Virus record (IMG/VR): IMGVR_UViG_3300037258_000352
Span: 40,287 to 104,286 of that record
DNA from: a virus
Length of the DNA stretch: 64,000 nt
Reading direction: 5' to 3' (one strand)
Shown: piece by piece, positions 1 to 64,000 of the stretch
Numbering within the stretch: position 1 is the stretch's first letter
How the letters are laid out: each line of letters starts with the position of its first letter
Translations under genes and position numbers: made by a program
Notes under the pieces: model-generated
Databases searched by the model: none
Told to the model about the DNA's origin: nothing
What the model saw: only the letters and a program-made list of their open reading frames with translations

Positions 1-12
1 CACCGCAGTCAC

Positions 13-234
13 TCACTGGGGAAACGAGAGTGTTTCGCTGATAACGGTCATCGTGCCCCGCGCCCACCGGGGTAGCCGGTCGTCGGCCGCGATGTATCCG
101 GTTGCGCGTGCGGCGATCTCACCGTCGTCAGTGGGATCCACTTCCCCGGGTGCGATCCATTCGGCTTCGAGTGCGGCTGCGTGCCAAGCTTCGGGGTCGA
201 CGTCGATCTCGATGACGATTCGCGCTCTGATCAC
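13..234 (-). CDS. Hypothetical protein
   Basis: ORF directly downstream of promoter/SD cassette. Confidence 0.65.
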   Translation of the reverse strand: MIRARIVIEIDVDPEAWHAAALEAEWIAPGEVDPTDDGEIAARATGYIAADDRLPRWARGTMTVISETLSFPQ

Positions 235-243
235 TGTGGTGTC

Positions 244-317
244 CCTCCGCGTCTACCGGCGTCCGCCACGCCAGTCTGTAATGTCACAAGACTACATCCG
301 TGGGTGGTGACCGTCAA
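244..317 (-). promoter_or_regulatory. Housekeeping-sigma promoter + hairpin + SD cassette
   Basis: TTGACG-N17-TAGTCT (317-289), hairpin CTGGCGT-GGCGG-ACGCCGG, GACGCGGAGG upstream of ORF 13..234. Confidence 0.7.
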
Positions 318-464
318 CGGTTACCGGGGAGGGTCCGAAGTCGATCGGACCGATCCGGATCCCCGACGGGTCCACCCCGTCCATCGCGGCGAGCTTGTCC
401 CGCATCGAGGTCAACACCTCAGCCAGGACCCGCTCCACACCCAACGAGACCTCACACCGGCACA

Positions 465-740
465 TCAGAGCAGCGCCAGCACGATCACCAAACAACCCAC
501 CACCATCAACGACACCGCGAACGTCGCCAGCATCGCCCGGTACTCCGCGCGCTTCACCGCGATCATCAGGTCCTCATCCGCTAACACCGTCGCCAACGCT
601 GCGGGGCCCTGCTCCACGACACCAACCGATCCACCCATGGTCAGGAACTTGGCCATCAACTCCGCTGCCTCCCGAGCAGTCCCACACCCCACAGTGAGGG
701 AGTCGGCCCCGTTTTTCGTTTCGACTGTGTAGCTCTTCAT
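465..740 (-). CDS. Hypothetical protein with C-terminal TM helix
   Basis: GACACGGAGG at 761-752; hydrophobic C-terminus; start could also be the TTG at 749. Confidence 0.6.
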   Translation of the reverse strand: MKSYTVETKNGADSLTVGCGTAREAAELMAKFLTMGGSVGVVEQGPAALATVLADEDLMIAVKRAEYRAMLATFAVSLMVVGCLVIVLALL

Positions 741-751
741 GCTGATCAATC

Positions 752-817
752 CCTCCGTGTCCTCGTTCCGCTGTGCCTTACATCCCGTATAATCGCGAGG
801 GCCGGCCCGGGTGTTAC
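752..817 (-). promoter_or_regulatory. ECF (SigD/ShbA-type) promoter + extended SD
   Basis: GTAAC(817-813)-N17-CGAT(795-792); GACACGGAGG 761-752. Confidence 0.75.
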
Positions 818-845
818 ACCCTGACCGGCCCTGGATTCCCGACGC

Positions 846-1352
846 TCACACCGCTTCGGAGGGTAACCCCGGGCCAGCGTGTTCGGTGAGGTATTCCCGC
901 CACGTCCAATCCAGTCGCCCGTTCCACAGACCGTCCTCGACGGTGGCGGTGGAGAACAACGCCGCCCGGCTCGCTGCGACCCGCCCGACCCGGAAGTAGG
1001 CGCCCTGCGGGTCGAACCCTTCCACTCGCAACGCCCGCCCCGCCGCTTCGAGCGCTAGCCACGCGTCCCGCAGCTCCGGGTACGCGATGGCGACCACCTC
1101 CCGCCGGCGGTCGAGCTCGACACTGCGGCGCGCGGACCGGAGGGCCTGCTCGGCTTGGGCGTAGGTCAGGGTCCATCCGGTAGCGGCTTTGACGTGGGAC
1201 CGCCCGAGGGTCATCACCCGACCGTCGGGGTTGACGACGTCGTAGAGGTGTTTCAGTGGCCGGCCGCAGTGGTCACACGACCCCTCGGTGTGCCGGATCC
1301 CCGTCAAATACCAAGCGCTGGACCCGATCTGCGCTGCTGCGGTGGGGCTCAT
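846..1352 (-). CDS. Hypothetical protein, CxxC/His putative Zn-binding N-terminus
   Basis: CDHCGRPLKH...GRSH; preceded by cassette. Confidence 0.7.
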   Translation of the reverse strand: MSPTAAAQIGSSAWYLTGIRHTEGSCDHCGRPLKHLYDVVNPDGRVMTLGRSHVKAATGWTLTYAQAEQALRSARRSVELDRRREVVAIAYPELRDAWLALEAAGRALRVEGFDPQGAYFRVGRVAASRAALFSTATVEDGLWNGRLDWTWREYLTEHAGPGLPSEAV

Positions 1353-1357
1353 GTCGT

Positions 1358-1428
1358 CCTCCGTGTCTCCGGGCCGGTCCGCTCCGGCCCTCTGACCTGT
1401 CTATCGCCGCCCGGGCGCGGTTCGTTAC
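1358..1428 (-). promoter_or_regulatory. ECF promoter + hairpin + extended SD cassette
   Basis: GTAAC(1428-1424)-N17-CGAT(1406-1403); GGGCCGG-AGCGGA-CCGGCCC; GACACGGAGG 1367-1358. Confidence 0.8.
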
Positions 1429-1775
1429 CGGTGCCTAAACCCCCGCTTCACCAGCGCGCTGGTAATCACCTGGTCCGTCTGGACGGCTTTCCGGGCCGCC
1501 GCCAGCGTCGGGTAAGGGCCCTGCTCAGGGTCGGTGGACCAGCAGATCCCCACCCACCACTGACCCTTACCTCCGGTCGCTACTCCGTCGGCGTCGCGTT
1601 TGGTGACGTACCCGCCGGTAGTGGACTCCGTCCCGGCCTGTAGCAACACCACCTCGTACAAGGGGTAGTCGGCCCGGGACACGCTGAACTCCCTCACCCG
1701 CAACCGCAGCGCGACAGTGCGCGCCTTGCGGGTTTTCGTGGTGGACATGGCCTCTCCCTGGTCGTTGGTGGTCAC
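1425..1775 (-). CDS. Hypothetical protein
   Basis: ORF in leftward operon; TAA stop lies within the next GTAAC box. Confidence 0.6.
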   Translation of the reverse strand: MTTNDQGEAMSTTKTRKARTVALRLRVREFSVSRADYPLYEVVLLQAGTESTTGGYVTKRDADGVATGGKGQWWVGICWSTDPEQGPYPTLAAARKAVQTDQVITSALVKRGFRHR

Positions 1776-1924
1776 GAGTTGCCGACGATGGTCACAGCGC
1801 CGGTGATGATCAGGGCCGCGACCACGACGAGTACCGCACCGGTCACACCGACGAAAGCGGCACCACCGACAGCAACCGTGACCGTGAGCCCAAGCAGGAT
1901 CAAAATCACGGCCATCGCGTGCCT

Positions 1925-1994
1925 CCTCCGTGTCTGGAGCGGGTCCGCACCCGCCCTACACACCTTGTATCGCTACCCGCCCCGCCGGTGTTAC
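1925..1994 (-). promoter_or_regulatory. ECF promoter + hairpin + extended SD cassette
   Basis: GTAAC(1994-1990)-N17-CGAT(1972-1969); GGGCGGGT-GCGG-ACCCGCTC; GACACGGAGG 1934-1925. Confidence 0.8.
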
Positions 1995-2224
1995 AGCGCG
2001 CACTCCGCGACGATGGTCCGCATCGCCACCGTGACCGCGAGCCTGAACGCGTCGAGCTCGAACCTCGATCCCTCGATGACAACGTCGCATCCACCGGGAC
2101 CGATGAGGACCAGACCCCACCCATCGTTGGCGATCCGCGACCCGTCGGGCAGCACCTCCCCCGGGTAAGCGACCCGCACCGGCGCCGTCGCCGGCAGCGA
2201 CTCCACACGCTCAGCCATCACCAA
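1991..2224 (-). CDS. Hypothetical protein
   Basis: ORF in leftward operon; TAA stop within GTAAC box. Confidence 0.55.
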   Translation of the reverse strand: MVMAERVESLPATAPVRVAYPGEVLPDGSRIANDGWGLVLIGPGGCDVVIEGSRFELDAFRLAVTVAMRTIVAECAL

Positions 2225-3388
2225 TCACTCCGATCCGGTTAGGGGCAGCACACCAGGCACGGTGGGTGCGAGGTCGCGCCGCAGTAGCACTCCGTTGGTG
2301 CGTCGTACTCGGGGGCGGGCCCGTGGTCGGGTGCCACTGGGCCGTGGCCCTTGCGGATCACGTTGCCCCGCCCGGGGTCCTCCCCGTCGCACAACTCCCG
2401 GTCACCACCGACGCCAGCGACGACCGCCCGCCATGGGGCCTGGGTCGCGATCCGTTCCACCCCGACCCGGCACCGTTGGCAAGACCCGAGCAGCGCGTCC
2501 CCCGCTGGGTCCGGTGCTGGCGTCGGTCGTTGCCGTGGGCGAGGTCTGCTAGCGACAACCGCCCGGGCGAGACCGATCACGCCGGCGTAGAACTCATCGG
2601 CCGGGCCCATCACGCGGTCGGATCACTGATCAGGCAGAGCGGGCAGTAATCCACACCGACCGGCACCGGTGTACCGCACCCGACGCAGTCGGCCAGCTTC
2701 ACCCACAATCGACATAGGTATCTCACGCCCTGCTCCCTCCTTTGTTGGGTCGGATCTCGAAACCGGACATGGCTAGCGCGTGGTGCAGTGCGACGACGTC
2801 CTCATCGAACATCACCGGCCACGGGCACCCACCGAGATTGCACACCGTCATCCCGTATCGGCAGGCTCGGTGACCCGACCGGATTTGCTCCACAACCTGT
2901 CGCAGCGCGGTCAGGCCAGCGTCCCCGGACATCAGAGCCACCCGTTCGCGAATCCGACCAGGGCCAGTTCGCGGTGCATCTTCACGATGGGCTCGGCTGC
3001 GTGGTCGGGGAGGATCCACTCCAAACCGGTGGGATCTACGGTCCGCCAGGATTCGGGGATCGCGTCGGCGACCTGCTCGAAATTGCGTAACCACACCTCG
3101 TGAGTGGTCATTTGCTTCCGTCCTCCGTGTCCCAGCCGGGTCCGTCGCCCGGCGCTCGCTACCTGCGTCATCCCCTGGGGAGGATCCGTGTCCTCTCGCG
3201 GTACTCATTGCAAATCCCGATGATCTGAGCGTCGCTGAGGTGTTGGACCACGCCGTGATCGGTGACCAATCGCCCCGCCGACTGCAAGATCTGTCGCATG
3301 ACAGCCGGGACCACAACCCGAGCTTTCTTCCCTTCCAGCGTGCGGTAGGTGACGAGGTGCTCAACCTCAGTGTCCGTGGACATGGGGG

Positions 3389-3458
3389 CCTCCCTTGTCT
3401 CGGTGGCCCGGGTGGGGCCGCTCACTATCTGTATCGCCGCCCGGTGTGCGGGTGTTAC
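3389..3458 (-). promoter_or_regulatory. ECF promoter + variant SD
   Basis: GTAAC(3458-3454)-N17-CGAT(3436-3433); GACAAGGGAGG. Confidence 0.75.
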
Positions 3459-3689
3459 GCCGCCCACGCGAGCAGTCCCGCATACACTGCTTCCTCGACC
3501 AGTTCCGGGTCCGGGATGTGGCGGATGAACTCCCGCTTCGCGCCGTCGTCGTGTTTCCCACCCGACTCGACCCGGATCGACCCGTACCCCAACAGGCGTT
3601 GCACGTAGGTCTGCTCCACCGTCAAATCGGTGTGCTCGCCCCCTGCATCTCCAGCCAACTAGTCCACGTCGTCGTGCACACAACCTCAC
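3455..3689 (-). pseudogene. Truncated or frameshifted bacterial PH-domain (bPH_2-like) protein
   Basis: DLTVEQTYVQRLLGYGSIRVESGG...IRHIPDP resembles the C-terminal half of bPH_2; upstream RRGLVG is in another frame; in-frame TAG at 3661-3659. Confidence 0.45.
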
Positions 3690-4138
3690 CTCCACCTGTT
3701 AGCGCGGTCGATGGACGCACCAACAGCCTCATCAACCGTGGGGTAGATATGGATCCCACGACGGGTGGCCAGTTCCCGGAGATAGGCGCGGGCACGGTTT
3801 AAGTCCTTCAACTCGCGCCCTGTGATGGTCTGGCCGTCGATCACAGTTCCGTCGGTGATGTTGTGGATGACGAGCAGGGCGTCGTACGAGTTGACGGTGG
3901 CCACGAACTCGGTCGCCTCCAGCATCGACGCGATGGCCCGGGTCTGGTGGTCGATGACGAACAGCACCTCAACGGACGCGATCTTCGCGTCGGCTTCGGC
4001 CTTCACGAGTTCTGGGGACCAGTCCTCAACTTGAGGGTTGTAGTAGGACACCCCCGCTGCCTCTAGCAGGGGGATGGCGATGTCCGCGCGCCACGTGGTC
4101 GGGTTGCAGCTTCCGCCTAGGAACAGGTGTGGCCTCAT
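3686..4138 (-). CDS. Nucleoside 2-deoxyribosyltransferase-like (Raw-like) protein
   Basis: LFLGGSCNPTTWR...YYNPQVEDW...LFVID...SMLE; start set by SD at 4157-4148. Confidence 0.8.
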   Translation of the reverse strand: MRPHLFLGGSCNPTTWRADIAIPLLEAAGVSYYNPQVEDWSPELVKAEADAKIASVEVLFVIDHQTRAIASMLEATEFVATVNSYDALLVIHNITDGTVIDGQTITGRELKDLNRARAYLRELATRRGIHIYPTVDEAVGASIDRANRWR

Positions 4139-4147
4139 TCGTTTACT

Positions 4148-4254
4148 CCTCCGTGTCTGTGCTGGCCCGCACCAGCAACCCCCAGGGTAAACCTGGGTGG
4201 TCCCAGCGTCAACGCTTACAACCTGTGTATCGGCCGGGACCACCACCGCGTTAC
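4148..4254 (-). promoter_or_regulatory. Tandem ECF + housekeeping promoter, hairpin, extended SD
   Basis: GTAAC(4254-4250)-N17-CGAT; TTGACG(4212-4207)-N17-TACCCT; TGCTGG-TGCGGG-CCAGCA; GACACGGAGG. Confidence 0.8.
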
Positions 4255-4981
4255 ACCCGCAGGTCCTCCCCAGGACACCGAGCCCGGAGACCCACCGGGT
4301 AATACCACCGGATCGTCGCGAAATCCTCCCCGGGAGCCAACAGTCCCAGGCGGGGTGTGTGACACCGGGCGCACCGCTGCTCGTACTCGGCGTGGTCACC
4401 CAACACCCCACGCGCCCCGGGTTCCCACACATGCCCACACATGCCCACCCAGGTCCGAGACAGCGACCGGGGTCGCCGGGGCCGAGGGTGGAGCGCCCAC
4501 CGGCACGATCACATAATCCGGATCGAGGGTCACCCCGTGGGTGTCGTAGGCACCGCACCGCAACGGCCGGCGGATCACGACGCCACCCGCCGGATCCGCA
4601 CCACCACCGGCACGCCACCCGCACCGACCCGCCCTGCTCGTGGTGGACCTCGAAACTGTCATCCGGGAGCCGGCTCCACGCCCGCGCGGTGCTCCACCAT
4701 CAACACATCCACCACATGCCGAGTCAACCGCGGCGCGTACGGGTGCCCGTCATGCGGCGCGTCCCACGTCATCCACGGGATCCCCTGCTGCGCCTTCCCC
4801 AGGTCCGGGCGCAGCACGTGGGGGGCACCGCAAGTTCGGCATCCTGCGAGCCATTCCCACGGCACGTCCCCACCCAGCGTGAGGATCCCCACCTGGTGGG
4901 CGCTGCTTACCCCACTCGCGGCGGCCGGGCCCACCGCAGGTTCTGGGGTTCCGTCACCCACCGGGTGACTACCACCTGTCG

Positions 4982-5476
4982 TCACGATCCCGGCGGCGTC
5001 CCCAAGAGCCGCAACCCATCGACGTCGACGACGACCCGGACCCCCGGCGCCAACACCCCACCATTACGCGCGGCAGTCGCCGCCCCAGACGGCTCCAACC
5101 CCGCAGACACCAAGACGTGCATCAACTGCGCCACCTCCACCTCACCAGCCGGCCACGACCGTCGACGACCCGACCCGCAACCAGGGTTCGCGGCCTGCAG
5201 GTAACCGCTCCGCGTCCAGTAGTCCAACGTCCGGTACGTCAACCCCGGGACCGCCTCCTGAATCTCCCGGTACGACACCGGGGCCTCCGTCACGACGGAG
5301 ATGCACTTCTCGCACCGCCGGCCGCGCCCGGTGTCCCGCCACGGCACCACCCGAGCTGGTTCCCCGCACAGGGTTTTCGCGCCGTCCACCGCGTGCGCGA
5401 CAACGAATTCCGGGTCAGCGTGGCGACCTACCGTCTCCCGCCACACGACTGGTGTGTCCTCCCCTGGCCCGGGCAT
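4982..5476 (-). CDS. MerR-type HTH DNA-binding protein with N-terminal Zn-finger-like region
   Basis: GLTYRTLDYWTRSGYL...GSGRRRSW; H..C..CxxC upstream. Confidence 0.7.
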   Translation of the reverse strand: MPGPGEDTPVVWRETVGRHADPEFVVAHAVDGAKTLCGEPARVVPWRDTGRGRRCEKCISVVTEAPVSYREIQEAVPGLTYRTLDYWTRSGYLQAANPGCGSGRRRSWPAGEVEVAQLMHVLVSAGLEPSGAATAARNGGVLAPGVRVVVDVDGLRLLGTPPGS

Positions 5477-5965
5477 CAGCGGGACCCCGCGAGGAGGTCC
5501 CCCGAGTCACCGGAATGAGCTGGCCCACGCACCGGGGCGACTGGCTCATCCTTGGGTGGGTTCGGGCAGAACCCCGGCGTCGACCCACACGCCACCACCG
5601 GGCCCTCCCGCATCACCGCCCCCGCAGCGCCACCCACAACCCCCACCGCGAACGCCAACACCAGCGACACCACAAACACCACAACCTGCCGGTTCACCGC
5701 CACCGCGGACCTCCTAACCGACTGAGCAAATCCACGAGGGGACCCACCTCAGTCACCGGTACCGATATTTGCCTCGTCGGATCCGAGTCAAGGTAAAACG
5801 ACCAAGCGTCTCGTTCCGGGCTCCGGATCACGATCAGCGTCGATGGTGCCCCATCATGCCGCCGACCGGGTATCGCCACCCGAAGCTGCTCATTCTGCGG
5901 GACCTCCGCGTGCGGGCCAGGCAGGTCAACCAACTGCACGACACCTCCCCTATCGGAACGGACTG

Positions 5966-6208
5966 TCACCATCGGTGGGTGTCCGCTGTCCACCCGAAGA
6001 ACCGGGATAAACGACGCGGGTACCAACCTCGCCCACCACATTTACGGCACGCCCCCCGCACCACCACCCGGAAGATCAACGAAACCGCTTTCCGCCACCC
6101 AGCACCGTTGCACCGCAGGCACGCCTTTTCGGGACTTCGCCACGCGTTGTAGAGCATCGCCCCGGACCCACCGACAACGGCGACACCGGCCGCCTCAATC
6201 ACGATCAT
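5966..6208 (-). CDS. Small membrane protein with DnaJ-like CxxCxGxG zinc finger
   Basis: TM segment then CLRCNGAG / CRKCGGRG. Confidence 0.7.
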   Translation of the reverse strand: MIVIEAAGVAVVGGSGAMLYNAWRSPEKACLRCNGAGWRKAVSLIFRVVVRGACRKCGGRGWYPRRLSRFFGWTADTHRW

Positions 6209-6239
6209 GTCCACCGTGGACCTCCCGGGTCCCTCGTGT

Positions 6240-6405
6240 GTCACGGGCACCTCCCGTGACACCGTCACGGCTAGTCACGGGCCGTGTCACGGCGTCGTCA
6301 CGCGGGTTTGTCACGGGCTGTCACGCGTGACAAACCCGGTGACCTCACACCCACCGCCCGCACCGTCCCCCCCGACTGTCACGGCTGTCACAGGGCCCGT
6401 GTCAT
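6240..6405. repeat. GTCACG(G) direct-repeat array, candidate clt / TraB recognition locus
   Basis: Direct copies at 6240, 6264, 6274, 6286, 6297, 6310, 6320, 6378, 6387 and inverted copies at 6254, 6326, 6339; intergenic, downstream of traB. Confidence 0.75.
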
Positions 6406-6851
6406 ACCTTGCTCGCGGCCATACTCCTTCGCTGGTGCAACATCCGCGCACCGCGCTCCAGCCTATGGAAATTGCGCATCAACAGCGGGGTCACTTCCCG
6501 CCGAGCGGTACGTAAATCGCCCACACCGAACAGTCGCCTAAATTCGGACAGGTCATCACACCCGGAGTCGTCTCCCCATGACTGGGAGTACCTGACGTCG
6601 TAGCCGTGGACTTTGTGGAGCCACAGGGCGATGGCTTGGACCCCAGCGACGAGGACGAGCCCGTATTCGTGGGGTTTCGCGTCGCAGTCGTTCCCGGAGA
6701 GTTCCACTTTCCCTTCCGCGCCGCCGCGGATGGGTTGGACATGCGCTTTCCGGGTTCGGATTTTCAGTTCCGTCGCGGTCAACGCATGCCCAGCTTCGTG
6801 GATAGCGACACCCATGAGCAGATCAATCTCACGGGGTGGGGTGGGGGTCAT
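6402..6851 (-). CDS. Zinc metallopeptidase-like protein (HExxH; M41/M50-like)
   Basis: AIHEAGHA, LVAG, GCDDL motifs. Confidence 0.75.
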   Translation of the reverse strand: MTPTPPREIDLLMGVAIHEAGHALTATELKIRTRKAHVQPIRGGAEGKVELSGNDCDAKPHEYGLVLVAGVQAIALWLHKVHGYDVRYSQSWGDDSGCDDLSEFRRLFGVGDLRTARREVTPLLMRNFHRLERGARMLHQRRSMAASKV

Positions 6852-8293
6852 GCTGCTGCCTCATTCCCCCCGACCTGCGGGTTCCGCACCGGAATCCACC
6901 CACGGTCAGACTTCTCGATCCGACCGTCCTTGGCCATGTACTTATAGAGACTGGCCCTTGACCACCCGCAATCAGCGAGGAGGTTGATAAACGAGTTCGC
7001 TTCCAACCGGTCCGTGCCGCTGGCCAGGAACTCGGTGACTACTTCGGCGAGGACCTCCGCGAACTCCTCCGGGGTCAGACCGTCTTTCGGGGGGTCCCCG
7101 ATCATCCGGGCGACTGTGGGGTGGGTGGGGGCGTCCGGGTCAGCGAGTTCCGTGTCATCGTCAAGGTCGGATGCGTCGAGCTCGAAATCAACGTCTCCGT
7201 CGTCGTTGGTGACGATGATCCGGTCTCCGACCAGGGCCAGTTCCGACTCCTCAAGCTCGGGGTCGTCGTCGTAGAGCTCCTCGAGCGCGGCGAGGTACTC
7301 CGCGTCGTCGGGATCGAACCCATCGATTTCGTCGTCATCAGCGTCGACGTCTATGGGGGTCGGTGCGACGGCTTGCGCCGCAGCGACCAACGCCGACCCA
7401 GTCACAGGACCGGGGACGATCATCCCGTTCTGCTTGACTAGGTCCAACGGGGTGATGTGAGTGGTCCACAAGTCCCCCAGCGAATCTGCGGTGACCTGGC
7501 ACATGTCCCCGAGGTTCGCGGCGACATACGCGGCAGCCGACGCGAACGTGTGCTCACCGACCCCATCGGACCACGACCGGTGGGTCATCAACTTCTCCCG
7601 GACCGTCATCCCGGGACCGACGAGGTAGTGCATCCCGGGGTCGTCGGCGCCCCACTGCGACGGTTTCGCGCCGGCGTTGACGACTTCCTCTGGGAGGGAG
7701 TACTGGTCGTATTCGGAGTCGGTGATGCCGTACGCGCGGTAGGACCCCATCTGGTTCCGGACGGTGGTGGGGATGTTGTCCCAGGTTGGTTGCTGGATGC
7801 TGTACGTGAGTTGCCCACCAGCGGACCGCAACGCGACCGCGAGCCCGACGATCTCCTTGGACTCGGCCAGTCTCCACGCCTCTTCGATGTGGATCCGCAG
7901 GAACCGCAGGCTCGATGACGGGGCCCACTGCTTGAGACCTTCCCTCGAGAGGTGGCTGGTCCGCTCCGGCAGGGTGCGGTTGAGGAGTTGCCGCAGGAGC
8001 CGCTTCGCGCGACCGGGGTCGATCTCGTACATCTGCAGGCACCCAGCGACGTCTTGGTAGGACTGGATGCCTTTGACGGTGTCAATCAAAATCTGGTCGA
8101 TGCGCATCGCACCGCAGGTCAGCAGGACCGGGAGTTCCCCCCACGTCTTCCCGGAGCCGGTGGTCCCGGAGATCAGGCAGTGGACCCCACCCTCGGGTCG
8201 AGCGATTCTGAACAGGCCGGTTTCCCCGTCGGAGCGGCGGCTGACGGGGATCCCGGAGAACGGGTTCGCGCCCTTGAGGAGCTTGATCTTCAT
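6848..8293 (-). CDS. traB: FtsK/SpoIIIE-family TraB DNA translocase, motor plus C-terminal wHTH part
   Basis: Walker A GTTGSGKT, Walker B LRIHIEEA, RSAG..SIQQP, acidic linker, C-terminal SRASLYKYM; AGGAG SD before ATG 8293. Confidence 0.8.
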   Translation of the reverse strand: MKIKLLKGANPFSGIPVSRRSDGETGLFRIARPEGGVHCLISGTTGSGKTWGELPVLLTCGAMRIDQILIDTVKGIQSYQDVAGCLQMYEIDPGRAKRLLRQLLNRTLPERTSHLSREGLKQWAPSSSLRFLRIHIEEAWRLAESKEIVGLAVALRSAGGQLTYSIQQPTWDNIPTTVRNQMGSYRAYGITDSEYDQYSLPEEVVNAGAKPSQWGADDPGMHYLVGPGMTVREKLMTHRSWSDGVGEHTFASAAAYVAANLGDMCQVTADSLGDLWTTHITPLDLVKQNGMIVPGPVTGSALVAAAQAVAPTPIDVDADDDEIDGFDPDDAEYLAALEELYDDDPELEESELALVGDRIIVTNDDGDVDFELDASDLDDDTELADPDAPTHPTVARMIGDPPKDGLTPEEFAEVLAEVVTEFLASGTDRLEANSFINLLADCGWSRASLYKYMAKDGRIEKSDRGWIPVRNPQVGGNEAAA

Positions 8294-8295
8294 GA

Positions 8296-9123
8296 CTACT
8301 TCACTCCTACGAGCAGACCGGGCCACGGTTGGGCATCTTCGATGGGGTTGAGGTGCATGACGGTGACGTCACAGATTTGGGCGTTGCGGGACTTCGGGCG
8401 GGCGTAGACCTTCATTGATCCGGGGGGGAACCCGTGCGCGGACTCCACCGAAGCGATGTCCCGCTGGAACTCCAGCATCGTGTCCCCCGGGGCGAGCCGG
8501 AGTGTGCCTTCGCTGCGGAACTCCGACACCCGCCGCAACGCGAGGGACGCCCCGTCGTGGCCGGCCATCTTCATGGGGGTGTCGGGTGGGTTCTGGGCGG
8601 CGAGGATCTCCGCGAGCTCCGCGACCCGATGCCTAGCGTTGATCCTGGTGTTCCAGATCGCGGCCAACGCGGACCCACCAGCGAAGAACGTCGCGATGGT
8701 GAACCCGTGGGTGGAGAACACCCACCCCGGGTTACCGGTGGTGAAGGTGATGAACCCGGTGATGGTGCACAGCGACAGCCACGCCCCCCCGAACGCGGTG
8801 GTGGCTACCCCGTGCCAGCGGGCGGTCCCGGTGTGGGACCGTTGGGTTTGCCACACCGAGTACGTCATCCCGATCGTCGCGACCATGATCAGCGCCACGG
8901 TCCCCGCCCGGCTCCACGCGGTTTCAACGAACGCGTGGAGCACGGTCCCCGCTAGCCAGAACAAGCCGAGGACGACCCACGGGATGAAGTGGACGGCGTG
9001 GTCGTGCAACGCGTGCCCGACCACGCCTCCGGATCCGGTGCGGGCACCCGTCCCAGCGCTGGGACCGCGCGGAGGAGCCGGCGGGCGTGTCTGCCGGGTG
9101 CTCGACCTGAATCCCTTACCCAT
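8296..9123 (-). CDS. Membrane protein equivalent to the N-terminal membrane domain of TraB
   Basis: About 4 TM helices; ends NPIEDAQPWPG, resembling the motif that precedes the motor in actinomycete TraB. Confidence 0.7.
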   Translation of the reverse strand: MGKGFRSSTRQTRPPAPPRGPSAGTGARTGSGGVVGHALHDHAVHFIPWVVLGLFWLAGTVLHAFVETAWSRAGTVALIMVATIGMTYSVWQTQRSHTGTARWHGVATTAFGGAWLSLCTITGFITFTTGNPGWVFSTHGFTIATFFAGGSALAAIWNTRINARHRVAELAEILAAQNPPDTPMKMAGHDGASLALRRVSEFRSEGTLRLAPGDTMLEFQRDIASVESAHGFPPGSMKVYARPKSRNAQICDVTVMHLNPIEDAQPWPGLLVGVK

Positions 9124-9138
9124 TTCCGTTCCCCTGTC

Positions 9139-9531
9139 TTACGCGGCGTTACGCCGACGGTTGCCGCCGTTGTTCTGATTATTGTTCTGTCCACCCTGAC
9201 CGTTGTTCTGGCCCTTCCGGGAACGGCTCGGGACGAACACGGCGCTGAGGATCCCTTCCGCGTTGCCCATCATTTTCGAGCAATGCGACATCAGCAACGC
9301 GGACCGGTGAAGGTCCCGAGCGATTCGAGCTGCCGCTTGCTCCTTCTCTTTCTGCGACATCAACGCCCCCCGCGACGGGGAATGAGCGAGACGCTTTTTA
9401 GCGACCCGGGAAATGATTTGCATCTCCATTCCAGCGTTGAGGAACAAGTTAGCCATGTCGTGGATCCATGCGCGCATCGCACCGGGGTCACGCAATACTG
9501 CTTCGTCCGCTGTGCGCCTCGTGATACCCAT
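9139..9531 (-). CDS. Putative TraA-like plasmid transfer protein
   Basis: Helical basic protein immediately upstream of traB; position typical of AICE traA. Confidence 0.55.
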   Translation of the reverse strand: MGITRRTADEAVLRDPGAMRAWIHDMANLFLNAGMEMQIISRVAKKRLAHSPSRGALMSQKEKEQAAARIARDLHRSALLMSHCSKMMGNAEGILSAVFVPSRSRKGQNNGQGGQNNNQNNGGNRRRNAA

Positions 9532-9575
9532 TGCCTTTTACCCTCTCTCGATTTCCTTGGTGTGCCTGACTTCGA

Positions 9576-10079
9576 TCAGCCGTTGCAGCCGGCGCAATGG
9601 ACGGGGATCCCCGCGCAACCCTTCCCGCTGCGGGACATGGCCAGCAGCATCACCAGCGCGAGGACAATCCCTAACCCGACTGTCCCCTCAGCGACCGCGG
9701 CGCCGTGGACCCCGAACCACGTTCCGATCCCGTGGATGATCCGGTAGAGCCCGTACATTCCCAGCGACGCGCTGCCGGCGATCAGGGCGTATTTCACGAT
9801 CGGGCCGGCGGCGATGACGTAGTCGATGGCTTCGACTTGGGATCCGTCGGGGATCCCGATGGGGATGGTGGGTGCGCCTGGGGTGACGAACACCCGGTAG
9901 GTGACCTGCCCCGGGGTGACCGGGGTGAGTTGCTCCGGGGTGCGGACCGCGACACCCATCTCCTGGTACCGGCCCGCCGTGTACATCACGTCAGCGAGGT
10001 AGCCGTTCAGGACCCGTTCCTCGATCTGGGTGATCGTGGTGGTCGGGTGGGTGGTGGGGATGAGCTGGGTGGGTGACAT
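9576..10079 (-). CDS. Spd-like membrane protein of transfer module
   Basis: 2 TM helices and C-terminal CAGIPVHCAGC. Confidence 0.55.
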   Translation of the reverse strand: MSPTQLIPTTHPTTTITQIEERVLNGYLADVMYTAGRYQEMGVAVRTPEQLTPVTPGQVTYRVFVTPGAPTIPIGIPDGSQVEAIDYVIAAGPIVKYALIAGSASLGMYGLYRIIHGIGTWFGVHGAAVAEGTVGLGIVLALVMLLAMSRSGKGCAGIPVHCAGCNG

Positions 10080-10103
10080 GGCGGGGTCTCCGGGGTGGGT
10101 GGG

Positions 10104-10970
10104 TTACGCCGCGAGGACGCGGGCGAGTTGGCGGGCGGTGGTGTCGGTGACCCGGTACCCCACCGGGAGGCGGGTGGGGAGCTCAGTCATGAGGACCCGA
10201 CGGCCGGTGGTGAGGCCCCGCTGCCCCCGCTCGTCCCGGAGTTCCCGGGCGGCGGCGTAGATGGTGGGGTCCACCCCGGGGGGTGGGGTGGTGGCGTTCG
10301 GTGTGGGGACGAGTTCCAGCTCCACCCCGGGGTGCGGAGTCCCGGGGTGGGCTGGCTCGTCCCCCGCGGGGGTGTGGGTGGGGGGCACCGTCACCCGGGG
10401 GAAGTCCCCCGCGGGGTCGAGGTCTGGGGTGGGGTCACCCGTGGTGCGGTCCGAGAGGCCCCGGAGGTCGGCCAGGAGGGATTCGAGTTCCGCGTCGACG
10501 TCGTCGAGTTCACCCGTGGGGGAGGTGTCCAGCTCGGTGCGGATCTCCGCGAAGTGTCGACGGACCCGGGGGGCGGCTTCCGCTAGGAGCAGGATCAGGC
10601 CGGGGGCTACGGAGTGCAGCAGGATCCCCGACGGGACCGCTGCGGCGGCGGACACCCAAATGTTCATCGCCCAGGTCGCGATGCCGGCGAACCACATGGT
10701 CCCGGTGAGCCAGGGTTCTTTCCGGCCGTAGTCGGCGAGGATGCTCCCGAACACGATCGCGGTCCCGAGGGTGATGGAGGCCATTGGGTCGAGGAGCCAC
10801 GCGATCCACCACTCGAAGCTGTGCCAAGGGTGGCCTGCGGATGCGAATCGTTGGACGTTGACCATCGTGAACACGAGGGCCAGCACAGCGACGGCGGTCA
10901 GGGCGTAGGCACCCCAGCGGCCCATGCGGGTCAACCATTCCGCCTCGTCGCGCTGGTTGGTGGTGTCCAT
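10104..10970 (-). CDS. SpdA/DUF2637-like spread membrane protein
   Basis: 4 TM helices (IAWLLDPM, WAMNIW, LHSVAP) followed by Pro-rich linker and HTH-like tail. Confidence 0.65.
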   Translation of the reverse strand: MDTTNQRDEAEWLTRMGRWGAYALTAVAVLALVFTMVNVQRFASAGHPWHSFEWWIAWLLDPMASITLGTAIVFGSILADYGRKEPWLTGTMWFAGIATWAMNIWVSAAAAVPSGILLHSVAPGLILLLAEAAPRVRRHFAEIRTELDTSPTGELDDVDAELESLLADLRGLSDRTTGDPTPDLDPAGDFPRVTVPPTHTPAGDEPAHPGTPHPGVELELVPTPNATTPPPGVDPTIYAAARELRDERGQRGLTTGRRVLMTELPTRLPVGYRVTDTTARQLARVLAA

Positions 10971-11137
10971 CGGTGCTGGTCCTTTCCCCGTAGGTTGTTT
11001 GGTGGTGCCGTCCGGTCGAGGTCTGTAATCGGCGCCCGACCGGACAGCACCTTGTGATGTTACATCCCTACGTGTTAGCACATGCGACACCCGGTCACGT
11101 TACATACTGAATACCCAGTATAGGTAGACTCCGTGAC

Positions 11138-11974
11138 ATGACGGGATCAATCGGGGCCGGGCTACGCCGGCGACAACTCGCGGAGATACTCACCGAGCTC
11201 CGCAAGACCAGCGGTAAAGACCAGGTCGCCGCTGCTGCGGCGTGTGACTGCTCCCGACCTCAGATCAGCAATTTCGAGTCCGGGAGATACGTCCCGAGCC
11301 GGTTGGAGCTCCCCGCCCTGCTGGAGTGCTACGGCGCGCTGGACCGGCTCCCTGAGCTGGAGGAACTCCGGGCCGCGGCGAACGAACCAGGCTGGTACTC
11401 GACGTATGGCCTGCCGGTGTGGTTGCAGTCCTATGTGCGGCTTGAGGACGACGCGATCCAGGTTCGGTGTTTCGCGTCTGGTCTGGTCCCGGGGCTGCTG
11501 CAAACCCAGGACTACGCCCGGACGGTTCAGCAGGAACACGGGGCCAGCACCCCGGAGGTTCAGCGGCGGCTCGCGGTCCTCGCGGGACGGCAGAAGCGGC
11601 TAGGGATAGGGATGACCCTGTCCGTGGTGGTGTCGGAGGCGTTGCTGCACCTGACCGTGTGTATGGGTGAGGTGGGGGTGGAACAGCTCGCGAGTCTCGC
11701 GGCGACGAGGGTCGCGGAGGTCCTGGTCCTGCCGTACTCGGCGGCCCTGACGCGGGGGATCGGTCACTGGACGGTCCTCGACTTCCCGATGGGGGTGTCC
11801 CCGGTCGCGTATGAGGAACATGCGATCGGTGGGCACCTAGCGGATGATCGGGGACTGGTAGGGAAGTTGGCCTCGCTGTATCAGGAGCTGCACTCCGCGG
11901 CTCTATCAGTGGAGGACAGTGCAACGAAGATCAGGCAGGTCATGGGTCTAACCAAGGAAGGGACAAGGCGATGA
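11138..11974 (+). CDS. XRE HTH + DUF5753 regulator (WhiJ/Scr1-like)
   Basis: RRRQLAEILTELR...ISNFESGR, GWYSTY, LVPGLLQTQDYAR; probably leaderless (TAGACT 7 nt before ATG). Confidence 0.9.
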   Translation: MTGSIGAGLRRRQLAEILTELRKTSGKDQVAAAAACDCSRPQISNFESGRYVPSRLELPALLECYGALDRLPELEELRAAANEPGWYSTYGLPVWLQSYVRLEDDAIQVRCFASGLVPGLLQTQDYARTVQQEHGASTPEVQRRLAVLAGRQKRLGIGMTLSVVVSEALLHLTVCMGEVGVEQLASLAATRVAEVLVLPYSAALTRGIGHWTVLDFPMGVSPVAYEEHAIGGHLADDRGLVGKLASLYQELHSAALSVEDSATKIRQVMGLTKEGTRR

Positions 11975-12192
11975 AGATCGAAGGCGTCGACGTTGGGCAG
12001 GTTGGGGAGTTCGTGAAGGCGACCGCGAGCGAGTCGGTGGACAAGTGTGTGTCCGTCGCGGTGACGAGCACGGGGCATCGGGTGGTGCGGCATTCCACGC
12101 GGGTCGGTGGTGCGGAGATCCCGTTCGATCGGGATGAGTGGTCCGCGTTCCTCGTCGGGGTCCATGCGGGTGAGTTCGACATCGCCGACTGA
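11971..12192 (+). CDS. DUF397 protein (BldB/Scr2-like)
   Basis: FVKATAS...CVSVA...VRHS...EWSAFLVGVHAGEFD; ATGA-coupled to the XRE gene. Confidence 0.9.
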   Translation: MKIEGVDVGQVGEFVKATASESVDKCVSVAVTSTGHRVVRHSTRVGGAEIPFDRDEWSAFLVGVHAGEFDIAD

Positions 12193-12257
12193 CCGGTGTG
12201 GTGTGGGGCGGTCCCTTCGCGAGACGCGGGCGAGGGGACCGTCGCCGTTTCCGGGGT

Positions 12258-12361
12258 GTAACGCCGGCTGGGGTGTGGCCGATACAGGGGTGTAAGCGTT
12301 GACACCCGCACACCACAGGTTTACTCTTGAGAGGTCGGTGCGGACCGACGGGACACGGAGG
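12258..12361 (+). promoter_or_regulatory. Tandem ECF + housekeeping promoter, hairpin, extended SD
   Basis: GTAAC(12258)-N17-CGAT; TTGACA(12299)-N17-TACTCT; GTCGG-TGCGGA-CCGAC; GACACGGAGG 12352. Confidence 0.85.
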
Positions 12362-12371
12362 AATCAAGGCG

Positions 12372-12794
12372 ATGGGCAAGTACAACCTCGGCGACATCAG
12401 GGTCAGCTACCACGCCACCGCCTACGCGGTGAACGGCAAAGCCATCAACCATGGTCACTTCTACGCTGACTTCGACTCGATCGAGGCTGCCCGTGAATGG
12501 GCTGGCCGGTTGTTCCGCGACCAGCACACGCGCTACGGACAGTCTCAGGTCGGCTCGGTCCAGATCCACGGCCGGGAGATGACGCTGGGGATCGAGGGTT
12601 GGAACGAGACCAGCGATTTCAGCAAGTCGCACTACGAGACGGTCCTGACCGACCAACCCATCGTGCTGGGCGCTGCTGATCTAGCGCTGCGCTGCTACGA
12701 CACGACCGTGATGGACTACTTCGAGACGGTCCACCCCCGCCGCGTTGACGGCACCTGCCACTGCGGGGACCCAACCCGCAACGTGAGCCTCTGA
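12372..12794 (+). CDS. Hypothetical protein
   Basis: ATG 10 nt after the cassette SD. Confidence 0.75.
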   Translation: MGKYNLGDIRVSYHATAYAVNGKAINHGHFYADFDSIEAAREWAGRLFRDQHTRYGQSQVGSVQIHGREMTLGIEGWNETSDFSKSHYETVLTDQPIVLGAADLALRCYDTTVMDYFETVHPRRVDGTCHCGDPTRNVSL

Positions 12795-12885
12795 TCGTTT
12801 CCTCTACCCCCGGCTGGGATGACCTGCACCTGAGCGTCAGGCCGCTAATCCCCCCGGGGGACTCCCCCGACACGGAGGGCAAGCC

Positions 12886-13098
12886 ATGTTCACCATAGGG
12901 ATCGTGTTGATCCTCCTGAAACTCGTGGGGGTGCTCTCCTGCTCGTGGACGGTCCTGCTGGTCCTCGTCGCGGTGATGGAGATCGCCCGGTGGGTGTGGG
13001 CAGTGATCCAGTTCGGGACCCTCGTCACCGCTGTTCGGCGGTCGCCGGTCCGGAGGACACGGCGGTCTCGCCCCCGGTCCCGCCAGCGGTTGTTCTGA
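12886..13098 (+). CDS. Small membrane protein
   Basis: LFTI..ILLKL.G...SW pattern common in phages; GACACGGAGG at 12869. Confidence 0.7.
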   Translation: MFTIGIVLILLKLVGVLSCSWTVLLVLVAVMEIARWVWAVIQFGTLVTAVRRSPVRRTRRSRPRSRQRLF

Positions 13099-13264
13099 AC
13101 ACGGGAGAGGAGGACGGAGGCCATGACTGACCGTCTGTTGGGTGACGAGTTCTACGCCGAGCTGGACGCGATCGACGCCCTGCTCGATGAGGCTGAGGCG
13201 GCGTTACCCATCGAAGCCGACAAGTAGCGGGATCCGAGCACCACCGACACGGAGGACAGAGCGG

Positions 13265-13332
<68 letters not shown>

Positions 13333-13336
<4 letters not shown>

Positions 13337-13722
13337 ACCGTAAACCGTTCACCACCGACACCACTTTCCTGTTCGTTGACGGCCCCCCTGACGGCCGGAG
13401 GTTCCCGATCACCCTGGCGTGGTCACCGGAAGCACCGTTGGAGGTTTGGTTCCTGTTCCCCCACCCGCACCCGTGGTGGATGGTGTCCCGGGACCTCCTC
13501 GCGGGGGGCCTGACCACCGACGCTGGTCAGGGGGATGTGAGAGTCAGCCCGCACCGCCCGGCCGGTGTCAATATCGTGCTCCACGGTCGGCAGTTCAGTG
13601 TGGCGGTGAGGGTATCCCGCCGGATGTTGCGGGTGTTCCTGAACAAGACGTTTCAGCGGATCCCCGCCGGGCAGGAGGTGATCCCGGAGCTAGACCGCGA
13701 GTTACAGGAGCTGACTGGCTGA
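13333..13722 (+). CDS. SsgA-family sporulation/cell-division regulator
   Basis: PITLAWSPEAPLEV.F.F...W.VSRDLLAGGL...GQGDVRVSP...FLNKT...PAGQE. Confidence 0.9.
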
Positions 13723-13769
13723 CTAGTACGGAGTGACCACCGTAAATCAACGAACACGGAGGAGTCATC

Positions 13770-13961
13770 ATGGCATGGCGGCGTAGGCGCAGGCACAACG
13801 AGGGCATCTTCTACATGGACACGAGCCGGTTCCGGCCGTCGTCGTGGGGTGTGCACATCGCGGCGTTGACGTACAACGTCACCCGGCATATCGGGAGTAT
13901 CCGGTTGCCGTTTGGGTTCGGGTCGTTGACCTTCGGGTCTGGGCGGCGGGGGCGTCGGTGA
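13770..13961 (+). CDS. Small basic protein (DUF4236-like)
   Basis: AACACGGAGG SD; Arg-rich start, SSWG...TYN...SIRLP.G. Confidence 0.55.
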   Translation: MAWRRRRRHNEGIFYMDTSRFRPSSWGVHIAALTYNVTRHIGSIRLPFGFGSLTFGSGRRGRR

Positions 13962-14256
13962 TGCGCACGCTCACGGATCTCGTTCCGTTCCCGTTGGTGA
14001 CGTCGGGCCGGCACGGGTACTGGGGTGCGAGTCCCATGCTCAAAGTCCTGACCTACGCCCTGCGTGGCGCGCTCGAGACCGGGGAACCGACCGGGTCGAT
14101 CGTGTTGCAGATCGGTGGGGAACTCCTCAACGAGCGGGCCCCGACACCGGATGAGATGGACTTCAACGAGGACGCGTACTGGGAGCGGCAGCGTGAGCTC
14201 CAGCAGGGCGTTGTGGGAGTCCGAGGTCGAGCCGCACTCGGAGGGTGTGTTCTCCC

Positions 14257-15219
14257 ATGAGTGAGTTCCTGCCGTCGGACTACCTGACCCACGACACCCC
14301 CGCCGGACCGAGGTTCGCTTACCCGCGACCGCAGTTAGAGGACTACCCCTCTCATTGGCAAGACAAGCCAGCGGTGACGTGGGCGACCCCAGACGAGTCG
14401 TGGGTCACGATCGTTGAGGTCGGGTCGTGGCTTGTCGCGGACACCCCGGTTCGGGTGGTCACCGCGTCGTGGCTGCCGCCGACCCGACCGGGCCCATGGC
14501 GGAAGACAACGGACCCACCGCTGGATCCGTACGCCCGGCCAGCGTGGGACGCGGCACCAGAGGTGCCTCCTGCGGAGGAGGTGGAGCATCACGACACCCA
14601 CTTGGTGGAGACCTGTCTGCGGTGTGAACTCTTCCGGGTTCTGCACGACCGGCCCAGGGTTCAGTCACCACCAGAGACCCGGACCGTGGATTTCACGTCA
14701 TGGGTCCCGCTGCCTGGTGCACCGGACCCCGACCCGGACAAGCAGTGGGTCCTCAACGATTCGAGCGCGGTCGCGGTCTACGGCGCGCACACCGCGCACC
14801 TGTGGCCCGGGTACCTCCCCGGGTTCCGGGACCGGGTGTACGAGCTGCTGCAGGCCGACCCGCGGGTTCAGTACGTGTTCGACGCGAAGAACCACCGTGA
14901 CCAGACACCCGGGTCGCTACAAACAACCGTGCCGATTAGGTGGGACACCCCGAAGACATCGATCCGGTCGAGGACCGGTGCCCGGGGTCAGAAGCTGCGG
15001 GGTCGGGAGGAGATCCCGCAGCCGATCGCGCACTCCGCCCGGACAACGCTCGTGGTTCCCACCGGGGTATCCGGCGCGACCAAGGCGGAAGCGTTGGCCC
15101 GGTGGGACTCCGAGATCGCCCGTTACGTGGGGCTGCTGGTCCCAGTCGATGTGGTCACCTGCAACCGGTGTGACGGGCACGGTCACCTGCTGGCCCGCGA
15201 CGTCGAGGAGGAGACATGA
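14257..15219 (+). CDS. Hypothetical protein, C-terminal CxxCxGxG
   Basis: Long ORF in operon with coupled ends. Confidence 0.65.
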   Translation: MSEFLPSDYLTHDTPAGPRFAYPRPQLEDYPSHWQDKPAVTWATPDESWVTIVEVGSWLVADTPVRVVTASWLPPTRPGPWRKTTDPPLDPYARPAWDAAPEVPPAEEVEHHDTHLVETCLRCELFRVLHDRPRVQSPPETRTVDFTSWVPLPGAPDPDPDKQWVLNDSSAVAVYGAHTAHLWPGYLPGFRDRVYELLQADPRVQYVFDAKNHRDQTPGSLQTTVPIRWDTPKTSIRSRTGARGQKLRGREEIPQPIAHSARTTLVVPTGVSGATKAEALARWDSEIARYVGLLVPVDVVTCNRCDGHGHLLARDVEEET

Positions 15220-15403
15220 CGGCGACCACCGTGGTCGTGTTGCCGTTGCTGTGCGGGACCGGTCTGGTCCTAGCCCTGGTCGGGCTCGCGCTCGTCGTGC
15301 AGCTACGCCGACTACCCGAGGACGGGACGTCGTGGTTCGTGGTGGGTGTGGGGATCGTGGTGTTCCTCGCGATCCTGGGCTTGATGACCGCAGGAGGGGC
15401 GTG

Positions 15404-15628
15404 ATGGCCGTCCCTCCCGATTGGACCTGCCTGCTCTCCGCGTTGAAACTCATCAGCCGGGGTGGCTACAACGACATCTCCCCGTTCCATTGCGAGACCG
15501 ACGTGTTGACGGTCATGGCCGACCCCGAGATGTTCACCAGCACCGAGCTAGATCAGCTCGCCGAGTGGGGTTTCGATGCCGGGCCGGATGCTGGCACGTT
15601 CACCTCTCGCCGTTTCGGGAGCGCGTGA
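15404..15628 (+). CDS. Phage hypothetical protein
   Basis: SPFHCETDVL...LAEWGF...SRRFGS; AGGAGG SD. Confidence 0.7.
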   Translation: MAVPPDWTCLLSALKLISRGGYNDISPFHCETDVLTVMADPEMFTSTELDQLAEWGFDAGPDAGTFTSRRFGSA

Positions 15629-15975
15629 TGAGCCGGTTCGATTACAACGTCGCCCGGACCCTACGGATCGCGGACACCCCATTCGGCGGGCTGGTCATGG
15701 CCGCGATCCTCAAGTCCGACCCGCACAACCGGGCGCTGCTCCGCGCGGTGTTCCCCGACGTGTGGGACGAGCTCAACGCCCGGGAGAACGCTCCCGGTGG
15801 GCACCTGGACAGTGATGACGTCCCGGTCCGGTTGGTCGTGACCGAGGTGGGTCCGGGCGAACCCCTGTTGCGGCCGGTGTGCCCGCGCTGCGAGCGACCG
15901 TGGACCGAGCCAGCGTGTGGGGTCATCCACCAGATCATCGGCGCGGACGGGCGCCTCCACATCTACCCGCTATGA
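15628..15975 (+). CDS. Phage hypothetical protein
   Basis: F.GLVMAAI.K.D..N...L...FP..W.EL.AR.NAPGG. Confidence 0.7.
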   Translation: MSRFDYNVARTLRIADTPFGGLVMAAILKSDPHNRALLRAVFPDVWDELNARENAPGGHLDSDDVPVRLVVTEVGPGEPLLRPVCPRCERPWTEPACGVIHQIIGADGRLHIYPL

Positions 15976-16268
15976 CGACGCCTTCCGGGCCGTGAAGGGT
16001 CGTCGGCTCAACGTTCATCACACGTTCGTCCTCGTCGGAGGAGAGAGGTGGTACGCCGTGATCGACGGTGAGATCGTCAGTGTCCGGCCGGTGGAGCTCG
16101 CGGAGTCCCGGGGTACCGGTACGTGTGTGCATTGCCAGGGGGAGTGCCGGTCCTATTGCAAGTCGTGTCGTAAGCCGGTGTGCTCGGGTGACTTCGACGT
16201 TCACCGGGGGGATCACGACCCGGAGGACCGGACCGCGACGTGGACCCGAACCGCCTCCCTAGCCAACA

Positions 16269-16331
16269 TTGACGGTATGTAGGTTGAAGTGTAGCCTTGA
16301 GGGAGTCGGTGCGGACCGGCAGACACGGAGG
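16269..16331 (+). promoter_or_regulatory. Housekeeping promoter + hairpin + extended SD cassette
   Basis: TTGACG-N17-TAGCCT; GTCGG-TGCGGA-CCGGC; GACACGGAGG 16322. Confidence 0.85.
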
Positions 16332-16345
16332 GACCAAAGATCACG

Positions 16346-16486
16346 ATGGACAGGAAAGAGATCAGCCGGGCGCTGGCCAAGGCGATCGCCTACAAGAACT
16401 GCGGCAAAGAAGACGAAGCCCGAGAGTGGGCCCGGAAGCTGATCGAACTCCTAGAGCTCGCTGAAATCCTGACCAAGGAAAGCTGA
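16346..16486 (+). CDS. 46-aa helical protein, not in ORF track
   Basis: MDRKEISRALAKAIAYKNCGKEDEAREWARKLIELLELAEILTKES; follows cassette. Confidence 0.8.
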   Translation: MDRKEISRALAKAIAYKNCGKEDEAREWARKLIELLELAEILTKES

Positions 16487-16527
16487 GCGCGGGTCTGACG
16501 GGGACCTGGGACACGGAGGACACGATC

Positions 16528-17070
16528 ATGTTCCGCACCAAGAAAAGCATGCAGCAGGAGTGGGACGCATGCATCATCAGCTACGGTCGTGAATGCAACG
16601 ACCAGCTCAACACTGCGCGGAGAATCGCGCGCTGGTCAGCGCGGATCCCTTGGTGGGAACTGCGGCTCCCCCTGAACCGGTGGGAGACCACCTGCCGAGC
16701 AGCAGCTGCTGACGCCACCGTTGAAGCTGACCGAATGGTCCTCGACCCAGACAACCCCCGCAACGGCGGTGACGGTGGCGATGAGTGGAAACCCGGCCCT
16801 GGGTTCTGGGAGGTGTTCACCGTTCGGGAGGTCGCGTCGACGCTGCTGTGGCTCGCGTACTCCCTGCTCGTCGGGATCGCTGTCATGGCCGGGGTCCTGA
16901 TCCTCATCATCGGCCGCAACCGCGGGGTGTCCGACTCCCCCATGGACGTCCTCTACACGCTGGCCGCGATCGCGGCGGGGGTTTGGTCGGTGCTGGTGTT
17001 CCAGTGGGCCTGCCACGCCCTTGCGGCCGGTGCTGGTCTCGCTCTGCGGTACGTGTGGGGTCCGCGATGA
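16528..17070 (+). CDS. Membrane protein
   Basis: GACACGGAGG at 16510; C-terminal TM helices. Confidence 0.7.
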   Translation: MFRTKKSMQQEWDACIISYGRECNDQLNTARRIARWSARIPWWELRLPLNRWETTCRAAAADATVEADRMVLDPDNPRNGGDGGDEWKPGPGFWEVFTVREVASTLLWLAYSLLVGIAVMAGVLILIIGRNRGVSDSPMDVLYTLAAIAAGVWSVLVFQWACHALAAGAGLALRYVWGPR

Positions 17071-17677
17071 AACCGACACCCGACGTTGAGATCACCGGGA
17101 CCGCGACCCGGATGAACGTCGAACCCGACCCGGTGACCGGGGGGATCGTCCTGGTCACCTACGCGGAAATGGACGACGGTCGAGTCGGTCGGGTGTGGCT
17201 GAGGATCCCCGCGGACGCGCTCGCCTACTTCACGGACCGGCTCCCGCCGGCCCCGTCGGACCCGACGGTCGACCCGCCCTCGCCGGCCCACTGCACGGGC
17301 CGGCGTGTTGTTGGGCGGTGGTGACCAGGTGAGCGACCTCCGTCGGTTCCATCTGGACCCGGGCCGCATGCCGATCTGGCTGATGCTGGCTATCGTCGCG
17401 CTGTTCACGGTGGCTTCCGCGTTCCCGGCCATCGACACCGAGTGCGCATTAGTGGCCCTCGGGCTCACGGTGGGGACGTTCACCGTCCGGGTCATCATCA
17501 GGAGACCCCGGTGAAAACGTGGCCGTGGCCAGTGTGGGTCGTCGTGCTGGTCGCGGGCCTGATCCTGACTGGGGTCGTGTTCCCCTATATCGGGGACTCG
17601 GTCACCGCCCGCGCTGCCGCGTTCCTCGGTGGGGTCTTCATCGGGTGGTCGGCGAACATCGCTGCGCGGAGGTTCTA

Positions 17678-18457
17678 ATGGCTCGCCGTCGCCGGTTCCG
17701 GTGCGGGACGGTGTACTGCCTGCGGGTGATGCGCCGGTCCCGCTGGACTGGGCGACTGCGGTTGTCCCGTGGGTACATCGGTCAAACCAGGTACCGGGAC
17801 TACCGCAAGAGAGTAGATCAACATCTTTACGGGGCTTGGTTCAATAATGAGTGGACCCCCCCGAAGTACTGGGCCCATGAGGTCGTTGACTACTACCCCC
17901 TGTGGCAGTCCGACCGGTGGTGCGACTGGGGCCTCGACACCCGGGAGTTCCTGTGCATCCGGGTGTTGTTCCCACTGCACAACATCATTTGGAATCTTGG
18001 CAACCCGCGGCGGATCATCCCCCCACCCATCGACCAGCGGTTGTACCCCACCCCGGATCAGATCACTGCCGTAGAGCGGTACCCCGGGAAACCTCGCCGC
18101 CCCGTGATCCCCGCATGGCCCGCTGACATGCAACACGCATCCCGGGTCGCTGACCACTATCAGGCACCCACCACCCCGCGGGTGTTCAGTGGGTCGTTCC
18201 TGGTCAAGTGGGTTGTGTTGGCTGCGGTCCTGCTGATGTTCATCCCTGGATTGCCCGGGTGGGATGTGACCGCGGGGACCGTGGGGTGGGTAGCCAACGG
18301 AGTGGGGTGGGGTGTCACCCACGGGCGGGAGCTGGGTGGGTTACTGGCCCTCGGTGTGGTGGCGTGGCTGCTGTCCCGTCACCAACTCCGCCGGCGGGGG
18401 ACCACCCGCACACGGACTCGGCGCCCGGCGCGTCGTCGTAAGACACCACTGTTCTGA
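17678..18457 (+). CDS. GIY-YIG-like domain protein with C-terminal TM helices
   Basis: GTVY...GYIGQT...R..QH...E...I...PLHN followed by 2 hydrophobic segments. Confidence 0.65.
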   Translation: MARRRRFRCGTVYCLRVMRRSRWTGRLRLSRGYIGQTRYRDYRKRVDQHLYGAWFNNEWTPPKYWAHEVVDYYPLWQSDRWCDWGLDTREFLCIRVLFPLHNIIWNLGNPRRIIPPPIDQRLYPTPDQITAVERYPGKPRRPVIPAWPADMQHASRVADHYQAPTTPRVFSGSFLVKWVVLAAVLLMFIPGLPGWDVTAGTVGWVANGVGWGVTHGRELGGLLALGVVAWLLSRHQLRRRGTTRTRTRRPARRRKTPLF

Positions 18458-19104
18458 TCACAGAGAAAAGGGAGGACACGTCATGGTTTGGCCGCTGACC
18501 CCATGGGGTGCAGGACGATCACCGGACCGCCCTGCAGAGCCCACGCTCACCGAGTACGACGCCGCAAAGAACTCACCAGGAGTCACCTACGGTCGGGTTC
18601 GGGGCAACATTTTCACCGGGTACTGGTTGGAGCCGTCCGGACCGACCGGCGATTGAAATCGCCAGCAAGCAGCGACTGATTCAGACACGGAGGAAGAGAT
18701 GACACCGCTCGTAGTTCCCCCCGAAACCTGGGTGCGTATCCCCGGGTCCAACTTCGAGGTGTGGCACCGGCAGTACCGGAACGTGGTCATCACCGACCAC
18801 TACAAAGGAGCCCACGGTCTCGGTCTTCGGATCGTTCCCACGACAGGAGAACCAACCGATGCCTAGGAACCCGAGCCCTGACGAGGTCCACAACCAAATC
18901 CAGGAACTGGAAGGCCGGACGATGGAAGACCTCCGGGACAACTGGACACTGCAACCCGTCAACGACGAGGACTGACCCGATGCCGGGCGGGAGAAGCGAC
19001 GATGACGTCCACCCCGAACGGGAAGAAGGCAACGGGAAAACCGACAGAGGACCCGACCCCGACACCCAGGACGACCGGAAAACCAGCGACAACGGGAAAG
19101 GGAA

Positions 19105-20193
19105 GTGATGAGCCGTAGACGGCATTTCGTGGGGACGGTCCCCTGCCCCCACCCGGAGGAAGGCCTACAAACCGTCCTGCGGGGCTCCGACGACATCACC
19201 AGCATGAGCGACACCGAAAGCACCGACGGGCGCGCCGACTGGATCATCCCGATCCTCCAAGCCCGTACCCAACACGCCAACATCGTCGCGCTTAAGGGCC
19301 TGCACTACTACGACCGGGACACGTTCCACCTGTGGAACACGTGCGTGTGTATGCGCCGGCCGCGGCGGGACCTCACCTACTCGGCTATGGCGCTGCCGTA
19401 CGCGCGGCACGCTGAGGCGTGGTTCCCCACCTTCGAGCGGGTCACCGCCGCCCTCGGGCTCGGTGACGTCCTCTATCAGGTCGACGTCGCCGCACCGTTC
19501 ACGATGGCCGCGTTCACGTGGGGTCCCGGGGTGTTCGCGCATTACGACGACGAGGTCGCCGCCGCGGTCAAACAGATCGAGCAGGTCCTCCGGATCACCG
19601 GTGGGCGGGTCGTGTTCCAAATCAGCGCGCCCGTCGAAACGGTCCTGACCGCGTGGGCCCCGACAGCGGTCCGGGAAATGCAAGCCGAGGTGATGGCCGA
19701 CCGGATCGTGGGTCTCGCTGCCGCGTCCCCGGCGGGGACCGAGTTCATCGTCCACGAGTGCGTGGGCCGACCGAGGGGGAAACCGGTGACAGTGTTGAAG
19801 GACCTCGGTCCGGTCGCGGACCTCACCTCGGCGATCGTCCGTCGGTGGCCAGCGGGGCGGGTCCTCAACGCGATCCACCTACCCATCGGGGACGTCACCC
19901 ACCCAGCGCCGCTGGACCCGAACTATTACGCCCCGCTGCGGTGGCGGAACGTCCCCGCCCGGGTGGCTCTGATCGCGGGTCTAGCGAACCTCCACGTGCA
20001 GGACTCCCAGCAGCGCAGCGCGTTGCGGATCGCGGAGCTCGCCGCCGGCCGCGAGTTGGGGGTGTCCACCCCGTGCGGGTTGGGTGGTGATGAGGACCTG
20101 CTGGCCTCGATGATCCGCCGGACCCGGGACCTCGCCGTGATGCCGACCACGGTCGGGTCGTGGGACACGCTGATCGGTGACCGTGATGAGTGA
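19105..20193 (+). CDS. MetE/URO-D-like TIM-barrel protein
   Basis: HFVGTVP, VHECVG, IHLP, STPCGLG. Confidence 0.65.
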   Translation: MMSRRRHFVGTVPCPHPEEGLQTVLRGSDDITSMSDTESTDGRADWIIPILQARTQHANIVALKGLHYYDRDTFHLWNTCVCMRRPRRDLTYSAMALPYARHAEAWFPTFERVTAALGLGDVLYQVDVAAPFTMAAFTWGPGVFAHYDDEVAAAVKQIEQVLRITGGRVVFQISAPVETVLTAWAPTAVREMQAEVMADRIVGLAAASPAGTEFIVHECVGRPRGKPVTVLKDLGPVADLTSAIVRRWPAGRVLNAIHLPIGDVTHPAPLDPNYYAPLRWRNVPARVALIAGLANLHVQDSQQRSALRIAELAAGRELGVSTPCGLGGDEDLLASMIRRTRDLAVMPTTVGSWDTLIGDRDE

Positions 20194-20974
20194 CCGCGCG
20201 CTGCTGCACATCGTCCACATGGACGACTCCTTTACCGAAGTCGAGGTGGGCGTCGAGGGTGCGCAGCACTGGTTACACACCCCGATGGGTCTGGTCATCG
20301 ACGCCGGTGACGACACGGGCATGTGGACCCGGTGGCCGTTCGCGACGGTCAAGAGCTACACCGTGACCCCCATCGATGGCACCAACGACGTCGCCGCCCT
20401 GGACCCGGGCACCACCACAGCCGGGTCTGACGCCGGCGTCATAGACCCGGACGACGTGACCGAGCCCGGGACCCGATGGTCGACGCTGTGCGTCCGAGAC
20501 GGCCGGCAGGACGGGGCAGTGACCGTCGGGGACTCCCGGCTCCCCGCCGCGGTGGTCCTCGACTCAATCCGGGTCCGTGGCGTAGCAGAAGCCGCGCGGA
20601 TGTGGCCGGCGCTGACTGACGACGACCTCAGGGTGTTGACGACTCTGGTGGTGGACCTCGACATGCGGGCCGCCACCACCGAACGGCCCGGGCCGTCGAC
20701 GGTGACCAACCCGCACCGGGTCCAGCTGTGCTGGGTCGACGACCAGAACCACGGGCGGGTCAGTGTGTTCCCGAACCGGGCCCCGGTCCACTCGATGGTC
20801 GCCCGGGTCCTGGCCGGGGAGGACCTCGGGGCCGTCGCCCGGGACTACGACATCCCCCGCCACGAGCTGGCGGTCGTGGTCCGGCTCGCGGAGGAACTGA
20901 TCACCAACGTCGACGGACCCGAGCACCTCGGGGCACCCGACCGGGCCACCTACGAGCAGCAGGGAGGGTTCTGA
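20186..20974 (+). CDS. Protein with two DUF433-like HTH domains
   Basis: GAVTVGDSRLPA..V; GRVSV..NRAPV..MV....AGEDL..VARDYDI. Confidence 0.65.
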   Translation: MSDRALLHIVHMDDSFTEVEVGVEGAQHWLHTPMGLVIDAGDDTGMWTRWPFATVKSYTVTPIDGTNDVAALDPGTTTAGSDAGVIDPDDVTEPGTRWSTLCVRDGRQDGAVTVGDSRLPAAVVLDSIRVRGVAEAARMWPALTDDDLRVLTTLVVDLDMRAATTERPGPSTVTNPHRVQLCWVDDQNHGRVSVFPNRAPVHSMVARVLAGEDLGAVARDYDIPRHELAVVVRLAEELITNVDGPEHLGAPDRATYEQQGGF

Positions 20975-21582
20975 TGTCCCGGGGCGCCCGGTGGGTCACC
21001 GCGGTCCTCGTCGCGGCTGGTGTCGCTGTGGCGGGGTGTCAGAGCACCACCGCGACCCGGTCCCCGATCGTGATCTCGGCGGTGGACCCGGGGACGGTCG
21101 CGCCACCGTATGACCGGGACAAGGATTTCGGTCGGGGGTGGGCCACCGTCCACGGGCACTGCGACACCCGCGAAGCCGTCCTCGAGCGTGACGCTGCGCT
21201 CAACGCGGTCGACACCGACGGTGACGGCTGCAAAGACGACGGCCCGATCGTCGATTTGTACACCGGGAACACGATCCTGCCGGCGCAGGCGCAGATCGAC
21301 CACGTGTACTCCCTGCGGCAGGCGTGGGTGGGGGGTGCGTGGAAGTGGAGCGCGGTGCAGCGCCGGATATTCGCGTTGGACATGGGGAACCTGCGGGCGG
21401 TGACCAGCGCGGTGAACGACCGCAAGGGGGACCTCGGACCAAGCCAGTGGCGCCCGCCGGCGCGGTCCGGGTGGTGCGGTTACCAGATGATTTTCAGGGC
21501 GACAGCGGTCCGGTGGAACCTGCCGATCACCCCCGCCGACGACACCGCTCTGCGGGACATGGCCGGGACCTGCCCCAAATAG
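20974..21582 (+). CDS. Secreted lipoprotein HNH nuclease (DUF1524-like)
   Basis: Lipobox VAGC; YDR..FG..W, CDTREAVL.RD, QIDHV, NL.AV....N..KGD. Confidence 0.85.
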   Translation: MSRGARWVTAVLVAAGVAVAGCQSTTATRSPIVISAVDPGTVAPPYDRDKDFGRGWATVHGHCDTREAVLERDAALNAVDTDGDGCKDDGPIVDLYTGNTILPAQAQIDHVYSLRQAWVGGAWKWSAVQRRIFALDMGNLRAVTSAVNDRKGDLGPSQWRPPARSGWCGYQMIFRATAVRWNLPITPADDTALRDMAGTCPK

Positions 21583-21584
21583 CA

Positions 21585-21626
21585 ACCGGCCCCGGCAGGT
21601 GATCTGGGGGGCCTGCCAGGGCCGGT
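21585..21626. terminator. Hairpin between convergent blocks
   Basis: ACCGGCCCCGGCAGG...CCTGCCAGGGCCGGT. Confidence 0.65.
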
Positions 21627-21670
21627 GGGGGTGGGACGGAGGATCCCTTGGGGCCCTCAGATTACCTCAT

Positions 21671-21988
21671 TCAGCGGCGGTGGCCACGGTCGTCGCCGCC
21701 ACGATCATTCCAATGGCCGCGACCGTCGTTCTGCCAGTGATCCCACGACCCGTGGCCGTAGCGGTCACCGTGCCAGTACCAGCGGGTGTTCTGGTAGCAG
21801 GCCTGGTTCCACCGGTTACGCCAGTCATCACAATCGACCCACCAGTACGGCTGAGCGACGGACACAGCGGGGGCAGACGACGCGGCGGGGGTCACAGTGG
21901 CAGCGGACGCGCTACCGGCACCGAGTACAGCGGTCGCGGCTCCAGCAACGAGCAGAGCGATGGTCCCACGTGTGGCATGTCCAACCAT
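21671..21988 (-). CDS. Small secreted protein, W/H/D/G/R-rich tail
   Basis: Signal peptide ending ASA-A; low-complexity C-terminus. Confidence 0.65.
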   Translation of the reverse strand: MVGHATRGTIALLVAGAATAVLGAGSASAATVTPAASSAPAVSVAQPYWWVDCDDWRNRWNQACYQNTRWYWHGDRYGHGSWDHWQNDGRGHWNDRGGDDRGHRR

Positions 21989-22428
21989 TCGGGATCTCCC
22001 TTGCATCGAATCGGGTAGTACCCCATTGAGGACGCTGGGTGTCGTGTAGTCGTTGCCCGACTGGGCGGTAATCTAGACTGAGGGTGTAGCCGGTGGGGTG
22101 ATGTACGTCGTTAGACGTAGTTACCGTCGCCCGGGTCGATTTCTAGTTGCTCAGGTGGGATGTCTTCCCAGCCGGCGCTGTCTGCTGCGATCGCGCGGCA
22201 GTCCACGCACAGCAGGTGCGGTTCCCCCATGTACGCCGCCGGCATGACAGCGACCCCACCGCATTCCTCGACCTTCGGCACCGCACCCGTTACGAGGGAA
22301 TGCGCGGTGTAAGCCCACCGCTGCCGGCAGACCCCGTCTCCACCGGTGACCCACCCGTTGATCGGATCAACCACGGGGGGTTCATCACTGGTCATCGCGC
22401 TCATGCACCTCCAACACCGCCGACCGGT

Positions 22429-23037
22429 CTAGTACGTCGATCGCACTTCTAGGTAGAGGGCTGACGGTGCAGGTGGAGGGTCGATGCGGCACGACTTACT
22501 CATATGGCGGGAATCGTCGTCAGCGACCAGCCGCAACCCAGGAAGGTCCCGGCGCGGACCACGGGCGAGGGCATCGCAGCACGCTTTAAGTAAGGGCCAC
22601 CGGTTGTCTTCGTCCGCTCCCCGATTGTGGCCCGGTGCCCACACGAGGACGACGTCCATATGCCGGCAGGGCTGTAAACCAGATCTGGTGGCGACGACCG
22701 TGACGGCGTCGATGACTTCTTTCACTGCATGATGACGCTTCGTCCAGTGCGCCCGGGAGTTCGCTTGCAGCGGGTCCCAGATGGGTCGGTGGGTGACCAC
22801 CTTGCGTGTTTTCTGGTTGATCTTCGGCCAGCCACCCCGACCTGTTTTGACCTCGAAAGCGGTATCCCACCTCGGTAGCGGGAGGATCACCCACCCGTCT
22901 GGCGGAGGATCATCGAGGACAATGAGGTCCGCGATTGGTCCTCGGGTAGCCCGGTCCACGGGAAGTTCGAGCCCGTCGAGGGGGATCTGCCCGAAGTTAT
23001 GACGGACGGTCACTGTGGATCCCCCGGCATCCGCCAC
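22429..23037 (-). CDS. RusA-like Holliday junction resolvase
   Basis: N...HW..R; DEDN....KACCDAL...DDD. Confidence 0.75.
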   Translation of the reverse strand: MADAGGSTVTVRHNFGQIPLDGLELPVDRATRGPIADLIVLDDPPPDGWVILPLPRWDTAFEVKTGRGGWPKINQKTRKVVTHRPIWDPLQANSRAHWTKRHHAVKEVIDAVTVVATRSGLQPCRHMDVVLVWAPGHNRGADEDNRWPLLKACCDALARGPRRDLPGLRLVADDDSRHMSKSCRIDPPPAPSALYLEVRSTY

Positions 23038-23932
23038 TGCCCGTCCGCGGTGAGCGCGTCCTCAACCCCACCCGCTGCTGCTGTGTACCCCCCGGAGCGG
23101 GTGAAGTGGTCACCCCTGGCGCGTTGCCGCCACTCCGCGACCAGGACCCGCAGTTGCCCTCTCAGAGCGCCGTGGCGCAACGCGGCCTGTCGGGAGTACT
23201 CCGCGCACGCGCACCGGCACGACCCGTGGTCATCCATGATCTGGTTCCGTCGGGCGGGCGCGGGTGTTCGCGGCGATGATGTGAGTCAGGAGCGTTTTCG
23301 TGTCCGTCGTTAGCGCGTCCTCAACGTCGCCGGCGGCCACGTCGTACGCCACCCCGACCGCGATGTTCCCGGTGGTGCCCCGCACGCGCAGAGTCCGTGC
23401 CAGGGCCCGCCACCCCACCGCCGCAGTGGTCAAGGTGTCCCGGAACGCGGCGTGAGCGAGCGCGATTTGGGAACACAGTTCCCCGTCGGGGTTGTCGACC
23501 GCGCGGGTCAGGTACTCCGTATCAGTGGGCAAGTCGGGACCGTATTCGAGCCCGGACTCGACGTTGACCCACGTAGCACCTTCCCTCCTGACTAGGAGGT
23601 GACTGGTCAGGCCGTAGGGGATCACCGCGACCTCAGGGAAATTAACCACCGTTAACCACCCCTGACCTGGATGTTTGTGGGGTTCGCTGCCCACCGCAGC
23701 AGCGCGCGGCCGGTGGGTGTCAACCGGTGGCGTTCCCCGGGGTCGACTAGGCCACGGCGGGTGAGCGCGGCCAGGAGACGGGGGGTGCCGATCACGAGTT
23801 GCGCCGCGTCGGGGCCGTGGGTGGCCAGGGTGACCCGGAACGACGTCCGCATGTTCTCCGTCAATAGTCCCCAGGTGTGGTCGGCGTACCCACCGCCGGG
23901 GAGCTCCACCCGCGACACGGGGACCGTCCTAG

Positions 23933-24394
23933 TCATCGCCGGACCGTCCCGTCGGGGCGGGTGACTACACCCGTCGCGTGGGCGTTCAGGGTGATCCCGT
24001 CCCCGAGGGACTCGGCCAACTCCGGGCCGGTCGCGGTCCCCGCGCTGGGCGTGTTGGCCGGCGGGGCGGTAGCGAAGTGGGTACCGAGGACGACCCACGT
24101 GATCGTGCCGGTGATCTCCGCGCGGTCGGTGTAGTTGTCGGGGTCGCCAGCGACGGCTTGGGTGATGGTGAGGTCCCCGCTGTGCGGGCCGCGGCGTTCC
24201 TGGTGGATCAGCCACACCTCGTCGACGAGGGTGATGCTCAGAACGGTCCCGTCGCTGAACGCGAGGAGCCCACCGACGCTGTCGTGGGAGTCGCATGGGC
24301 TTTCGCCCTCAGTGTTGAGGGCGAAGAACTCTTCGCAGATGTCGCCGTCGATTTCGATGAGGTCGTCGCTGGCGCCGGTGATGATCACACTCAT
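23933..24394 (-). CDS. Phage hypothetical protein
   Basis: ITGASDDLIEIDGDI.EEF...FSDGT. Confidence 0.75.
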   Translation of the reverse strand: MSVIITGASDDLIEIDGDICEEFFALNTEGESPCDSHDSVGGLLAFSDGTVLSITLVDEVWLIHQERRGPHSGDLTITQAVAGDPDNYTDRAEITGTITWVVLGTHFATAPPANTPSAGTATGPELAESLGDGITLNAHATGVVTRPDGTVRR

Positions 24395-24810
24395 GGTGTC
24401 CTCCGTGGTGGTTGGTGGTGGAGCAGTGGGAGCAGCCCCGCTGCTTCGAGTTCCGCTTTCTTCGCTGCGATGACCTCCGCGAGGTCCCGTTGCACCGGCC
24501 CGGGTGGTGGCGTGAGCACCGCGGACGGTGTGGCGTGTTTGTGGGGTCGCTGCGTCGCCCACGCGTGGATCAACGCGACGAGCCGGGCGGTTTTAGCGTC
24601 CACGGTGGTTTCCTCCTCCATAGGTGTTCGCGAGGAGATCCTCGACCTCCCGGGGGACGACGCCGGCGACGTGGTTGACGACGAACCGTGATAGCGCGAC
24701 CAGGACCCGTTGGGTCCGCGCGGCTTGCCGGGTCATCCCGATCACGAGGACCAGGTTCACGCCACCTACTAGGACCGTGACACCGACCACGAACAACGCC
24801 ATGTGCTGAC

Positions 24811-25125
24811 TCATGGCGCGGGGGTGTGGTTAGCCATCCGGTCGATGACCCGCAGGGCCTCAATGAAATCGTCCTGGGTGGGTTCCGCGTCAGCGTCGGC
24901 GTACCGGACCACCGCGGTCGCGAGGGTCTCAGCGGCGTACTGGGACCCGACGGTGAGCATCACGAGCCGTTGCTCACCGGTCGCGACGGCCGCGTCAACG
25001 AACTGTGCCGCTTTCACGTGGAGAGCCTCGTCGTCGGCGGGTCCGATGGTGGTGTTCCACCGGTGGTGCAGGAGCAGGTGCAGTGCTTTCACCGCATCCT
25101 CCCGGTGTTGATCATCGGTTTGCAT
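24811..25125 (-). CDS. Hypothetical protein
   Basis: GACACGGAGG at 25140-25131. Confidence 0.65.
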   Translation of the reverse strand: MQTDDQHREDAVKALHLLLHHRWNTTIGPADDEALHVKAAQFVDAAVATGEQRLVMLTVGSQYAAETLATAVVRYADADAEPTQDDFIEALRVIDRMANHTPAP

Positions 25126-26020
25126 GGTGTCCTCCGTGTCATTCCCCGGTTTCGATGGTGATCATTCGAGGGCCGGATCCCCGCGTGATCCGGCCTTTCG
25201 TCACGAGCTCTTGGAGTTGGTAGGCGACGCTCGACGGGGAACTCCACCCGCCGGGCGTCGTCGTTACGGCCGGCGACCGCTGTCGCGTGGTGACAAGCCG
25301 CGTCTCTCGGTAAGCCGATCAGGTCGGGGTGCTCGATGTACTCGGCAGGGTAGTTCTCCCGGGCGTACACCCCACCCTCACGGTTCCGTTTCCACACGTG
25401 CATCAGCGCGGCGCCCTTGTCGAGGTCGCTCATCTGGTCCCACGGTGGCAGTCTGGACGCCTCTAGCCACTGCTTGGGGTGAGTTCCCCCACCGAGGCAC
25501 CGGTTCAGGCGGGGGCCGTGACCCAACAGGACCGGCATGCCGCGATTCTGCCGTTTCGCCCACGGCACGACCTGGTCGCACACGATGCACGCCCCGAACC
25601 CGAACTTGATCTCCCGATATGGCATTGCCGTCCTCCGTGTCTGCTGGTGAGCCGCTGCTACTCCTGGTCGCTTCCTCCGGTGGGGTCTGGTGAGTCGCCG
25701 AACGTTTCCTCGTACGTCCCGCCGCATCCTTCGCAACCCATGGTCACCTCCCCTCGGTCGGTTGGTCCCGTTCTGGTGAGTTACGCGTCGGTGTGGTGGG
25801 TGTCAGTCCTGGGTGGCCTCCTGGGGGTAGGCGATCGCGTCGGGTTGGTGGCCCTCGTCGAGGGACCGCTCAATGAACTCCTCGGGGGTTTCCCCGACGT
25901 GGCGGTGACCCGCGCCGTACTGGCCGCGACCCTCCGAACTCGTGCTGCGCATCAGCGTGATCTCCGTTCTGTGATAGTGGCCGGGCCGTGGGGCAGGCCG
26001 GGCCCGGCACGTGTAACCCG

Positions 26021-26248
26021 TTATGCGGCCCAGTAAGCGCTGCGGCGCGCCACCAACGCCCGACCTAGCTGAGGGTGGTTCGCGGTGTGCACGACACCGT
26101 GTACCGCTGCCCTCGACAACCGACCGGACTTGCTGAGCGTCGCGATCCCGGACTGAGTGATCTCGGCTGCGAGGACTGGTTTCCCTATGCGGGTCGCGTT
26201 CACGGTGCACACCTTGCAGGTGCACTCAACGCGGGTGGTCTCATCCAT
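26021..26248 (-). CDS. Small CxCxxC protein
   Basis: ECTCKVC; preceded by cassette. Confidence 0.7.
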   Translation of the reverse strand: MDETTRVECTCKVCTVNATRIGKPVLAAEITQSGIATLSKSGRLSRAAVHGVVHTANHPQLGRALVARRSAYWAA

Positions 26249-26253
26249 GTCAG

Positions 26254-26321
26254 CCTCCGTGTCTCGCGGGGTCCCGTTGACCCTCACACCTATGTATCGC
26301 CGGGTCGGGCCCGGGTGTTAC
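26254..26321 (-). promoter_or_regulatory. ECF promoter + hairpin + extended SD cassette
   Basis: GTAAC(26321-26317)-N17-CGAT; GGGTC-AACGG-GACCC; GACACGGAGG. Confidence 0.8.
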
Positions 26322-26635
26322 AGCTGACCCCCGATCATTTCCGTCATGACAGCCCGCATTACCTGACCGTCATCAACAGACCCCCGCGAGCGTCCCCGTC
26401 GTTTCGGGCAGGGCTTTCTCCGTGCGTCGATCGGTCCGTTGGATGAGCTGTACGACGGGCCCGCGACCGCAGTCGCGCCGCAACGCTGGCAGGTCCCAAT
26501 TTTGTGGTAGGAGTGGCCAGCGCGGTGGGAGTTGGGTCCGACGACCCATTTCAGTTCGTGGCCGTGGCCGGCTGCGCGTCGTGTGAGGGTCCGCACGGTG
26601 TGCTCGGTCTCTTCGATTTCGAGTTGAGTGGCCAC
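26318..26635 (-). CDS. Putative Zn-binding hypothetical protein
   Basis: GH.L.W...CQRCG...C; TAA stop inside GTAAC box. Confidence 0.7.
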   Translation of the reverse strand: MATQLEIEETEHTVRTLTRRAAGHGHELKWVVGPNSHRAGHSYHKIGTCQRCGATAVAGPSYSSSNGPIDARRKPCPKRRGRSRGSVDDGQVMRAVMTEMIGGQL

Positions 26636-26644
26636 GATCGTTGC

Positions 26645-26708
26645 CCTCCGTGTCTGGTTGGTCCGCACCAACACCCACAACACTACATGCGAGGGTACCA
26701 ACCGTCAA
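26645..26708 (-). promoter_or_regulatory. Housekeeping promoter + hairpin + extended SD cassette
   Basis: TTGACG-N17-TAGTGT; GTTGG-TGCGGA-CCAAC; GACACGGAGG. Confidence 0.8.
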
Positions 26709-27145
26709 TGGTGGGTTCCTGCGACTCGTGGTCGGGAACGGGGACGCTCCGGACCGGTCTCCCCCGCGTCATCCACAACCGGCCACTCCCCCAACACCAC
26801 AAGCTCAACCTCAGTCACCCCGACCCGCAGATGCCCGACCCCCGTGACCGTGTTCCACCACCACCACTCCCGATCGTTCCCGACACCAACTAGCGCGCGG
26901 ACAGCTTCCCGCTCCACTACACCAGCCGATCGGATCCGGGTCGTTAGCCCAGGGTCAGACAGTGAAACGCTCGCATGCCAAACTGGCTTGCCGTCGGATA
27001 AGCGCGCTCAACGGTCAACCGCGAGAATGATCGTGATCAGGTTCCCCCCTGGGATAATCCTGCGCTGGGTCAGCGGAGGTAGATCTTCTGGGTTGTTCGC
27101 CCGGTTCAGAGGATGCTCAAGGGCATATCTCTGCTGGTCATCCAT
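26705..27145 (-). pseudogene. Hypothetical gene interrupted by a single in-frame TGA
   Basis: 146-codon frame from ATG 27145 with TGA at codon 46 (27010-27008); continues ARLSDGKPVWHASVS... Confidence 0.55.
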
Positions 27146-27166
27146 TACACACTCACTTTCTGGTTA

Positions 27167-27191
27167 ATCGCCGAGTCGAACTTCCGGTTAC
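27167..27191 (-). promoter_or_regulatory. ECF promoter, 16-nt spacer variant
   Basis: GTAAC-N16-CGAT, intergenic. Confidence 0.5.
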
Positions 27192-27209
27192 CTTGCCGGT
27201 CCGGGCGGA

Positions 27210-27731
27210 TCACAGGACCGCCGTGAGGACCGCAGCAGCACCCAACCACGCGCAGTGCCACGACTGATCCAGCGCGTACGCACCGGTACCGAGTGTTGAG
27301 TTGTCCCACTCAACTGGATCATCCTTTCCGGCCTCGTACAAATCCACTACGACGGTGTCGTTGGAGTCCCACGCAGCAAGATGTCGTGGCTGTCCGAGCT
27401 GGTAGAACCCACTCTTCCCGAGCCTGTCGCAGAGCCGTTGCAGCGTGAATCGGCGGTCGGCCCAGTAGTGCGTCACCCCAGACACGACCTGGCCGACGGC
27501 GAACCCCCACCACGTGATGGGTAGGTCGAACCCCCACCACACCGCACCCACCGCCGCTGCAGTGGTCAGGGTGTAGGTCAGGACATGCACACCGCACGCA
27601 CGGCGACCTGGCCACCCAGGGAGCTCCTTATCCCGTTCCTGGTCCCCGGTCTGAATCCAATGGTCGGCCACCGAGTGCGCGATCAGCAGCGTCACCGCGA
27701 CCACCGCGAACGTCGGACCAGATGGCGTCAC
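27210..27731 (-). CDS. DUF3307-like membrane protein
   Basis: AHSVADHWIQT, HV..Y, THYWADRR, LDQSWH. Confidence 0.85.
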   Translation of the reverse strand: MTPSGPTFAVVAVTLLIAHSVADHWIQTGDQERDKELPGWPGRRACGVHVLTYTLTTAAAVGAVWWGFDLPITWWGFAVGQVVSGVTHYWADRRFTLQRLCDRLGKSGFYQLGQPRHLAAWDSNDTVVVDLYEAGKDDPVEWDNSTLGTGAYALDQSWHCAWLGAAAVLTAVL

Positions 27732-28515
27732 GCCGGGACCTCCCCATCGGTGCCGGCGCGTTCCACCGCGGTGTAGTACACCGACAACTTGACCGGGGTC
27801 AGGTTCGGGCACGGTGGGTGCTCAACACCCCACGTCAGGAAGTAGCCGTCGGGGGTGTCGTGGAGCCCGAGGTGGTAGTACCGACCGTGGTCGACCCGGA
27901 CGATGACCGGCTGGACGTCGTAGGCGTCGAGGACCGGACCCAGCTTCGGGCGTTGACTGAGCAGCTCAAGGTCCGTACGCCACTGGGCACCCTTGCGACC
28001 CCGTTTCGGGATCAACCATTCCCGTTCCAGGTTAGCTGACAGCCCTTCCGGGGCCTCCTGGCCGTCCGCGACGACGAACCCGAGACACTCCAGCTCGTAG
28101 CCCGCGCGGCGGTGCCACGTCGAGTCGACGCCCGGGTGGGCTTGTTTCCACGGGGTCATCACCTCGTCGTGGAACTGTTTGATCCGCGCGGACAGGGCCC
28201 GCAATGCCCCCGCGAGCTCGTCGCTCGCGCGGTAGGCGTACTTACTATTCGTGGTCATCGCTTCCTCGTTTCTGCGCTGCGGGAACTCGTCCCAGGGCCG
28301 GCTACGTGAACTCAAACAGGAGGGGGTGCCGTGACTTCGGTGGATCCACGACTCACCCTGGGACCGCACGATCACCGCGTCGGTGCAGTTCCGGCACACA
28401 CCGACCAGCGCGTACCCCACCCGCTCAGCCACGCGCGGGACCACACGCGCCACTGAAACGGGGATCGGATCAGCGGTGGTCCCGGCGATGGCGTGGGCGA
28501 CTAGATCGCGGGTGC

Positions 28516-29895
28516 TCATCGGGGGAACTCGTCCCAGGTTCGGCCGTCGAGGTCCCGGCCGCCGGCTTTAGGGGTCCGCCCGCCCCATTGTTTGAACAGG
28601 AACGGGACCCGCGCTGTCGTGGCCTGGTCCCGTAGCGCCCGGACCCAGTCCGGGTTCATCGGGCGGGTCACGGCACCCGACTCGCCCCCGACGATGACCC
28701 AGTCGATCCGGTGGCCGTAGGTGCCGGCGTGGGAGGACTTGCACTTGCAGTCGTCGACGCGGTCCACGAACCGGTTAGCGATCGAGCACCAGCCCTTATC
28801 GAGTCGCGGCGCGAGGGTCATGAACCGGTCGAGGTCCACCGCGGTCAGCAGCGGCTCACACGACAGGAAATGCACCGCGGCGGGGGTGTCCAGCAACGCG
28901 GGGATCCGAAGCTCGGCGCGCTGCTGGTCTTCGACGCTGACCCCCAACCAGACGCAGTCAAGTACCCGACGCTCACCCGGAGACGTAGGTCGGCCATGGA
29001 TCGGCGTTGACCATTGCCGTCCAGTGAGCACGTTGCGTACCTGCGTGTCGCTAACCGGGTAGTCCTTCGCGATCGAATAAGCCGATTCGCCGGCCTCGCC
29101 GCGTGATCGAATCGTCCCGACGTCGCGTTGAGTCAGCTTGGACCACGACTGCCCCGACCCGTGTTCGATGCGGTCCCCCCAGTTTGCGACCTGCGTCCCC
29201 CACTGCAAGTTCGACCACCGGTTGTCGGCCGCGTCGCCATTGAGGTGCCGAGCCTGCTCATCTGCTCGGGGCGCCCGCGAGAACGCGTGAAGGACGGCCC
29301 GGTGCACGAGCACAGACTCACCTCTCCGCGGCGATCCCTCGCGGTGAAGACGGACCCGCATGTGCCCTTGTTCGCCTTCCTCCAGCCGCATCCCGGATCT
29401 CGTGTCGGCCCGCTTGCCGAGGATCTGGCCGCTGGTGGTGACGACGTATCCAGGGAAGCCGGGCACGGGCGCCTCCAGGTAAGGCTCCTCGATCTCCCCT
29501 GAGTACCAGCGGCGAACCCACGAACGCATCCGGCCGTGCCGTTTAGTTAGGATCTGATACCTGTGCTGCGGGGCGGCCCCCATTGACTGCCAGACACGGG
29601 CGATGAACTCGTCAGGAACGTCCTTATGAAACAAATCCGACATCGAATTGACGAATATCAGGCGGGGTTTTTTCCACCGCAACGGTATCGACAGGGCGTC
29701 GTCGTGGATCGTGAGCCCGAACCCGGGGCCGCTGGTCCGCGGGTCCCCATCGGTTTGGTATTTCGCCTGGCCCATCCCTTTGAGCCGGCCGGCCATGGTC
29801 AGGGCGTAGCAGTTGTCGCAACCGGGGGTCACGCGGTCGCATCCGGTGGTGGGGTTCCAGACCTTGTCGGCCCACTCGATCGCGGTGTCAGCCAC
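28516..29895 (-). CDS. DUF5131 (phage Gp37/Gp68, radical-SAM-like) protein with inserted HNH domain
   Basis: IEW...WNP..GC..V.PGC.NCYA, FVNSMSDLFH, LTKR, WLGVSVEDQ, SCEPLL, WVIVGGESG, FKQWGG. Confidence 0.9.
   Translation of the reverse strand: MADTAIEWADKVWNPTTGCDRVTPGCDNCYALTMAGRLKGMGQAKYQTDGDPRTSGPGFGLTIHDDALSIPLRWKKPRLIFVNSMSDLFHKDVPDEFIARVWQSMGAAPQHRYQILTKRHGRMRSWVRRWYSGEIEEPYLEAPVPGFPGYVVTTSGQILGKRADTRSGMRLEEGEQGHMRVRLHREGSPRRGESVLVHRAVLHAFSRAPRADEQARHLNGDAADNRWSNLQWGTQVANWGDRIEHGSGQSWSKLTQRDVGTIRSRGEAGESAYSIAKDYPVSDTQVRNVLTGRQWSTPIHGRPTSPGERRVLDCVWLGVSVEDQQRAELRIPALLDTPAAVHFLSCEPLLTAVDLDRFMTLAPRLDKGWCSIANRFVDRVDDCKCKSSHAGTYGHRIDWVIVGGESGAVTRPMNPDWVRALRDQATTARVPFLFKQWGGRTPKAGGRDLDGRTWDEFPR
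29008..29478 (-). mobile_element. In-frame NUMOD4-HNH-HTH endonuclease-like insertion
   Basis: PVPGFPGYVVTTSG, VHRAVLHAF, RHLNGDAADNRWSNLQWGT..AN, SKLT...IR; boundaries approximate. Confidence 0.8.
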
Positions 29896-30062
29896 CAGTG
29901 GTCTCCACTTCGGTCATGGCGTACAGCCGCCAGTCGGTGTACCCGGCTGCCTGGCACTCCGCTAGCGATTTGCGGCCAGCGTCGAGGGTGGGGTGGACCT
30001 CCGCGTCCCAGTTCTCCACCAGCCGCCCACCTTCCGGGCCGGCGACGATGTACCCGGCGACC

Positions 30063-31100
30063 TCACGCATGGTCATCGGTGCCCGTCCCCGTCATCTCCT
30101 GCAGCATTGTGGAGCTCTTCGCGAGCTTCCGGGCGTTGTCCTCGGCGGTCCGGCACATCTCGGCGGTGATCCGCGGCTTGCCGTCTCTGTAGGTGTTCGC
30201 GATCCGGTACAGAGCAGCGGATGCGTAGTCGAGAATGGGGAACAGGTCCCGGTACACCGCGCGGTCGGCGTCGTTTCCACCAGCGACCGAGAGGGCGATG
30301 TCGCTACCGGGGTACCAGTACCGATCCCGCGTCCGGTCGCGGTGCCACGTCGACGGGTCATCCCCGGTCACGTCGTGAACGTCGCGGTCGCAATACCAGT
30401 CGTACTGGTCGTGTTTCGTTCCACACTTCGGCGGGTCGGCGAGCTCGGTGTCGTCCTCGCACGGGGGCAGCGTGTGATACCGGCCTCGCTGGTCATCGGT
30501 GCGCTGAGCCAGCGGTGAGTCACCGTCTGTCCAGCGAATCCTGTAGGTAGAAGATGCGTGTTGCAGTGTGTGACGTTCCCCGCTCAACGGATGATGCAGC
30601 GTGTCGCAGTACACGTCCCATTCTGGGTGCCTCGCTCGGCACCACGACGATGGACGTGATTCCGGCCCGTTCCATTCGTGGCCGCAATGCGCGCAGCGCA
30701 GCCACCCACCGATCAAGCGATCGTGGTATCGGCCGTCTTGGCGGCTCCACCGACACTCGGGACACGGCACTTCCTGTGGTTCCGCTGATGCCTGTGGTTG
30801 ACCGAGATGGATGGGTCCGAGGGCGTCGTGGACGGTATGGGTGGCGTCGTCGCTGACCCACCATTCGAGCCCGAGCCCTGAGTTGCGGTGGTAGAGGTGA
30901 CCGGTGCCGTGGGGGAGTTGGGTGCACCGGACGGTGTCCCGGTCGGGGTGTGGTTCTCCGCATTGCAGCGCCTCTACCGCTTGGCGCGCTAAGACCTGTC
31001 GCGTCTCCTCACTCAGAAGGACACCTGCGTAGTTGGCTTCGTCTGTGCTGTCATCCCACGCGTTTAGCACGCGTTGCACCTGATCGTCGGTGCTATCCAT
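30063..31100 (-). CDS. Protein with repeated C-x3-H...C...H...H putative Zn-binding modules
   Basis: CGEPH..C..H..H, CRARH..C..H..H, CGTKH..C..H..H plus a CxxC pair. Confidence 0.7.
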   Translation of the reverse strand: MDSTDDQVQRVLNAWDDSTDEANYAGVLLSEETRQVLARQAVEALQCGEPHPDRDTVRCTQLPHGTGHLYHRNSGLGLEWWVSDDATHTVHDALGPIHLGQPQASAEPQEVPCPECRWSRQDGRYHDRLIGGWLRCAHCGHEWNGPESRPSSWCRARHPEWDVYCDTLHHPLSGERHTLQHASSTYRIRWTDGDSPLAQRTDDQRGRYHTLPPCEDDTELADPPKCGTKHDQYDWYCDRDVHDVTGDDPSTWHRDRTRDRYWYPGSDIALSVAGGNDADRAVYRDLFPILDYASAALYRIANTYRDGKPRITAEMCRTAEDNARKLAKSSTMLQEMTGTGTDDHA

Positions 31101-31106
31101 CACTTG

Positions 31107-31170
31107 CCTCCGTGTCGTTTGGGTCCCGCAACCCACCCATAAACCTACACCTACAGGTACTAGTGGGCAA
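31107..31170 (-). promoter_or_regulatory. Housekeeping promoter + hairpin + extended SD cassette
   Basis: TTGCCC-N17-TAGGTT; TGGGT-TGCGGG-ACCCA; GACACGGAGG. Confidence 0.75.
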
Positions 31171-31173
31171 CCG

Positions 31174-31440
31174 TCACCGGTGTCGCCACCGGATGATGTT
31201 CCGCATCCACTGCCGAAACCGGCGACGCCTACCCCGACCACCCGACCGGATCGCAGCCAGCGCCGTGTTGACGTCAACGAACTCCAGTATCGGTTCACGG
31301 TCCGCTGCTTCACGCCACCGCGCGAGGACCTCCACGACCTCCTCCGTGCCGGGATGACCACCCCGCGCGATCTCGTCGAGGAGCCGGTCGTCGGCGTGAA
31401 CCGCAGTGAGGTCCACCGGTGGCTCGTGCTCGTCATCCAT
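31174..31440 (-). CDS. Stand-alone anti-sigma-D (RsdA) sigma-binding-domain-like protein
   Basis: PVDLTAVHADDRLLD...LARWR...D.EPI.E.VD..TA.A.I resembles the RsdA N-terminus; no TM helix. Confidence 0.75.
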   Translation of the reverse strand: MDDEHEPPVDLTAVHADDRLLDEIARGGHPGTEEVVEVLARWREAADREPILEFVDVNTALAAIRSGGRGRRRRFRQWMRNIIRWRHR

Positions 31441-31651
31441 CGCTGCCCCGCTTGGACTGGACCACCGTGAGCTGAAACTCCGCGCCGTCGTCGCAGCGGA
31501 TCACCAGGCCCGTGTTCGTCGTCATCATCAACTCGTGCTCGAAGGTGTTGACCTCTTTCAACTGGTCCAGGAACTCCTCATCGTCGTCGGTGACCCCGGT
31601 CCCGTTGGTGAGGAGCCCGATTAGGGTCCGCACCACCCCTTGCTCATTCAT
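31433..31651 (-). CDS. Phage hypothetical protein
   Basis: V.TFE...MTTN.GLVIR..DG.EFQLTVVQS. Confidence 0.8.
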   Translation of the reverse strand: MNEQGVVRTLIGLLTNGTGVTDDDEEFLDQLKEVNTFEHELMMTTNTGLVIRCDDGAEFQLTVVQSKRGSDG

Positions 31652-31656
31652 GTCGT

Positions 31657-31727
31657 CCTCCGTGTCGTCGAGGGCCCACCGCTGGGGCCGTACACCCATG
31701 TATCGAGATCCTGGTCCTGAGCGTTAC
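31657..31727 (-). promoter_or_regulatory. ECF promoter + hairpin + extended SD cassette, heads the operon with the RsdA-like gene
   Basis: GTAAC(31727-31723)-N17-CGAT(31705-31702); GGCCC-CAGCGGT-GGGCC; GACACGGAGG. Confidence 0.8.
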
Positions 31728-31966
31728 CCGGCTCCGGTGACGGGCACGTCGACGCACACCCGCCCGTCAGGTTTCGGTGGGGGCCAGGACCCGGAGCCAT
31801 TCGCTGACGCCTACGGTTTCCTGGCATCCACCGGACACCCGGACCACCGACGCGGCGATCTGCGCGAGCTGTGCGTGAACCGCAGCCAACGGTACATAAT
31901 GTTGAGTATCTGTTCTCACTGATAGGTCTAGGAGACGTTCCGCCTCGAGGAAATGTTCAGGTCCGT

Positions 31967-32761
31967 TCATTTCGTGGCCTCCACGATCAGGGTGTGGATA
32001 TCGGTCCCGACCGATCGAAACGCCCCGACCGGTGCTTGCCGGAACGTGCCCCCGACCTCCTCGATCAGCGCCCGGGTCGCGGCGATGGGGCGTTGCCGCC
32101 CGTACCCCAGTGAGGGCGGCACGATCGCCCGTAGCTGCCCACCGGGGAGGAGCCGGTCCCACGCGAGGGCCAGGTGCTGCGCCCACGCGTACCGCTGCCC
32201 CGGCAGGGTAAACGGGGGGTTCATGACGACCGCGTCGAACCGGATCCCCGCCGGGCCCGCGAACTCCGCGTAGTCCTCCAGGGTGCCGTCCCACACGTGC
32301 ATCCCCACCGGCCCGTTACGCCGTAGATAGGTCCTACGGACGGGGTCCGGTTCCACCGCAGTGATGTGGACCGCGAGGTACCGGTCCCGGATGGCGCGGA
32401 CCAAGGCCCCGTCACCAGCTGACGGTTCCAGCACCCGCGCCCCGGCGGGCAGGTCCAACCCGTCGACGAGCTCCGTAGCTAGTTCGGGTGGGGTCGGCCA
32501 GTAGGACATTTCCTTATCCCGGTACGCCGACGGGGGTGGTAGGACCGTGACCCCCGTCAGCGTCTGCAGGTCCGGGCGAGGGTCCCGCTGGTACACGAAC
32601 GCTCGCTCCCGGGTGTCCCAGTGACCACCGCCGGCGAGCCGGGGCAGGACCTGGTGGACCTCGATGTAGGTGGTGCGGTCGGTGATGATGGGGGTGCGGA
32701 TCGTGTTGTGGTCCGCGACCGCGCCGCACAGGACATCGTGCGCGGCCTGTGACAAAGTCAT
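31967..32761 (-). CDS. N6-adenine DNA methyltransferase (gamma-type motif order)
   Basis: YWPTP, VLEPSAGDG, VMNPPF. Confidence 0.85.
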   Translation of the reverse strand: MTLSQAAHDVLCGAVADHNTIRTPIITDRTTYIEVHQVLPRLAGGGHWDTRERAFVYQRDPRPDLQTLTGVTVLPPPSAYRDKEMSYWPTPPELATELVDGLDLPAGARVLEPSAGDGALVRAIRDRYLAVHITAVEPDPVRRTYLRRNGPVGMHVWDGTLEDYAEFAGPAGIRFDAVVMNPPFTLPGQRYAWAQHLALAWDRLLPGGQLRAIVPPSLGYGRQRPIAATRALIEEVGGTFRQAPVGAFRSVGTDIHTLIVEATK

Positions 32762-33795
32762 CACGGAGTCACCTCCTGCGGGGTGTCGGTGAGCTCGTCG
32801 AGGTCGAGGGTGTCTTCGGGTGGTGTCGCCGGCTCGTGAGCGGTGATCTTGTCGACGGGGACCTTGTCGTTCCACGAGTAGTCCGTTTTGACGCTCACAG
32901 TCACTTTGTTGACCTTGACGACCTCACGCCATCCACCCCAGTACTTGATCAGGTCACCGGGTTTGATCACCGACAGGTCCACCGGGTTGAAACGCCCCGC
33001 CGCGATCTCACCGGCGAGGAACTCCTGCCAGTACCGGATCTGCTCATCCAAATACGCGACCCGGATCAGGACCTGCTCCCGGTGCGTTCCCGTCGCTGGG
33101 CCGTGCTCGAACACGTACACCGGCTGGCGCTTACCGTCCAGTGAGCGGTTGGTGTACCCGTCGAGGGTCCGTTGGTCCCGCCGCCGGTCCGCTTCCAACG
33201 TCTTGAGCCGGCGCATCACGGTCCCGTGGTTCTCCCGGTGCCGCATGTGGTTCGCTGCGGACTCCGCACCCTGCGCGGCGCGCGCTGCTTCCTCCCCGGC
33301 CTCGATCGACTTCCGTTGGTGACCGTCCATGCGCTTGAGGTCCCGGCGGTGACCCCGCTCGGAGTGGTGGCCCCGCAGGATCGGTTGACCCATGGGGATC
33401 CCGTCCGCGATTTCCTGCGCCGCAGCCCACCGCGAGTCGGCCTCACTCTGCTTCCGGGCGGCTTTCGCGGCGAGCGCGTCGGCCCGGTCATCCATGTGTT
33501 CGGCGCGGTCGGCTTCGGATTCCTCCATTGAACGGGGTGGGGCCTCGACCTCGATTTCCACCTCGAACCCAGCTTCGCGGAGCACGTCGGCGGTGGCCTC
33601 GAATAAACCAAGGTTCGGGGCCCGGTCGCGGGAGTGTGAGACGCCGATCATGCGGATCGACGGCATGTACCTCCATCCCCGGATCCGGAACGTGGCCTGA
33701 GCTGCTTTGATCGCTTCCCACGCCCCGTCGCCCTTACAGGTCCCGTCTAGCAGGGTGCCGTCGGCGGCGGTGTGCACGATCCGTAGCGCGCTCAC
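32761..33795 (-). CDS. DUF3560-domain protein
   Basis: IADGIPMGQPILRGHHSERGHRRD. Confidence 0.85.
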   Translation of the reverse strand: MSALRIVHTAADGTLLDGTCKGDGAWEAIKAAQATFRIRGWRYMPSIRMIGVSHSRDRAPNLGLFEATADVLREAGFEVEIEVEAPPRSMEESEADRAEHMDDRADALAAKAARKQSEADSRWAAAQEIADGIPMGQPILRGHHSERGHRRDLKRMDGHQRKSIEAGEEAARAAQGAESAANHMRHRENHGTVMRRLKTLEADRRRDQRTLDGYTNRSLDGKRQPVYVFEHGPATGTHREQVLIRVAYLDEQIRYWQEFLAGEIAAGRFNPVDLSVIKPGDLIKYWGGWREVVKVNKVTVSVKTDYSWNDKVPVDKITAHEPATPPEDTLDLDELTDTPQEVTP

Positions 33796-34115
33796 AGTAG
33801 GACTGCCACATCGAACCGTGCGTCCACGACGAGTTCCTTCGCGATGACGTTGACCGCGCAACCGGGGCACAGCAGCTCATAACCGGGGATCGACACGGTT
33901 CCGAGCCCGTGGGCGGTGTCGTCGGAGCACCGGACGTATGTCCGGACCTGGGTGCCGTTGGGGGCGGTGAGGGCCTCCGCGTTGACGACCCAGTCCAACC
34001 CGGACAGGGCGTTGAGGCTGTCGATGGTGTTCTGCTGGTCGTTTCCTGCGCGGGTGGCCATCCCGATCGCTGACTCGACTATGGGGTCGAGGCCGGTTGT
34101 GAATCCCGTGTCCAT
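33792..34115 (-). CDS. Hypothetical protein
   Basis: Follows cassette 34126-34193. Confidence 0.65.
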   Translation of the reverse strand: MDTGFTTGLDPIVESAIGMATRAGNDQQNTIDSLNALSGLDWVVNAEALTAPNGTQVRTYVRCSDDTAHGLGTVSIPGYELLCPGCAVNVIAKELVVDARFDVAVLL

Positions 34116-34125
34116 TGCTAGTGTC

Positions 34126-34193
34126 CCTCCGTGTCGTCCGGGTCCGTCACCCGGTGTCTACCTGTGTATCGCTGACCACCGACGGGGTGTTAC
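34126..34193 (-). promoter_or_regulatory. ECF promoter + hairpin + extended SD cassette
   Basis: GTAAC(34193-34189)-N17-CGAT; CCGGGT-GACGG-ACCCGG; GACACGGAGG. Confidence 0.8.
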
Positions 34194-34195
34194 AC

Positions 34196-34606
34196 CTAGC
34201 TTCGACGGTCCCGTAGGGCGAGGAGTTGCCCGATCTTTCGGCGCGCAGCGGGACCGGGGTTGTGGATGTCTCGTCTCCCGTGCTCCGCTGCGGCCGCGCC
34301 GCTGCCGAACAGTGCCACCGGGGACACGTAGTCCAGGACCGCGTCGAGGTCGATGGGGTCGGGGTGGACCCGGATCGCGAGGTTCTCCCGCATGTCGTGG
34401 CAGCCGACCCACCCGGCGCACAGGTGCCCGTCCTGTTGGTGGCAGAAGAACGCACCGGTCGCGCCGTCGATGGCCTGCTCCGCGATCGAGCCGTCGAAGC
34501 GGGGCAGCTTGTCGTACTCCTCCGCAGTCCACAGGCCGGAGGGGACGTCCCGCCGGTAGGGGCACGACGCGCACGGCCGTTGCCTGGGTGTGACCTGGTC
34601 AGCCAC
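34196..34606 (-). CDS. DUF6283-like protein
   Basis: PCASCPYRRDVPSG.W...FFCH...CAGW. Confidence 0.8.
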   Translation of the reverse strand: MADQVTPRQRPCASCPYRRDVPSGLWTAEEYDKLPRFDGSIAEQAIDGATGAFFCHQQDGHLCAGWVGCHDMRENLAIRVHPDPIDLDAVLDYVSPVALFGSGAAAAEHGRRDIHNPGPAARRKIGQLLALRDRRS

Positions 34607-35190
34607 CGTCGGTCACCCGCGTCGCGGTCCCTCCGGACAAGCCGGTCCCGGGCCCACCGACCGAGTAGGTGGAGCCCACGGGGTGGGCGTCGTAGTCGGG
34701 TTTGGGGACGCAGGTCCGCATGAACGCCCCACCATCCATCCCCGCCGCCGGCGGCAGCGTCATCCCCAGGGACCAGCAGTCCCCGTCGGGGTGATAGGCG
34801 CCGTGGTCGGTGACGGTCCACATCATCACCGGGGGTGCGGGGATGTCGCAGGGGTGGGACTGGCCGTCCGCGGGGACGTGGAAGCAGTCCGGGGCCGCGG
34901 TGTCCTGCGCTGGTGGGGTCGCGGGCGCGGCCGGTGTGGCGGGCGGCTGGTTGTAGGTCGCGGCCCAGAACAGGGCCGCGGCGATGATCAGGGCCTTAAC
35001 CCACCAGGGGATTCGCTTGAGCATGTGGATCACGTCCCGAGGATCTGTTGGGCGGTGACCGCTGCTGCGTCGCTTCCTTCGTTGTCGAGCTGGTCAAACA
35101 ACCTAGTGGCGATTTCGGGCCGGCCAGTCGCTTGGGCGTGTTCGTAAGCGATTTGGATCGTGTCTAGCTTGCTGTCGCCCCACATAGCTA

Positions 35191-35253
35191 CCTCCGTGTC
35201 TGCGGGTTCCGCAACCCGCCCTTGACGTTACACGTGGGAGGGGCCCGCGACAA
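35191..35253 (-). promoter_or_regulatory. Housekeeping promoter + hairpin + extended SD cassette
   Basis: TTGTCG-N17-TAACGT; GCGGGTT-GCGG-AACCCGC; GACACGGAGG. Confidence 0.75.
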
Positions 35254-35283
35254 CCTTCCGGCTGCGGCGGGCCCCCCGGGTGT

Positions 35284-35311
35284 TACTTGAGTAGCGGTAC
35301 TTGAGTAGCGG
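35284..35311. repeat. Perfect 14-bp tandem duplication TACTTGAGTAGCGG x2
   Basis: Read directly; abuts the stop codon of 35312..35932. Confidence 0.9.
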
Positions 35312-35932
35312 TCAGCCGACCTTCGTCCACGGAGCGCAACCCGAAGTGGTGAATCCAGCATCGCCGGCCGCGATAGTGACCGTCGCCTGACCCTTCGTCA
35401 GATCACTCGCCTTAATAGCCGACAGATCACCTGACAGATTCGACAGTCGGGCGTGGTAGCACATTGGGATCGCAGCCTCAGCCGGTCCCGCGGACTGCCA
35501 CGTCCCCGGGGTCATCTGGGCGGGCACGGTGTACGTGCCGTCCCCACCGATCGGGGAGCTCGGGTCGGTGCGGTCCGCGACCGGCGCGGACACACTCGGC
35601 AGAGCGGACATGCTCGGCAGGTCACCGTTGTGGATCGCGGTCGCGGTGTGCCCGGCGACGGCGATTGTCGCGGCGGTGACGACGATCCCGACCAGCGCGG
35701 CGATCGCACCGAGGACGATCCCGGCGATGCTGTGGCCCTTGTTCGTGGCCTGGCCGGCTTCGGCGCGGCGCATACCGAGCCACCCGAACACCAACGCGAG
35801 ACCAGCCAGGATGATCCCGAACACGGGGACCCAGCAGAACACGAGACCCACGATCCCCAGGACCAGGGCAGCGGTGCCGTACCCGTTACGTGGTGCTGTT
35901 GCGGGTGCGGGTGAAGCAGTTACAGTTTCCAT
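35312..35932 (-). CDS. DUF4190-like membrane protein with extracytoplasmic domain
   Basis: NGYGTAALVLGI...G.SIAGIVLG; GDGTY.V...PGTW..C...GC. Confidence 0.8.
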   Translation of the reverse strand: METVTASPAPATAPRNGYGTAALVLGIVGLVFCWVPVFGIILAGLALVFGWLGMRRAEAGQATNKGHSIAGIVLGAIAALVGIVVTAATIAVAGHTATAIHNGDLPSMSALPSVSAPVADRTDPSSPIGGDGTYTVPAQMTPGTWQSAGPAEAAIPMCYHARLSNLSGDLSAIKASDLTKGQATVTIAAGDAGFTTSGCAPWTKVG

Positions 35933-35938
35933 TGCAGT

Positions 35939-36039
35939 TCCTCCTTGGTGTGACGGGCCAGCCGGTCCGTTCTAGTGGGTTCCGGCTGGTCACCGTCCGT
36001 TGACATCCCCTGTATCGGCGCTCACTCTCTGGGCGTTAC
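35939..36039 (-). promoter_or_regulatory. ECF promoter + long hairpin + SD
   Basis: GTAAC(36039-36035)-N17-CGAT; CCAGCCGG...CCGGCTGG; AAGGAGG. Confidence 0.75.
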
Positions 36040-36836
36040 ACCGGGAGCTGGGGAGCGTCTTCTTTCTTCTTCACTGGCAGCGCGGGCTCGAACACCCGGA
36101 CCTGGGTGCCATGGTGCTGACCGTTGTCCTCGTCGAGCTTCGCCGCGCCGAACGCCGCGTGCCACATTGACCCGACCTCCACGACCACCGGTCGCCGTTG
36201 GTGGTTCTGGTACAGCGCGGGGGTCATCTTCCGGCGGTTCGCGACCTTCGCGATGATCTCCAGTGACCCCGCGTCGAGCCCATACCCAGCACTGGCCGGG
36301 ATCGGGTTCCGATGGTCGTCCTGGGGGACGATCGACGGGTCCGGCTCCAGCATCCGCGTAATACCGGTGGGGTAGTCGTCGAGGTCCTGCAGCGGGACGA
36401 CCATCGAAATCCCCCGAGCTCGGGTGGTGCGGTCCTCGGACACCGTCAACGTGTCCCCGGTGATCTCGATCCGGGTTTGGTGGGGAACACCCTTCGGGGC
36501 GGTTTTCCCTTTCGCGGTGAACGTTTTGATCAGAGACTGCGCGTCCTGCACCGTGACCAAAACCGGTTTGTGGAGCCGACCATCGCAGGGGCAGTGCCCT
36601 TGGGAGGCTACGGTGAATCCGTTGGTGCTCGTGGCGATCAACACATCCGACGGGACCGTGTCGATCAGGGTCGCCCCGTCGTCCTCATCTTCGGACGTGA
36701 ACACGACGTCGGTGTAATCAGTGCTCAGCAACACCGTCGCCAGGGTCGGGAACTCATCCGGTGTGTCACACGCGGTCAACACCGCGTCCGTGAGTAGACC
36801 CGTGAACTCCCGAGTCGATAACGATAAACCACTCAT
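36036..36836 (-). CDS. Divergent beta-clamp-like protein
   Basis: P.L..V.L...LIATSTNGF, DDYP motif; weak similarity only. Confidence 0.5.
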   Translation of the reverse strand: MSGLSLSTREFTGLLTDAVLTACDTPDEFPTLATVLLSTDYTDVVFTSEDEDDGATLIDTVPSDVLIATSTNGFTVASQGHCPCDGRLHKPVLVTVQDAQSLIKTFTAKGKTAPKGVPHQTRIEITGDTLTVSEDRTTRARGISMVVPLQDLDDYPTGITRMLEPDPSIVPQDDHRNPIPASAGYGLDAGSLEIIAKVANRRKMTPALYQNHQRRPVVVEVGSMWHAAFGAAKLDEDNGQHHGTQVRVFEPALPVKKKEDAPQLPV

Positions 36837-37327
36837 AACATGCTCCTATCTGGGTTGCCATCCGCGAATATTCGGCAGTGTCGCCCGACGACGATCCCGT
36901 CGGCGAGCCATTCCGCGTGGCCCTCATCAGCGAGCCACCGAACCTGGTCGGGGTCAAGCCACCCCGGGTCAACCAGCAGAAGATGATCGGTTTTCTGCTG
37001 GTGATGCACCCGACAGAACGGGGTCCCGTTCTCCACGATCGACGGGCCACCCTGTCCCCGGGCGATCAGGTGGTCCATCTGCACCGGCATCGGGTGGGGG
37101 CAGTCGGGTACTCGGCACCACTCACCACGGAGCTCCACACAGTCCGCGCGCCACTGTGAGTCGTTGCGCCGCGGCGACCGGCGGGTGGGTCGCGGTTTGG
37201 GTTCCCGGGGTGTCGGCACCGTCCGGCGGGTGAACGCGGCCAGCCGGGACCGGTCCTGCCACGCCCGGTGGGTTTCCATGTTCGCGGTGAGCCCCGTCAA
37301 CCGGGTCAGCGGGCCGGAGCGTTTCAC
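36833..37327 (-). CDS. HNH endonuclease
   Basis: MKRSGPL.R; C..C...DHLIARGQGG...N...C..HH. Confidence 0.8.
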   Translation of the reverse strand: MKRSGPLTRLTGLTANMETHRAWQDRSRLAAFTRRTVPTPREPKPRPTRRSPRRNDSQWRADCVELRGEWCRVPDCPHPMPVQMDHLIARGQGGPSIVENGTPFCRVHHQQKTDHLLLVDPGWLDPDQVRWLADEGHAEWLADGIVVGRHCRIFADGNPDRSML

Positions 37328-38358
37328 GCTGCACCGACCAGCAGCAGGAACCCGCACCCCACGATGACCCACAGGGCAACGGTCGGGGTGAACCACTCCG
37401 GGAGCTTCGCCGTCAGCCACGCATCGAACCGGCCGGTCATTCCGGAGTCACCACCCCGAATGGTGACCCCTCAGCGTGTGGTTCCAACGCCAACAGCGCC
37501 CGCCCAAGCTCGTGGGCCTCTGTGAGGGTCATCGACACCGCCGCCGCGCACCGCGGGGCCACGATCCCCACCCCCACGGTCCCGTCGCCGCGCATCACGA
37601 TCCCCAACGACCGCTGATCCGAGGTGACGCAATCCTCGGTGAGGGACGCCATCGACCACCGGTAGTGCCGGCCGTCGAGGAGCCAGTACGCGTCCGCGAT
37701 CCGGATCCCGGTGGGCTCGGTCATGACGAACCACCGGTGACCGGGTCCACCGTGACGGGTCTGGTCGTGAGCGTCACCGACCGGATCCGCCGGGACGGAA
37801 CGAGGACCTCCACGGAGTCCCCGGTCCGGATCGACACCACCCCGTCCGGGTCCCCGACACCGGTGAGGAGGTCCCCCCGCAGACCTTCGTACGCCGACGC
37901 GGTGTACGCATCCCACGGTGAGGTCAGGGCCCGGTCTCCCCACGTCCGTTCGATGACGATCTGGACTTCAACTGGTGGCAGCATCGGTCGCGGGGTCGTC
38001 ATCCCCGCGAACATTCTTGTGGTCATCAGTACTCCCTTCGTAGTGACGTGTTGCGGGTGTCGGCTTGATTCGCCGCGCGTGCTTGGAGATCCAGCAACAC
38101 CGGCGGGACCATTAGTGGAGCAACGAGCCCCGGTGCTGGCCCGTGGTGGCACCGGAACGGGGCGTGTTCTACTCTGATCACTGAGCGGGTCGGGTGTCCG
38201 CTCACGTGGCCCCACCGGGCCTGCCGCCTCCGCAGCGGATAGTGAACCGACACCCCCTGCTCAGGGCCTCCGGGTCGGTTTGGTGTTGGAAGATTGAGCA
38301 GCCCCCGAGGCGGCTCCTCCTCCGTGTCGCACCAAACCACCGGAGGCCCATCCCCGTT

Positions 38359-39489
38359 TCAGTCCCCCGCGGCGTCCTCCGGTGCCGAGGGTGGTTCCTG
38401 CGCCAGTTCCTCGAGCGTGACCATCAGATCACCAACCAAGCGGTGCTGACGCATCAACGACACCATGTATCCGACCTGGTCGGAGGTCAGGTCCGTGACC
38501 GCCTTGAGTGGTTCAGGTAAGTCCAGGGCCCGGGTGAGGATCCGGAGCCGCTTCTCCCGCTGCTTACCCTCGGTCCCGATCCCCGCAGCGAGGAACAGGT
38601 CGTACATCATCTGGACCCGCTCCGTAGCGTCGTCCGGGATCGGCGCCAGATCCGCCGAGTCCACCACCTCGTTCTCCCCGGCCGGCGGCTCCACCGACGA
38701 GATCTGCACCGGGCCCACTGCCGCGACGGTGGCGGGGAACTCCTCGTCGATGGTGGACGCCCCGTCCCGGATCTGGGAGTAGGCCTCCAACAGTTCCGCG
38801 AGGTCCAACGCGTCCCATTCGTTGGTGGGTCGGCCACCGAGCCGCGCGACGAGCCGTTCCTTCCGGACCCCGAGCTCCTCCCACTTCCCGACCGCGTTAC
38901 GGATCTTCTGGGGCATCGGGACGGTGCCACCACCAGTCAACGTCTGGTGACACAACTCGACGGCGCGGTCCACGAACCACAGGGGCAGGATCGTCGCGAT
39001 CGTTTCCCGCAGGTGCCGCGACGCGATACTCGTGTTGTTCGTCATGATCGACCCCATGTCGGTGAGGTCCTCCGGACCGGTATCAGACTTGTCCCGTTTG
39101 TGTTCCACGACCACGATCCGCGACGACCGGGAGTTTTTCTGCGCGTCCCACGCGTAAGCCAGCAACTCCGACTTACCTGGGGTGCGGGACAGCTCAGCCA
39201 TGCCCCATTGCGTGTTACCCCAAATCCGGGCCAACTCTTTCATGAGGTGGATCGTGGGACCGGTGATCTGCTTCCCACCCTTAGGGACTTTGTAGATCGC
39301 TTTCCGGGCCATCGCCGGCAGGCGGCACAGTTGCTCCATCTCCTCCTGCACCGCCACCAAATCCCGGGGGACTTGCTGCGCGACGAGGATCGCGGCGTAC
39401 ACCTCCGCGGCGACCCGGTTCCCCTCGATCATCGTGCTCTGGCTCGCTGCCCCGTGCGCACCGTGGGGAAGAGCAACGCTCGTTGTCAT
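38359..39489 (-). CDS. Putative single-strand annealing / recombination partner protein
   Basis: A.Q.PRD...Y..P.GG..ITGP.I...ELAR.WGN; adjacent to RecE-like gene. Confidence 0.6.
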   Translation of the reverse strand: MTTSVALPHGAHGAASQSTMIEGNRVAAEVYAAILVAQQVPRDLVAVQEEMEQLCRLPAMARKAIYKVPKGGKQITGPTIHLMKELARIWGNTQWGMAELSRTPGKSELLAYAWDAQKNSRSSRIVVVEHKRDKSDTGPEDLTDMGSIMTNNTSIASRHLRETIATILPLWFVDRAVELCHQTLTGGGTVPMPQKIRNAVGKWEELGVRKERLVARLGGRPTNEWDALDLAELLEAYSQIRDGASTIDEEFPATVAAVGPVQISSVEPPAGENEVVDSADLAPIPDDATERVQMMYDLFLAAGIGTEGKQREKRLRILTRALDLPEPLKAVTDLTSDQVGYMVSLMRQHRLVGDLMVTLEELAQEPPSAPEDAAGD

Positions 39490-39490
39490 G

Positions 39491-40405
39491 TCAGTTTCCC
39501 TCCGTGTCGTTACTGGTATCGAGTGCTCCGCTTTCCCACGCGTTCTCTAACCGCTTCTCCGTCCACCTCGGCAACGCTAGGGACACCACCCCCGCCGGGT
39601 ACCCGGGCCATACTCCGGTGCGGGTGCATTCCCGGTAGGTGTCGATCGCTTTCCGGTTCAGAACTCTCCCCCACTGGATCGCTTCCGGCTCGGGTTGCGC
39701 GACCCGTACTAAATAGGGGGGGTCCGACATTTGGAACACCAGCAGGAACACCACCCCCGCCGGTCCGACCAGACCGAGGGCCTCCGCGGCGTCGATGTAC
39801 CACGCGCCCTGCTGGGCGTAGCCGTAGGTCGCCATCGTTTTTTCCATCGCGGTGACGTCGACACCTACCGTAGTTTTATAGTCGCAGATGATCATCGGGT
39901 CGGTGTCATCACCGGGGATGACCAGGTCCAACCGGGCCCGCCGCCACACCTCGAACTCGTAGTCCACCCAGAACATCGACTGCTCCACCGCACCCCGACC
40001 TGGGTGGAACAGGGCACGGGCGTCGGGGTTCGCGCGGAGCACCGACTCCATTTCCCGGGTCCGGGCGTAGTCCCGGAGCAGCATCGGGACCCGGCCTGCG
40101 GCGTGCGCGAAGGCCTTCTGCTGCTGCGCGGCTTTGGTTTTCCAGTCGTCCGCGTCGACGACGACGATGGGGGACCCGACGCCGAGCATCCGCCAGTGCG
40201 CGGCGGTCCCGAAGTCCATCGCCTTGGTCCGAGGGCCGGTGCGGTGCCGCCAGTGATGGAACAACGCGGGGCACGACGGGGGCAGCAACCGGCGCGCACC
40301 TGATGACGACAGGGACCCACCCGGGACCAAGTCCCGGTGGTAGTCCTCATCGGTCATGTCGTACACACCGGGGGTGTCGATGATGACCTGCTCGACAGTG
40401 GTCAC
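39491..40405 (-). CDS. RecE/exonuclease VIII-like PD-(D/E)XK nuclease (DUF3799-like)
   Basis: LSSSG, FGTAAH, EQS.FW, RARLD, DYKT, YGY..Q.AWY. Confidence 0.9.
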   Translation of the reverse strand: MTTVEQVIIDTPGVYDMTDEDYHRDLVPGGSLSSSGARRLLPPSCPALFHHWRHRTGPRTKAMDFGTAAHWRMLGVGSPIVVVDADDWKTKAAQQQKAFAHAAGRVPMLLRDYARTREMESVLRANPDARALFHPGRGAVEQSMFWVDYEFEVWRRARLDLVIPGDDTDPMIICDYKTTVGVDVTAMEKTMATYGYAQQGAWYIDAAEALGLVGPAGVVFLLVFQMSDPPYLVRVAQPEPEAIQWGRVLNRKAIDTYRECTRTGVWPGYPAGVVSLALPRWTEKRLENAWESGALDTSNDTEGN

Positions 40406-41133
40406 CTGGGGTCCGCGTGGCTGAATGGGACCTCGATAACGGTGGGTCGCGGGGTGGGGACAGACAGGTCCATCACCGAGTCCACCGCGAGGACCGCGGC
40501 GATGCACTCCGTCAAATCCCGGCGCAACTCCGGGGACAACCGCAGCCGGTACTTCGGAGCGGGCCGGGACTCGAACTCAAATACGGTCTGGGTCTCATGC
40601 CACCGCTGCCGTAACCGCGCGGGGAACGCCCAACTCTGGGCGTCGGCGTCACCTTCTACGTCGCGGACGCACCACACCAGCATCTGGTCCGGGCGGGCCA
40701 GCGACGGCCGGACCCCGTCGGCGCGGAGAACGGGGATCCCTTGGAACGTCCACCCACCCGGTTCCCACCGCACCAAACGGATCGGGGGAACTGTTTTATC
40801 GGATCGGGAATCGGTTGCGTACCTGGCCCGTAGTTCAGCGTCGGGGGGTAACGCTGGCATGTATCGAACGTCGAGCCCATCCGCGACTACCCACGGGTAC
40901 GCGGATGCGTAACTCAACGGCACCCCAGGTCGGCGGCTGATCACACCCTTATCCCGGAGGGAGTCGATGATGTTCCCCACGTTCTGTCGGGATGTCCCCC
41001 ATTCTTGGGCGATCTCTCCGGAACTTTTCCCGGCGCGCATAGCGTCGAGGAGTTGCCATTCCCGGGTGGACAGGTCTATGGGCACAGACGCCTCCTGCGT
41101 GTCAGATGGTTGGAGCGCGACAAGCCCCATCAT
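40402..41133 (-). CDS. HTH DNA-binding protein
   Basis: LSTRE..LL....GKSSGEIA...GTSRQNV. Confidence 0.7.
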   Translation of the reverse strand: MMGLVALQPSDTQEASVPIDLSTREWQLLDAMRAGKSSGEIAQEWGTSRQNVGNIIDSLRDKGVISRRPGVPLSYASAYPWVVADGLDVRYMPALPPDAELRARYATDSRSDKTVPPIRLVRWEPGGWTFQGIPVLRADGVRPSLARPDQMLVWCVRDVEGDADAQSWAFPARLRQRWHETQTVFEFESRPAPKYRLRLSPELRRDLTECIAAVLAVDSVMDLSVPTPRPTVIEVPFSHADPR

Positions 41134-41139
41134 TTGGTC

Positions 41140-41208
41140 CCTCCGTGTCTGCCGGTCCGCTACCGACGCTTACCGCATGATCCTACACCTGCACCCACTA
41201 CCTGACTA
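41140..41208 (-). promoter_or_regulatory. Promoter (weak -35) + hairpin + extended SD cassette
   Basis: TAGTCA-N17-TAGGAT; GTCGGT-AGCGG-ACCGGC; GACACGGAGG. Confidence 0.65.
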
Positions 41209-41468
41209 TGTGTTGGGGGTGTCGGTGAGGTAGTAACCGACACCCGTCCCGCGCTTGCACAGGGCCTCGTACCAACCCCACCCGGCGCGCCGGGCGACCG
41301 GATGCTCGTGACGCTGCGTGCAATACGGGCACAGGACGACCCCAACCATCCACCGCCCCAACCCCGGATCCCCGGGGTCCCGGTCCTCGATCTCCGAGGA
41401 GTAGGTGTTCACCCGACGCCCGGGGTCCTCATCGAAACCGACCGTCGGGTGATCACCCATGTACCGGA

Positions 41469-42227
41469 TCACCCGACGCCACCGAACGTGAGGACACCCT
41501 GCGACAGTCGGGCTGTCACCGCCCGTTCACACTGCGCTTCCCGCTTCTCGAACCCGATCGCACGCCGGCCCGTCGCTCGAGCTGCGACCAGCGTGGAGCA
41601 GCTACCAGCGAAGCAATCAAGGATCAGACCACCCAGTGGACAGCCGTATTCAATCAGAGGCTCAAGGATCCCCCGTGGCTTCTCAGTCTCGTTAATAGCG
41701 GTGCCGTGCATGGATCGTGAGTAGATGACCGAGCCCATCATGCGAGGACCACCGTTGTGACTCACATAGGAACCAGAGTCGATGTGCCCGGTGTGGGCCG
41801 GTTGTGCCTTGCGACGGACCTGCTTCTTGACTGCATCCTGCGTCGTTGGGGCGAGATGGTGAACGTCCGACCACGGACCTCGGTACCAGTGCGTTGCGTG
41901 CTCATGCATTCGCCGGAATCGGTCAGCGTGGAACGTTGACCCGTTGTGCTTCTCCCACACCACGTCCTGCGAGAACTTCCAGCCCGTGAACTCATCCCGC
42001 CTATCGAGGAACATCCGCATCGACCCGAAACACCACATCGAGTTCCCCGGGATCAGCGACGGCCACCCAGCGGGCCACCGGTCCCAATCCAGACTCGTCT
42101 CCCCGTACGGGGGATCACACACGGTGAGGTCCGGGACGATCCCCAACTCGGGGAGGATGTCCCGGAAGTCCCCGCAGTACAACGTGACCTCGTCGTCGGC
42201 GTAGTAGGGCTCCGGGCGGGTCACCAT
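41469..42227 (-). CDS. DNA N6-adenine/N4-cytosine methyltransferase (beta-type)
   Basis: DPPY, TEKP, LDCFAGSCST. Confidence 0.9.
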   Translation of the reverse strand: MVTRPEPYYADDEVTLYCGDFRDILPELGIVPDLTVCDPPYGETSLDWDRWPAGWPSLIPGNSMWCFGSMRMFLDRRDEFTGWKFSQDVVWEKHNGSTFHADRFRRMHEHATHWYRGPWSDVHHLAPTTQDAVKKQVRRKAQPAHTGHIDSGSYVSHNGGPRMMGSVIYSRSMHGTAINETEKPRGILEPLIEYGCPLGGLILDCFAGSCSTLVAARATGRRAIGFEKREAQCERAVTARLSQGVLTFGGVG

Positions 42228-44614
42228 GGTTGCCCGATCCCTATCCGGGCGTACTTCCCCACGAACGACAGCCGCACGTCCCCCGTCGGCCCGTTCCTAT
42301 GTTTGTCGACGATCACCGTGATGTCCTGCGGTTCGTCATCACGACGCCACAGCAACAGGATCTTCGACGCGTTGTGACCCACCGCGCGGGACTCCCGCAG
42401 GTCCTCCTTCGTTGGCCGGCCACCGATCCGTTTCGTCGGCTCCGAGTTGAGCTGATGCAACACCACGATCGGGCACCCGAGCTGCTTCGCGAGCTCCTTA
42501 AGCTCCCACGACAACCGCGACAACTGCTCCTGCCGGGACACCTTCGGATCCGCCGGCGACATCAACGACAACTGATCCACCACCACCAACCCCGGGTGCC
42601 CCAACTGCTGACACCGCGCCCGGATCTGCGCCACAGACAACCCGGGGGTGTCATCCACCCACAAGGGCCACTCCTGAATCCGCTCCGCAGCTTTCTTCGC
42701 CCGGTACTGATCTTCCGGTCCGAGCTGGTGTTCCATCAGATCCGACAGGGGGACGGTGCCAACGTCCGCGACCCACCGGGCCATGACCTCATCCGTCGTC
42801 ATTTCCAGGGTGAACATCACCGTCCGGACCCCGTCTTGGGCCGCGGCCCGCGCGATCGACCCCCCGAACAGGGAGTTGTGCGTAGGGATCATCGTCGGCC
42901 CTGCGAGGTAGAGGTGATCACTGTTGTCGACCTCGATACACCGCACGGGGACGCTTGCCACTGGCCGGACCGCGCGAATCATCCTGCGGGATGACCGCTG
43001 TGGGGCTCTCTGCCGCTCTACTTTCCTGGTTAGTTTGAAGACTTTGTCTCCGGGCGTAAAATTGATCATGTAGCAGGTTGAGGACTTCTCCGTCCTGCCT
43101 TTGACCCGTTTGGTTCGCATGGTGGCTCGGTACCCAAGACTCAGGATCAGTTCTAGAGTTCCCTCGGCCAGCACCTTGCTGGTGACAGCGAACTGGACCT
43201 TTCCTAGTTTGCAGACATACCCGTCGGTGTCTAGTAGCCCGGCTAGTAGCTCCCGGCGTTGTCCTACAGACGCCCGCAGGTAGGCGACCGGAATGTGTTT
43301 GTTCATCACTAAACCGGCGCGCCTTAGATCTGTGATCAGTCCATAGACTGTCCTATGGGGACACGTCCTCACTGCTTTCCCGATGGGTGGCCCTACTTCA
43401 TAACCGCAGAACGAGATGTTGTCGAACACTTCTGGATCAGCGCCGCACATCGTCCCATGCAAGGAATCACCGTCTCCGAGCCAGCAACCCAACACATAAG
43501 GATCTATCGGGAGATCTTCCGACTCGGGTAACTCCAACGGAGCTGCCAGCTTGACCGAGTGGTTGACGTATGTCCCGAATCGGAGCGTCGCCATGATCTG
43601 CTCCGTCGTCACCACTGAGGGATGGATCTGCTTCCACCGCTGGTCGATGGAATAAGGGGAGGTCCTGGCCAGGGTGTTATCAACGTGGGTGCATCGTGAA
43701 GATCGTGTCTCCGTCAGCCACTGGTGATCTGCGTCCGCTACGAGCACTGATCCGTCAGAGAACTCCACCTCATAGCAGGGACGACCCGTCATCACCGGGG
43801 TCGCGTTCGTGACCGTGGTCGGTTTGCCGTCCGCTCCGAACACTTGGTCGCCTACCTGAACCGTGCCCATGGTCGTCCAACCTGTCGGCGTGGCCAGGGG
43901 CGTATCCAGAGCGAGAGCCTTCCCGACGCTGGTGTTGGCTGCGACGACGATCAGCTCACCGATCCGCAACCCCCCGGAGAGTTGCTCATCGAGCGCTGGC
44001 CACGACGTTTTCACGACCCCCACCGGAGGCCGGTCCAACGACTCAATGAACGACCACACCGCCGGCTCCGCATGCACCAGCGTCTGCGACTGGTCCCGGG
44101 ACGTGGTGGCGTCGGTGAACTCCCGGCGCGCGAAGTCCAACACCTCATCCAGCGACGCGCCTTTCGACCCGTGCTCCGCGAGTTGAGTGATCCGCAAACC
44201 GGCCTCCCGGACCCGCCGCAGCACAGCTTTCGCGGCGACGATCTCCGCGTAGTAGGTGACGTTCGCGGCGGTGGGAGTGGCTTGCATCAGGGTGTGCAGG
44301 TACGGGCCGCCCCCCACCCGCAGGAGCTCACCACGCCGGTCCAACTCCTCCGACACGGTCACAGGGTCCGCGGGTTCCCCGCCCGCCCACAACGCCGTCA
44401 CAGCAGCCCAGATTTGGCTGTGACCGGGCCGGTAGAAGTCTTCCGGGGTCAACACCCCGGCGACGTCGTCCAACGCCCTAAACGACACCAGAACCGACCC
44501 GAGGACCGCTTGCTCCGCGTGGAGGTCCTGCGGTGGCTGGTTGTCCAGCTCGGGTTCGCCCTCCTCGCTCGGGGCGTCGTCCCATCCGGAGGTGTCAGCG
44601 GACACCGGGAACAC
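42221..44614 (-). CDS. dnaB: Replicative DNA helicase DnaB with intein
   Basis: PPQDLHAEQAVLG, AANTSVGK|S, FTLEM, VVDQL, QLN, DLRES, KHRNGP. Confidence 0.95.
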   Translation of the reverse strand: MFPVSADTSGWDDAPSEEGEPELDNQPPQDLHAEQAVLGSVLVSFRALDDVAGVLTPEDFYRPGHSQIWAAVTALWAGGEPADPVTVSEELDRRGELLRVGGGPYLHTLMQATPTAANVTYYAEIVAAKAVLRRVREAGLRITQLAEHGSKGASLDEVLDFARREFTDATTSRDQSQTLVHAEPAVWSFIESLDRPPVGVVKTSWPALDEQLSGGLRIGELIVVAANTSVGKALALDTPLATPTGWTTMGTVQVGDQVFGADGKPTTVTNATPVMTGRPCYEVEFSDGSVLVADADHQWLTETRSSRCTHVDNTLARTSPYSIDQRWKQIHPSVVTTEQIMATLRFGTYVNHSVKLAAPLELPESEDLPIDPYVLGCWLGDGDSLHGTMCGADPEVFDNISFCGYEVGPPIGKAVRTCPHRTVYGLITDLRRAGLVMNKHIPVAYLRASVGQRRELLAGLLDTDGYVCKLGKVQFAVTSKVLAEGTLELILSLGYRATMRTKRVKGRTEKSSTCYMINFTPGDKVFKLTRKVERQRAPQRSSRRMIRAVRPVASVPVRCIEVDNSDHLYLAGPTMIPTHNSLFGGSIARAAAQDGVRTVMFTLEMTTDEVMARWVADVGTVPLSDLMEHQLGPEDQYRAKKAAERIQEWPLWVDDTPGLSVAQIRARCQQLGHPGLVVVDQLSLMSPADPKVSRQEQLSRLSWELKELAKQLGCPIVVLHQLNSEPTKRIGGRPTKEDLRESRAVGHNASKILLLWRRDDEPQDITVIVDKHRNGPTGDVRLSFVGKYARIGIGQPW
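42875..43918 (-). mobile_element. Class 3 intein (348 aa) with LAGLIDADG homing endonuclease in the DnaB P-loop
   Basis: Starts ALALDTP, HQW (block B), VRC (block F), PTHN|S; LGCWLGDG and LAGLLDTDG motifs. Confidence 0.92.
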
Positions 44615-45248
44615 CCCGACGCAAATCCGGGCCCCTGAACGGGACCACCGTGGCCGACTCCATCAGCCGGGACGTCACCCGCTCACCGAACTTCTCACCG
44701 AACTCACTAGGCGGAACATTCGTGGTGATCAAAGTCGGGCGCATCCACTCATACCGGGCATTAATCAACCGGTCGAACACCTCATCAGTCCACGCCGAAT
44801 CCTTCGTTGCGCCCACGTCGTCGATGACCAGGACCGACGCCCCAGCGAGGCCCTCGAACACCTCTTCCGAGTCCACCCCCTGCCGCGGCCGTAACGACGC
44901 GAACAACCCCGTCGCCGTCACAAACTGCCACCGGCAATACACCCCCGACACCGACAAGGCCCGCAACGCCCCCCACGCCTGCCAAGACTTCCCACGACCG
45001 GCCTTACCCGCCAACACCAACGACGGTCCCGACCGGATCACCGGGTACTGGTTCCGCATCCCATCGACCGCTTCCGCGATGACATCCCGGACCCACCGGT
45101 CAACCTGCGGATCGGTCACGGTCGCGTCCCGGTGCCGGGCCGGTAAGTGTTCCTGCAGCCGGGTTCGTCCTTCCTTGTCGGCTTCCTCGATGGCGTAATC
45201 CGCTGCCCCATCGTCGGTGGTGACCCGCACTATCACCGCATCACTCAT
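44595..45248 (-). CDS. DnaC/IstB-like helicase loader ATPase
   Basis: GKAGRGKS, LVIDDVG, INARY, ITTN, RVTSRL. Confidence 0.9.
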   Translation of the reverse strand: MSDAVIVRVTTDDGAADYAIEEADKEGRTRLQEHLPARHRDATVTDPQVDRWVRDVIAEAVDGMRNQYPVIRSGPSLVLAGKAGRGKSWQAWGALRALSVSGVYCRWQFVTATGLFASLRPRQGVDSEEVFEGLAGASVLVIDDVGATKDSAWTDEVFDRLINARYEWMRPTLITTNVPPSEFGEKFGERVTSRLMESATVVPFRGPDLRRGVPGVR

Positions 45249-45265
45249 GATCGTTGTCCTCCGTG

Positions 45266-46204
45266 TCAGTAGTTCATCGGCGCGTCATACGCGTCGTCCG
45301 CGAGGTGCTCGAAATGCCGCGCGTAACCTCCGCTACCCCGCCTATCGCTGCCCGAGCGCCCAGCGTTACCGACCGTGGCCGGCTCGTCCTCCCACCGCTG
45401 CCCGTTGAGCCACGTCGTCGCGTGCGCCACGTAGGACCCCGTCCGGTGCAGCTCCACGACGTACCGATCCAACCCAGCCATGATCACATCCGGGTCGGCT
45501 GCCTTGATCGCTTTCGGCCACGCCTTCCACGCGTCCTTCTTGGCCGTCTTTCGGGGGTAAACCGCCCAGAACTTGGCGAAGGTTTCCTCGGCTTTGCGGT
45601 TGATCGGGACAACCGGCCTAGACGAGGTCGGTGAGGGCATCCCGTCCAGCGTTCCCTGTCCGTCCTGGCTGGGGTTGGCCTGCGCCGCGCGCGCGGGTGC
45701 GCCTACGCGTGTGTGCGCCCGCGCCCGTGGAGAGATGATCTCTTCGTTAGAAGAGATCAAGGGGTTAGTGGTCGGTTCCACTGGTCGGTTAACTTCAAAA
45801 GAGTCTTTGGCCGGCTCAGCAGGTGAGCCGGGGGGGGCCTGCAGGTGAGCCGGGGGGGGCTCAGGGATGGACCGGGGGGGGCTCACCTTTGGTGGGAGCG
45901 TCGAAATGTGGAAGTTCCACCCGGCGAGCCCCCCGTCACTTCTGGTCCGGGCGGTCTTCGCGACGACGTTGATCTCTTCCAGTTTCACCATCGCTCGTTT
46001 GTAGGAGGAGACGCTGAGGCCGGCTCGTTCAGCGACCGCTTCTCGGCTGGGGAAGCAGTCACCGCCGCTGTCGGCGAAGCTGCGGAGCGCGATGTAGACG
46101 CGGAGACTGGCGCCGTCGAGGTCGTATTGGAGTAGCCAGATCGGGATGATCGAGTACGGGCCGATGTCTGTGGTGACCCGGGAGTTCTCTTGCTGTTCGC
46201 TCAT
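45266..46204 (-). CDS. Phage replication initiator (N-terminal wHTH)
   Basis: CFPSREAVAERAGLS; F..FW.VYPRK..K; WLN..RWED. Confidence 0.85.
   Translation of the reverse strand: MSEQQENSRVTTDIGPYSIIPIWLLQYDLDGASLRVYIALRSFADSGGDCFPSREAVAERAGLSVSSYKRAMVKLEEINVVAKTARTRSDGGLAGWNFHISTLPPKVSPPRSIPEPPPAHLQAPPGSPAEPAKDSFEVNRPVEPTTNPLISSNEEIISPRARAHTRVGAPARAAQANPSQDGQGTLDGMPSPTSSRPVVPINRKAEETFAKFWAVYPRKTAKKDAWKAWPKAIKAADPDVIMAGLDRYVVELHRTGSYVAHATTWLNGQRWEDEPATVGNAGRSGSDRRGSGGYARHFEHLADDAYDAPMNY
45740..45886. repeat. Iteron-like repeats plus AT-richer tract, probable replication origin
   Basis: CCGGGGGGGGC at 45828, 45850, 45872 (22-bp period); GCAGGTGAGCCGGGGGGGGC twice; TTAACTTCAAAAGAGTCTTT adjacent. 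Confidence 0.75.
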
Positions 46205-46884
46205 CGGGAGCCACCGCCGACGACGTTGGTCCATTCGTGATCGAACTCGATGCGGATCCCGGACCCGTGTTGATTTCTAGGCGCGTTCACTCCGTGGTGG
46301 TATGCGCTGACGGCAGGACCGATCAGTTCGAGTGGATCTTCGGACCCGAAGTCGAACCACTCACCGTGTGCTCGATAGCGAGCCAGAGTGCAATGCAGGT
46401 GCGCCTCCAGGGCGTATCCCCCGGGTGTAGTCCACTGAACTTCTAGCGGAGCCGGCGACATGTTTCGGATCGAACGGAGCCGCGCCGACACGTTCTTGGT
46501 GCGTCCGATCTTCACAAGGCGGCTGGTTGATGAACCGATTAGGTAGACGACCTCTCCGGCCACGGGAGAGCGGGGGGCGGTCACCTTCTGCGCCCCTCGC
46601 GTCCCGGTCAGTGCGCTAGCTAGTAGCGATGGGATCGTCCACGAGATGTGTCCCGCAGGATGCTCGTCTACTTCGAGTTCTCCCAGCGTGACGAGGTTGT
46701 TCACGGATTGTCGAGTTGTGGCGAGATCTAGCCGGGCTAGGTCAGCTACTTGCTGGTAGCTGCCTGCGACTCCGGAGTGGTCGTCGCCACCTCCGCTGCA
46801 CTCGGTCAAGCAGAGGAAGACGAAAACGTCGGTGCTGGTGGCAGCAGAGTTCCGCCAGACCCATGCGGTGGTGCGGGCGCTCAT
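46201..46884 (-). CDS. wHTH + GIY-YIG (T5orf172-like) protein
   Basis: WVWRNS N-terminus; VYLIG...VKIGRT...RL...E..LH...GEWF. Confidence 0.85.
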   Translation of the reverse strand: MSARTTAWVWRNSAATSTDVFVFLCLTECSGGGDDHSGVAGSYQQVADLARLDLATTRQSVNNLVTLGELEVDEHPAGHISWTIPSLLASALTGTRGAQKVTAPRSPVAGEVVYLIGSSTSRLVKIGRTKNVSARLRSIRNMSPAPLEVQWTTPGGYALEAHLHCTLARYRAHGEWFDFGSEDPLELIGPAVSAYHHGVNAPRNQHGSGIRIEFDHEWTNVVGGGSR

Positions 46885-46975
46885 GACGCCACCGTCAGCG
46901 AGGAGGCGTTGGATGGGATGGTCGTGGACATGTGGTACGTTTCCTTTACTCAGTTCTCATTGATTGGCATGGATG

Positions 46976-47001
46976 GAAGCGGCCCCGTGGCAGGGCCGCT
47001 T
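46976..47001 (-). terminator. Hairpin downstream of sigma gene
   Basis: AAGCGGCCC-TGCCACG-GGGCCGCTT. Confidence 0.6.
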
Positions 47002-47017
47002 TCGTCGTTTCAGGGGC

Positions 47018-47668
47018 TCACGCCACCACCCCCACGTCCTCGTGGAGCCATGACGCAGCGTCGTCGGGGAGTAGCTGAGCGAGACGCCTGATCGCCCTGT
47101 GCTGCAGCGCTTTCACGGCACCGTCGTTGCGGTTCAATGCCGCTGCGGTCTCCGTGACGGACAGGCCAGCGTAGAACCGTAGGCCGATGCAATCCCGCTG
47201 GTCTCTGGGTAGTTTCCGGAGACACGTCGTGAGGTGCTGGGCGTAGAACTTGGTCATGATCCGGCTGATGGCTTCGCCGGCGGTGTTTTCTTCCGCGTAC
47301 CGTTCGGGGACTTTGTCGACGGTCCGGTCCCAGCGGTGTCTCGCTGATCGGACGTGGTCGAGGAGGAGGTTCCGGGCGATGGTGACGACCCACGCACCGA
47401 ACTCTTTCCCGTTGCCACGGTCAGCGACGGATTGGATCCTCCGCAGTGCGCGGCACCACACTTCACCGGCCATTTGCTCGACGGTGGAGCGGTCGCGGTC
47501 GTCGAGCCGGTAGAGGAGGTACCGGTAGATCATCAGGTGGTGTCGTTCGTACAGGACGCTGAAAGCGTCGCGGCCTGTGTCGCCGCCCTGCTGGGCGAGG
47601 GTGACGAGTTCCCAGTCCCCGAGTGGGGCGTTGTCCAGTACGTTTACTGTCGATGGCTGAGCGGTCAT
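47018..47668 (-). CDS. ECF sigma factor, BldN-like
   Basis: RALRRI...FGAWVVTIARNL..DH..S.R.R; LRFYAGLSVTETA...NDGAVKALQHRAIRRLAQLLPDD closely matches BldN as recalled. Confidence 0.9.
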   Translation of the reverse strand: MTAQPSTVNVLDNAPLGDWELVTLAQQGGDTGRDAFSVLYERHHLMIYRYLLYRLDDRDRSTVEQMAGEVWCRALRRIQSVADRGNGKEFGAWVVTIARNLLLDHVRSARHRWDRTVDKVPERYAEENTAGEAISRIMTKFYAQHLTTCLRKLPRDQRDCIGLRFYAGLSVTETAAALNRNDGAVKALQHRAIRRLAQLLPDDAASWLHEDVGVVA

Positions 47669-48207
47669 CGAACGATGCTCCTTCTGTGTCGGTTCTCCCC
47701 GCGGGCAGCGGGCCGGTATCGGTTAGGGGTTTCGAGGGGGACCAGTCGCGAGCTGGTCCCCCTCGCATGTGTCGGGATGGTTACCGCCCGTGGTTGGGAC
47801 GGTGAGCCCGGTCATGGAGTGGTGGGCCCGGGCGGTGTGGTGCCGGCCGTAGATGCACGTGGACCCGTCGGGGAGTTTGAAGTCGCAGTACTCCCCGCGC
47901 ATGGTGGGGGTGCCGTGCCCGAGTCGGGCCAGCAGCACGGTGATCACGGTCGCGGCGCGTTCGGCGTTCCATGCGGGGGTGGTTTTGTCGTCGGGTGAGT
48001 CCCACGCGTTGTCGAGGTCGTACAGCCACGAGGAGATGTCCTCGGCGAGGTCCGCTCGGGTAGCGGGGTCGATGAACGGGCTGAACGCGGCGGTGGCCAC
48101 TTCCTGCCCGGTCGGGCATTCCCACGCGTCGCCGTGGACGCGTGACTTGACGTGACCGAGCGCGCGGCACACCGCGGCGGTGGCCTGCTGGTGGATGTGC
48201 CGGGGCC

Positions 48208-48879
48208 TCACCATGCCACCTCGTGCTCAACGGTCCACCGCTGGTAGGTGGGCAGGGTGTAGGTCACGTCGGGGCAGGAGCGGGACAGGTCCACTGTGCT
48301 CGGGAACACGGCGACGTTGTCGGGGAAATCGGTGGCCACGGGGACAGGGTCCTCGCTGGGGTTGATCAATAGCAGCTCACCTAACGCGATGAGTTCCACC
48401 ACGGCGTCGGCGATGGGTTCAAGGTCGGCTTCGGTGTGCTGTTGGCCGCGTGCGACGTTGTCGCTGGTGTTGTTCCACAGGTACGTGTATCCGGGCCACG
48501 GCGCTGGTTCGAGGTCGGCCGCTTCGTCCCACGCGAGGTTCAACAACACTTGGCGGGCCAGGCCAGTCGCGCGGGAGTAGGCGAACACCCACTCGAACAC
48601 GTTCAGCGGCAGCCCAGTGCGGGCCTCGATCTGACGGTCGGCGAGGGTTTCCGCAGTGCACAGGATCGTGCCGTGGTGTTCGTCGTGGCGGTAGCAGTCG
48701 AGGCCCGGGTCCCACACCCAGTACCGCTGGAGGTGGTCGGTGTGTGTTTGGGGCCAGATAGCCGTAACCCCGGACTGGTCGGGGGACTGGTCCGGGGTTC
48801 GTGCTGATGCGGTGGCCCCAACGACGGGACGACAACCGTCGCTCAGCGTACCGGATGGTGGGGGGGTCGTGTGGGGCAT
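48208..48879 (-). CDS. Protein with initiator-type wHTH domain
   Basis: WVFAYSRATGLARQVLLNLA...ELIALGEL. Confidence 0.65.
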   Translation of the reverse strand: MPHTTPPPSGTLSDGCRPVVGATASARTPDQSPDQSGVTAIWPQTHTDHLQRYWVWDPGLDCYRHDEHHGTILCTAETLADRQIEARTGLPLNVFEWVFAYSRATGLARQVLLNLAWDEAADLEPAPWPGYTYLWNNTSDNVARGQQHTEADLEPIADAVVELIALGELLLINPSEDPVPVATDFPDNVAVFPSTVDLSRSCPDVTYTLPTYQRWTVEHEVAW

Positions 48880-49003
48880 GTGTGCCTCCTGGTTGTCGTG
48901 TTGTTCGGCCCTGCGGTCGAATTGCGTCGTTGGGTGGTTCCCCCCGGCGGGCATCACTCCGCAGGTTTGGTCACGTTACACCGTGAAGTCTTCCGCTGGG
49001 TAT

Positions 49004-49029
49004 ATCGCCCGCGAAGTTTTGGACGTTAC
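49004..49029 (-). promoter_or_regulatory. ECF promoter heading the leftward sigma/replication block
   Basis: GTAAC(49029-49025)-N17-CGATA in the divergent intergenic region. Confidence 0.7.
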
Positions 49030-49112
49030 TCCCCGCAGTCGATCACCACGCGCCGTGACATCACGCGCGCTGCGGAACCTCAGGTCACCGGGGACCCACA
49101 GCCGCCGGATCG

Positions 49113-49179
49113 TTGACGGGTGACCCGTTGGGTGTACGGTGGTGGGGTTGGTAGCGGACCAACACCCCTGACACGGAGG
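49113..49179 (+). promoter_or_regulatory. Housekeeping promoter + hairpin + extended SD cassette
   Basis: TTGACG-N16-TACGGT; GTTGGT-AGCGG-ACCAAC; GACACGGAGG 49170. Confidence 0.75.
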
Positions 49180-49248
49180 ACCAGCAATGCCCGATATCCG
49201 GACTCGTATCCACGGCGAGCCACCCATGGCTGAAAGCGAAGGTGGACG

Positions 49249-50214
49249 GTGAGCGCACCTGAACGGTTAACCAGCGGAAACAACCCAGTAGCGGTGCAGG
49301 TCGAGGAACCGAAACCAATCTGGTGGAGGTCGTTCATCGCGCAGCTCACCGGCCGGACACTGGACCGCGCTGTCGAGGTCGACGAGGTCGATCAGGATGA
49401 GGCGGTCGACCCCGAGTCCACGGAACCCGACACCACAAACACCATCGCTGGTGACGATGCCCCGGTTGGTGAACCGCTAGAAGCGGAACTCGTCGACGAG
49501 ATCCCCGCGCCAGCCGAGCCCGAGGTGCGGCCGGCGGACGAGACCGAACTCGAAGTCCTCGACGCGGAATTGGTTGAAGACCCACCGACCGTCGCCGCGG
49601 TCCCCGAGATAGCCGAGGTGGCCGACACACCGGTGGTGGAGATCCCCGACGTCGTTCACGTTCCCGAGGTCGAGGAGGTGGAACCGGAACCCGCTGCCGA
49701 GGTGGTTGAGGTCCCCGAGCTGGACGTTGCCCCCGCCACCGTGGTGTCGGAGCCCGAAGTTGAGGAGCCGGTCACTGTTGTTGAGGCACCGACACCCGAG
49801 TTGGAGGCCACCGACCCGGAGGTCGCAGACCCAGAGCCCAACGCAACCGTCTACGTGGAGGTCGAGGTAATTCCGTGTGACGACACCCGGGCCCCGTCTG
49901 GGCCGGTCAAAGATCGTGATGATCTGACGGAACGGTGGGTAGACGAACTCCGCAACGGAGGCCACCGCCAAGCACACGGGACGTGGGAAGACCGGGGCGT
50001 ATTCGGCGGCAAGAGTGAGTGCACCCTGCAGGTCGCCATCAACACCTATGACATCCCACTCGGTGAGCTGCGGGACAAGTACGGGGATCGGTTCATCGGG
50101 GAGGTACTCACCCGCAACGACATCGAGAGGCAGTCATTCGATCAGATCGCCGACTACATCGAGCGGACGCAACTGTCCCGGTCACGCCGGAAAGAAATGG
50201 AGATGGAGCGATGA
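49249..50214 (+). CDS. Acidic E/P/V-rich protein with a phage-type C-terminal domain
   Basis: WV.ELR.G...Q...C.L.V...ND...SF.QIADYIE. Confidence 0.7.
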   Translation: MSAPERLTSGNNPVAVQVEEPKPIWWRSFIAQLTGRTLDRAVEVDEVDQDEAVDPESTEPDTTNTIAGDDAPVGEPLEAELVDEIPAPAEPEVRPADETELEVLDAELVEDPPTVAAVPEIAEVADTPVVEIPDVVHVPEVEEVEPEPAAEVVEVPELDVAPATVVSEPEVEEPVTVVEAPTPELEATDPEVADPEPNATVYVEVEVIPCDDTRAPSGPVKDRDDLTERWVDELRNGGHRQAHGTWEDRGVFGGKSECTLQVAINTYDIPLGELRDKYGDRFIGEVLTRNDIERQSFDQIADYIERTQLSRSRRKEMEMER

Positions 50215-51878
50215 CCGGCAAAACCGCAGGGTTCGCCGCTGCCGCCGTCGGTGCCGTCGCGCTCGTCGGGTGGTTCACCCACCCCGTCATCACCGTCGTT
50301 ACCTGCGTCGCACTGGCGTTGCTGGTCGGGTGGGGATCGGTGTGGCGCTACCAGCACGCTGGGTCCGCGACCCTGATGAGCCGGTGGACAGAACGGTCCC
50401 AGAAGCATCACGGGGTCGCGTCCGCCTGGTCGATCCTGCGGGTCTCCTCGACCTGGGCGGCCCGCCGGAAAGCGAAGGTCCTCCTCCCCGGCGTCACCGG
50501 ACGGGTCCACCACAGTCATCTCGCTACCCGATTGATCCGAGTCGGGTGGGTGTGGGTGGTGTCCACCGTTGAGCAACACACTCTGCGGTTCGGTGGGCCT
50601 CGACAGGGCAAGTCCGGGGAGTTGGGGACCCGGATCCTCGGCCCTGGGGCGGTCCTGGTCACCAGCACGGGCGGGGACCTGATCCGCAACACTGCGGCAC
50701 TCCGCGCCCGGGTCGGGCCGGTGTACGTCTTCAACCCCTGCAACATCGGTGGGATCAAGTCAACGGTCAGCTTCGGTCTCCTCGACGGGTGTGAGGAGCC
50801 ACCGGTCGCGGTGGCCCGCGCTACTGATCTCATTTCGGGGACACCGATGGGGCAGTCACATCGGAACGAGGAATGGGTCGAGCAGGCTAATTCGGCGCTC
50901 GCGTCGCTGATGCATGCCGCAGCGCTCGCCGGGAAAACGATGCACCACGTCCAACGGTGGGTCGCGGACCCCGACGGGGCCACCGCCGAAGTGCTGCGGT
51001 ACCTGAAAGCTTCCCCGGAACCGGCTATGGGATTTCAGGCGTTGCAGTTTTTCAATTCCGGTCGACCGCAGGCCTCGATCTGTATGACGATCATGCCGGC
51101 GTTGCGGTGGCTCGCTGATCCGGTGGCTACGAGATGCGCGGAGGCAGGGTCGTTCGACGTGGAGAAGTTCCTCAACGAGCAGGGCACGATCTATCTCCTC
51201 GCCGAGAAGGATGGGCTCGTGGCACCGTTGGTGACGGTATTCGCTGGTCACATTCTCCGCTCCGCACGCCGCATCGCTGATCGGCGCCCGCACGAACGGT
51301 TGACCCCCGGGTTCCGGGTGGTGCTCGATGAGGCCCCGTCGATCTGCCCCCTGCCGCTGCCGTCGTGGACCTCGGACATGGGTAAGCGGAACATCTCCAT
51401 GCACATCGGGGCGCAGTCCCTGTCACAACTGAAAGCCAGGTGGGGGGAGAACGGTGCGGGGGCGATCCTCACCAACTGTGGGACGGTGATGGTGTTCGGT
51501 GGAACGAAAGACACCGCCGGGCTGAGTACGTTCTCTACCCTGGCGGGGGAGCGGCATGAGGGCGGGAACCGGGCTCCTCTGTTGACGCCGGCGCAGTTCC
51601 AGCAGCTCTTGCCGTTGCATGCGGTGGTGTTCGCTAACGGGATTCTCCCGGTGATCGGGAAACCGGCGATGGTGTGGGATCGACGTGACTTCAAAATGGC
51701 GCGCCGGACCGCGGTGTGGTCCCCGAGGTTGGCTGCGGTGACCGGGCCGGTGAAGACGTGGCTGCGTCGTAAGCCAGTCCCAGTACCACCCCGGCGGATG
51801 GCTGCGCTGCCCGCTGGGTCGCCGGTGAAAGCGGAGTGGAAACCAGGCGTCACCGTTGGAGGCGACAGGAATGCCTAA
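50211..51878 (+). CDS. VirD4/TraG-like type IV coupling protein
   Basis: N-terminal TMs, GGPRQGKSG, VLVTST..D, VFNP, LDEAPSICPLP, QSLSQL..RWG. Confidence 0.88.
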   Translation: MTGKTAGFAAAAVGAVALVGWFTHPVITVVTCVALALLVGWGSVWRYQHAGSATLMSRWTERSQKHHGVASAWSILRVSSTWAARRKAKVLLPGVTGRVHHSHLATRLIRVGWVWVVSTVEQHTLRFGGPRQGKSGELGTRILGPGAVLVTSTGGDLIRNTAALRARVGPVYVFNPCNIGGIKSTVSFGLLDGCEEPPVAVARATDLISGTPMGQSHRNEEWVEQANSALASLMHAAALAGKTMHHVQRWVADPDGATAEVLRYLKASPEPAMGFQALQFFNSGRPQASICMTIMPALRWLADPVATRCAEAGSFDVEKFLNEQGTIYLLAEKDGLVAPLVTVFAGHILRSARRIADRRPHERLTPGFRVVLDEAPSICPLPLPSWTSDMGKRNISMHIGAQSLSQLKARWGENGAGAILTNCGTVMVFGGTKDTAGLSTFSTLAGERHEGGNRAPLLTPAQFQQLLPLHAVVFANGILPVIGKPAMVWDRRDFKMARRTAVWSPRLAAVTGPVKTWLRRKPVPVPPRRMAALPAGSPVKAEWKPGVTVGGDRNA

Positions 51879-51966
51879 GGGGTCGCGCCCTACGCGCGGC
51901 CGTCAGCGCACCGAGATAAGGATCAGACGGGACGCGGTGTCACCGCGTGCGGACGGAGGAACTGGC

Positions 51967-52500
51967 ATGTCTTATAAGCGGATCCTGACCGGGGAGTTCG
52001 CGATCACCCCACCGCTGTCGTGGGGGGTTTATCACCACCTTGACCAGATGGACGAGGAAAAGGACTGCGTCCTGCAATTCGTTGAGAACATCAAGACGGT
52101 GGACCGGGAGGACGGGCAGCTCACCCAACGGTCCGCGAGTGGGATCATCCCGTCCACCGGTGAAGCGTGGCGTGACCCTTCGATCGAGCTTGCGGACATC
52201 GTGAAGCTGTGCCAGAGCTTGTGTTCCAAGCTGGTCGGTGGGATGTACTCCGTCGGCGAGGACGGACCGCTTGACACCTGGCGGTACTACACCGACAACC
52301 GTGGCCAACTGGTGAAGGACCAGGCGATCCTGGTGTGGCCGGACGGCCGGCGCGCGTACCAGGCGATCCCACGGTCGGAACTGCCCGGGCAGGAGTCCCT
52401 CAGCGGGTATGCGTTGGTCCTGGGCAGTGACGGGCCGACGGCGTGGTCCTCGCCGATCGACCCGGCGCAGATCATCACGGGGGCACCGTGGCAACGCTGA
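51967..52500 (+). CDS. DUF6205-like hypothetical protein
   Basis: MSY....GEF.ITPPLSW...GED..D.WR...VWP. Confidence 0.65.
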   Translation: MSYKRILTGEFAITPPLSWGVYHHLDQMDEEKDCVLQFVENIKTVDREDGQLTQRSASGIIPSTGEAWRDPSIELADIVKLCQSLCSKLVGGMYSVGEDGPLDTWRYYTDNRGQLVKDQAILVWPDGRRAYQAIPRSELPGQESLSGYALVLGSDGPTAWSSPIDPAQIITGAPWQR

Positions 52501-52946
52501 ATTGGTCAACGAAGATCCCCGTCGCCCGGACGATGGGCGAGATCCAGCAGATGCTCGCAGAGCACGGCGCGGCCGGTGTCGCGACTCGCTACGTCGACAA
52601 AGAACCCGTCGGGGTCCAGTTCGCGCTGGACACCCCGCACGGACGGCGAACGTTCAACCTGCCCGTGGACATCGACGCGATGCACCAACTCCTGACCCGA
52701 CAGTCCCAGGCCGGGGAGATCCGGGGGACCTTGTCCGTCGGGGTGGTGCGCTCGAAGGAACACGCCGGTCGGGTGGCGTGGCGAGTCGTGAAGGACTGGC
52801 TCGCCGCGCAGCTCGCGTTGGTCGCTGCGGAGATGGCGTCCCTGGAGACGGTAATGCTCCCTTACCTGGTCGTGGACCACACCGGGACGACGCTGCACCA
52901 GCGGTACCTCGAACGTGGCCTGCCCGCATTGGAGGTCGGGTCATGA
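52488..52946 (+). CDS. Phage hypothetical protein
   Basis: N..T.I....T..EI..ML..HGA...RVAWR..KDW..AQLA. Confidence 0.8.
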   Translation: MATLNWSTKIPVARTMGEIQQMLAEHGAAGVATRYVDKEPVGVQFALDTPHGRRTFNLPVDIDAMHQLLTRQSQAGEIRGTLSVGVVRSKEHAGRVAWRVVKDWLAAQLALVAAEMASLETVMLPYLVVDHTGTTLHQRYLERGLPALEVGS

Positions 52947-53127
52947 CAGATCCGCAGATGGAGGAGCCCGTCTCGGTCTCTCCCGACCGTATCGGTGCAT
53001 GTCCGCACTGTTCATATCGTTGTGCGGTTCGGTGGATACGGACCGGGGAGGACAGTCGAGTACCGATTAACGATCCGTTATGCGGAGCCCGACCGGGGGA
53101 CGGATGTAGAACACATCCGGTCTCGTC

Positions 53128-53625
53128 ATGACTCGGCCCATGCTCGTGATTTACCGGGGCCTGCCAGGGTCGGGGAAGACGGTCCGTGCCAAAGCTGAGG
53201 TTGTCCAACATCCCCGCGGCGCGGTCGCCCGCGTCAACCGGGACGACATCCGGCAGCGGGTGTTCGCTACCGAATACCTCCCCGGTACGGGGGCGTTCGA
53301 GGGTCTGGTCACCGTCGCGCAGCACGCCCAGATCACGGCGCTGCTCCACGAAGGGGTGACCGTGATCTGCGACGACACGAACCTCTACCCGGAACACATC
53401 GCAGCTCTCATGCGCGTCGCGGTCGCGGCTGGCTGCGGATGGGAGATCCGGGACTTCACTCACGTCCCGGTGTCGACGTGCATCGCTCGGGACCGGACCC
53501 GGCTGCTGTCACCCCACGGTGGTTACGTCGGGGAGGAAATCATCCGCCGCATGTACGACAAACACTCCGTCGACGGGTGGGCTCCGATGCCCGTCCCTGA
53601 CCTGACCCTGGGGGTCACCGAATGA
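53128..53625 (+). CDS. P-loop kinase (polynucleotide-kinase-like, AAA_33)
   Basis: GLPGSGKT, VNRDDIR, DDTNL, CIARD. Confidence 0.88.
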   Translation: MTRPMLVIYRGLPGSGKTVRAKAEVVQHPRGAVARVNRDDIRQRVFATEYLPGTGAFEGLVTVAQHAQITALLHEGVTVICDDTNLYPEHIAALMRVAVAAGCGWEIRDFTHVPVSTCIARDRTRLLSPHGGYVGEEIIRRMYDKHSVDGWAPMPVPDLTLGVTE

Positions 53626-54383
53626 GCCCGACCCTGCTGTTCGCGGATCTCGAAACCACTGCTCTCACAGACGACGCGACCATCCTCGAAGCAGCGTGGG
53701 CGTTGACGGACGTCACCGGCCGGCTACTCGTGCCGCTGCGGTCCCGTTTCTGCGCGATCACCTCCGACCTACCGACCATTCCGTGGAAACGCAGCGCGAA
53801 CCGGGAACCGGTGTGGGTCGCGGACATCGCCCCCGGCCGCGACCCCGCCGCGCAGCAGATGGCCGTGGACTCCGGGCTGTTCGATGCGTGGCTCGCGTGC
53901 CCCGCGCACCGCCGGCTCCGGACCGGTGAGGAGCTGCAGCGGCTGATCCTCGACGACATCGACTCGGTGTGCGACCCGGACACCACAGTTCACCTCGCGG
54001 GGTCCGGGGTCGCGCAGTTCGACCATCCGCTGTTGCGGTTGCACTGCCCGGAGCTGGTGGTCCCGCGTGGGGAGTTCGGGGGCCCGGTCCATTACCGGAC
54101 CGTGGATCAGTCGGTGACGCTCACAACGTTGACGGGGGTCAGTAACGAGCCGATGACCACCGCGCTGATCGGGTGGTACTTCCGGCTCGATGGGTCCACT
54201 GACCCGGACATTCCACTCGCGATGCGCCCGCAGTACGCCTACAGCGACGACGTTGTGATGGCGTGGATGACGGGGGAACGTGGTAAGCACCGAGCCGCCC
54301 CGGACGTCGCTCGGGCGATCGTCGCGCACCGGGCCCTGTGGGCCTATGGGGCGTCGCTGCGAACCGATCTGGGGATCACATGA
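53622..54383 (+). CDS. DEDDh exonuclease, oligoribonuclease-like
   Basis: DLETT, LAGSGV..FD, HYR.VD, HRA..D. Confidence 0.82.
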   Translation: MSPTLLFADLETTALTDDATILEAAWALTDVTGRLLVPLRSRFCAITSDLPTIPWKRSANREPVWVADIAPGRDPAAQQMAVDSGLFDAWLACPAHRRLRTGEELQRLILDDIDSVCDPDTTVHLAGSGVAQFDHPLLRLHCPELVVPRGEFGGPVHYRTVDQSVTLTTLTGVSNEPMTTALIGWYFRLDGSTDPDIPLAMRPQYAYSDDVVMAWMTGERGKHRAAPDVARAIVAHRALWAYGASLRTDLGIT

Positions 54384-54933
54384 ACCGGCTCTTGTGGACG
54401 GCGGGGATCCTCACTGCGGTTCTGGCGTTCGTTTCGTTTCTGCTGTTGCTGCAGGCCGGGATCCGGCTTGGGGAGGTCACCGGTGGACGGTAACGACCCG
54501 CTCGGGGTCCGGAAGTCTAAGCCGTGGATGTGCCCGATCAAAGCGCACGAAGACCGGGCGTTGCTGCAGCATCTCCCGTTTGTTGAGGTCCGGGACGGGG
54601 TGTCGTACTGCACTTATTCGGGGTGTAAGCGGTCCAGCGTGGACGGCTTCTCCCGCAGATGATTCACGAAAGGACAGGGCTGATCATGAACGGTAATAGT
54701 GGGTTCCGGTCGGTGCTCAGTGAGTTGCTGATGCGGTTAGCGATGTGGACTGATCCGACGGGGCACCGCGCGGAGACCGCAGTCCCCCCTGGGATGGACC
54801 GGGACATGCCAAGGATGAGGTTGGAGCCGGTCGAACCGCCGTATTCCGACGCTGACCCGCTGCGCCCCGCGGTCCCCACGCAGCAGTCCCCCACCCGACG
54901 GCCGCGACCTGCGTCGCGTGGGAACGTGAAGCG

Positions 54934-55470
54934 GTGACCGCGGACCCAGTGGTCCCGGTCAACGACGCGGGGCAACTCAGGACCCGCCTGGCCGGGTCAG
55001 TAGCGGACGTGGCTCGACTGTTCACACTGCGGGAACACCTGATCACCGCCGCGTGGGACGCGGGGATCGGGATCAAGTCGATCCGGGACACCGCGCAGAT
55101 CCCGACAGCCCGGACTGTTGACGACATCGTCAAGGAATACGCAGAGGAGCAGCGGGAGGTCATGTTCGCGGCGACTGCGGAACTGTGGAAGACCGGGCAG
55201 GTCATTCAGGACCGGTACGGGTTGCGGTGGCGCGCGGACACCAACATTTCCAGTGGGGAACGTGGATGGTTCTGCCGGTCGGTGGGGTTGAAGGTGTTCC
55301 TCACGGGGACACGGATGGCTGAACGGGGACCGTTGACCCTGATCCGTCAGGACCGGGTGTTCGCCGGTGAGACCGGGTCAGCGGAACGCCTCGCTGCGGT
55401 CGCCGCGAGAAAAGCAGGAGAAGTGGAAGACCAAGCCGTCACCGTGACCCCAGCGGAGGACCCAGAATGA
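54934..55470 (+). CDS. Hypothetical protein
   Basis: GTGA/ATGA-coupled ORF. Confidence 0.6.
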   Translation: MTADPVVPVNDAGQLRTRLAGSVADVARLFTLREHLITAAWDAGIGIKSIRDTAQIPTARTVDDIVKEYAEEQREVMFAATAELWKTGQVIQDRYGLRWRADTNISSGERGWFCRSVGLKVFLTGTRMAERGPLTLIRQDRVFAGETGSAERLAAVAARKAGEVEDQAVTVTPAEDPE

Positions 55471-55928
55471 CACCGTCCAGGTGGACGGGGAAACGATCCC
55501 GGTGCGTGAACTGCCGGCCGTTCGCTGACACCCCCTCCACCCATGTCGTGAAGCTCCCACCGGCACGGTGGTCATCGTGGGACCCCAGCTCAGCCCACGC
55601 CGAGCAGATCGTGAGGTTCCACCTCAGCGTCGGTGTCCCCGCCCGCGCGTACCGGTACCGGAGGATCCGGGGGACCCAACCCCGCCCCATCCCGAAAGTT
55701 CTGATCAGCGGTTACTAACCCCCTGCGGCACCCTGGTTGACGGACCCGCCCCCGTGATGTCGTCCACCCCGACTCATCACGGTAGGCGGGTCGTTTCACG
55801 TTGTGTGACCATGTGGCGGATTATTCGGGTAGGCGCTGGCGTGGTCCTGCTCGTGGTGATCGCTGCGGCGATGGGTTTCGGCGTCCTGCTCGGGATCCTG
55901 TACCTACTGTCCGTTTGAGGAGGACACG

Positions 55929-56075
55929 TTGATCGCTCTGATCGTGCTGGGCTTGCTGGTTTGGGCCGCGCTCATCGTCGTGGGGTTCTTGGTTAAGAGC
56001 CTGTTCGTGCTCGGCATCGTGGGGATCGTGTTGTTCGTTGTCACCGCTGGTGTAGGTGTCGCGAAGCTGCTGTAA
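55929..56075 (+). CDS. 48-aa membrane protein, not in ORF track
   Basis: GGAGG SD, TTG start, two hydrophobic segments. Confidence 0.7.
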   Translation: MIALIVLGLLVWAALIVVGFLVKSLFVLGIVGIVLFVVTAGVGVAKLL

Positions 56076-56229
56076 CTGCGACCGTGCTGGGCCTACAGGT
56101 GATAGAGACCCACTGGTAGGCCGTTGATACGACACCACCCGCAACCCACCCGATCGGGTGGCGTGGGTGATAAAACTGAGGGTCGAACGTCCCTCAGGCA
56201 CCTATACAACCCGGAAAGAGGCCCCGCCG

Positions 56230-56385
56230 GTGATAGCTCTCGGTGTGATCCTGTTGATCCTCGGTTACGTCTTCGGGATCTCGATCGTCTGCGCTCTGGG
56301 GTTCATCCTGCTCATCACAGGTGTGATCCTGCTGCTCCTCGGGGGCTTCGGCCGGCCTGTCGGCGGCCGCACTTGGTACTACTGA
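56230..56385 (+). CDS. DUF6131-like small membrane protein
   Basis: MI.LG.ILLILG...GRPVGGR.WYY. Confidence 0.8.
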   Translation: MIALGVILLILGYVFGISIVCALGFILLITGVILLLLGGFGRPVGGRTWYY

Positions 56386-56477
56386 TCAGACCACGTGGAC
56401 GGCGGTACGACAACTCGTTGACCTGCTGAAAGTTACCCCCTCCACACCGGCGGGTAACAAACCCCCGGAGGGCCATC

Positions 56478-57002
56478 TTGCCGACCCATGACTTGACCGT
56501 GGAACACGTCCCAGTCGGTGACCTCCGCACCTATCACCGCAACCCCCGACGCGGGAACACCACCGTCATCGCCCAGTCCCTGACGATCAATGGGCAATAT
56601 CGGACGCTGGCGGTGAACCGCGGCACCCACACCGGCCGCCCGAATGAGGTCCTGGCTGGGAATCACACGCTCATCGCGGCACGTGACCTTGGGTGGGACA
56701 CCGTCGCGGTCACCTACGTCGACGTCGACGACGACGTAGGTGACCGGATAGTGGCAGCGGATAACAGAACCGCGGATTTGGGGGAGTACGACGACCAGCT
56801 TCTCCTGGAACTCCTCGCGGACCTCCCCGACCTCGACGGCACGGGGTACGACCCAGGAGCGATCGCGGATCTAGAGAAGGCCCTCACGGAGCCGCAATTC
56901 GATCCAGAAGGGGACGACGCTCGACTCGACCGGAAGTCGGTCACCGACTGCCCCAGCTGCGGACACACGTTCACCCCCACAACCAGATCCATCACCGAGT
57001 GA
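56478..57002 (+). CDS. ParB/Srx N-terminal domain protein with C-terminal Zn ribbon
   Basis: Y.RNPRRG, SL...GQ, LAGNH, ADNRT; CPSCG. Confidence 0.88.
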   Translation: MPTHDLTVEHVPVGDLRTYHRNPRRGNTTVIAQSLTINGQYRTLAVNRGTHTGRPNEVLAGNHTLIAARDLGWDTVAVTYVDVDDDVGDRIVAADNRTADLGEYDDQLLLELLADLPDLDGTGYDPGAIADLEKALTEPQFDPEGDDARLDRKSVTDCPSCGHTFTPTTRSITE

Positions 57003-57703
57003 GGCGTCCTGTGTCGACTATCGCCCCCTGCGGTCGAGACGCAGCCCTCTATGCCGTCACTCATTGGCACTACACCAAGAAACTCCCCGCCGGTCGCCTC
57101 GTGTACCACGGGGTATGGGAACTCGATCAGCGCTACACCGGGGCCGTCATCTACGGGCGCGGAGCGAACGACCGCATGTCCAAGATGGTCGGCCTCACCC
57201 AAGTCGAATGCGCGGAACTGGTCCGCGTAGCTCTCCGCGACCACACCGCGCCCGTGACACAGATCCTCGCTGAGTCGATCCGACTACTCCGGTCATCGAA
57301 CCCGGGACTCCGGGCGATCGTCTCTTACGCCGACCCGGGGCAAGGGCACCACGGAGGTATCTACCAAGCCGGGAACTGGTTGTACCTGGGACTCGGGACG
57401 CTGAACAAAGAGTTCGTCATCCACGGACGCCAGATGCATCTCCGATCAGTCCACGCAGCGGGATGGAAACAATCCCTCGCGTGGGTCCGCGCCAACGTCG
57501 ACCCACGCGCCTACGAGGTCACCCCGCCCAGGAAGCACCGCTACGTCTATCCCCTGGACAAGCCCACTCGCCGTAAGACGACCAAACTGTCCCTGCCGTA
57601 CCCCTCTGCGGTCGAAGCGTCGGAGGTGACGCGCCCCGGTTCCATCGGGGAGGGCCGGGTTCAACTCCCGGCGACCGCTCAGCCCTTCCCGGAGTCAACA
57701 TGA
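56999..57703 (+). CDS. Mom-family adenine modification enzyme
   Basis: WHY, ELVRVAL, VSYADP.QGH.GGIYQAGNW.Y.G, KHRY. Confidence 0.88.
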   Translation: MRRPVSTIAPCGRDAALYAVTHWHYTKKLPAGRLVYHGVWELDQRYTGAVIYGRGANDRMSKMVGLTQVECAELVRVALRDHTAPVTQILAESIRLLRSSNPGLRAIVSYADPGQGHHGGIYQAGNWLYLGLGTLNKEFVIHGRQMHLRSVHAAGWKQSLAWVRANVDPRAYEVTPPRKHRYVYPLDKPTRRKTTKLSLPYPSAVEASEVTRPGSIGEGRVQLPATAQPFPEST

Positions 57704-58197
57704 CGGAACCTAAGCCCGACCTCCCGCAAACCACGCGACGTCAAAACCGTGGGAACAAGGGCGCCACCGTCACCACTAGCCCTGAAGCCATCGCCCGTCG
57801 GGAACGGGACTTGAGATGTGTGGAGCTCCGCAAGGCTGGTGCGACGTGGCAAGCGATCGCGGACACGGTGGGTTACGCCGACCCCGGGCACGCCTACCGC
57901 GGGTTCCAAGCGGTGATGAAGGACTACCCCCGTGAGGATGTCGAGACGGCCCGGAACATCATCAGCGACCGGTATGACGCGATGATCCGCGCCCTGTGGC
58001 CGAAGGTGTTGAAGGGTAATGAGTGGGCGATTGACCGGGTCACCCGGATCTCGGAAGCGCAAGCGAAGCTGCTCGGGGCGAACCGACCGGAGCGGGTGGA
58101 GATCTCGGTGGGTGCGACGGAGCTCGACGCGGCGTTGCGGGAGTTGGAGACGGAGATGAAGGCCCGGGCCGGTGGCGCACCAGTCCCGGTGGAGTAG
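57700..58197 (+). CDS. Terminase small subunit (HTH)
   Basis: ELRKAGATWQAIA..GY; AKLLG; directly upstream of terL. Confidence 0.75.
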   Translation: MTEPKPDLPQTTRRQNRGNKGATVTTSPEAIARRERDLRCVELRKAGATWQAIADTVGYADPGHAYRGFQAVMKDYPREDVETARNIISDRYDAMIRALWPKVLKGNEWAIDRVTRISEAQAKLLGANRPERVEISVGATELDAALRELETEMKARAGGAPVPVE

Positions 58198-58203
58198 CAG
58201 GTA

Positions 58204-59967
58204 GTGCCGAGGGCGATCCACACGCTGGTCGCGGAGGCTGAGCAGGAGTTCGGTCCGGTTGGTGCTGCCCGGTTAGCGGAGAAGATTCGGTGCAAAGCCC
58301 GGCGGATGCGGATCCTGCGGGAGTGCCCGACGCCGGGGGCTCTTGCTCAGCGGTTGGTGCCGGACACGGTGCAGACCCCGATGCTGGATCGGGTCGACGC
58401 CGCGATCGTCGCTGCTGATGCTGGGACGCAACGTCGGTGGATCATCAACACGCCACCGCAGGAGGGGAAGTCCACCCGGATCTGTCGGGACGCTGCCCTG
58501 TGGTTGCTGCTGCGGAACCCGGACCGGCGGATCATCATCGCGTCGTATCAGCAGAACCTGGCGGAGGTATCGACCCTCGGGGTTCGTCGGCTAGTCGAAA
58601 CCTACGGGTCGCGGCCGGGGGATCCGGAGGAGAACAACCTCCTCGGTCTCGCTGTGGAGCGGACCCCGTCCGCGGCGGGGAACTGGCGCGTCGCCGGCCG
58701 TGAGGGCGGGATGATCGCTGTCGGGATCGGGTCGGGTACCACGGGACGGCCGGGTGACGTGATCGTCGTCGACGACCCCCTCGCGGACGCGGAAGCCGCG
58801 GACTCCCCGGTGCAGCGGCAGAAGGTCATCGACTGGTGGACAACGGTCGTCCAGTCCCGGCTGGTGGCCACGTCGATCGTGATCGTGGTCCAAACTCGTT
58901 GGAACGAGGCGGACCTGTCCGGGTGGTTGATCGACAACGATGGGACCGGTACTGGTCGCGACGCCCCACGGTATGAGGTCCTGTCCGTCCCCGCGCAAGC
59001 CGAGGCCAACGACCCGTTGGGGCGTGAGGTCGGGGAATGGCTCCGTTCCGCTCGGCAACGCACCGTCGAAGAATGGGAAGACACCCGCAAGGAAGTCATC
59101 AAGGGCGGTGTCCGGTGGTGGTTCGCGCTGTATCAGCAGCGACCGGCGCCACCTACTGGTGACACGTTCAAACTGGAATGGTTCGACCGGGACCGGGTGT
59201 GGGAACGCCCCCCCGGCCCACCACCGGTGGTGGTCATCGACCCCGCTGATAACACCGGGTCGGGGGATGAGGCGGGGATCATCGTCGCGTCCACCGACGT
59301 CCGTAACCAAATCTATTTAGGCCCGGACTACTCGGGGCATTACACCGTCGGCCGGTGGGTGCGTGTCGCTCTGCTCGCGGTGGCGCGACATAAAGCGGGG
59401 TCCCTGGTGTATGAGCAGTCCCTCGCTGGGCTCGCGCGGGACGTCGCGTACGGGTGGGACCAGCTCCACAAACAGGCCCGGATCCTGCGGCGGCTGAAAG
59501 CCACCGTGGTCCTCGACCCCGTCATCGTGGAGACCGCGGTCGGGGAGTTGTGCACCCTGGAGGACACCGATGACACCCGCGCGCAGTACCGCGCGGAGTT
59601 CATTGAGGTGTGGCCCCTGGTCGACGCGATCCTCGCTTACCCATCCACGGGCCCGTCGATCCGTCGGATCATCCCGAAGGGAACGAAAGCGTGGCGCGCG
59701 CAAGCCGCGTCACCCCGGTATGAGCATCGGGGTGTGTCGCACATCGGGGCGTTGGCTGAGTTGGAGCATCAGATGGTGACGTGGATGCCCGGCCAGAAGT
59801 CCCCGGACCGGATGGACACCGCGGTCCACGCTGTGCTGCTGCTGTCGGGTGCGTCGGTCGCGGTCCTGTCGTCGCCGAGTAAAACCCCGGAGCTCCCCAC
59901 CCGATCCACCCGTAACCCCAACCGGCGCGGTGGTGCGCTACCCCGTTCCACGATGACTCGCCGGTGA
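58204..59967 (+). CDS. terL: Terminase large subunit
   Basis: TPPQEGKST, IVVDDP, QTRW..DL.G, LYQQ.P, VIDP, DE.GI, SPDRMD. Confidence 0.95.
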   Translation: MPRAIHTLVAEAEQEFGPVGAARLAEKIRCKARRMRILRECPTPGALAQRLVPDTVQTPMLDRVDAAIVAADAGTQRRWIINTPPQEGKSTRICRDAALWLLLRNPDRRIIIASYQQNLAEVSTLGVRRLVETYGSRPGDPEENNLLGLAVERTPSAAGNWRVAGREGGMIAVGIGSGTTGRPGDVIVVDDPLADAEAADSPVQRQKVIDWWTTVVQSRLVATSIVIVVQTRWNEADLSGWLIDNDGTGTGRDAPRYEVLSVPAQAEANDPLGREVGEWLRSARQRTVEEWEDTRKEVIKGGVRWWFALYQQRPAPPTGDTFKLEWFDRDRVWERPPGPPPVVVIDPADNTGSGDEAGIIVASTDVRNQIYLGPDYSGHYTVGRWVRVALLAVARHKAGSLVYEQSLAGLARDVAYGWDQLHKQARILRRLKATVVLDPVIVETAVGELCTLEDTDDTRAQYRAEFIEVWPLVDAILAYPSTGPSIRRIIPKGTKAWRAQAASPRYEHRGVSHIGALAELEHQMVTWMPGQKSPDRMDTAVHAVLLLSGASVAVLSSPSKTPELPTRSTRNPNRRGGALPRSTMTRR

Positions 59968-60511
59968 AACCCCAACAGTTCGGCCAGCGGGCCGGTTCGG
60001 TGAAGAAAGGGCGGTGAACCCCAGTGACCATGCCGAGGTCCACCAACGCTGGCCGTGGTGAACTCGCCGGTCCAGCTCCGACGCGCCGGCAGGTCCGGTC
60101 GATCACCGTGATCGTTGACGCGGTCGGTCCGGGGGTGCTGCGGGTGTCTTCACCCTCGACACCGGGGTGGGCTGGTGAGGCCCGGACCCCGGCGCAGCTC
60201 GCGGCGCTGGTCGCGTCCGCGTTCGTCGAGTCCCAAGTCGCTGCGTATTCGATGTGGCGGGGTGTGCCCTACGAGCACGCCGACGGCACCACCTACCGCC
60301 GGCCGCGCCCGTCGCGACCTGGGCATCGGATGGATGTCCACGCCCCGCAGGAGTGGCGGATCTTGCCCGATGGGCGGTGGGTGGATCCGGGGTCCGGTCG
60401 GCGGTGGCGCCCTGATTCGCAGGTGGTCCAGAACGTTCAGCGGCGCCTAATCGCGTTAGGGCTCGACCCGACACCGGACACGGTAGATTCAGCCACCGAG
60501 GAGGACACCCA

Positions 60512-60850
60512 GTGACGACAGCGACACGGCAGGTAACGGTCCGGGGCCGGTGGTTCCCCGCTGATGTGGTCCTGCCTGGCCACCCGCATCCGTGGGGGCG
60601 TTGCTATGTGATCGCGACGGACACTGACCTGCACGTGTTCCGGAAGGTCGGGGAAGTCGCGGAGTGGGTGGCCCCGATCCGGTGGGACCAGACAGTGATC
60701 CCCATCGTGGAACGGAACGCCCGGAACGGGTTCAGTGTCTACACCGACGTGGGGCTCGCGGTGGTCACTCTCGGGTCGGGGTGCCGCTGCGGGTCGCTGG
60801 GTCGGTGGCGGGGCCCGTCGTGGGCGATGGTGGAACGGGCCCGCGGGTGA
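60512..60850 (+). CDS. Hypothetical protein
   Basis: GGAGG SD; GC.CG motif. Confidence 0.65.
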   Translation: MTTATRQVTVRGRWFPADVVLPGHPHPWGRCYVIATDTDLHVFRKVGEVAEWVAPIRWDQTVIPIVERNARNGFSVYTDVGLAVVTLGSGCRCGSLGRWRGPSWAMVERARG

Positions 60851-61163
60851 CCGCTCGCACCGGTCGGACCCTCGGTCGGACCATCTACCGTCAGATCGGT
60901 CCTGACCGCAGCAAAGACGACACCTACCTTGGCGTCGCTGATACCCAGGAGATCGCGACTATCGCCGTCAACGCCCTGAACGGTGTCGGTATCTCCGCTG
61001 ACGTCGGTGGCCTCGGTCCGGGACCGTGGTACGCGGCCGGGCGGCTGGTGTACGCCCCACCCGCGATCGACGTCCTCACCGACTGGATCATCGCGATGGA
61101 CACCTCCGACCTCGCGGTCGAAGTCGTCGCCGCAGTCAACGTTGTGATCGCCCGGAGCGGCGG

Positions 61164-61448
61164 GTGACCCGCGCGCTGGTCGTTGACGCGCTCGCTGCGT
61201 ACCGCATCACCCACCTGATCACCGAGGACACGATCCCGTTCGGTCGCGCCCGGACTTTCATCACCGACCGGTGGCCCGGGTCGCTGGCTGCGGAGTGGGT
61301 GGAATGCCCATGGTGCGCGGGGATGGCCGTCGCCGTCGGCGTCACCCTGGCGCGGGCCCTGATACCCAGGTGGTGGACACACCCGGCGACCGCGTTCGCC
61401 TGCAGCGCCATCACCGGTTTACTCGCCACCTGGGAACACCGGGACTGA
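61164..61448 (+). CDS. DUF1360-like membrane protein
   Basis: LAAYRIT.LI..D.I...R...CPWC. Confidence 0.8.
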   Translation: MTRALVVDALAAYRITHLITEDTIPFGRARTFITDRWPGSLAAEWVECPWCAGMAVAVGVTLARALIPRWWTHPATAFACSAITGLLATWEHRD

Positions 61449-61471
61449 CCCACGAAGGGGATACCCGACTG

Positions 61472-61978
61472 ATGAGTGACACCAGCAGCGAGCGGGCACT
61501 GTCCCTCGTCCAAACCACCGCCCTGTACGCCACACGGTTCACGGGCGGAACGGTGCACGACGAGCAGTTCCTCGCGACTGCGACCGCGCAGTACAGGTGG
61601 TTAACCGGCCCGGCCGCGTTGATCATCACTCTCGGACCCGCTGTCGACCAGGTAACGGGCCGAACCACCGGAAATGAAGGAGATACGTTGAAGGACTCCG
61701 AGAAGGCGCTACTGAACGCCAACGCGGTCGACGCGAAGGGCAACCCCACTAGCGCACCGACCAGCCTGACCTACACCTCAGCCGACACCACGATCGCGAC
61801 GATCGTGACCGATGATGCTGGTACCTGGGTCGTGGCCGGCAGCCCCGGTTCGACCGTGGTCACCGGTGACTGGCCCGACAGCCCGTCCGGTGACATTCAG
61901 GGCACCGTCGCTGTCGATGTCACCGCCGGCGACGCGGTGTCGCTGAACATCAGCCTGGGCGCGCCAGTAGCCCAGTAG
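61472..61978 (+). CDS. Ig-like domain virion protein
   Basis: DAKGN, TYTSADTTIATI, PGSTVVT, V.AGDA. Confidence 0.7.
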   Translation: MSDTSSERALSLVQTTALYATRFTGGTVHDEQFLATATAQYRWLTGPAALIITLGPAVDQVTGRTTGNEGDTLKDSEKALLNANAVDAKGNPTSAPTSLTYTSADTTIATIVTDDAGTWVVAGSPGSTVVTGDWPDSPSGDIQGTVAVDVTAGDAVSLNISLGAPVAQ

Positions 61979-62013
61979 GGTCGGGTACCTGCCCCGGGCT
62001 AGACCCCGGGGTC

Positions 62014-62062
62014 GAAGAGGGCCGTGGACCCATCCTGCACCGGGGGGTTCGCGGCCCTCTTC
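62014..62062 (+). terminator. Hairpin terminator
   Basis: GAAGAGGGCCG...CGGCCCTCTTC. Confidence 0.7.
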
Positions 62063-62159
62063 CTATGTGTGGGGGAATCGCGTGATCGCGTGGCTACTTG
62101 GGGTCACCCCGGTCGGGCGGTGATGATGACCCGATCAAGGTCGTGTGGAGGGCTCCCGA

Positions 62160-62558
62160 GTGCCGGAACCGTTGAGGATTAAGCAGGGCACCACGAGGGC
62201 TGTGCTCGTCACGGGGCTCCGCGACTCCCACGGCGCGCTGCTCGACCCGTCGGGGTGGGCGATCCACGGGGTAGCCAGGCCCGGGATTTGGGCGGATGTG
62301 GTCGCGGTGTGGCGCGACACCCCGGACACCGACCTGGGGGAGCTCCTCGCGGAAGTCGTCGACGCTGACCCGACCATTGATCCGACCGTGCAGGACGGGG
62401 AGAAGTGGATCGAACTCCACATTGATCCCGATGTGTCCCTGGCGTGGGTGACGTGGCGTGACGCGGACCTCGACGTCACCGTCACCGAATCCGGCACCGG
62501 TCGGACCGAAACGTTCCACACCGATCTCCATCTGATCCCCACCACAGTCCGAAGCTAG
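62160..62558 (+). CDS. Putative virion adaptor protein (BppU-N-like)
   Basis: L.IKQG.T...D.SGW...R pattern; structural context. Confidence 0.5.
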   Translation: MPEPLRIKQGTTRAVLVTGLRDSHGALLDPSGWAIHGVARPGIWADVVAVWRDTPDTDLGELLAEVVDADPTIDPTVQDGEKWIELHIDPDVSLAWVTWRDADLDVTVTESGTGRTETFHTDLHLIPTTVRS

Positions 62559-62569
62559 GGAGTACCAGC

Positions 62570-62938
62570 ATGGCCGACGGTCTTTCCGCCACTGCAGCGA
62601 ATGCGCTGATCACGTCCCTGATCGGGTCCTACACGTGGGTTCAGCTCCACACCGGCGCACCCGGCGCGGCCGGAACATCGAACGTCGCGGGGAACACCAC
62701 CCGCAAGCAGGTCACGTCGTGGGGCAGCGTGTCCGGTGGCGCGGTCGTCACCGCAGTCGACCTCGCGTGGACCGCGGTGTCGACGTCGGAGACCTACTCC
62801 CACTTCTCCGTGTTCACCGCATCAAGCGCGGGGACTTTCGGGTTCTCTGGGTCGCTGACCGCGAACCCCGTCACCGCCGGCGACAACTTCACCATCCTCA
62901 GCGGCAACTTGGGGACATCTTTAACAGTTGCGAGTTGA
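62570..62938 (+). CDS. Minor tail / virion protein
   Basis: VQLHTG.PG..GT.N...R..V..W; FTASSAGTF; V.AGD.F. Confidence 0.8.
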   Translation: MADGLSATAANALITSLIGSYTWVQLHTGAPGAAGTSNVAGNTTRKQVTSWGSVSGGAVVTAVDLAWTAVSTSETYSHFSVFTASSAGTFGFSGSLTANPVTAGDNFTILSGNLGTSLTVAS

Positions 62939-63058
62939 CCGAACGGGAGTGGTCATGGTCTGTAACTCGTGCGGGTCCCACGACGTTAAGGCGACGCAGA
63001 TCGCGGATCCTCCCTCCCTGACTGACCGTCGCGTCATAGATCAGATTAGGAGTAACGA

Positions 63059-63439
63059 ATGTCAGATCGTAGAGATCTCCTGATCGAACTAAATCGGTCT
63101 TTCCAACCGGACATAGATGGGTATTCGCAATACACCGACTGGGTCGGCACGGACGACGTCCTAGCCATCCGTGTTCGATGCGAGTACGACGCCTCTACCC
63201 TGCCGGGGACTTACGCGACCCTCATCCAAGAGGCGATGGACTTTGACCCGGATCACCCGAATGAGGCTTATTACTCTGACCTAACCGCGTCCACGCCCGT
63301 CGGATCGGACCTGTCGGCGCCGGCAACGGAGGTTCCTTTGACCTTGAGGTGGTTCCGGTTCGCGTTCGTCTACGACGCCGGACCGTCTCATGCTCCGCCT
63401 CCGGTCACTTTTAAGGTGACTGCGAGGAAGATCTCTTAA
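63059..63439 (+). CDS. Hypothetical, probable virion protein
   Basis: AGGAG SD; beta-rich, RWFRF. Confidence 0.6.
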   Translation: MSDRRDLLIELNRSFQPDIDGYSQYTDWVGTDDVLAIRVRCEYDASTLPGTYATLIQEAMDFDPDHPNEAYYSDLTASTPVGSDLSAPATEVPLTLRWFRFAFVYDAGPSHAPPPVTFKVTARKIS

Positions 63440-63461
63440 CGCCTAAAGCGAAGGGTGGAGC

Positions 63462-64000
63462 GTGGCCACTCGGCTATATGTCACCAACTCCACCACGCCG
63501 TTTACTCCGACAACCATCCGCGGCGGGTGGGAGTCGACCACGTCTGCGGTCATCAAATACCTGGGACCGGCCCCGGGTGGCACAGCAACGACCCGGGGCC
63601 AAGCGGAAACATCCACCAGCAACGTCTTCGACGTCCTCTTAGGCCGCTGGGTATCTGACGGAGCGGTCGCCGCCGGGAACCTGTCCGGCGTCATGAGCTG
63701 GGTCCTCGGGATGGCCGCGACCTCGTCGGTCTCGACCGACAACATGGGCCTCTACATCCACGCGTTCGTCACCGCTGGTAGCACCGACACCCTTCGGGGC
63801 ACCCTGCTCGCGAACTTCGTTGACACGGCCCTCATCCCCACTACGGGCACTGCGATGAGCAGCCTCGACCAAGCGATCACCACGGTCGCTATGTCGGTCG
63901 GGGACCGGGTCTGCGTCGAGATCGGATACCGGGCCCGGAACACCACCTCGTCGTCCCGCACCGGGACCATGAACTATGGCGGTGCGTTCGTCACCGACCT
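63462..64000 (+). CDS. Putative minor tail protein, runs off window
   Basis: Open frame from GTG 63462 (MATRLYVTN...GDRVCVEIGY...), S/T/G-rich. Confidence 0.7.
   Translation, partial: MATRLYVTNSTTPFTPTTIRGGWESTTSAVIKYLGPAPGGTATTRGQAETSTSNVFDVLLGRWVSDGAVAAGNLSGVMSWVLGMAATSSVSTDNMGLYIHAFVTAGSTDTLRGTLLANFVDTALIPTTGTAMSSLDQAITTVAMSVGDRVCVEIGYRARNTTSSSRTGTMNYGGAFVTD

Follow-up and report, generated by a model that had tools for sequence, protein, structure and literature searches.

A start-associated sequence and its upstream stem-loop, best read as an RNA-level leader module for 27 non-structural genes of an actinobacterial phage

The 10-mer GACACGGAGG, together with the stem-loop found in front of most of its copies, is best read as an RNA-level leader module for 27 non-structural genes. 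The complete phage genome (104 kb) holds 27 exact copies, 24 of them in the window, the whole 64,000-nt stretch analysed here, and three more at 214, 3559 and 13858 bases before its start; shuffled windows hold 0.62 on average and three at most. All 24 copies located by the first-pass annotation were recovered (Table 1), and the variants it gave at 244, 13753 and 24400 are real and start-associated. The distribution is sharply peaked, with 27 exact copies vs. 18 with one mismatch, the latter mostly away from starts, and there are only three to four start-associated variants. As had been noted, the sequence is always on the coding strand, i.e. that of the downstream gene (27/27), and is absent from the window past 49179. 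A start codon (ATG, GTG or TTG) follows within 14 nt in 25 of the 27; the start is ATG in 21 of these 25 assigned genes, vs. 61% of all genes. Of the other two, the copy at 49170 serves a 21-codon upstream ORF and that at 38319 is followed by no ORF.

The GGAGG of GACACGGAGG is a perfect Shine-Dalgarno (SD) core. The remaining GACAC was said to lie outside the region of anti-SD pairing, and indeed the 3' end of a Pseudonocardia 16S rRNA is ...GGAUCACCUCCUUUCU, with a UUUCU tail that cannot pair with it. Among the 5-mers preceding GGAGG in 324 NNNNNGGAGG words, GACAC occurs 27 times and the runner-up five; the start sequence is constrained sequence-specifically beyond the SD. The junction before GACAC is also biased, to A (12/27) or CA (10/27).

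A stem-loop with a stem of 5-8 bp lies 1-6 nt 5' of the start-associated sequence (SAS) in 18 of the 27 exact copies genome-wide, as against 6 of 137 genes that lack an SAS and 7% of positions drawn at random (Fisher p = 1e-12). Within the window, hairpins stand at 15 exact sites and at the variant at 244; the number annotated earlier (about 14) was an undercount. The canonical form is absent from nine of the 27, and the hairpin is thus not obligatory. In a genome-wide scan every intergenic, gene-sense hairpin with these loops adjoins an SAS, and a covariance model built from eight copies recovers 10-11 more, every one at an SAS site. The loops converge, as claimed: they read GCGG (8), AGCGG(A) (4), GACGG (2), AACGG (2), GGCGG, CGACGGA and CAGCGGT (1 each), and RCGG is kept in 19 of 19.

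Table 1. Leader elements and promoter-like sites in the window (loops in square brackets; promoter-like sites are pattern matches with a presumed function)
Position	Strand	Feature	Context
244..275	-	variant SAS GACGCGGAGG + hairpin ACTGGCGT[GGCGG]ACGCCGGT	GTG 9 nt downstream, 73-aa gene
289..317	-	class A, TTGACG-N17-TAGTCT	upstream of leader at 244
752..761	-	SAS without stem	AGCGGA retained upstream; gene 465-740
790..817	-	class B, GTAAC-N17-CGATTA	
1358..1390	-	hairpin GGGCCGG[AGCGGA]CCGGCCC + 3 nt + SAS	ATG 5 nt downstream, 168 aa
1401..1428	-	class B, GTAAC-N17-CGATAG	
1925..1956	-	hairpin GGGCGGGT[GCGG]ACCCGCTC + 2 nt + SAS	47-aa gene
1967..1994	-	class B, GTAAC-N17-CGATAC	
3122..3153	-	hairpin GCCGGG[CGACGGA]CCCGGC + 3 nt + SAS	operon-internal; upstream stop 13 nt before
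4148..4177	-	hairpin TGCTGGT[GCGG]GCCAGCA + 2 nt + SAS	nucleoside deoxyribosyltransferase-like gene
4184..4212	-	class A, TTGACG-N17-TACCCT	class B site further upstream, from 4254
12299..12327	+	class A, TTGACA-N17-TACTCT	-10 hexamer 6 nt before hairpin start
12334..12361	+	hairpin GTCGGT[GCGG]ACCGAC + 2 nt + SAS	ATG 10 nt downstream, 140 aa
12869..12878	+	SAS	behind different G/C hairpin without RCGG loop
13246..13255	+	SAS without hairpin	18-nt gap to upstream gene; SsgA-like gene
13753..13762	+	variant SAS AACACGGAGG	ATG 7 nt downstream
16269..16297	+	class A, TTGACG-N17-TAGCCT	
16305..16331	+	hairpin GTCGGT[GCGG]ACCGGC + 1 nt + SAS	46-aa gene
16490..16519	+	hairpin CGGGTCT[GACGG]GGACCTG + 1 nt + SAS	operon-internal; immediately past upstream TGA
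18684..18693	+	SAS without canonical hairpin	
24400..24409	-	variant SAS ACCACGGAGG	ATG 5 nt downstream
25131..25140	-	SAS without adjacent hairpin	9-bp hairpin, ACGCGG loop, 30 nt upstream
25632..25641	-	SAS without clear hairpin	AGCGG upstream
26254..26283	-	hairpin GGGTC[AACGG]GACCC + 5 nt + SAS	
26294..26321	-	class B, GTAAC-N17-CGATAC	
26645..26672	-	hairpin GTTGGT[GCGG]ACCAAC + 2 nt + SAS	GTG 9 nt downstream
26680..26708	-	class A, TTGACG-N17-TAGTGT	
31107..31135	-	hairpin TGGGTT[GCGG]GACCCA + 3 nt + SAS	ATG 6 nt downstream, 345 aa
31657..31689	-	hairpin GGCCC[CAGCGGT]GGGCC + 6 nt + SAS	
31700..31727	-	class B, GTAAC-N17-CGATAC	
34126..34154	-	hairpin CCGGGT[GACGG]ACCCGG + 2 nt + SAS	
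34166..34193	-	class B, GTAAC-N17-CGATAC	
35191..35219	-	hairpin GCGGGTT[GCGG]AACCCGC + 1 nt + SAS	
35225..35253	-	class A, TTGTCG-N17-TAACGT	
38319..38328	-	orphan SAS without start codon	opens ~300-nt structured stretch without convincing ORF
39499..39508	-	SAS; no room for hairpin, being inside upstream gene's 3' end	upstream PD-(D/E)XK nuclease gene; 376-aa gene downstream
41140..41167	-	hairpin GTCGGT[AGCGG]ACCGGC + 1 nt + SAS	MarR-type HTH protein gene
45258..45267	-	SAS overlapping upstream gene's end	downstream gene DnaC/IstB-like
49113..49140	+	class A, TTGACG-N16-TACGGT	
49147..49179	+	hairpin GTTGGT[AGCGG]ACCAAC + SAS	GGGG/CCCC extension possible
49187..49252	+	21-codon ORF behind SAS 49170	TGA overlaps GTG (49249) of rightward operon's first long gene

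The stems, described earlier as differing yet paired, number 16 distinct 5' arms among 19 hairpins, a fixed loop on a free stem being the pattern expected of a loop that is recognised. The covariance check proposed in the first-pass annotation gave no refutation: paired cells make up 98.1% of the stem alignment vs. 62.5% when shuffled, two-sided changes occupy 32 cells vs. 9.6, and covariation scores 0.80 vs. 0.17 (0 of 500 shuffles reach this value), figures that are somewhat inflated, since pairing was the first criterion for choosing the hairpins and the model served to fit the alignment, and that come, like all other evidence on the leader, from copies within a single genome. Five of six pairs covary, seven cells are G·U and only two unpaired, and the signal collapses once the partner columns are slid. 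The structure is an RNA structure, of the sense strand.

We tentatively prefer, with somewhat less than even confidence, to see the leader as a two-part RNA operator for a putative trans-acting factor. One such factor would read both the hairpin loop, displaying R-C-G-G(-A), and the start sequence, displaying a single-stranded A-C-G-G-A some 16 nt downstream. The likeliest candidate is a small RNA-binding protein encoded by the phage, either a dimer or two-domain; it would control translation because one contact sits on the ribosome-binding site, and thereby set the mRNA lifetime of the whole gene set jointly, whether by shut-off or by activation. RCGGA is common to loop and start sequence, and the distance from CGG to CGG is 14-19 nt (mean 16.05, sd 1.5), with stem and spacer compensating in length, the shorter stem having the longer spacer (Spearman -0.50, p = 0.03). 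The two-site RNA operator proposed earlier thus stands as to covariation and the shared RCGGA (16 ± 1.5 nt apart) and falls short as to its binder: a Pfam scan of ~95 ORFs of the non-structural region found no RNA-binding domain, and neither RegA, bS21 nor DUF3310 was found in the complete phage genome.

The chief alternative, which we consider possible but on the unlikely side, is a leader acting only in cis to stabilise the mRNA and drive translation. Here a short GC-rich stem-loop at the extreme 5' end of the transcript would shield it from decay that depends on that end (RNase E, RNase J, RppH-type enzymes) and insulate the perfect GGAGG and ATG region from sequence further upstream, with no dedicated factor. 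The mRNA of ompA in E. coli is stabilised by 5'-terminal stem-loops, and B. subtilis and phage SP82 likewise have 5' stabilisers. Such a role fits the preference for ATG and the perfect SD core, and also the position of the hairpins, 15 of 19 being promoter-proximal and beginning on or close to the +1 predicted for two classes of promoter-like sites, which are pattern matches with a presumed function; conversely, 15 of 16 promoter-proximal SAS carry a hairpin. It starts 3-7 nt past the -10 hexamer in class A, approximately at the predicted +1, and 7-11 nt past CGATAC in class B. The leader is found behind a sigma-A-like and an ECF-like promoter class alike. More speculatively, the NUDIX hydrolase encoded by the phage, if RppH-like, would favour transcripts with paired 5' ends. 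However, the conserved RCGG loop and exact GACAC would be superfluous in a stabiliser, and the compensating lengths hold the loop-SAS distance. Four hairpin-SAS units are operon-internal, directly past a stop codon, so that the hairpin is more than a feature of transcript 5' ends. Nor is the SD predicted to be more accessible (0.46 in SAS genes vs. 0.41 in other GGAGG genes, p = 0.5), and an open ribosome site alone therefore fails to explain the design. The same internal junctions, the two promoter classes and the leader preceding the rightward operon with the terminase gene make the earlier label of "early genes" too narrow.

The four units past stop codons, and the A/CA bias before GACAC, would also suit an RNA processing signal, in which an endoribonuclease cuts between hairpin and GACAC, leaving the hairpin to protect the 3' end of the upstream message and giving downstream messages a uniform 5' end, or else inactivates them by a cut within GGAG in the manner of RegB, whose target in T4 is GGAG within the SD of early genes. 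We regard this as improbable: the complete phage genome has no RegB homologue, no nuclease candidate was identified, and most units are already 5'-terminal, where cutting would be purposeless. It would be more surprising still if a phage transcription factor recognised GACACGGAGG as double-stranded DNA, the overlap with the ribosome site being incidental. The many intergenic copies are asymmetric and all oriented with transcription, in which they resemble the stoperators of cluster A mycobacteriophages, likewise asymmetric and in one orientation, and the phage does encode several HTH proteins, of which the MarR-like one has an SAS of its own, the others being XRE/DUF5753, MerR-like and HTH_36. 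But 25 of 27 copies show SD-type spacing to a start codon and all include the SD core, the linked hairpin with variable stems and G·U pairs is RNA and not an operator in DNA, a DNA site of 10 bp, five of which the SD already dictates, would be short, and neither type of integrase was found in the phage.

This is a soil phage of actinobacteria. It probably infects a sporulating actinomycete akin to the Pseudonocardiaceae, and the leader module is not a host motif: the leader model finds only scattered single weak matches (29.9 bits at most) in 121 Pseudonocardiaceae genomes, nowhere multi-copy, and of the 11 best examined most lie in coding-looking sequence with no start codon nearby, none of them close to a homologue of any phage-encoded protein. 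CsrA itself is an unlikely binder, and that a true host-supplied CsrA/RsmA targets the leaders is very improbable, despite short hairpin loops that carry GGA or GGG, two sites 16 nt apart and ACACGGAGG(A/G) within the known consensus, for the search for CsrA-like proteins suggested earlier found none in the complete phage genome (E <= 10) or in the three Pseudonocardia genomes whose prophage terminases are nearest, and only three of 81 Pseudonocardiaceae genomes have one above the Pfam cut-off, the other 78 lacking it.

If the two-part operator is real, 27 non-structural genes would be controlled together after transcription. The published RsmE/CsrA consensus is (A/U)CANGGANG(U/A), which ACACGGAGG of the phage leader fits; this fit, with the shared RCGGA at a constrained distance, makes a two-site operator at the RNA level reasonable. 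Among known elements, those nearest in kind are the SAS/ESAS (start-associated sequences) that cluster K and EF actinophages carry.

All 24 exact copies of the 10-mer start-associated sequence (SAS), GACACGGAGG, that the first-pass annotation had placed in the window are present at their positions (0.62 expected), and the complete phage genome holds 27. Every one of the 27 lies on the coding strand, that of the gene downstream, and in 25 a start codon follows within 14 nt, with GGAGG, the core of the Shine-Dalgarno sequence (SD), inside the motif; 21 of these 25 starts are ATG, vs. 61% for genes overall. One copy, w38319 (named, like the others below, for its start position in the window), has no ORF, while w49170 serves an ORF of just 21 codons. 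The 27 exact copies compare with 18 that have one mismatch and are mostly not at starts, and only three or four variants are start-associated. Of the genome's 324 GGAGG words, 27 have GACAC before them and 5 the next most frequent 5-mer. The 3' end of a Pseudonocardia 16S rRNA reads ...GGAUCACCUCCUUUCU, so that GGAGG is the SD and GACAC is unable to extend the pairing: opposite UUUCU it could form at most one A-U and one G·U pair, which bears out the earlier statement that GACAC lies outside the anti-SD region. All but one of the 27 copies fall between genome positions 36.7 and 89.5 kb, in the non-structural part, the remaining one being at a small leftward gene within the structural block. 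The evidence here and below comes throughout from copies within one genome.

Under a test that called for a stem of at least 5 bp and a CGG-containing loop, ending no more than 9 nt before the motif, a hairpin precedes 18 of the 27 exact SAS, vs. 6 of 137 other genes and 7% of random positions (p = 1e-12). With two variants counted there are 19 canonical hairpins, which have 16 different 5' arms; each stem position is occupied by three to five kinds of standard pair, and RCGG is present in all of the loops (GCGG in eight, AGCGG(A) in four, GACGG and AACGG in two each, and three one-offs), the top of the stem often being GGU[GCGG]ACC. A covariance-model check of these leaders, proposed on first reading, was carried out, and the stems do covary. 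In the model-fitted alignment of the 19 copies 98.1% of cells are paired vs. 62.5% when shuffled, both-side changes are seen in 32 cells vs. 9.6 in shuffles, and the covariation score of 0.80 (vs. 0.17 shuffled) was reached by none of 500 shuffles; these absolute figures are somewhat generous, since the hairpins had been selected for pairing and the alignment was made to fit the model, a selection bias of which the contrast with other genes is free. The covariation signal is lost when partner columns are slid by one to three. G·U pairs occupy 7 cells of the alignment and 2 are unpaired, counts that fit a stem of sense-strand RNA rather than of DNA or the opposite strand. When the eight copies with a GCGG loop were made into a covariance model, it picked up the remaining copies across the genome without any further notable hit, and in a genome-wide scan each intergenic, gene-sense hairpin with such a loop precedes a start sequence; hairpin and SAS form one unit. 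The partner element of the SAS in this phage is clearly an RNA hairpin, with covarying stems, sense-strand G·U pairs and a loop that alone is conserved.

The unit runs, in order: promoter, 3-13 nt, stem-loop, 1-6 nt (usually A or CA), GACACGGAGG, 5-10 nt, ATG. Two classes of promoter-like site lie upstream at fixed distances, promoters and transcript starts both being inferred from sequence patterns. Class A, TTGAC(A/G)-N16-17-TAnnnT, has seven pattern matches upstream of SAS and two further, looser ones, at w31107 and w41140, read by eye; class A sites were not called by a generic sigma-70 scanner and matched only the actinobacterial TTGAC-N17-TAnnnT form. Class B, GTAAC-N17-CGATAC, runs directly into the leader at eight sites and lies upstream of a class A site at two more, while 7 of its 17 sites in the genome run into leaders of other types. 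For most of class A the stem starts 3-7 nt past the -10 hexamer, which would put the hairpin at the very start of the transcript; as judged by promoter patterns only, 15 of the 19 hairpins are within a few nt of the predicted start site, and four are operon-internal. These four, with their SAS but no promoter, stand directly after the stop codon of the upstream gene. SAS with no hairpin are mostly at junctions too short for one, or within the end of the upstream gene. Loop and start sequence have R-C-G-G-A in common, with a CGG-CGG distance of 14-19 nt (mean 16.05, sd 1.5), and the spacer is longer where the stem is shorter (rho = -0.50, p = 0.03).

The table below collects further features. 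Among these, the palindrome beside the XRE/DUF397 pair may be an operator, the stretch behind the orphan SAS might represent a structured non-coding RNA, or else a decoy for the SAS reader, of whatever kind, and the arrangement at the last SAS looks like translational coupling through a leader peptide.

Positions of features in the window, or in L121, a stretch of the phage DNA that reaches before the window
Feature	Position	Strand	Remarks
Cation-efflux (CDF) protein	L121:15785-16432	-	Host-like cargo behind SAS
NUDIX hydrolase	L121:18239-18712	-	1288-1761 bases before window; E = 4e-25
Class B sites, GTAAC-N17-CGAT(A/T)(C/G/A/T)	starts 817, 1428, 1994, 3458, 4254, 12258, 26321, 31727, 34193, 36039, 45369, 49029		Five more before window; 17 in genome
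Perfect 6+4+6 palindrome	12300-12315		TGACAC CCGC ACACCA against TGGTGT GCGG GTGTCA; overlaps -35 of class A promoter for leader at 12352; in divergent intergenic region beside XRE/DUF397 pair
SsgA-like sporulation/division protein	13270-13722	+	Host-like cargo behind SAS; N-terminal (TQ)n repeat
RsdA_SigD_bd-like protein, weak	31174-31416	-	E = 3e-4, below Pfam cut-off
Tandem direct repeat, TACTTGAGTAGCGG x2	35281-35310	+	Intergenic gap
Stretch of ~300 nt with no convincing ORF	38030-38345	-	Between 376-aa gene and next gene; begins with orphan SAS, its GGAGG paired in long-range stem; MFE -151 kcal/mol, z = -3.6; three CGGAGG motifs; no Rfam match
DnaB-like helicase	42221-44614	-	Gene interrupted by LAGLIDADG/homing-endonuclease intein
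ECF sigma factor	47018-47668	-	Phage-encoded
21-codon ORF, MPDIRTRIHGEPPMAESEGGR	49187-49252	+	Behind last SAS (w49170); its TGA overlaps GTG of 321-aa gene, the first long gene, which opens rightward operon containing TraG/VirD4-like gene and terminase

The virus record is complete (104,286 bp, 66% G+C, with repeats at its termini), and its last 64,000 bases are the window. At genome positions 1-36 kb and 89.5-104 kb the genes are large and rightward, with the terminase gene in the second stretch, and from this layout we take the two to be the structural and packaging block; small genes on both strands fill the intervening 53 kb, all gene calls being those of a home-made codon-usage model. 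Pfam recognises DnaB with its intein, a DnaC/IstB-like protein, a PD-(D/E)XK nuclease and DNA methylases, the ECF sigma factor and weak RsdA-like fragment, and SsgA-like, WhiB, XRE/DUF397 pair, NUDIX hydrolase and cation-efflux proteins. SsgA, WhiB and DUF397 together point to a sporulating actinomycete as host. The nearest prophage terminases are from Pseudonocardia (42-44% identity); closer relatives, at up to 89%, are metagenome proteins only, some of them labelled Pseudonocardiaceae. The one at 89%, P0002, is encoded on a 107-kb contig, the relatives having been found as proteins only; further terminases among them are P0012 (69% identity, 92 kb), P0022 (55%, 96.5 kb) and P0026 (52%, 100.6 kb). 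Inteins (PF14890) also occur in several of the relatives' terminase homologues. To any phage in the collection searched the terminase is at best ~35% identical, and tblastn with DnaB and terminase found relatives at no more than 38% identity.

The unit was also searched for elsewhere. By covariance model, 121 Pseudonocardiaceae genomes (including one unpublished genome, G090, with two weak matches, on which alone no claim is made) gave only scattered, weak, single matches, and the hairpin-SAS module is thus not a host motif. Megablast of the window DNA found no match in the phage or plasmid collections; terminase-based locus searches of viral, metagenome and genome collections reached at most 57% identity, mostly on short contigs or structural-gene flanks, and no SAS; and IMG/VR pattern scans for loop plus SAS gave single chance matches, in none of which is the hairpin/start architecture present. 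An unrelated viral contig, L064 (IMGVR_UViG_2897178995_000004; 58% G+C), carries three copies of a 26-nt repeat, (T)CTGCGGACGGG(A/G)CGGACACGGAGG, that contains the 10-mer and is not obviously start-associated. Rfam gave 0 matches at gathering score over the whole window and sub-threshold noise only around 38.0-38.4 kb, the exact 10-mer was found in the literature only in unrelated primers and aptamers, and no RNA sequencing runs are listed as holding the phage sequence. Identical fragments are present in two soil sequencing runs, and run X4 holds a variant diverged by ~2-4%; among the differences listed there, at a depth of ~5, the leader at 26645-26708 has none, and one nucleotide is deleted just 3' of the SAS at 41140, where the gene begins with tandem ATGs; no weight is put on this comparison.

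As to how the unit works, the mechanism we favour, tentatively, is an RNA operator read by a trans-acting factor: one factor would touch both the hairpin loop and the ribosome site, and translation of the gene set would be controlled through it. Together, several observations speak for a single factor that recognises the RNA: GACAC is exact, the loop is conserved on a stem that is free, RCGGA occurs twice, the distance is held, and some copies lie inside operons. That it is a small phage protein which runs a CsrA-like, CsrA-independent post-transcriptional regulon in this actinobacteriophage is possible, if rather doubtful. Such a protein, dimeric or built of two domains, would act as a clamp on the RCGG(A) loop of the 5' hairpin and on ACGGA, the latter contact being inside the ribosome-binding site 16 nt downstream of the former, and would switch translation of ~27 early and middle genes together, on or off. 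Counting against any factor, no RNA-binding protein was recognised among the ~95 ORFs, and neither CsrA, RegA, RegB, bS21 nor DUF3310, the last proposed as possibly linked to SAS (PMC11373665), was found in the phage. Ranking by pI gave no obvious candidate binder, and the ESM Atlas no informative family for two Zn-ribbon-like SAS-led proteins. A phage antisense sRNA pairing with the SAS is not supported, since complements of the SAS of at least 9 nt occur only within the SAS loci themselves; Pseudonocardia 16S rRNA, which lacks UCCGC, offers nothing complementary to the loop, nor to the extended SAS.

The main rival to a trans-acting factor, somewhat unlikely in our estimate, is that the leader acts in cis only, as a 5' stabiliser and insulator; the 15 hairpins close to promoters would fit this, as would a strong SD followed by ATG. 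The 5'-terminal stabilisers of E. coli ompA, B. subtilis and phage SP82 have a hairpin at or near +1 followed by a strong SD, as the predicted start sites would give for those 15 here, but theirs have no conserved loop and do not occur 19 times per genome, whereas four of the hairpins here are operon-internal. Predicted SD accessibility at SAS genes is not above that at other GGAGG genes, which weakens a pure "open ribosome site" reading. Speculatively, the NUDIX hydrolase, if RppH-like, could give an advantage to phage transcripts that have their 5' end hidden within the leader hairpin.

A signal for RNA processing is improbable. T4 has both an endonuclease, RegB, that cuts GGAG in early SDs and a translational repressor of many early mRNAs, RegA, and these share the logic of the proposed operator, in which one phage factor would work on the ribosome-binding regions of an entire pre-late gene class; their sites, in contrast, are loosely defined and A/U-rich with no obligatory hairpin, and homologues are absent here (RegA, PF01818, and RegB, PF10715, gave no match in the phage at E <= 1). 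More improbable again is a stoperator-like DNA site. The stoperators of cluster A mycobacteriophages are also asymmetric and intergenic, ~25-30 in number and oriented with transcription, but they are 13-14 bp DNA sites for an immunity repressor and not SDs, whereas in the present phage, which yielded no integrase, the SD itself forms the site.

The first-pass annotation had proposed an operator for an RNA-binding protein and pointed to the two GGA sites of CsrA/RsmA targets, and that two-GGA layout stands. As in CsrA/RsmA leaders, a GGA lies in a short hairpin loop and a second GGA site overlaps the SD, the spacing is in the dimer-bridged range and the sequence fits the consensus; loop RCGG(A/G) and SAS ACGGA are 14-19 nt apart, and the loop and SD GGAs of CsrA/RsmA target sites 10-63 nt. 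The loops, however, are RCGG(A/G) and not ANGGA, the A often being within the closing pair, and the CsrA protein is missing: the lack of a visible gene, noted earlier for the window, extends to the complete phage genome, in which no CsrA-family protein (PF02599) was found. The search for CsrA-like proteins suggested for the host was run in the likely host family, where such proteins are rare: true CsrA genes (83-84 bits) are present in only 3 of 81 sampled Pseudonocardiaceae genomes (G016, G030 and G079), and in none of the three Pseudonocardia genomes that carry the nearest prophages. To our knowledge the Actinobacteria are largely without CsrA, Hfq and ProQ, and the phylum of the Pseudonocardiaceae is usually said to lack CsrA. 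CsrA proper is thus an unlikely binder, and a regulon of true CsrA the least probable of the explanations, very improbable indeed.

The kinship with cluster K start-associated sequences that was suspected on first reading holds on every point compared. SAS are known from cluster K mycobacteriophages (Pope et al. 2011, PMC3203893) and cluster EF Microbacterium phages (PMC7302621), and their role was still called unknown in 2024 (PMC11373665). The likenesses are a short asymmetric repeat in 10-19 or more near-identical copies, in ribosome-binding position and one orientation, in the non-structural half of the genome and with ATG preferred, conserved beyond 16S rRNA pairing and often behind intergenic gaps with promoters. 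By all of these the feature is of the SAS kind, itself known; what sets it apart, more than its sequence, is the partner element. The sequences differ, GACACGGAGG here vs. GGGATAGGAGCCC in cluster K and GGGAAAGGACCCC in cluster EF, and here there is no GGG...CCC frame and there are more copies (27). A vague "role in translation" gives way to a specific two-site model that mutations can test, with RCGGA in the loop and RCGGA on the SD. If the doubtful clamp by a small phage protein should prove true, it would be the first mechanism for SAS, which have gone unexplained in actinophages since 2011; should there be a binder, Actinobacteria and their phages would have in it a global translational regulator of a new, RNA-binding kind. 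As a compact, promoter-independent cassette, the 45-nt module would also serve for expression or control in high-GC hosts.

Cluster K also has a second, promoter-linked element, the ESAS, directly upstream of about half to two thirds of its SAS, as here. The ESAS is a conserved sequence of ~46 bp comprising a SigA-like promoter and an imperfect inverted repeat of 15-17 bp, and departures from that repeat lend no support to pairing in RNA, on which account its authors prefer a DNA-binding protein (PMC3203893, PMC11373665). The partner in clusters K and EF thus looks like a DNA promoter or operator, and any action of the SAS on RNA is left open there. An ESAS of the cluster K type was considered for the present element and rejected: the 19 hairpins have 16 arms, they lie downstream of the promoter, and the promoters are of two classes. 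In this phage the upstream element stands between promoter and SAS, and its free stem sequence, compensatory pairing and conservation of the loop alone mark it as an RNA hairpin, in whose loop the core of the start sequence occurs a second time, a fixed distance away.

Follow-up and report, generated by a model that had tools for sequence, protein, structure and literature searches.

Candidate SigD-type promoters, an RsdA-like protein and a BldN-like sigma factor in an uncultured actinophage

In the usual description, phages begin on the housekeeping sigma factor of the host and then switch via a sigma factor or polymerase of their own. T4 AsiA exemplifies small phage proteins that reprogramme transcription by inactivating a sigma of the host; to our knowledge, phage anti-sigmas such as AsiA target housekeeping sigmas and are non-homologous to host anti-sigmas. 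SigD/ShbA (ECF40) promoters are known from the SigD regulons of M. tuberculosis and C. glutamicum and from Streptomyces hrdBp1, with the consensus GTAAC-N17-18-CGAT for SigD and CGTAAC-N16-CGATGA for ShbA (PMC12019637; PMC6338062). RsdA (Rv3413c; PF16751; PDB 3VEP, 3VFZ), the membrane-anchored cellular anti-SigD of about 270-410 aa, is removed by MarP and Rip1 (PMC11175481). Moreover, Firmicutes phages encode homologs of host sporulation sigmas (PMC9429907).

The phage analyzed here (G000) is a 104,286-bp record, the last 64 kb of which form the window, i.e., the whole stretch of DNA under study. Approximately 16 promoters of host-SigD type appear to drive most of its non-structural genes, comprising nearly all leftward non-structural units. 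Cellular SigD regulons consist of envelope/stress genes or hrdB, whereas the phage copies head replication and accessory operons. The phage further encodes an 88-aa homolog of the N-terminal sigma-binding domain of RsdA without membrane anchor, and, as in cellular genomes, this gene lies behind a SigD-type promoter. Like T4 AsiA it is a predicted small inactivator of a host sigma; unlike AsiA it represents an ECF anti-sigma domain captured from the host, and it would target the very sigma that reads the phage's own promoters. As with the Bacillus phage sigmas (PMC9429907), a BldN-like sigma of this phage resembles a developmental sigma of the host, and promoters cognate to it are not evident in the phage genome. 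The original prediction had considered such a circuit undescribed for actinophages, and we likewise found no precedent in the literature on phage RsdA or on phages using SigD promoters. Phage phiC31, which has unusual early promoters, was rejected as a precedent, as it contains 0 motif copies.

Distribution of the promoter motif

Sites of the GTAAC-N17-CGAT class were observed 13 times in the window versus 0.83 expected, one of them being an N16 variant (27167), and 0 of 100 shuffles gave 13 sites. All twelve sites listed previously are present, and a further one (45344-45369, minus strand) had been missed. The whole 104-kb genome contains 18 sites, 17 with N17 and one with N16; spacings of N15, N18, and N19 yielded zero sites genome-wide. 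In line with the gene-boundary, co-oriented placement claimed before, 15 of the 17 N17 sites lie essentially between genes, and orientation matches the next gene in 17 of all 18 sites. Comparing intergenic with coding DNA, a check suggested by the original prediction, gave a clear intergenic excess (P=4e-12 against a genome that is 12.8% intergenic). The -35 element reads GTAAC[A/G] in 16 of the 18 sites. The remaining two, the N16 site 27167 and an in-gene site at genome position 22989, are doubtful and are the sole ones with GTAACC. This leaves 16 convincing sites in the genome, 12 of which are located in the window, all of the form GTAAC[A/G]-N17-CGATA, intergenic, co-oriented and with a start codon ~50 nt downstream. 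One-mismatch variants look like noise, because they mostly lie inside genes and do not show the ATACA extension that turns the phage -10 element into CGATACA. Five further sites lie outside the window and include two good ones within the virion module (genome positions 17609 and 20150); the claim that the virion region is free of the motif thus holds for the window only.

Site positions were compared with those of G006, a complete relative of 115 kb with 36 proteins in common with G000. On the minus strand, the promoters at 792-817 (GTAACA-N16-CGAT), 1403-1428, 1969-1994, and 3433-3458 precede genes 465-740, 846-1352, 1772-1915, and 3168-3383, which start 52, 51, 54, and 50 nt on, respectively. 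Gene 1772-1915 is followed by gene 1425-1748, the G006 ortholog of which is likewise found behind a site. Two promoters have a sigmaA-like promoter downstream, namely 4229-4254 (minus strand; sigmaA-like promoter at 4184-4212), heading a deoxyribosyltransferase-like gene (3686-4138), and 12258-12283 (plus strand; sigmaA-like promoter at 12299-12327), heading gene 12372-12794. All remaining sites of the window are on the minus strand. Gene 26021-26248 starts 48 nt on from the promoter at 26296-26321, and a DUF4190 membrane-protein gene (35312-35932) 82 nt on from that at 36014-36039, while the doubtful GTAACC variant at 27167-27191 (CGATTAAC) is followed by just a 45-aa ORF, 22 nt downstream. 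The promoter at 31702-31727 heads an operon of gpX, the RsdA-like gene, gene 30063-31100 and onward, and the one at 34168-34193 a three-gene operon (33792-34115, 32761-33795, and the methyltransferase-like 31967-32761); both positions are kept in G006 (18335-18360 and 20858-20883). The newly identified site at 45344-45369 is located inside the 3' end of gene 45266-46234, with a DnaC-like gene 96 nt downstream and DnaB thereafter, and is also kept in G006 (34329-34354). Finally, the promoter at 49004-49029 precedes an operon of genes 48208-48879, 47723-48214, and the sigma gene, with an imperfect second copy, GTAAC-N18-TGAT (48950-48979, minus strand), 50 nt downstream.

Genes headed by this class encode DnaC-like/DnaB proteins, an exonuclease, methylases, nucleotide and DNA modification functions, many small proteins and the phage sigma. 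The earlier designation of the targets as accessory genes is too narrow, since replication genes are included and the regulon extends beyond the window. Scanning for the actinobacterial pattern TTGAC-N-TAnnnT revealed five intergenic sites, and a sigmaA-like promoter, TTGACG-N16-TACGGT (49113-49140, plus strand), heads the rightward operon toward terminase (58204-59967). An E. coli-type sigma70 promoter scan of the phage found nothing, and a gene-poor island outside the window gave no match in Rfam and tRNA scans.

Promoter class, RsdA-like protein and BldN-like sigma factor

Phage sites share GTAAC[A/G], CGAT, and a spacer within 16-18 nt (17 in the phage) with SigD/ShbA promoters. A CGAT -10 element at a spacing of 16-18 nt (PMC12019637) is found at the phage sites, and the A or G following GTAAC (PMC6338062) at 16 of 18; both papers agree with the SigD/ShbA consensus given in the original prediction. 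Among 37 rsdA loci of Pseudonocardiaceae and related taxa, 35 harbor full-length rsdA immediately preceded by an ECF sigma gene, and at 35 of the 37 this sigma gene in turn follows GTAAC[G/A]-N17-CGATga. Three of these sigmas were scored and belong to the ShbA/SigD family (NF007230; 275-302 bits, cutoff 209). The sigD-rsdA loci of the likely host family therefore carry the same motif upstream as the phage operons, differing in the -10 extension, which is ATACA in the phage and GA(C) at cellular sigD promoters. By contrast, bldN loci of Pseudonocardiaceae carry GTAAC[C/T]-N16-CGTTG, consistent with the GTAAC -35 and CGTTGA given for BldN in the original prediction. This BldN-type consensus was derived empirically from cellular loci, and a PWM built from 28 cellular promoters gave no match above shuffled controls in G000 and no enrichment in the other five phages. 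The reality of the motif, its placement and its promoter-class identity are thus shown in silico. We conclude that the phage sites belong to the SigD/ShbA promoter class and that their reader is most likely a SigD-type sigma of the host, which is likely a Pseudonocardia-type actinobacterium of the family Pseudonocardiaceae.

The RsdA-like gene (31174-31440, minus strand) encodes a soluble protein of 88 aa with an Arg-rich C-terminal tail and no transmembrane segment; its maximal 19-aa hydropathy is 0.75, compared with 1.9-2.6 in cellular RsdA. The single sequence matches PF16751 with E=4e-4, below the Pfam cutoff, whereas 6/6 members of the RsdA-like family match it (best 2e-9), and the family profile aligns to residues 17-80 of M. 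tuberculosis RsdA (PDB 3VEP chain X, E=3e-6). The domain assigned previously is therefore real at profile level, and these matches establish genuine homology to the sigma-binding domain of RsdA, albeit not full-length membership. Its closest cellular relatives are found in Pseudonocardiaceae (45-55% identity), no viral hits were obtained with the RsdA-like alignment, and the AlphaFold model of the monomer is of low confidence (pLDDT 63). Cellular RsdA is normally cleared by regulated proteolysis via its membrane anchor; lacking both a transmembrane segment and an extracytoplasmic domain, the phage protein should escape the proteolytic release by MarP/Rip1 that activates SigD.

The phage sigma (47018-47668, minus strand, 216 aa) comprises sigma-2 and sigma-4 domains. 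As originally assigned, it is BldN-like: its best family and structure match is BldN (PDB 6DXO, E=2.6e-32), the Streptomyces developmental ECF sigma, yet its 129 bits against TIGR02952 remain below the equivalog cutoff of 206.45. Against the SigD/ShbA family NF007230 it reaches 83 bits (cutoff 209). It is 46-52% identical to cellular BldN proteins, and its sigma-4 helix is identical to that of cellular BldN proteins having CGTT promoters. The position equivalent to RpoE-K56 discriminates -10 GAT from GTT (PMC7776599; PMC6338062) by a statistical and modelling rule; SigD-type sigmas have Ala there, whereas the phage sigma, like every BldN-type sigma, has Arg. Metagenome matches of the sigma, among those listed, are mostly cellular bldN loci; a single-protein viral scan found nothing, the best match in a deposited phage is that of Streptomyces phage Gilgamesh (29% identity), and no RsbN-like gene was identified adjacent to the sigma gene. 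The phage sigma is cargo of this promoter class and probably not its reader, with BldN-type promoters of the host as its likeliest targets. Its closest relatives are P0002-P0016. The closest phage sigma clade carries a 2-aa insertion in the specificity loop (L3), which could alter -10 reading.

Reader of the sites and proposed regulatory loop

We favor, with a probability of roughly 0.6, a reading in which a host SigD/ShbA-type (ECF40) sigma recognizes the sites, the soluble RsdA-like protein closes a negative loop and the phage sigma is a product rather than the reader. Host SigD-RNA polymerase would start early and middle transcription of the phage; the RsdA-like protein, made from promoter 31702, would then accumulate and sequester SigD. 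Such negative feedback would switch off this promoter class together with the host SigD regulon, while the small number of sigmaA-like promoters, among them that of the operon running toward terminase, would stay usable. The BldN-like sigma, made within the regulon, may act on host BldN-type promoters. Homology of both proteins, their architecture and their co-occurrence across phages are shown in silico; which sigma reads the sites, that the 88-aa protein binds SigD, and the timing are inferred. Firing by host SigD followed by shut-off through a phage anti-SigD, as first proposed, has in silico support.

The original prediction also had the phage sigma take over or read the sites itself, either from the outset or after a host SigD kick-start and removal of SigD by the RsdA-like protein. 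GTAAC is the -35 element common to the BldN family, and the sigma gene of G000 sits behind a motif copy, as expected of an autoregulated ECF gene; this observation speaks against the favored reading. In addition, the near-identical phages G001 and G002 hold both the motif and a BldN-like sigma, and the L3 loop is altered in the phage clade. Cross-reading is possible given that the K56 rule derives from statistics and modelling and that C. glutamicum SigH, with Lys at this position, still reads the GAT of SigD promoters, albeit weakly (PMC6338062). However, Arg at K56 and the CGTT-type sigma-4 helix argue against such reading, as does the lack of BldN-type promoters in the phage, and the distribution across phages points the same way. 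G006 contains 17 sites (0 in a reversed-pattern control) and no full ECF sigma gene was found in it, G004 and G005 encode the sigma without the motif, and no motif copy heads the sigma gene of G001 or G002. As the sigma operon lacks an own-strand sigmaA-type promoter, a host sigma must in any case read the motif first. Neither a take-over by the phage sigma nor its reading of the sites is thus supported, and we consider a phage-sigma reader unlikely.

Another host ECF sigma of overlapping specificity might read the sites instead, leaving the RsdA-like protein to target, e.g., the phage sigma or only to shut off host defence. The weak reading of SigD promoters by SigH illustrates such overlap (PMC6338062), and the phage CGATACA differs from the cellular CGATGAC. 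On the other hand, -35 extension, spacer and CGAT core match the promoters through which sigD is autoregulated in the likely host family, and it is the motif rather than the phage sigma that the RsdA-like gene accompanies: this gene is present in G000, G006, G001, and G002 (matches in the latter two scoring below the Pfam cutoff) and absent from the motif-free G004 and G005. This option appears quite improbable. Least probable by far is that the motif is no promoter at all, and instead either a site bound by a regulatory protein or a mobile repeat cassette. Sites often share a leader, a hairpin and a GACACGGAGG module, resembling repeated regulatory cassettes of other phages. Yet the motif is bipartite with a fixed, unconserved 17-nt spacer, strict orientation and fixed start-codon distance, orthologous sites keep just the two hexamers, and the motif is the same as that of a promoter class established by experiment (PMC12019637; PMC6338062). 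The GACACGGAGG leader, going by the first reading of the sequence, may also be present without the motif.

Reading by host SigD allows for a fuller scenario that we regard as possible, if tentative. Envelope damage at phage entry would trigger proteolysis of membrane RsdA, and free SigD would fire the ~16 promoters, until the non-cleavable RsdA domain re-captures it and ends both early transcription and the host envelope-stress response. The BldN-like sigma would meanwhile redirect host BldN-regulon genes, because development helps to contain phage spread in filamentous actinobacteria (PMC10117723).

Recurrence in related phages and implications

The lineages compared are few, G000 and G006 being related and G001 and G002 near-identical. 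At least four orthologous G000/G006 operons retain a site even though their spacers differ, and the RsdA-like gene of G006 is kept behind the same promoter. The triad of motif, anti-sigma and sigma sought in related phages is accordingly found in G006 for motif and RsdA-like gene but not for a full sigma. A terminase search revealed no close relatives, and megablast of 20 kb against deposited phages gave no match. Recurrence of the system in several uncultured actinophages of 100-120 kb suggests a lineage strategy, not a one-off.

The bulk of non-structural transcription in this phage thus appears wired to a host ECF stress sigma, and what switches it off appears to be a pared-down version of the anti-sigma factor that the host itself encodes. 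Should this be confirmed, promoter class and soluble cognate anti-sigma would amount to a pulse generator that is both natural and compact. They would also represent a new way of taking over actinobacterial hosts and supply a set of orthogonal regulatory parts ready for use. With the BldN-like sigma, it becomes testable what a developmental-type sigma does on a phage that carries no BldN-type promoters. Two further observations concern other genomes: G006 carries a small ORF comprising sigma region 2 only, which is a reservation about the favored reading, and an RsdA-like homolog, P0124, is encoded on a 107-kb contig.

Placement and form of the SigD-type sites

The 104,286-bp record has 127-bp direct terminal repeats, is rated complete and has a GC content of ~66%; the window forms its final 64 kb (bases 40287-104286). 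Genes called with a self-trained codon-usage model point leftward in arms at window 1-10970 and 22111-48879 and rightward in arms at 11138-21582 and from 49294 onward. The last of these includes the large terminase gene (58204-59967) and, past the terminal repeat, extends into the virion genes (genome 1-35.8 kb). Encoded in the leftward arm at 22-49 kb are DnaB with a LAGLIDADG-type insert, a DnaC/IstB-like ATPase, methylases, an exonuclease and the phage sigma factor (window 47018-47668, minus strand). The DnaB-like helicase (window 42221-44614, minus strand; 797 aa) carries its LAGLIDADG/Hom_end homing-endonuclease domain at residues 449-525, and this insert is probably an intein. Amid the rightward genes, a tRNA-Gly gene (anticodon TCC; window 57608-57680, plus strand) sits close upstream of the terminase region.

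The window contains 13 copies of GTAAC-N16-18-CGAT where 0.83 would be expected, and none of 100 shuffles gave as many. A motif scan recovered all 12 sites of the original prediction, which had missed one at 45344-45369 (minus strand). Genome-wide, 18 sites are present, 17 with an N17 spacer, one with N16 and none with N15, N18 or N19, and their alignment yields the consensus g-GTAAC[A/G]cc...g/cCGATAcA. The motif class has sharp limits: variants with one mismatch fall mainly inside genes and are without the extension. GTAACC is found at only two sites, both doubtful: the N16 site at window 27167, with only a 45-aa ORF downstream, and an in-gene site at genome 22989. As had been proposed, the motif favors gene boundaries, with 15 of the 17 N17 sites essentially intergenic in a genome that is 12.8% intergenic (P=4e-12), and 17 of all 18 co-oriented with the downstream gene. 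At 7 of 18 sites the TAA of GTAAC is the stop codon of the upstream gene. CGAT precedes the start codon by 48-56 nt at ~10 sites, whose leaders combine a short hairpin with the Shine-Dalgarno context GACACGGAGG, which is also used by the related phage G006. Within these ~50-nt leaders (window 244-49179; e.g., after 1403, 1969, 3433, 26296, 31702 and 34168), hairpin stems vary and the loop keeps GCGG/ACGG.

The claim that packaging and virion genes are devoid of sites fails for the genome as a whole: a gene-poor, atypically composed island with small ORFs inside the virion module (genome 17609-20700, outside the window) harbors two strong SigD-type promoters, with ACACCTCATGT following CGAT in both. 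Rfam and tRNA scans of this island returned no match.

When gapped dyads were counted without bias across 70 upstream regions, GTAAC-N17-CGAT ranked top (12 regions) and no second promoter class emerged. TTGAC-N-TAnnnT has only 6 matches in the genome; 5 are intergenic and followed, at 45-154 nt, by a gene in the same orientation. One, the sigmaA-like promoter at window 49113 (plus strand), precedes the rightward operon that runs toward the terminase. Two others closely follow the SigD-type sites at 4229 and 12258. The resulting tandem pairs, SigD-type followed by sigmaA-like (window 4184-4254, minus strand, and 12258-12327, plus strand), have the 13-nt TGTAAGCGTTGAC in common and face outward from a block at 4.3-12.2 kb that holds an FtsK/TraB-like gene (6848-8293). 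The genome scan found no such match on the phage sigma operon's own strand, only a SigD-type site of consensus form plus its imperfect duplicate.

Promoter class and specificity of the phage sigma factor

The proposed SigD/ShbA consensus GTAAC...(C)GAT agrees with published ones: SigD has GTAAC-N17-18-CGAT in M. tuberculosis and C. glutamicum, and Streptomyces ShbA has CGTAAC-N16-CGATGA (PMC12019637), with GTAAC[A/G] as -35 and GAT as -10 element of C. glutamicum SigD (PMC6338062). A BldN-type consensus was derived from sequence, using ~40 listed metagenomic loci with the closest cellular BldN-type sigmas. There, GTAAC[C/T]-N16-CGTTG directly follows the sigma gene in the same orientation, at the place expected for rsbN, a gene with a BldN-dependent promoter in Streptomyces (PMC4255298). 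About 10 of these ~40 loci carry a separate GTAAC[A/G]-N17-CGATA on the opposite strand; these bacteria therefore have both promoter classes, and the two can be told apart. In -35 extension, spacer and -10, the phage sites agree with the GTAAC[A/G]-N17-CGATA class. At cellular loci L020, L022, L027, L028, L029 and L033-L036, this element occupies the stretch that separates bldN from the BldN-type promoter, right behind the stop codon of bldN, and points into the bldN-like gene; in some Pseudonocardiaceae, bldN may be subject to SigD-driven antisense transcription.

A position weight matrix built from 28 cellular BldN-type promoters identified none in the phage above shuffled controls (best score 15.8; shuffled maxima 13.7 on average and up to 19.1; true sites at least 20.7). 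Likewise, GTAAC-N16/17-CGTT is enriched in 0 of 5 other phages.

Judged by its sequence, the phage sigma (216 aa) is BldN-like: it matches TIGR02952 at E=1.4e-37 (its 129 bits fall short of the equivalog cutoff, 206) and the ShbA model at E=2.4e-23, with 6DXO as best PDB match (E=2.6e-32). Its relatives comprise a small metagenomic clade (55-86% identity), followed by Pseudonocardiaceae BldN-type sigmas (46-52%), and its sigma-4 recognition helix is identical to that of cellular BldN proteins. A basic residue at the position of RpoE-Lys56 goes with T at -11 and its loss with A (PMC7776599); in C. glutamicum, Ala60 of SigD versus Lys53 of SigH separates GAT from GTT (PMC6338062). With this column anchored by E. 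coli rpoE from an annotated record, two alignments place Arg there in the phage sigma and in every BldN-type sigma, cellular or phage. Ala occupies it in the sigmas encoded beside rsdA in Pseudonocardiaceae and, by alignment, in ShbA of 9ISN.

A soluble RsdA-like protein and the likely host

The predicted RsdA-like SigD-binding domain at window 31174-31440 (minus strand) is borne out at profile level. Although its 88-aa product alone scores below cutoff against PF16751 (E=4e-4), 6 of 6 family members match that model (best 2e-9), and the family profile matches the sigma-binding domain of M. tuberculosis RsdA in the crystal structure (3VEP chain X, residues 17-80) at E=3e-6. AlphaFold returned a helical model of low confidence (pLDDT 63). 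Cellular RsdA proteins cross the membrane near residues 78-115 (hydropathy 1.9-2.6), whereas the phage version is a homolog of the sigma-binding domain and not of the full-length protein. No transmembrane segment was detected in the RsdA-like proteins of this phage and G006 (hydropathy 0.75 and 0.89), both of which end in an Arg-rich tail where the cellular segment would start. Cellular RsdA is removed by MarP/Rip1 intramembrane proteolysis upon envelope stress (PMC11175481), a release that a soluble domain would escape. Promoter 31702 heads an operon with this gene in second place, an arrangement kept in G006.

At 45-55% identity, the nearest cellular relatives of the domain belong to Pseudonocardiaceae and Pseudonocardiales, then Amycolatopsis and Actinomycetospora, and by this homology the host is likely a Pseudonocardiaceae-type actinobacterium. 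In 35 of 37 loci of these relatives, an ECF sigma gene preceded by GTAAC[G/A]-N17-CGATga is directly followed by full-length rsdA, and three rsdA-linked sigmas that were scored all belong to the ShbA/SigD family (275-302 bits against a cutoff of 209). The likely host family thus appears to possess a sigma reading exactly this promoter class.

Related phages and the reader of the sites

Phage comparisons, covering few independent lineages, bear on the same question. An IMG/VR scan with the extended promoter alone recovered G006, a complete phage of 115,285 bp with 17 sites against 0 in a reversed-pattern control. It has 36 proteins in common with the phage under study and a syntenic replication arm; 16 of its 17 sites are intergenic (P=3e-14) with the same ~50-nt leader, and in no fewer than four orthologous operons both phages have a site, with completely different spacers. 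No full ECF sigma was found in G006, as neither TIGR02937 nor region 4 gave a match even at E<=1. Of the anticipated triad of motif, sigma and RsdA-like gene, G006 keeps the motif and the RsdA-like gene. A region-2-only sigma ORF of ~78-91 aa (G006:100273-100473, minus strand; L160 1468-1743) adjoins a WhiB-like gene, to which the counterpart in the phage under study (genome 39600-39830) is 72% identical. Two further phages, G004 and G005, encode BldN-like sigmas and have zero sites and no RsdA-like genes. In the near-identical G001 and G002 (7 and 8 sites), the sigma gene lies on the strand opposite the motif-driven genes with no site upstream, and the RsdA-like protein is membrane-anchored. 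The latter (G002:89732-90802, minus strand; L208 691-1761; and its G001 counterpart) comprises an N-terminal RsdA-type domain, a transmembrane segment and a ~190-aa C-terminal domain.

Evidence against the original prediction that the phage sigma reads or takes over these promoters comes from its Arg at the RpoE-Lys56 column, from 17 sites without a full sigma in G006 and from sigmas without sites in G004 and G005. Taken together with the host-family loci, the configuration in G001 and G002 and the null result for BldN-type promoters, these observations favor a host SigD-type sigma as the reader, an assignment resting on comparative sequence evidence; the phage sigma itself appears to be a cargo gene of the SigD-type regulon. 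Host SigD holoenzyme would fire ~16 phage promoters, one of which would yield the soluble RsdA-like protein that then sequesters SigD. Such capture would end this transcription wave and block the host SigD regulon, with sigmaA-type promoters staying usable. For the BldN-like phage sigma, action on host BldN-type promoters is the most economical guess, by analogy with sporulation-sigma homologs encoded by phages (PMC9429907) and a role of development in containing phage spread (PMC10117723).

A literature search found no paper on RsdA homologs encoded by phages or on a phage regulon under SigD-type promoters, and phiC31, considered as a precedent, has zero SigD-type sites in its genome. An 11.8-kb viral fragment of 54% GC (G008, L124) contains, within 5 kb and all on one strand, seven near-identical GTAACA-N-CCTAGAATCCGAT elements; use of this promoter class appears to extend to a phage whose host has a lower GC content.

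Follow-up and report, generated by a model that had tools for sequence, protein, structure and literature searches.

The TraB-clt-Spd regions of Streptomyces plasmids such as pSVH1, pIJ101 and pWTY27 are a known class; their clt regions contain short direct repeats that are bound by TraB (PMC4447253, PMC3583192). The plasmids use these regions to drive dsDNA from one hypha to another. There is also experimental precedent for a plasmid that is at the same time a phage, pZL12/phiZL12. A tra gene is reported to be needed for its conjugal transfer (Zhong et al. 2010, J Bacteriol 192:3747, via PMC3583192, PMC4487206 and PMC7157519), and the account of this work in PMC3583192 has transfer reportedly depending on that gene together with two neighbours. 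We found by profile comparison that pZL12.71c is a remote member of the TraB family (hhalign 98%, E 1.4e-13).

The locus described here (Table 1) lies in a window of 64,000 nucleotides from IMG/VR record IMGVR_UViG_3300037258_000352, a closed genome of 104,286 bp with an exact end overlap of 127 bp. The record is classed as DTR in IMG/VR with a CheckV completeness of 100%, and a gene runs across the circle junction of the assembly. TerL, portal, MuF/protease, capsid, major tail and tape measure genes are on the same contig, as the original prediction had claimed for terminase and tail genes, and a GH25 endolysin is encoded as well; the carrier is a complete tailed phage of 104 kb. The nearest matches of its TerL are Rhodococcus and Gordonia phages, at about 35%. 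We take the host to be a filamentous, sporulating actinomycete because the genome carries an SsgA-like gene and a WhiJ-like/DUF397 pair and because the nearest plasmid relatives of its TraB are mostly from Streptomyces (45 of 51). The original prediction was of a plasmid- or AICE-type transfer module in a phage; TraB, the repeat array and the virion genes bear it out, while several of its gene labels do not stand. In our judgement there is a somewhat better than even chance that positions 5966-12192 form a native, conserved TraB-type module for dsDNA transfer or spread.

Table 1. Features of the TraB locus, with positions counted from the first nucleotide of the window.
Feature	Position	Strand	Basis or remark
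Zinc-knuckle membrane protein, 82 aa	5966..6214	-	two CxxCxGxG motifs, C-terminal RRLSRFFGW
CGTGAC array, candidate clt / TraB recognition repeats	6230..6395		10 words plus CTGTGACAG variant
HExxH protein, 149 aa, putative metallopeptidase-like	6402..6851	-	HEAGH motif, residues 17-21; weak
TraB C-half, FtsK-like motor and winged helix	6848..8293	-	NF041214, Walker motifs, AF2 model
TraB N-terminal half	8296..9123	-	membrane anchor and soluble linker domain; NF041214 and phrog_24831 matches
Small soluble protein, 130 aa, Gly/Asn/Gln-rich tail	9139..9531	-	gene call
Small membrane protein, 167 aa	9576..10079	-	Spd-like by position only
DUF2637-like integral membrane protein	10104..10970	-	candidate spread (Spd-type) protein, module's first gene
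XRE/WhiJ-like (Sco1979-family) regulator	11138..11974	+	NF058600 E 2.8e-30, below equivalog cut-off
DUF397 (BldB-like) small protein	11971..12192	+	Pfam PF04149, 30.3 bits against a cut-off of 24, at 12010-12162

We establish here the identities of these genes, the split of traB and its conservation, and the array with its linkage to traB. The predicted traB is indeed present, in two adjacent reading frames. Positions 249-626 of the NCBIfam model NF041214 (plasmid_TraB) match 6848-8326 on the minus strand (E 1.3e-43), and the C-half has a Walker A motif (GTTGSGKT) and a Walker B-like motif (IHIEE) that are conserved across 16 homologues. In its AF2 model (pLDDT 77.7), residues 1-290 match the FtsK motor 2IUS (E 3.9e-11) and residues 408-468 fold as three helices and two strands, the topology of a wHTH. 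The frame upstream had been labelled traA-like, an identity that we reject: its product, 242 aa long from a start at 9024 or 275 aa from 9123, matches positions 5-211 of NF041214 (E 4.6e-14) and positions 43-253 of phrog_24831, and is actually the N-terminal membrane half of TraB. With scores of 149.5 and 51.8 bits, both halves are far below the NCBIfam equivalog cut-off of 800 bits and we therefore consider this TraB a distant relative. Docking of the N-half on the C-half was predicted with an ipSAE of 0.88 (best control 0.00), a contact agreement of at least 98% and a partner pLDDT of at least 81, in a test whose mark is reached by 58 of 80 solved complexes and 2 of 110 mismatched pairs and which the halves of split genes tend to pass. 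From conservation and modelling we predict that the split TraB is functional.

The repeat array claimed at the outset comprises ten CGTGAC words within 6240-6383, eight direct and two inverted, mostly 10-13 bp apart. Shortly beyond traB, analogous arrays were present at 25 of the 30 IMG/VR loci and on all three plasmids inspected, and such an array appears, from these comparisons, to be a signature of the family. By analogy with plasmid clt regions, the CGTGAC array is a candidate for the clt of this module. We count against a role in transfer that the array does not abut traB, a 149-aa reading frame lying between them.

The two genes previously called spd-like fared differently. The first encodes a protein of 288 aa (328 aa with an alternative GTG start at 11090) with three to four hydrophobic segments in its N-terminal 130 residues. 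It is not matched by the Pfam DUF2637 HMM, and we nevertheless regard it as a remote relative of DUF2637 for the following reasons: (i) DUF2637 makes up 29 of its 30 nearest clusters in the ESM Atlas (score 0.91, 198 shared features, structural TM 0.50); (ii) its family aligns by hhalign with the DUF2637 proteins flanking traB on three Streptomyces plasmids (90.8%, E 1.2e-6, 112 columns). It also matches phrog_25954 (E 1.7e-6). The second is just a small membrane protein, with a C-terminal TM segment at residues 128-146, a GC3 of 0.88 and no match in Pfam, PHROG or NCBIfam. The frame at 9139-9531, which did not figure in the original gene list, has no significant match in the same three collections either; its position is the one that small reading frames hold on plasmid pFP4, where they separate DUF2637 from traB. 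That two putative helper genes have no detectable family is a further point against the transfer reading. The start of the gene labelled a peptidase overlaps the traB stop; the HEAGH motif and a sub-threshold match to Pfam Peptidase_M50 (E 0.032) support the label weakly. Around the motif the product faintly resembles SpoIVFB (E 1.4), and a homologue with 25% identity is found elsewhere in phage G001. The predicted Zn-finger membrane gene was confirmed, its product having a single TM segment (residues 3-21) and a match to Pfam DnaJ_CXXCXGXG (E 4e-5) that is below the curated cut-off. A reading frame of like layout (TM, two CxxC, ...RFFGW), with weak sequence likeness (BLASTP E 0.022), lies directly 3' of traB in G001.

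The WhiJ-like regulator is transcribed divergently from the TraB module and is a candidate for its controller; homologues adjoin traB modules in G001 and in four other loci (L026, L039, L040 and L050). DUF397 proteins are the usual partners of WhiJ-like regulators. The module had been described as interleaved with genes that use the shared phage leaders. What we found is that GACACGGAGG leaders and GTAAC-N17-CGAT promoters flank it, ending at 4254 and restarting at 12258, and that neither of these phage signals is present in the 8-kb island between.

With regard to function, we infer DNA binding, pumping and any transfer from these features, as follows. The two TraB polypeptides, one a membrane anchor and the other an FtsK-like motor with a winged helix, would assemble into a hexameric membrane-bound pump; the winged helix would dock on the CGTGAC array, acting as clt, and the motor would drive the phage genome, in circular or replicating form, through septal cross-walls or the contacts between hyphae. 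The DUF2637-like protein and the other small membrane proteins may assist, as Spd proteins do for plasmids, and expression of the module is probably governed by the divergent WhiJ-like/DUF397 pair. A phage with a TraB pump, a probable docking array and membrane helpers may therefore spread without virus particles. Spread by mycelial conjugation is plausible, with pZL12 as precedent. Since integration and partition genes (including ParA/ParB) were not found in the phage genome, we rate spread of the replicating genome within an infected mycelium as no less likely than plasmid-like mating. We also count the missing integrase and partition genes against the transfer reading, as they raise the questions of how a genome, once transferred, would be maintained in a living recipient and of what use conjugation would be to a lytic phage.

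A phage that is short of such genes would benefit from another way to persist, and it is possible, if unlikely, that TraB and the array position or segregate phage DNA inside the host, for example into prespore compartments for carriage in spores, a task like that of SpoIIIE/FtsK. Consistent with this idea, TraB is related to FtsK/SpoIIIE, and the SsgA-like gene and the WhiJ-like/DUF397 pair are of sporulation or cell-division type. However, among named proteins those closest to this TraB serve in plasmid transfer, and the genes are ordered as in plasmid tra/spd loci. The two readings overlap mechanistically, DNA being moved across septa in both.

We consider it distinctly unlikely that the module acts on DNA other than that of the phage or in conflict (mobilising host or plasmid DNA, excluding plasmids, AICEs or superinfecting phages, or modulating growth in a Kil-like manner), with the array an operator for a regulator and not a clt. 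Plasmid traB/traR pairs behave as kil/kor systems (PMC4447253), the regulator is tightly linked to the module, and the array is intergenic in a promoter-like position upstream of the zinc-knuckle gene. On the other hand, of the 95 CGTGAC words on the two strands of the 104-kb genome no more than three fall in any other 200-bp window; the array is unique within the genome, as expected of a cis site marking the phage's own DNA. Lineage-specific word arrays also follow traB in nearly all relatives, real plasmids included, and CGTGAC accompanies related TraBs in two phages whose backbones are unrelated. The second is G001, a distant phage of 146 kb with 49.5% GC (against 65.9% here), its own DNA polymerase, a fused TraB and the same regulator, in which CGTGAC is arrayed seven times about 1 kb downstream of traB.

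We think it very unlikely that a captured plasmid or AICE left the module behind as an inactive relic, with its TraB a frameshifted pseudogene. TraB is in two frames, the island is without phage promoter and leader signals, and the GC3 of three genes (g58, g59 and g62; 0.71-0.72) is below the genome mean of 0.82. The break is tidy, though, with the ATG of the C-half 2 nt past the TAG stop of the N-half and a GGAG (SD sequence) upstream. In 12 relatives the N-half is likewise a separate frame, of 237-281 aa, always ending ...PWPGLLVG(V/A/T)K and with its C-half on the same contig; both halves are kept open in about 12 relatives at 49-86% identity, with intact Walker motifs and the break at the identical residue. 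Furthermore, split TraBs form a single old, monophyletic group (SH-aLRT 100) nested in a clade of fused forms. Judged from these sequences, the split is one conserved evolutionary event and not an error.

It is highly improbable that the module belongs to a separate AICE or plasmid which was inserted into the phage or was fused with it through an assembly error. The contig is metagenome-derived, and many of the TraB-bearing 'provirus' records in IMG/VR could be cases of a prophage next to an AICE, but the assembly forms a closed circle whose junction is spanned by a gene, the split TraB recurs on a relative contig of 110,561 bp, and the synteny of regulator and module recurs in G001. An AICE delimited by att sites and a chimeric assembly had been named as what would refute the original prediction; both are unlikely because no att-like direct repeats flank the module and there is no compositional break (GC 0.659, equal to that of the genome; tetranucleotide r 0.965 against 0.974 +/- 0.011 over all windows). 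As predicted, neither an integrase nor RepSA was matched anywhere in the genome, nor was a resolvase, the RepSA result being a weak negative as its control search was silent too. These observations support the view that the module is native to this complete tailed-phage genome. The search for TraB-plus-terminase genomes proposed earlier returned at least 27 IMG/VR records that pair TraB with capsid or terminase genes.

How does this locus compare with known systems? In AICEs, too, dsDNA is transferred by a single protein of the TraB type, and Spd-like membrane proteins are present (PMC2440964); in contrast to them the phage has no integrase, att repeats or RepSA-type replication gene that we could find, and 99 kb of phage surround the module, which is not an AICE. 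The cultured Streptomyces phages Jaresh and AndoPrime (PMC13587820) and the Bacillus phage TsarBomba group have FtsK/SpoIIIE-like genes of the same ATPase superfamily. Tblastn over 50,697 deposited phage records gave no actinophage match for the TraB of this phage, of G001 or of plasmid pFRL2; the FtsK-like genes of deposited phages are therefore not close TraB relatives. Phages phiC31 and VWB carry SpdB2-like genes of the spread-protein class (PMC4447253). The full set of TraB, array and DUF2637 is not described for any of these phages in the literature consulted.

The Streptomyces plasmids, compared directly through pFP4, pFRL2 and pDSM40587, share with the phage an FtsK-like TraB with an N-terminal membrane part, a motor and a C-terminal winged helix (PMC4447253), a short-repeat array just past traB, and a translationally coupled operon that includes a DUF2637-type membrane protein and small reading frames. 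On all three, traB is flanked by DUF2637 genes, and on pFP4 the order is that of the phage (DUF2637-like, two small frames, TraB). Identity is about 32% and confined to the motor, however, and the phage differs in its two TraB polypeptides, in the extra HExxH frame between traB and the array, in having neither a GntR-type TraR/KorA nor a plasmid replication gene, and in that the module sits inside a virus.

Like this phage, pZL12 (phage ZL12, GQ919031) is a tailed-phage genome of roughly 90-100 kb from a filamentous actinomycete, with an FtsK/SpoIIIE-type tra gene adjoined by membrane-protein genes. It differs in having ParA, ParB and an integrase/recombinase, none of which we found here, and a GntR regulator in place of the WhiJ-like one. 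No array comparable to the CGTGAC array was seen next to its tra gene, its virion genes are unrelated, and pZL12.71c is only distantly related to the split TraB (no match by tblastn). A TraB on a phage is of a known kind; what is new here, besides a genome in which no integration or partition genes were found, is a TraB split into two polypeptides.

The conjugation-type module lies in a complete and novel tailed actinophage, and the original prediction, which had placed spd- and tra-like genes on one contig with terminase and tail genes, is largely confirmed once several gene labels are corrected. The window is the terminal 64 kb of one 104,286-bp contig whose ends share an exact 127-bp overlap, with no further repeat; a gene spans the end junction and both of its parts align to a single contiguous stretch in another phage. 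IMG/VR places the record in its DTR (direct terminal repeats) class with a CheckV completeness of 100%. PHROG searches found portal, MuF/protease-like, major capsid, major tail, tape measure and large terminase (TerL) genes, and Pfam a GH25 endolysin. What defines a member of the Caudoviricetes (TerL, portal, major capsid, tail/tape measure and lysis genes on a closed genome) was all present, with a TerL that shares only ~35% identity with terminases from phages of Rhodococcus and Gordonia. The window also encodes a lambdoid-style replication set (O-like initiator, DnaC-like loader and intein-bearing DnaB), a sigma factor and several methylases.

Several other genes deserve mention. The dnaB gene is interrupted by a LAGLIDADG/Hom_end intein-like insert and the DUF5131 (phage Gp37/Gp68-type) protein bears an HNH insert. 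A Mom-family protein (Pfam, 1.8e-48) is encoded just upstream of the terminase region; a tRNA-Gly(TCC) overlaps the 3' end of its ORF, so that one of the two assignments, ORF end or tRNA, is in doubt. A nucleoside 2-deoxyribosyltransferase-like protein is encoded as well, and a cation-efflux (CDF) transporter and a NUDIX hydrolase are auxiliary genes.

Coordinates of the features discussed (window positions unless marked otherwise)
Feature	Position	Strand	Size	Remark
Nucleoside 2-deoxyribosyltransferase-like	3686-4624	-		
Signal-free island	4255-12257		8 kb	
g58	5966-6214	-	82 aa	last gene of module
Spacer	between g59 and g58		190 bp	
CGTGAC array	6240-6383			within spacer
g59	6402-6851	-	149 aa	
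g60	6848-8293	-	481 aa	TraB C-half
g61	8296-9123	-	242-275 aa	TraB N-half
g62	9139-9531	-	130 aa	
g63	9576-10079	-	167 aa	
g64	10104-10970	-	288 aa	first gene of module
WhiJ-like regulator	11138-11974	+		Sco1979 family
DUF397 protein	11971-12192	+		
SsgA-like	13270-13722	+		
DUF5131 protein	28516-29895	-		
DnaB helicase	42221-44614	-		
Acidic ORF	49294-50214	+	306 aa	
Coupling protein-like ATPase	50211-51878	+	555 aa	
Mom-family protein	57011-57703	+		
tRNA-Gly(TCC)	57608-57680	+		
CDF transporter and NUDIX hydrolase	36071-36718; 38525-38998 (genome)	-; -		
G001 traB	142734-145163 (G001)	-		fused
G001 CGTGAC cluster	141595-141805 (G001)			

Independent gene calls reproduced exactly the gene borders of the original prediction between 10970 and 5966, all on the minus strand, and included one gene, g62, that it had omitted. 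Judged from its sequence, the TraB at the core of this module is intact though split between two genes, and the split is conserved and monophyletic. NCBIfam NF041214 (plasmid_TraB) describes the Streptomyces-type conjugative dsDNA translocase and has a curated equivalog cut-off of 800 bits; g60 matches it at model positions 249-626 (E 1.3e-43) and g61, which has hydrophobic segments, at positions 5-211 (E 4.6e-14). Since the scores (149.5 and 51.8 bits) are under the cut-off, we regard the protein as a distant family member and not an equivalog. A 700-position PHROG likewise covers both ORFs and, because both profiles continue from one to the other, the label 'traA-like' first given to g61 is wrong; this gene is the membrane half of TraB. 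Thus the N-terminal transmembrane region is present, but on a separate upstream ORF, and instead of a single polypeptide of ~640-770 aa we see two ORFs in different frames: the N-half ends in ...PWPGLLVGVK followed by TAG, and the C-half begins two bases further on with an ATG that is preceded by GGAG. The C-half is a protein of 472-517 aa in 11 relatives (49-84% identity) and the N-half one of 237-281 aa in 12; all N-halves terminate at identical residues and several share a contig with a C-half, one contig being 110,561 bp long. Fused TraB proteins, of 702-809 aa, are more distant homologues. In a maximum-likelihood tree, from which the intein-bearing P0008 and one truncated row were excluded, the split forms make up a single clade (SH-aLRT 100) within a clade (100) that also holds fused forms. 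P0008, an 831-aa relative of the C-half, was considered as a fused TraB and rejected: its surplus length is an intein, an insert of ~340 aa exactly in the Walker A loop (GMTGAGK...HNS) with the classic position and end signature.

Walker A (GTTGSGKT), Walker B (IHIEE) and many further positions of the C-half are invariant across homologues, and Pfam FtsK_SpoIIIE matches it weakly (E 0.002). Because a search of the C-half against PDB sequences gave no meaningful match, a structure comparison was needed. In the AlphaFold model (pLDDT 77.7) residues 1-290 are predicted to form an FtsK-type motor, for which the best structural match is E. coli FtsK (2IUS; E 3.9e-11, ~295 columns), followed by an acidic disordered linker and then by three helices and a beta hairpin (residues 408-468, pLDDT 74-86). 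In a controlled complex prediction the N-half's tail lay on the first strands of the motor with an ipSAE of 0.88, compared with 0.00 for the best control, a contact agreement of at least 98% and a partner pLDDT of at least 81; among solved complexes 58 of 80 reach the mark set for this test, and among mismatched pairs 2 of 110. As the halves of split genes tend to pass such a docking test, the result is to be read as compatibility and not as binding. The N- and C-parts of pSVH1 TraB interact too (PMC4447253).

With regard to the remaining module genes, g64 has 345 detectable relatives. Pfam DUF2637 (PF10935) had no match in the genome at E <= 1 and matched 0 of 91 g64 homologues, and direct BLASTP of g64 with a plasmid DUF2637 protein revealed no similarity. 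The g64-family profile aligns in the membrane core with DUF2637 proteins of three Streptomyces plasmids (hhalign, 90.8% probability, E 1.2e-6) and, in the ESM Atlas, g64 falls among DUF2637 clusters (score 0.91, 198 shared features, TM 0.50). A DUF2637 gene is at most two genes from traB on all three plasmids inspected, and the order on pFP4 (DUF2637, small ORF, small ORF, TraB) is the order in the phage module. We take g64 to be a remote DUF2637 homologue, placed relative to traB as on pFP4. Family membership was not detectable for g62 and g63. The putative 'peptidase' g59 has an HEAGH motif and only sub-threshold likeness to M50 and SpoIVFB. The g58 product combines a single TM segment with two CxxCxGxG knuckles; direct BLASTP found no similarity to the plasmid 'RRQRL motif zinc-binding protein'.

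The spacer between g59 and g58 contains ten CGTGAC words, eight direct and two inverted, spaced mostly 10-13 bp apart and located 465-610 bp past the traB stop. The genome has 95 copies of this word on both strands, with no more than three in any other 200-bp window. There is precedent for such an arrangement: published clt sites are short direct-repeat arrays, located beside the tra gene's 3' end or within it and bound by the Tra product, examples being the TGACACC repeats of pWTY27, the 9-bp repeats of pJV1 and the 8-bp repeats of pSVH1 (PMC3583192, PMC4447253). We consider the CGTGAC array a candidate clt and putative recognition site for TraB. Hexamer arrays (at least seven copies of one word) are found in 25 of 30 IMG/VR loci encoding TraB relatives, located 300-900 bp past the point where the motor match ends, which puts them at the traB stop or shortly after it, and plasmids pFRL2, pDSM40587 and pFP4 (3/3) likewise have an array just past traB. 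The words vary by lineage (GTGTCA, CTGACA, GGTGAC, CTGTTC, GGGTGA), with CGTGAC or CCGTGA in two loci.

The strongest argument for linking pump and array comes from a distant relative, G001 (IMGVR_UViG_3300049324_000002; loci L004, L006-L013), a phage of 146,490 bp with 49.5% GC and a CheckV completeness of 95%. It encodes portal, head protease, tail, DNA polymerase, RNR and helicases, and has only 13 proteins in common with the present phage. Its fused TraB has a motor 43% identical to ours, and seven CGTGAC words lie within 230 bp, ~1 kb downstream of traB. That the same word sits beside related pumps in two unrelated phage backbones of very different base composition suggests that pump and CGTGAC array belong together. 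Directly after traB is a TM/zinc-knuckle ORF with the layout of g58, although only a 9-residue tail aligns by BLASTP, and the same WhiJ-like regulator is present and, provided that the contig is circular, borders the module. To judge by the replication genes it carries, G001 too is probably without detectable integration/partition genes. Its portal is nearest to that of Microbacterium phage Magritte (40.6%), and its CDF transporter is 52% identical to that of the present phage.

The idea that the module is interleaved with genes using the shared phage leaders had to be abandoned: GTAAC-N17-CGAT promoters and GACACGGAGG leaders end at 4254 and restart at 12258, and therefore flank it. The intervening island, whose two flanks are dense in both signals, has none of the 12 GTAAC-N17-CGAT promoter-like sites and no exact GACACGGAGG leader, and it encloses the module together with its regulator, a WhiJ-like (Sco1979) protein that is transcribed, with its DUF397 partner, divergently from the module. 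Given the lack of these signals, the TraB module is probably controlled separately from the main phage programme. Regulator homologues adjoin traB modules in G001 and four further IMG/VR loci. A scan of the module for sigma-70 promoters and terminators gave nothing informative.

We also considered the possibility that the module is an independent AICE or the product of a chimeric assembly. The original prediction named delimiting att sites as the mark of an AICE; flanking direct repeats and an integrase were not found, and there is no tRNA target near the module. In the 104 kb, neither PF00589 and PF00239 (integrase, resolvase), in keeping with what had been noted at the outset, nor ParB_N, AAA_31 and CbiA (ParB and two ParA families) had a match, with positive controls throughout. 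The supposed lack of RepSA is less secure; PF20199 had no match in the 104 kb but this negative is weak since the control genomes were silent too. The replication genes found are phage-type (O-like initiator, DnaC-like, DnaB). Module GC (0.659) equals genome GC, and the tetranucleotide profile of the module correlates with that of the genome at r 0.965 (all 5-kb windows, 0.974 +/- 0.011). Composition, the lack of repeats and tRNA, the closed assembly and conserved synteny together make an independent AICE or a chimera unlikely, and we continue with a module native to the phage.

An SsgA-like gene, the WhiJ-like/DUF397 pair and the Streptomyces bias of plasmid matches to TraB (45 of 51) point to a sporulating filamentous actinomycete. 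TraB-type transfer is known solely from such organisms. The SsgA-like protein (Pfam SsgA, 1.2e-17), the product of a host-development (sporulation/cell-division) gene, has an N-terminal Thr-Gln repeat; a gene of this type has likewise been reported in Streptomyces phage Dagobah (PMC7650747).

Beside TraB, the same phage encodes a second conjugation-type motor, a membrane-anchored type IV coupling protein-like ATPase with Pfam matches to TraG-D_C (4e-20), T4SS-DNA_transf (3e-16) and TrwB_AAD_bind and with intact Walker A (GGPRQGKS) and Walker B (VVLDE) motifs. It belongs to no PHROG family and is essentially unmatched among 50,697 phage genomes. The ORF upstream of it encodes a highly acidic protein, and no relaxase was seen.

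It is plausible that this phage also spreads via TraB-type mycelial conjugation. A more specific scenario, which we put forward tentatively and think rather doubtful as it stands, is that in a phage without detectable integration/partition genes, as in its distant 146-kb relative, which has a DNA polymerase and RNR of its own, the two-subunit TraB and the CGTGAC docking array form a 'movement' system. Infection would then pass through a multicellular bacterium with no need for virions outside the cells: the pump would drive the replicating genome out of an infected compartment of the hypha, either across cross-walls or into adjoining hyphae or spores. Were the module functional, phages of filamentous bacteria would spread both by virions and by direct dsDNA pumping between connected or touching cells. 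Viruses and conjugative elements would then be less sharply separated, the understanding of plaque size, of host range and of Streptomyces defence would be affected, and there would be a parallel to the movement proteins of plant viruses.

There is precedent for this kind of element. pZL12/phiZL12 (GQ919031), a Streptomyces plasmid of 90 kb, can form plaques as well, and its conjugal transfer is reported to depend on its tra gene and two neighbouring genes (Zhong 2010, as cited in PMC3583192); like the present phage, it combines virion and packaging genes with a TraB-family tra gene on one replicon. That gene is pZL12.71c, a remote TraB-family member (hhalign, 98%); pZL12.20c, also considered, is unrelated to TraB and was rejected. 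Unlike the present phage, in which neither integrase nor ParA/ParB was found, pZL12 has an integrase, ParAB and a GntR regulator. FtsK/SpoIIIE-like genes have been noted in some cultured Streptomyces phages, and Thoma et al. 2015 proposed that actinophage SpdB2 homologues might aid the spread of phage DNA. The pairing of TraB with capsid or terminase genes recurs in IMG/VR: an alignment-based scan gave strong TraB matches in 34 records, many of them 'provirus' calls where an AICE could merely be a neighbour, and at least 27 of the 34 also match capsid/terminase Pfam families, including one 59.7-kb DTR genome. With pZL12, this co-occurrence establishes the kind of element, and its recurrence in metagenomic viral records indicates that it is not a one-off. 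Scans with alignment A1, used for TraB, picked up G001 as the sole IMG/VR match and, in metagenomes, a single contig at 30% identity; a scan of GTDB genomes and a single-protein scan of IMG/VR were both negative. Against 50,697 deposited phage genomes, neither blastn of 5000-12000 nor tblastn of the TraB C-half had a match, tblastn of the pFRL2 and G001 TraB proteins gave just weak P-loop matches in Firmicutes phages and, as none of these three TraB queries found an actinophage, the element is rare among cultured phages. What is distinctive here is the conserved two-gene TraB together with the lack of detectable integration and partition genes, to which the shared CGTGAC word and the second conjugation-type ATPase add. 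Relative to pZL12, the present phage contributes: (i) the occurrence of a TraB module in phages that have no recognisable genes for lysogeny or plasmid maintenance; (ii) a naturally split TraB, with the anchor apart from the motor, which should be useful for biochemistry and (iii) a CGTGAC-TraB motif-pump pair conserved over unrelated phage backbones, which makes the putative recognition directly testable.
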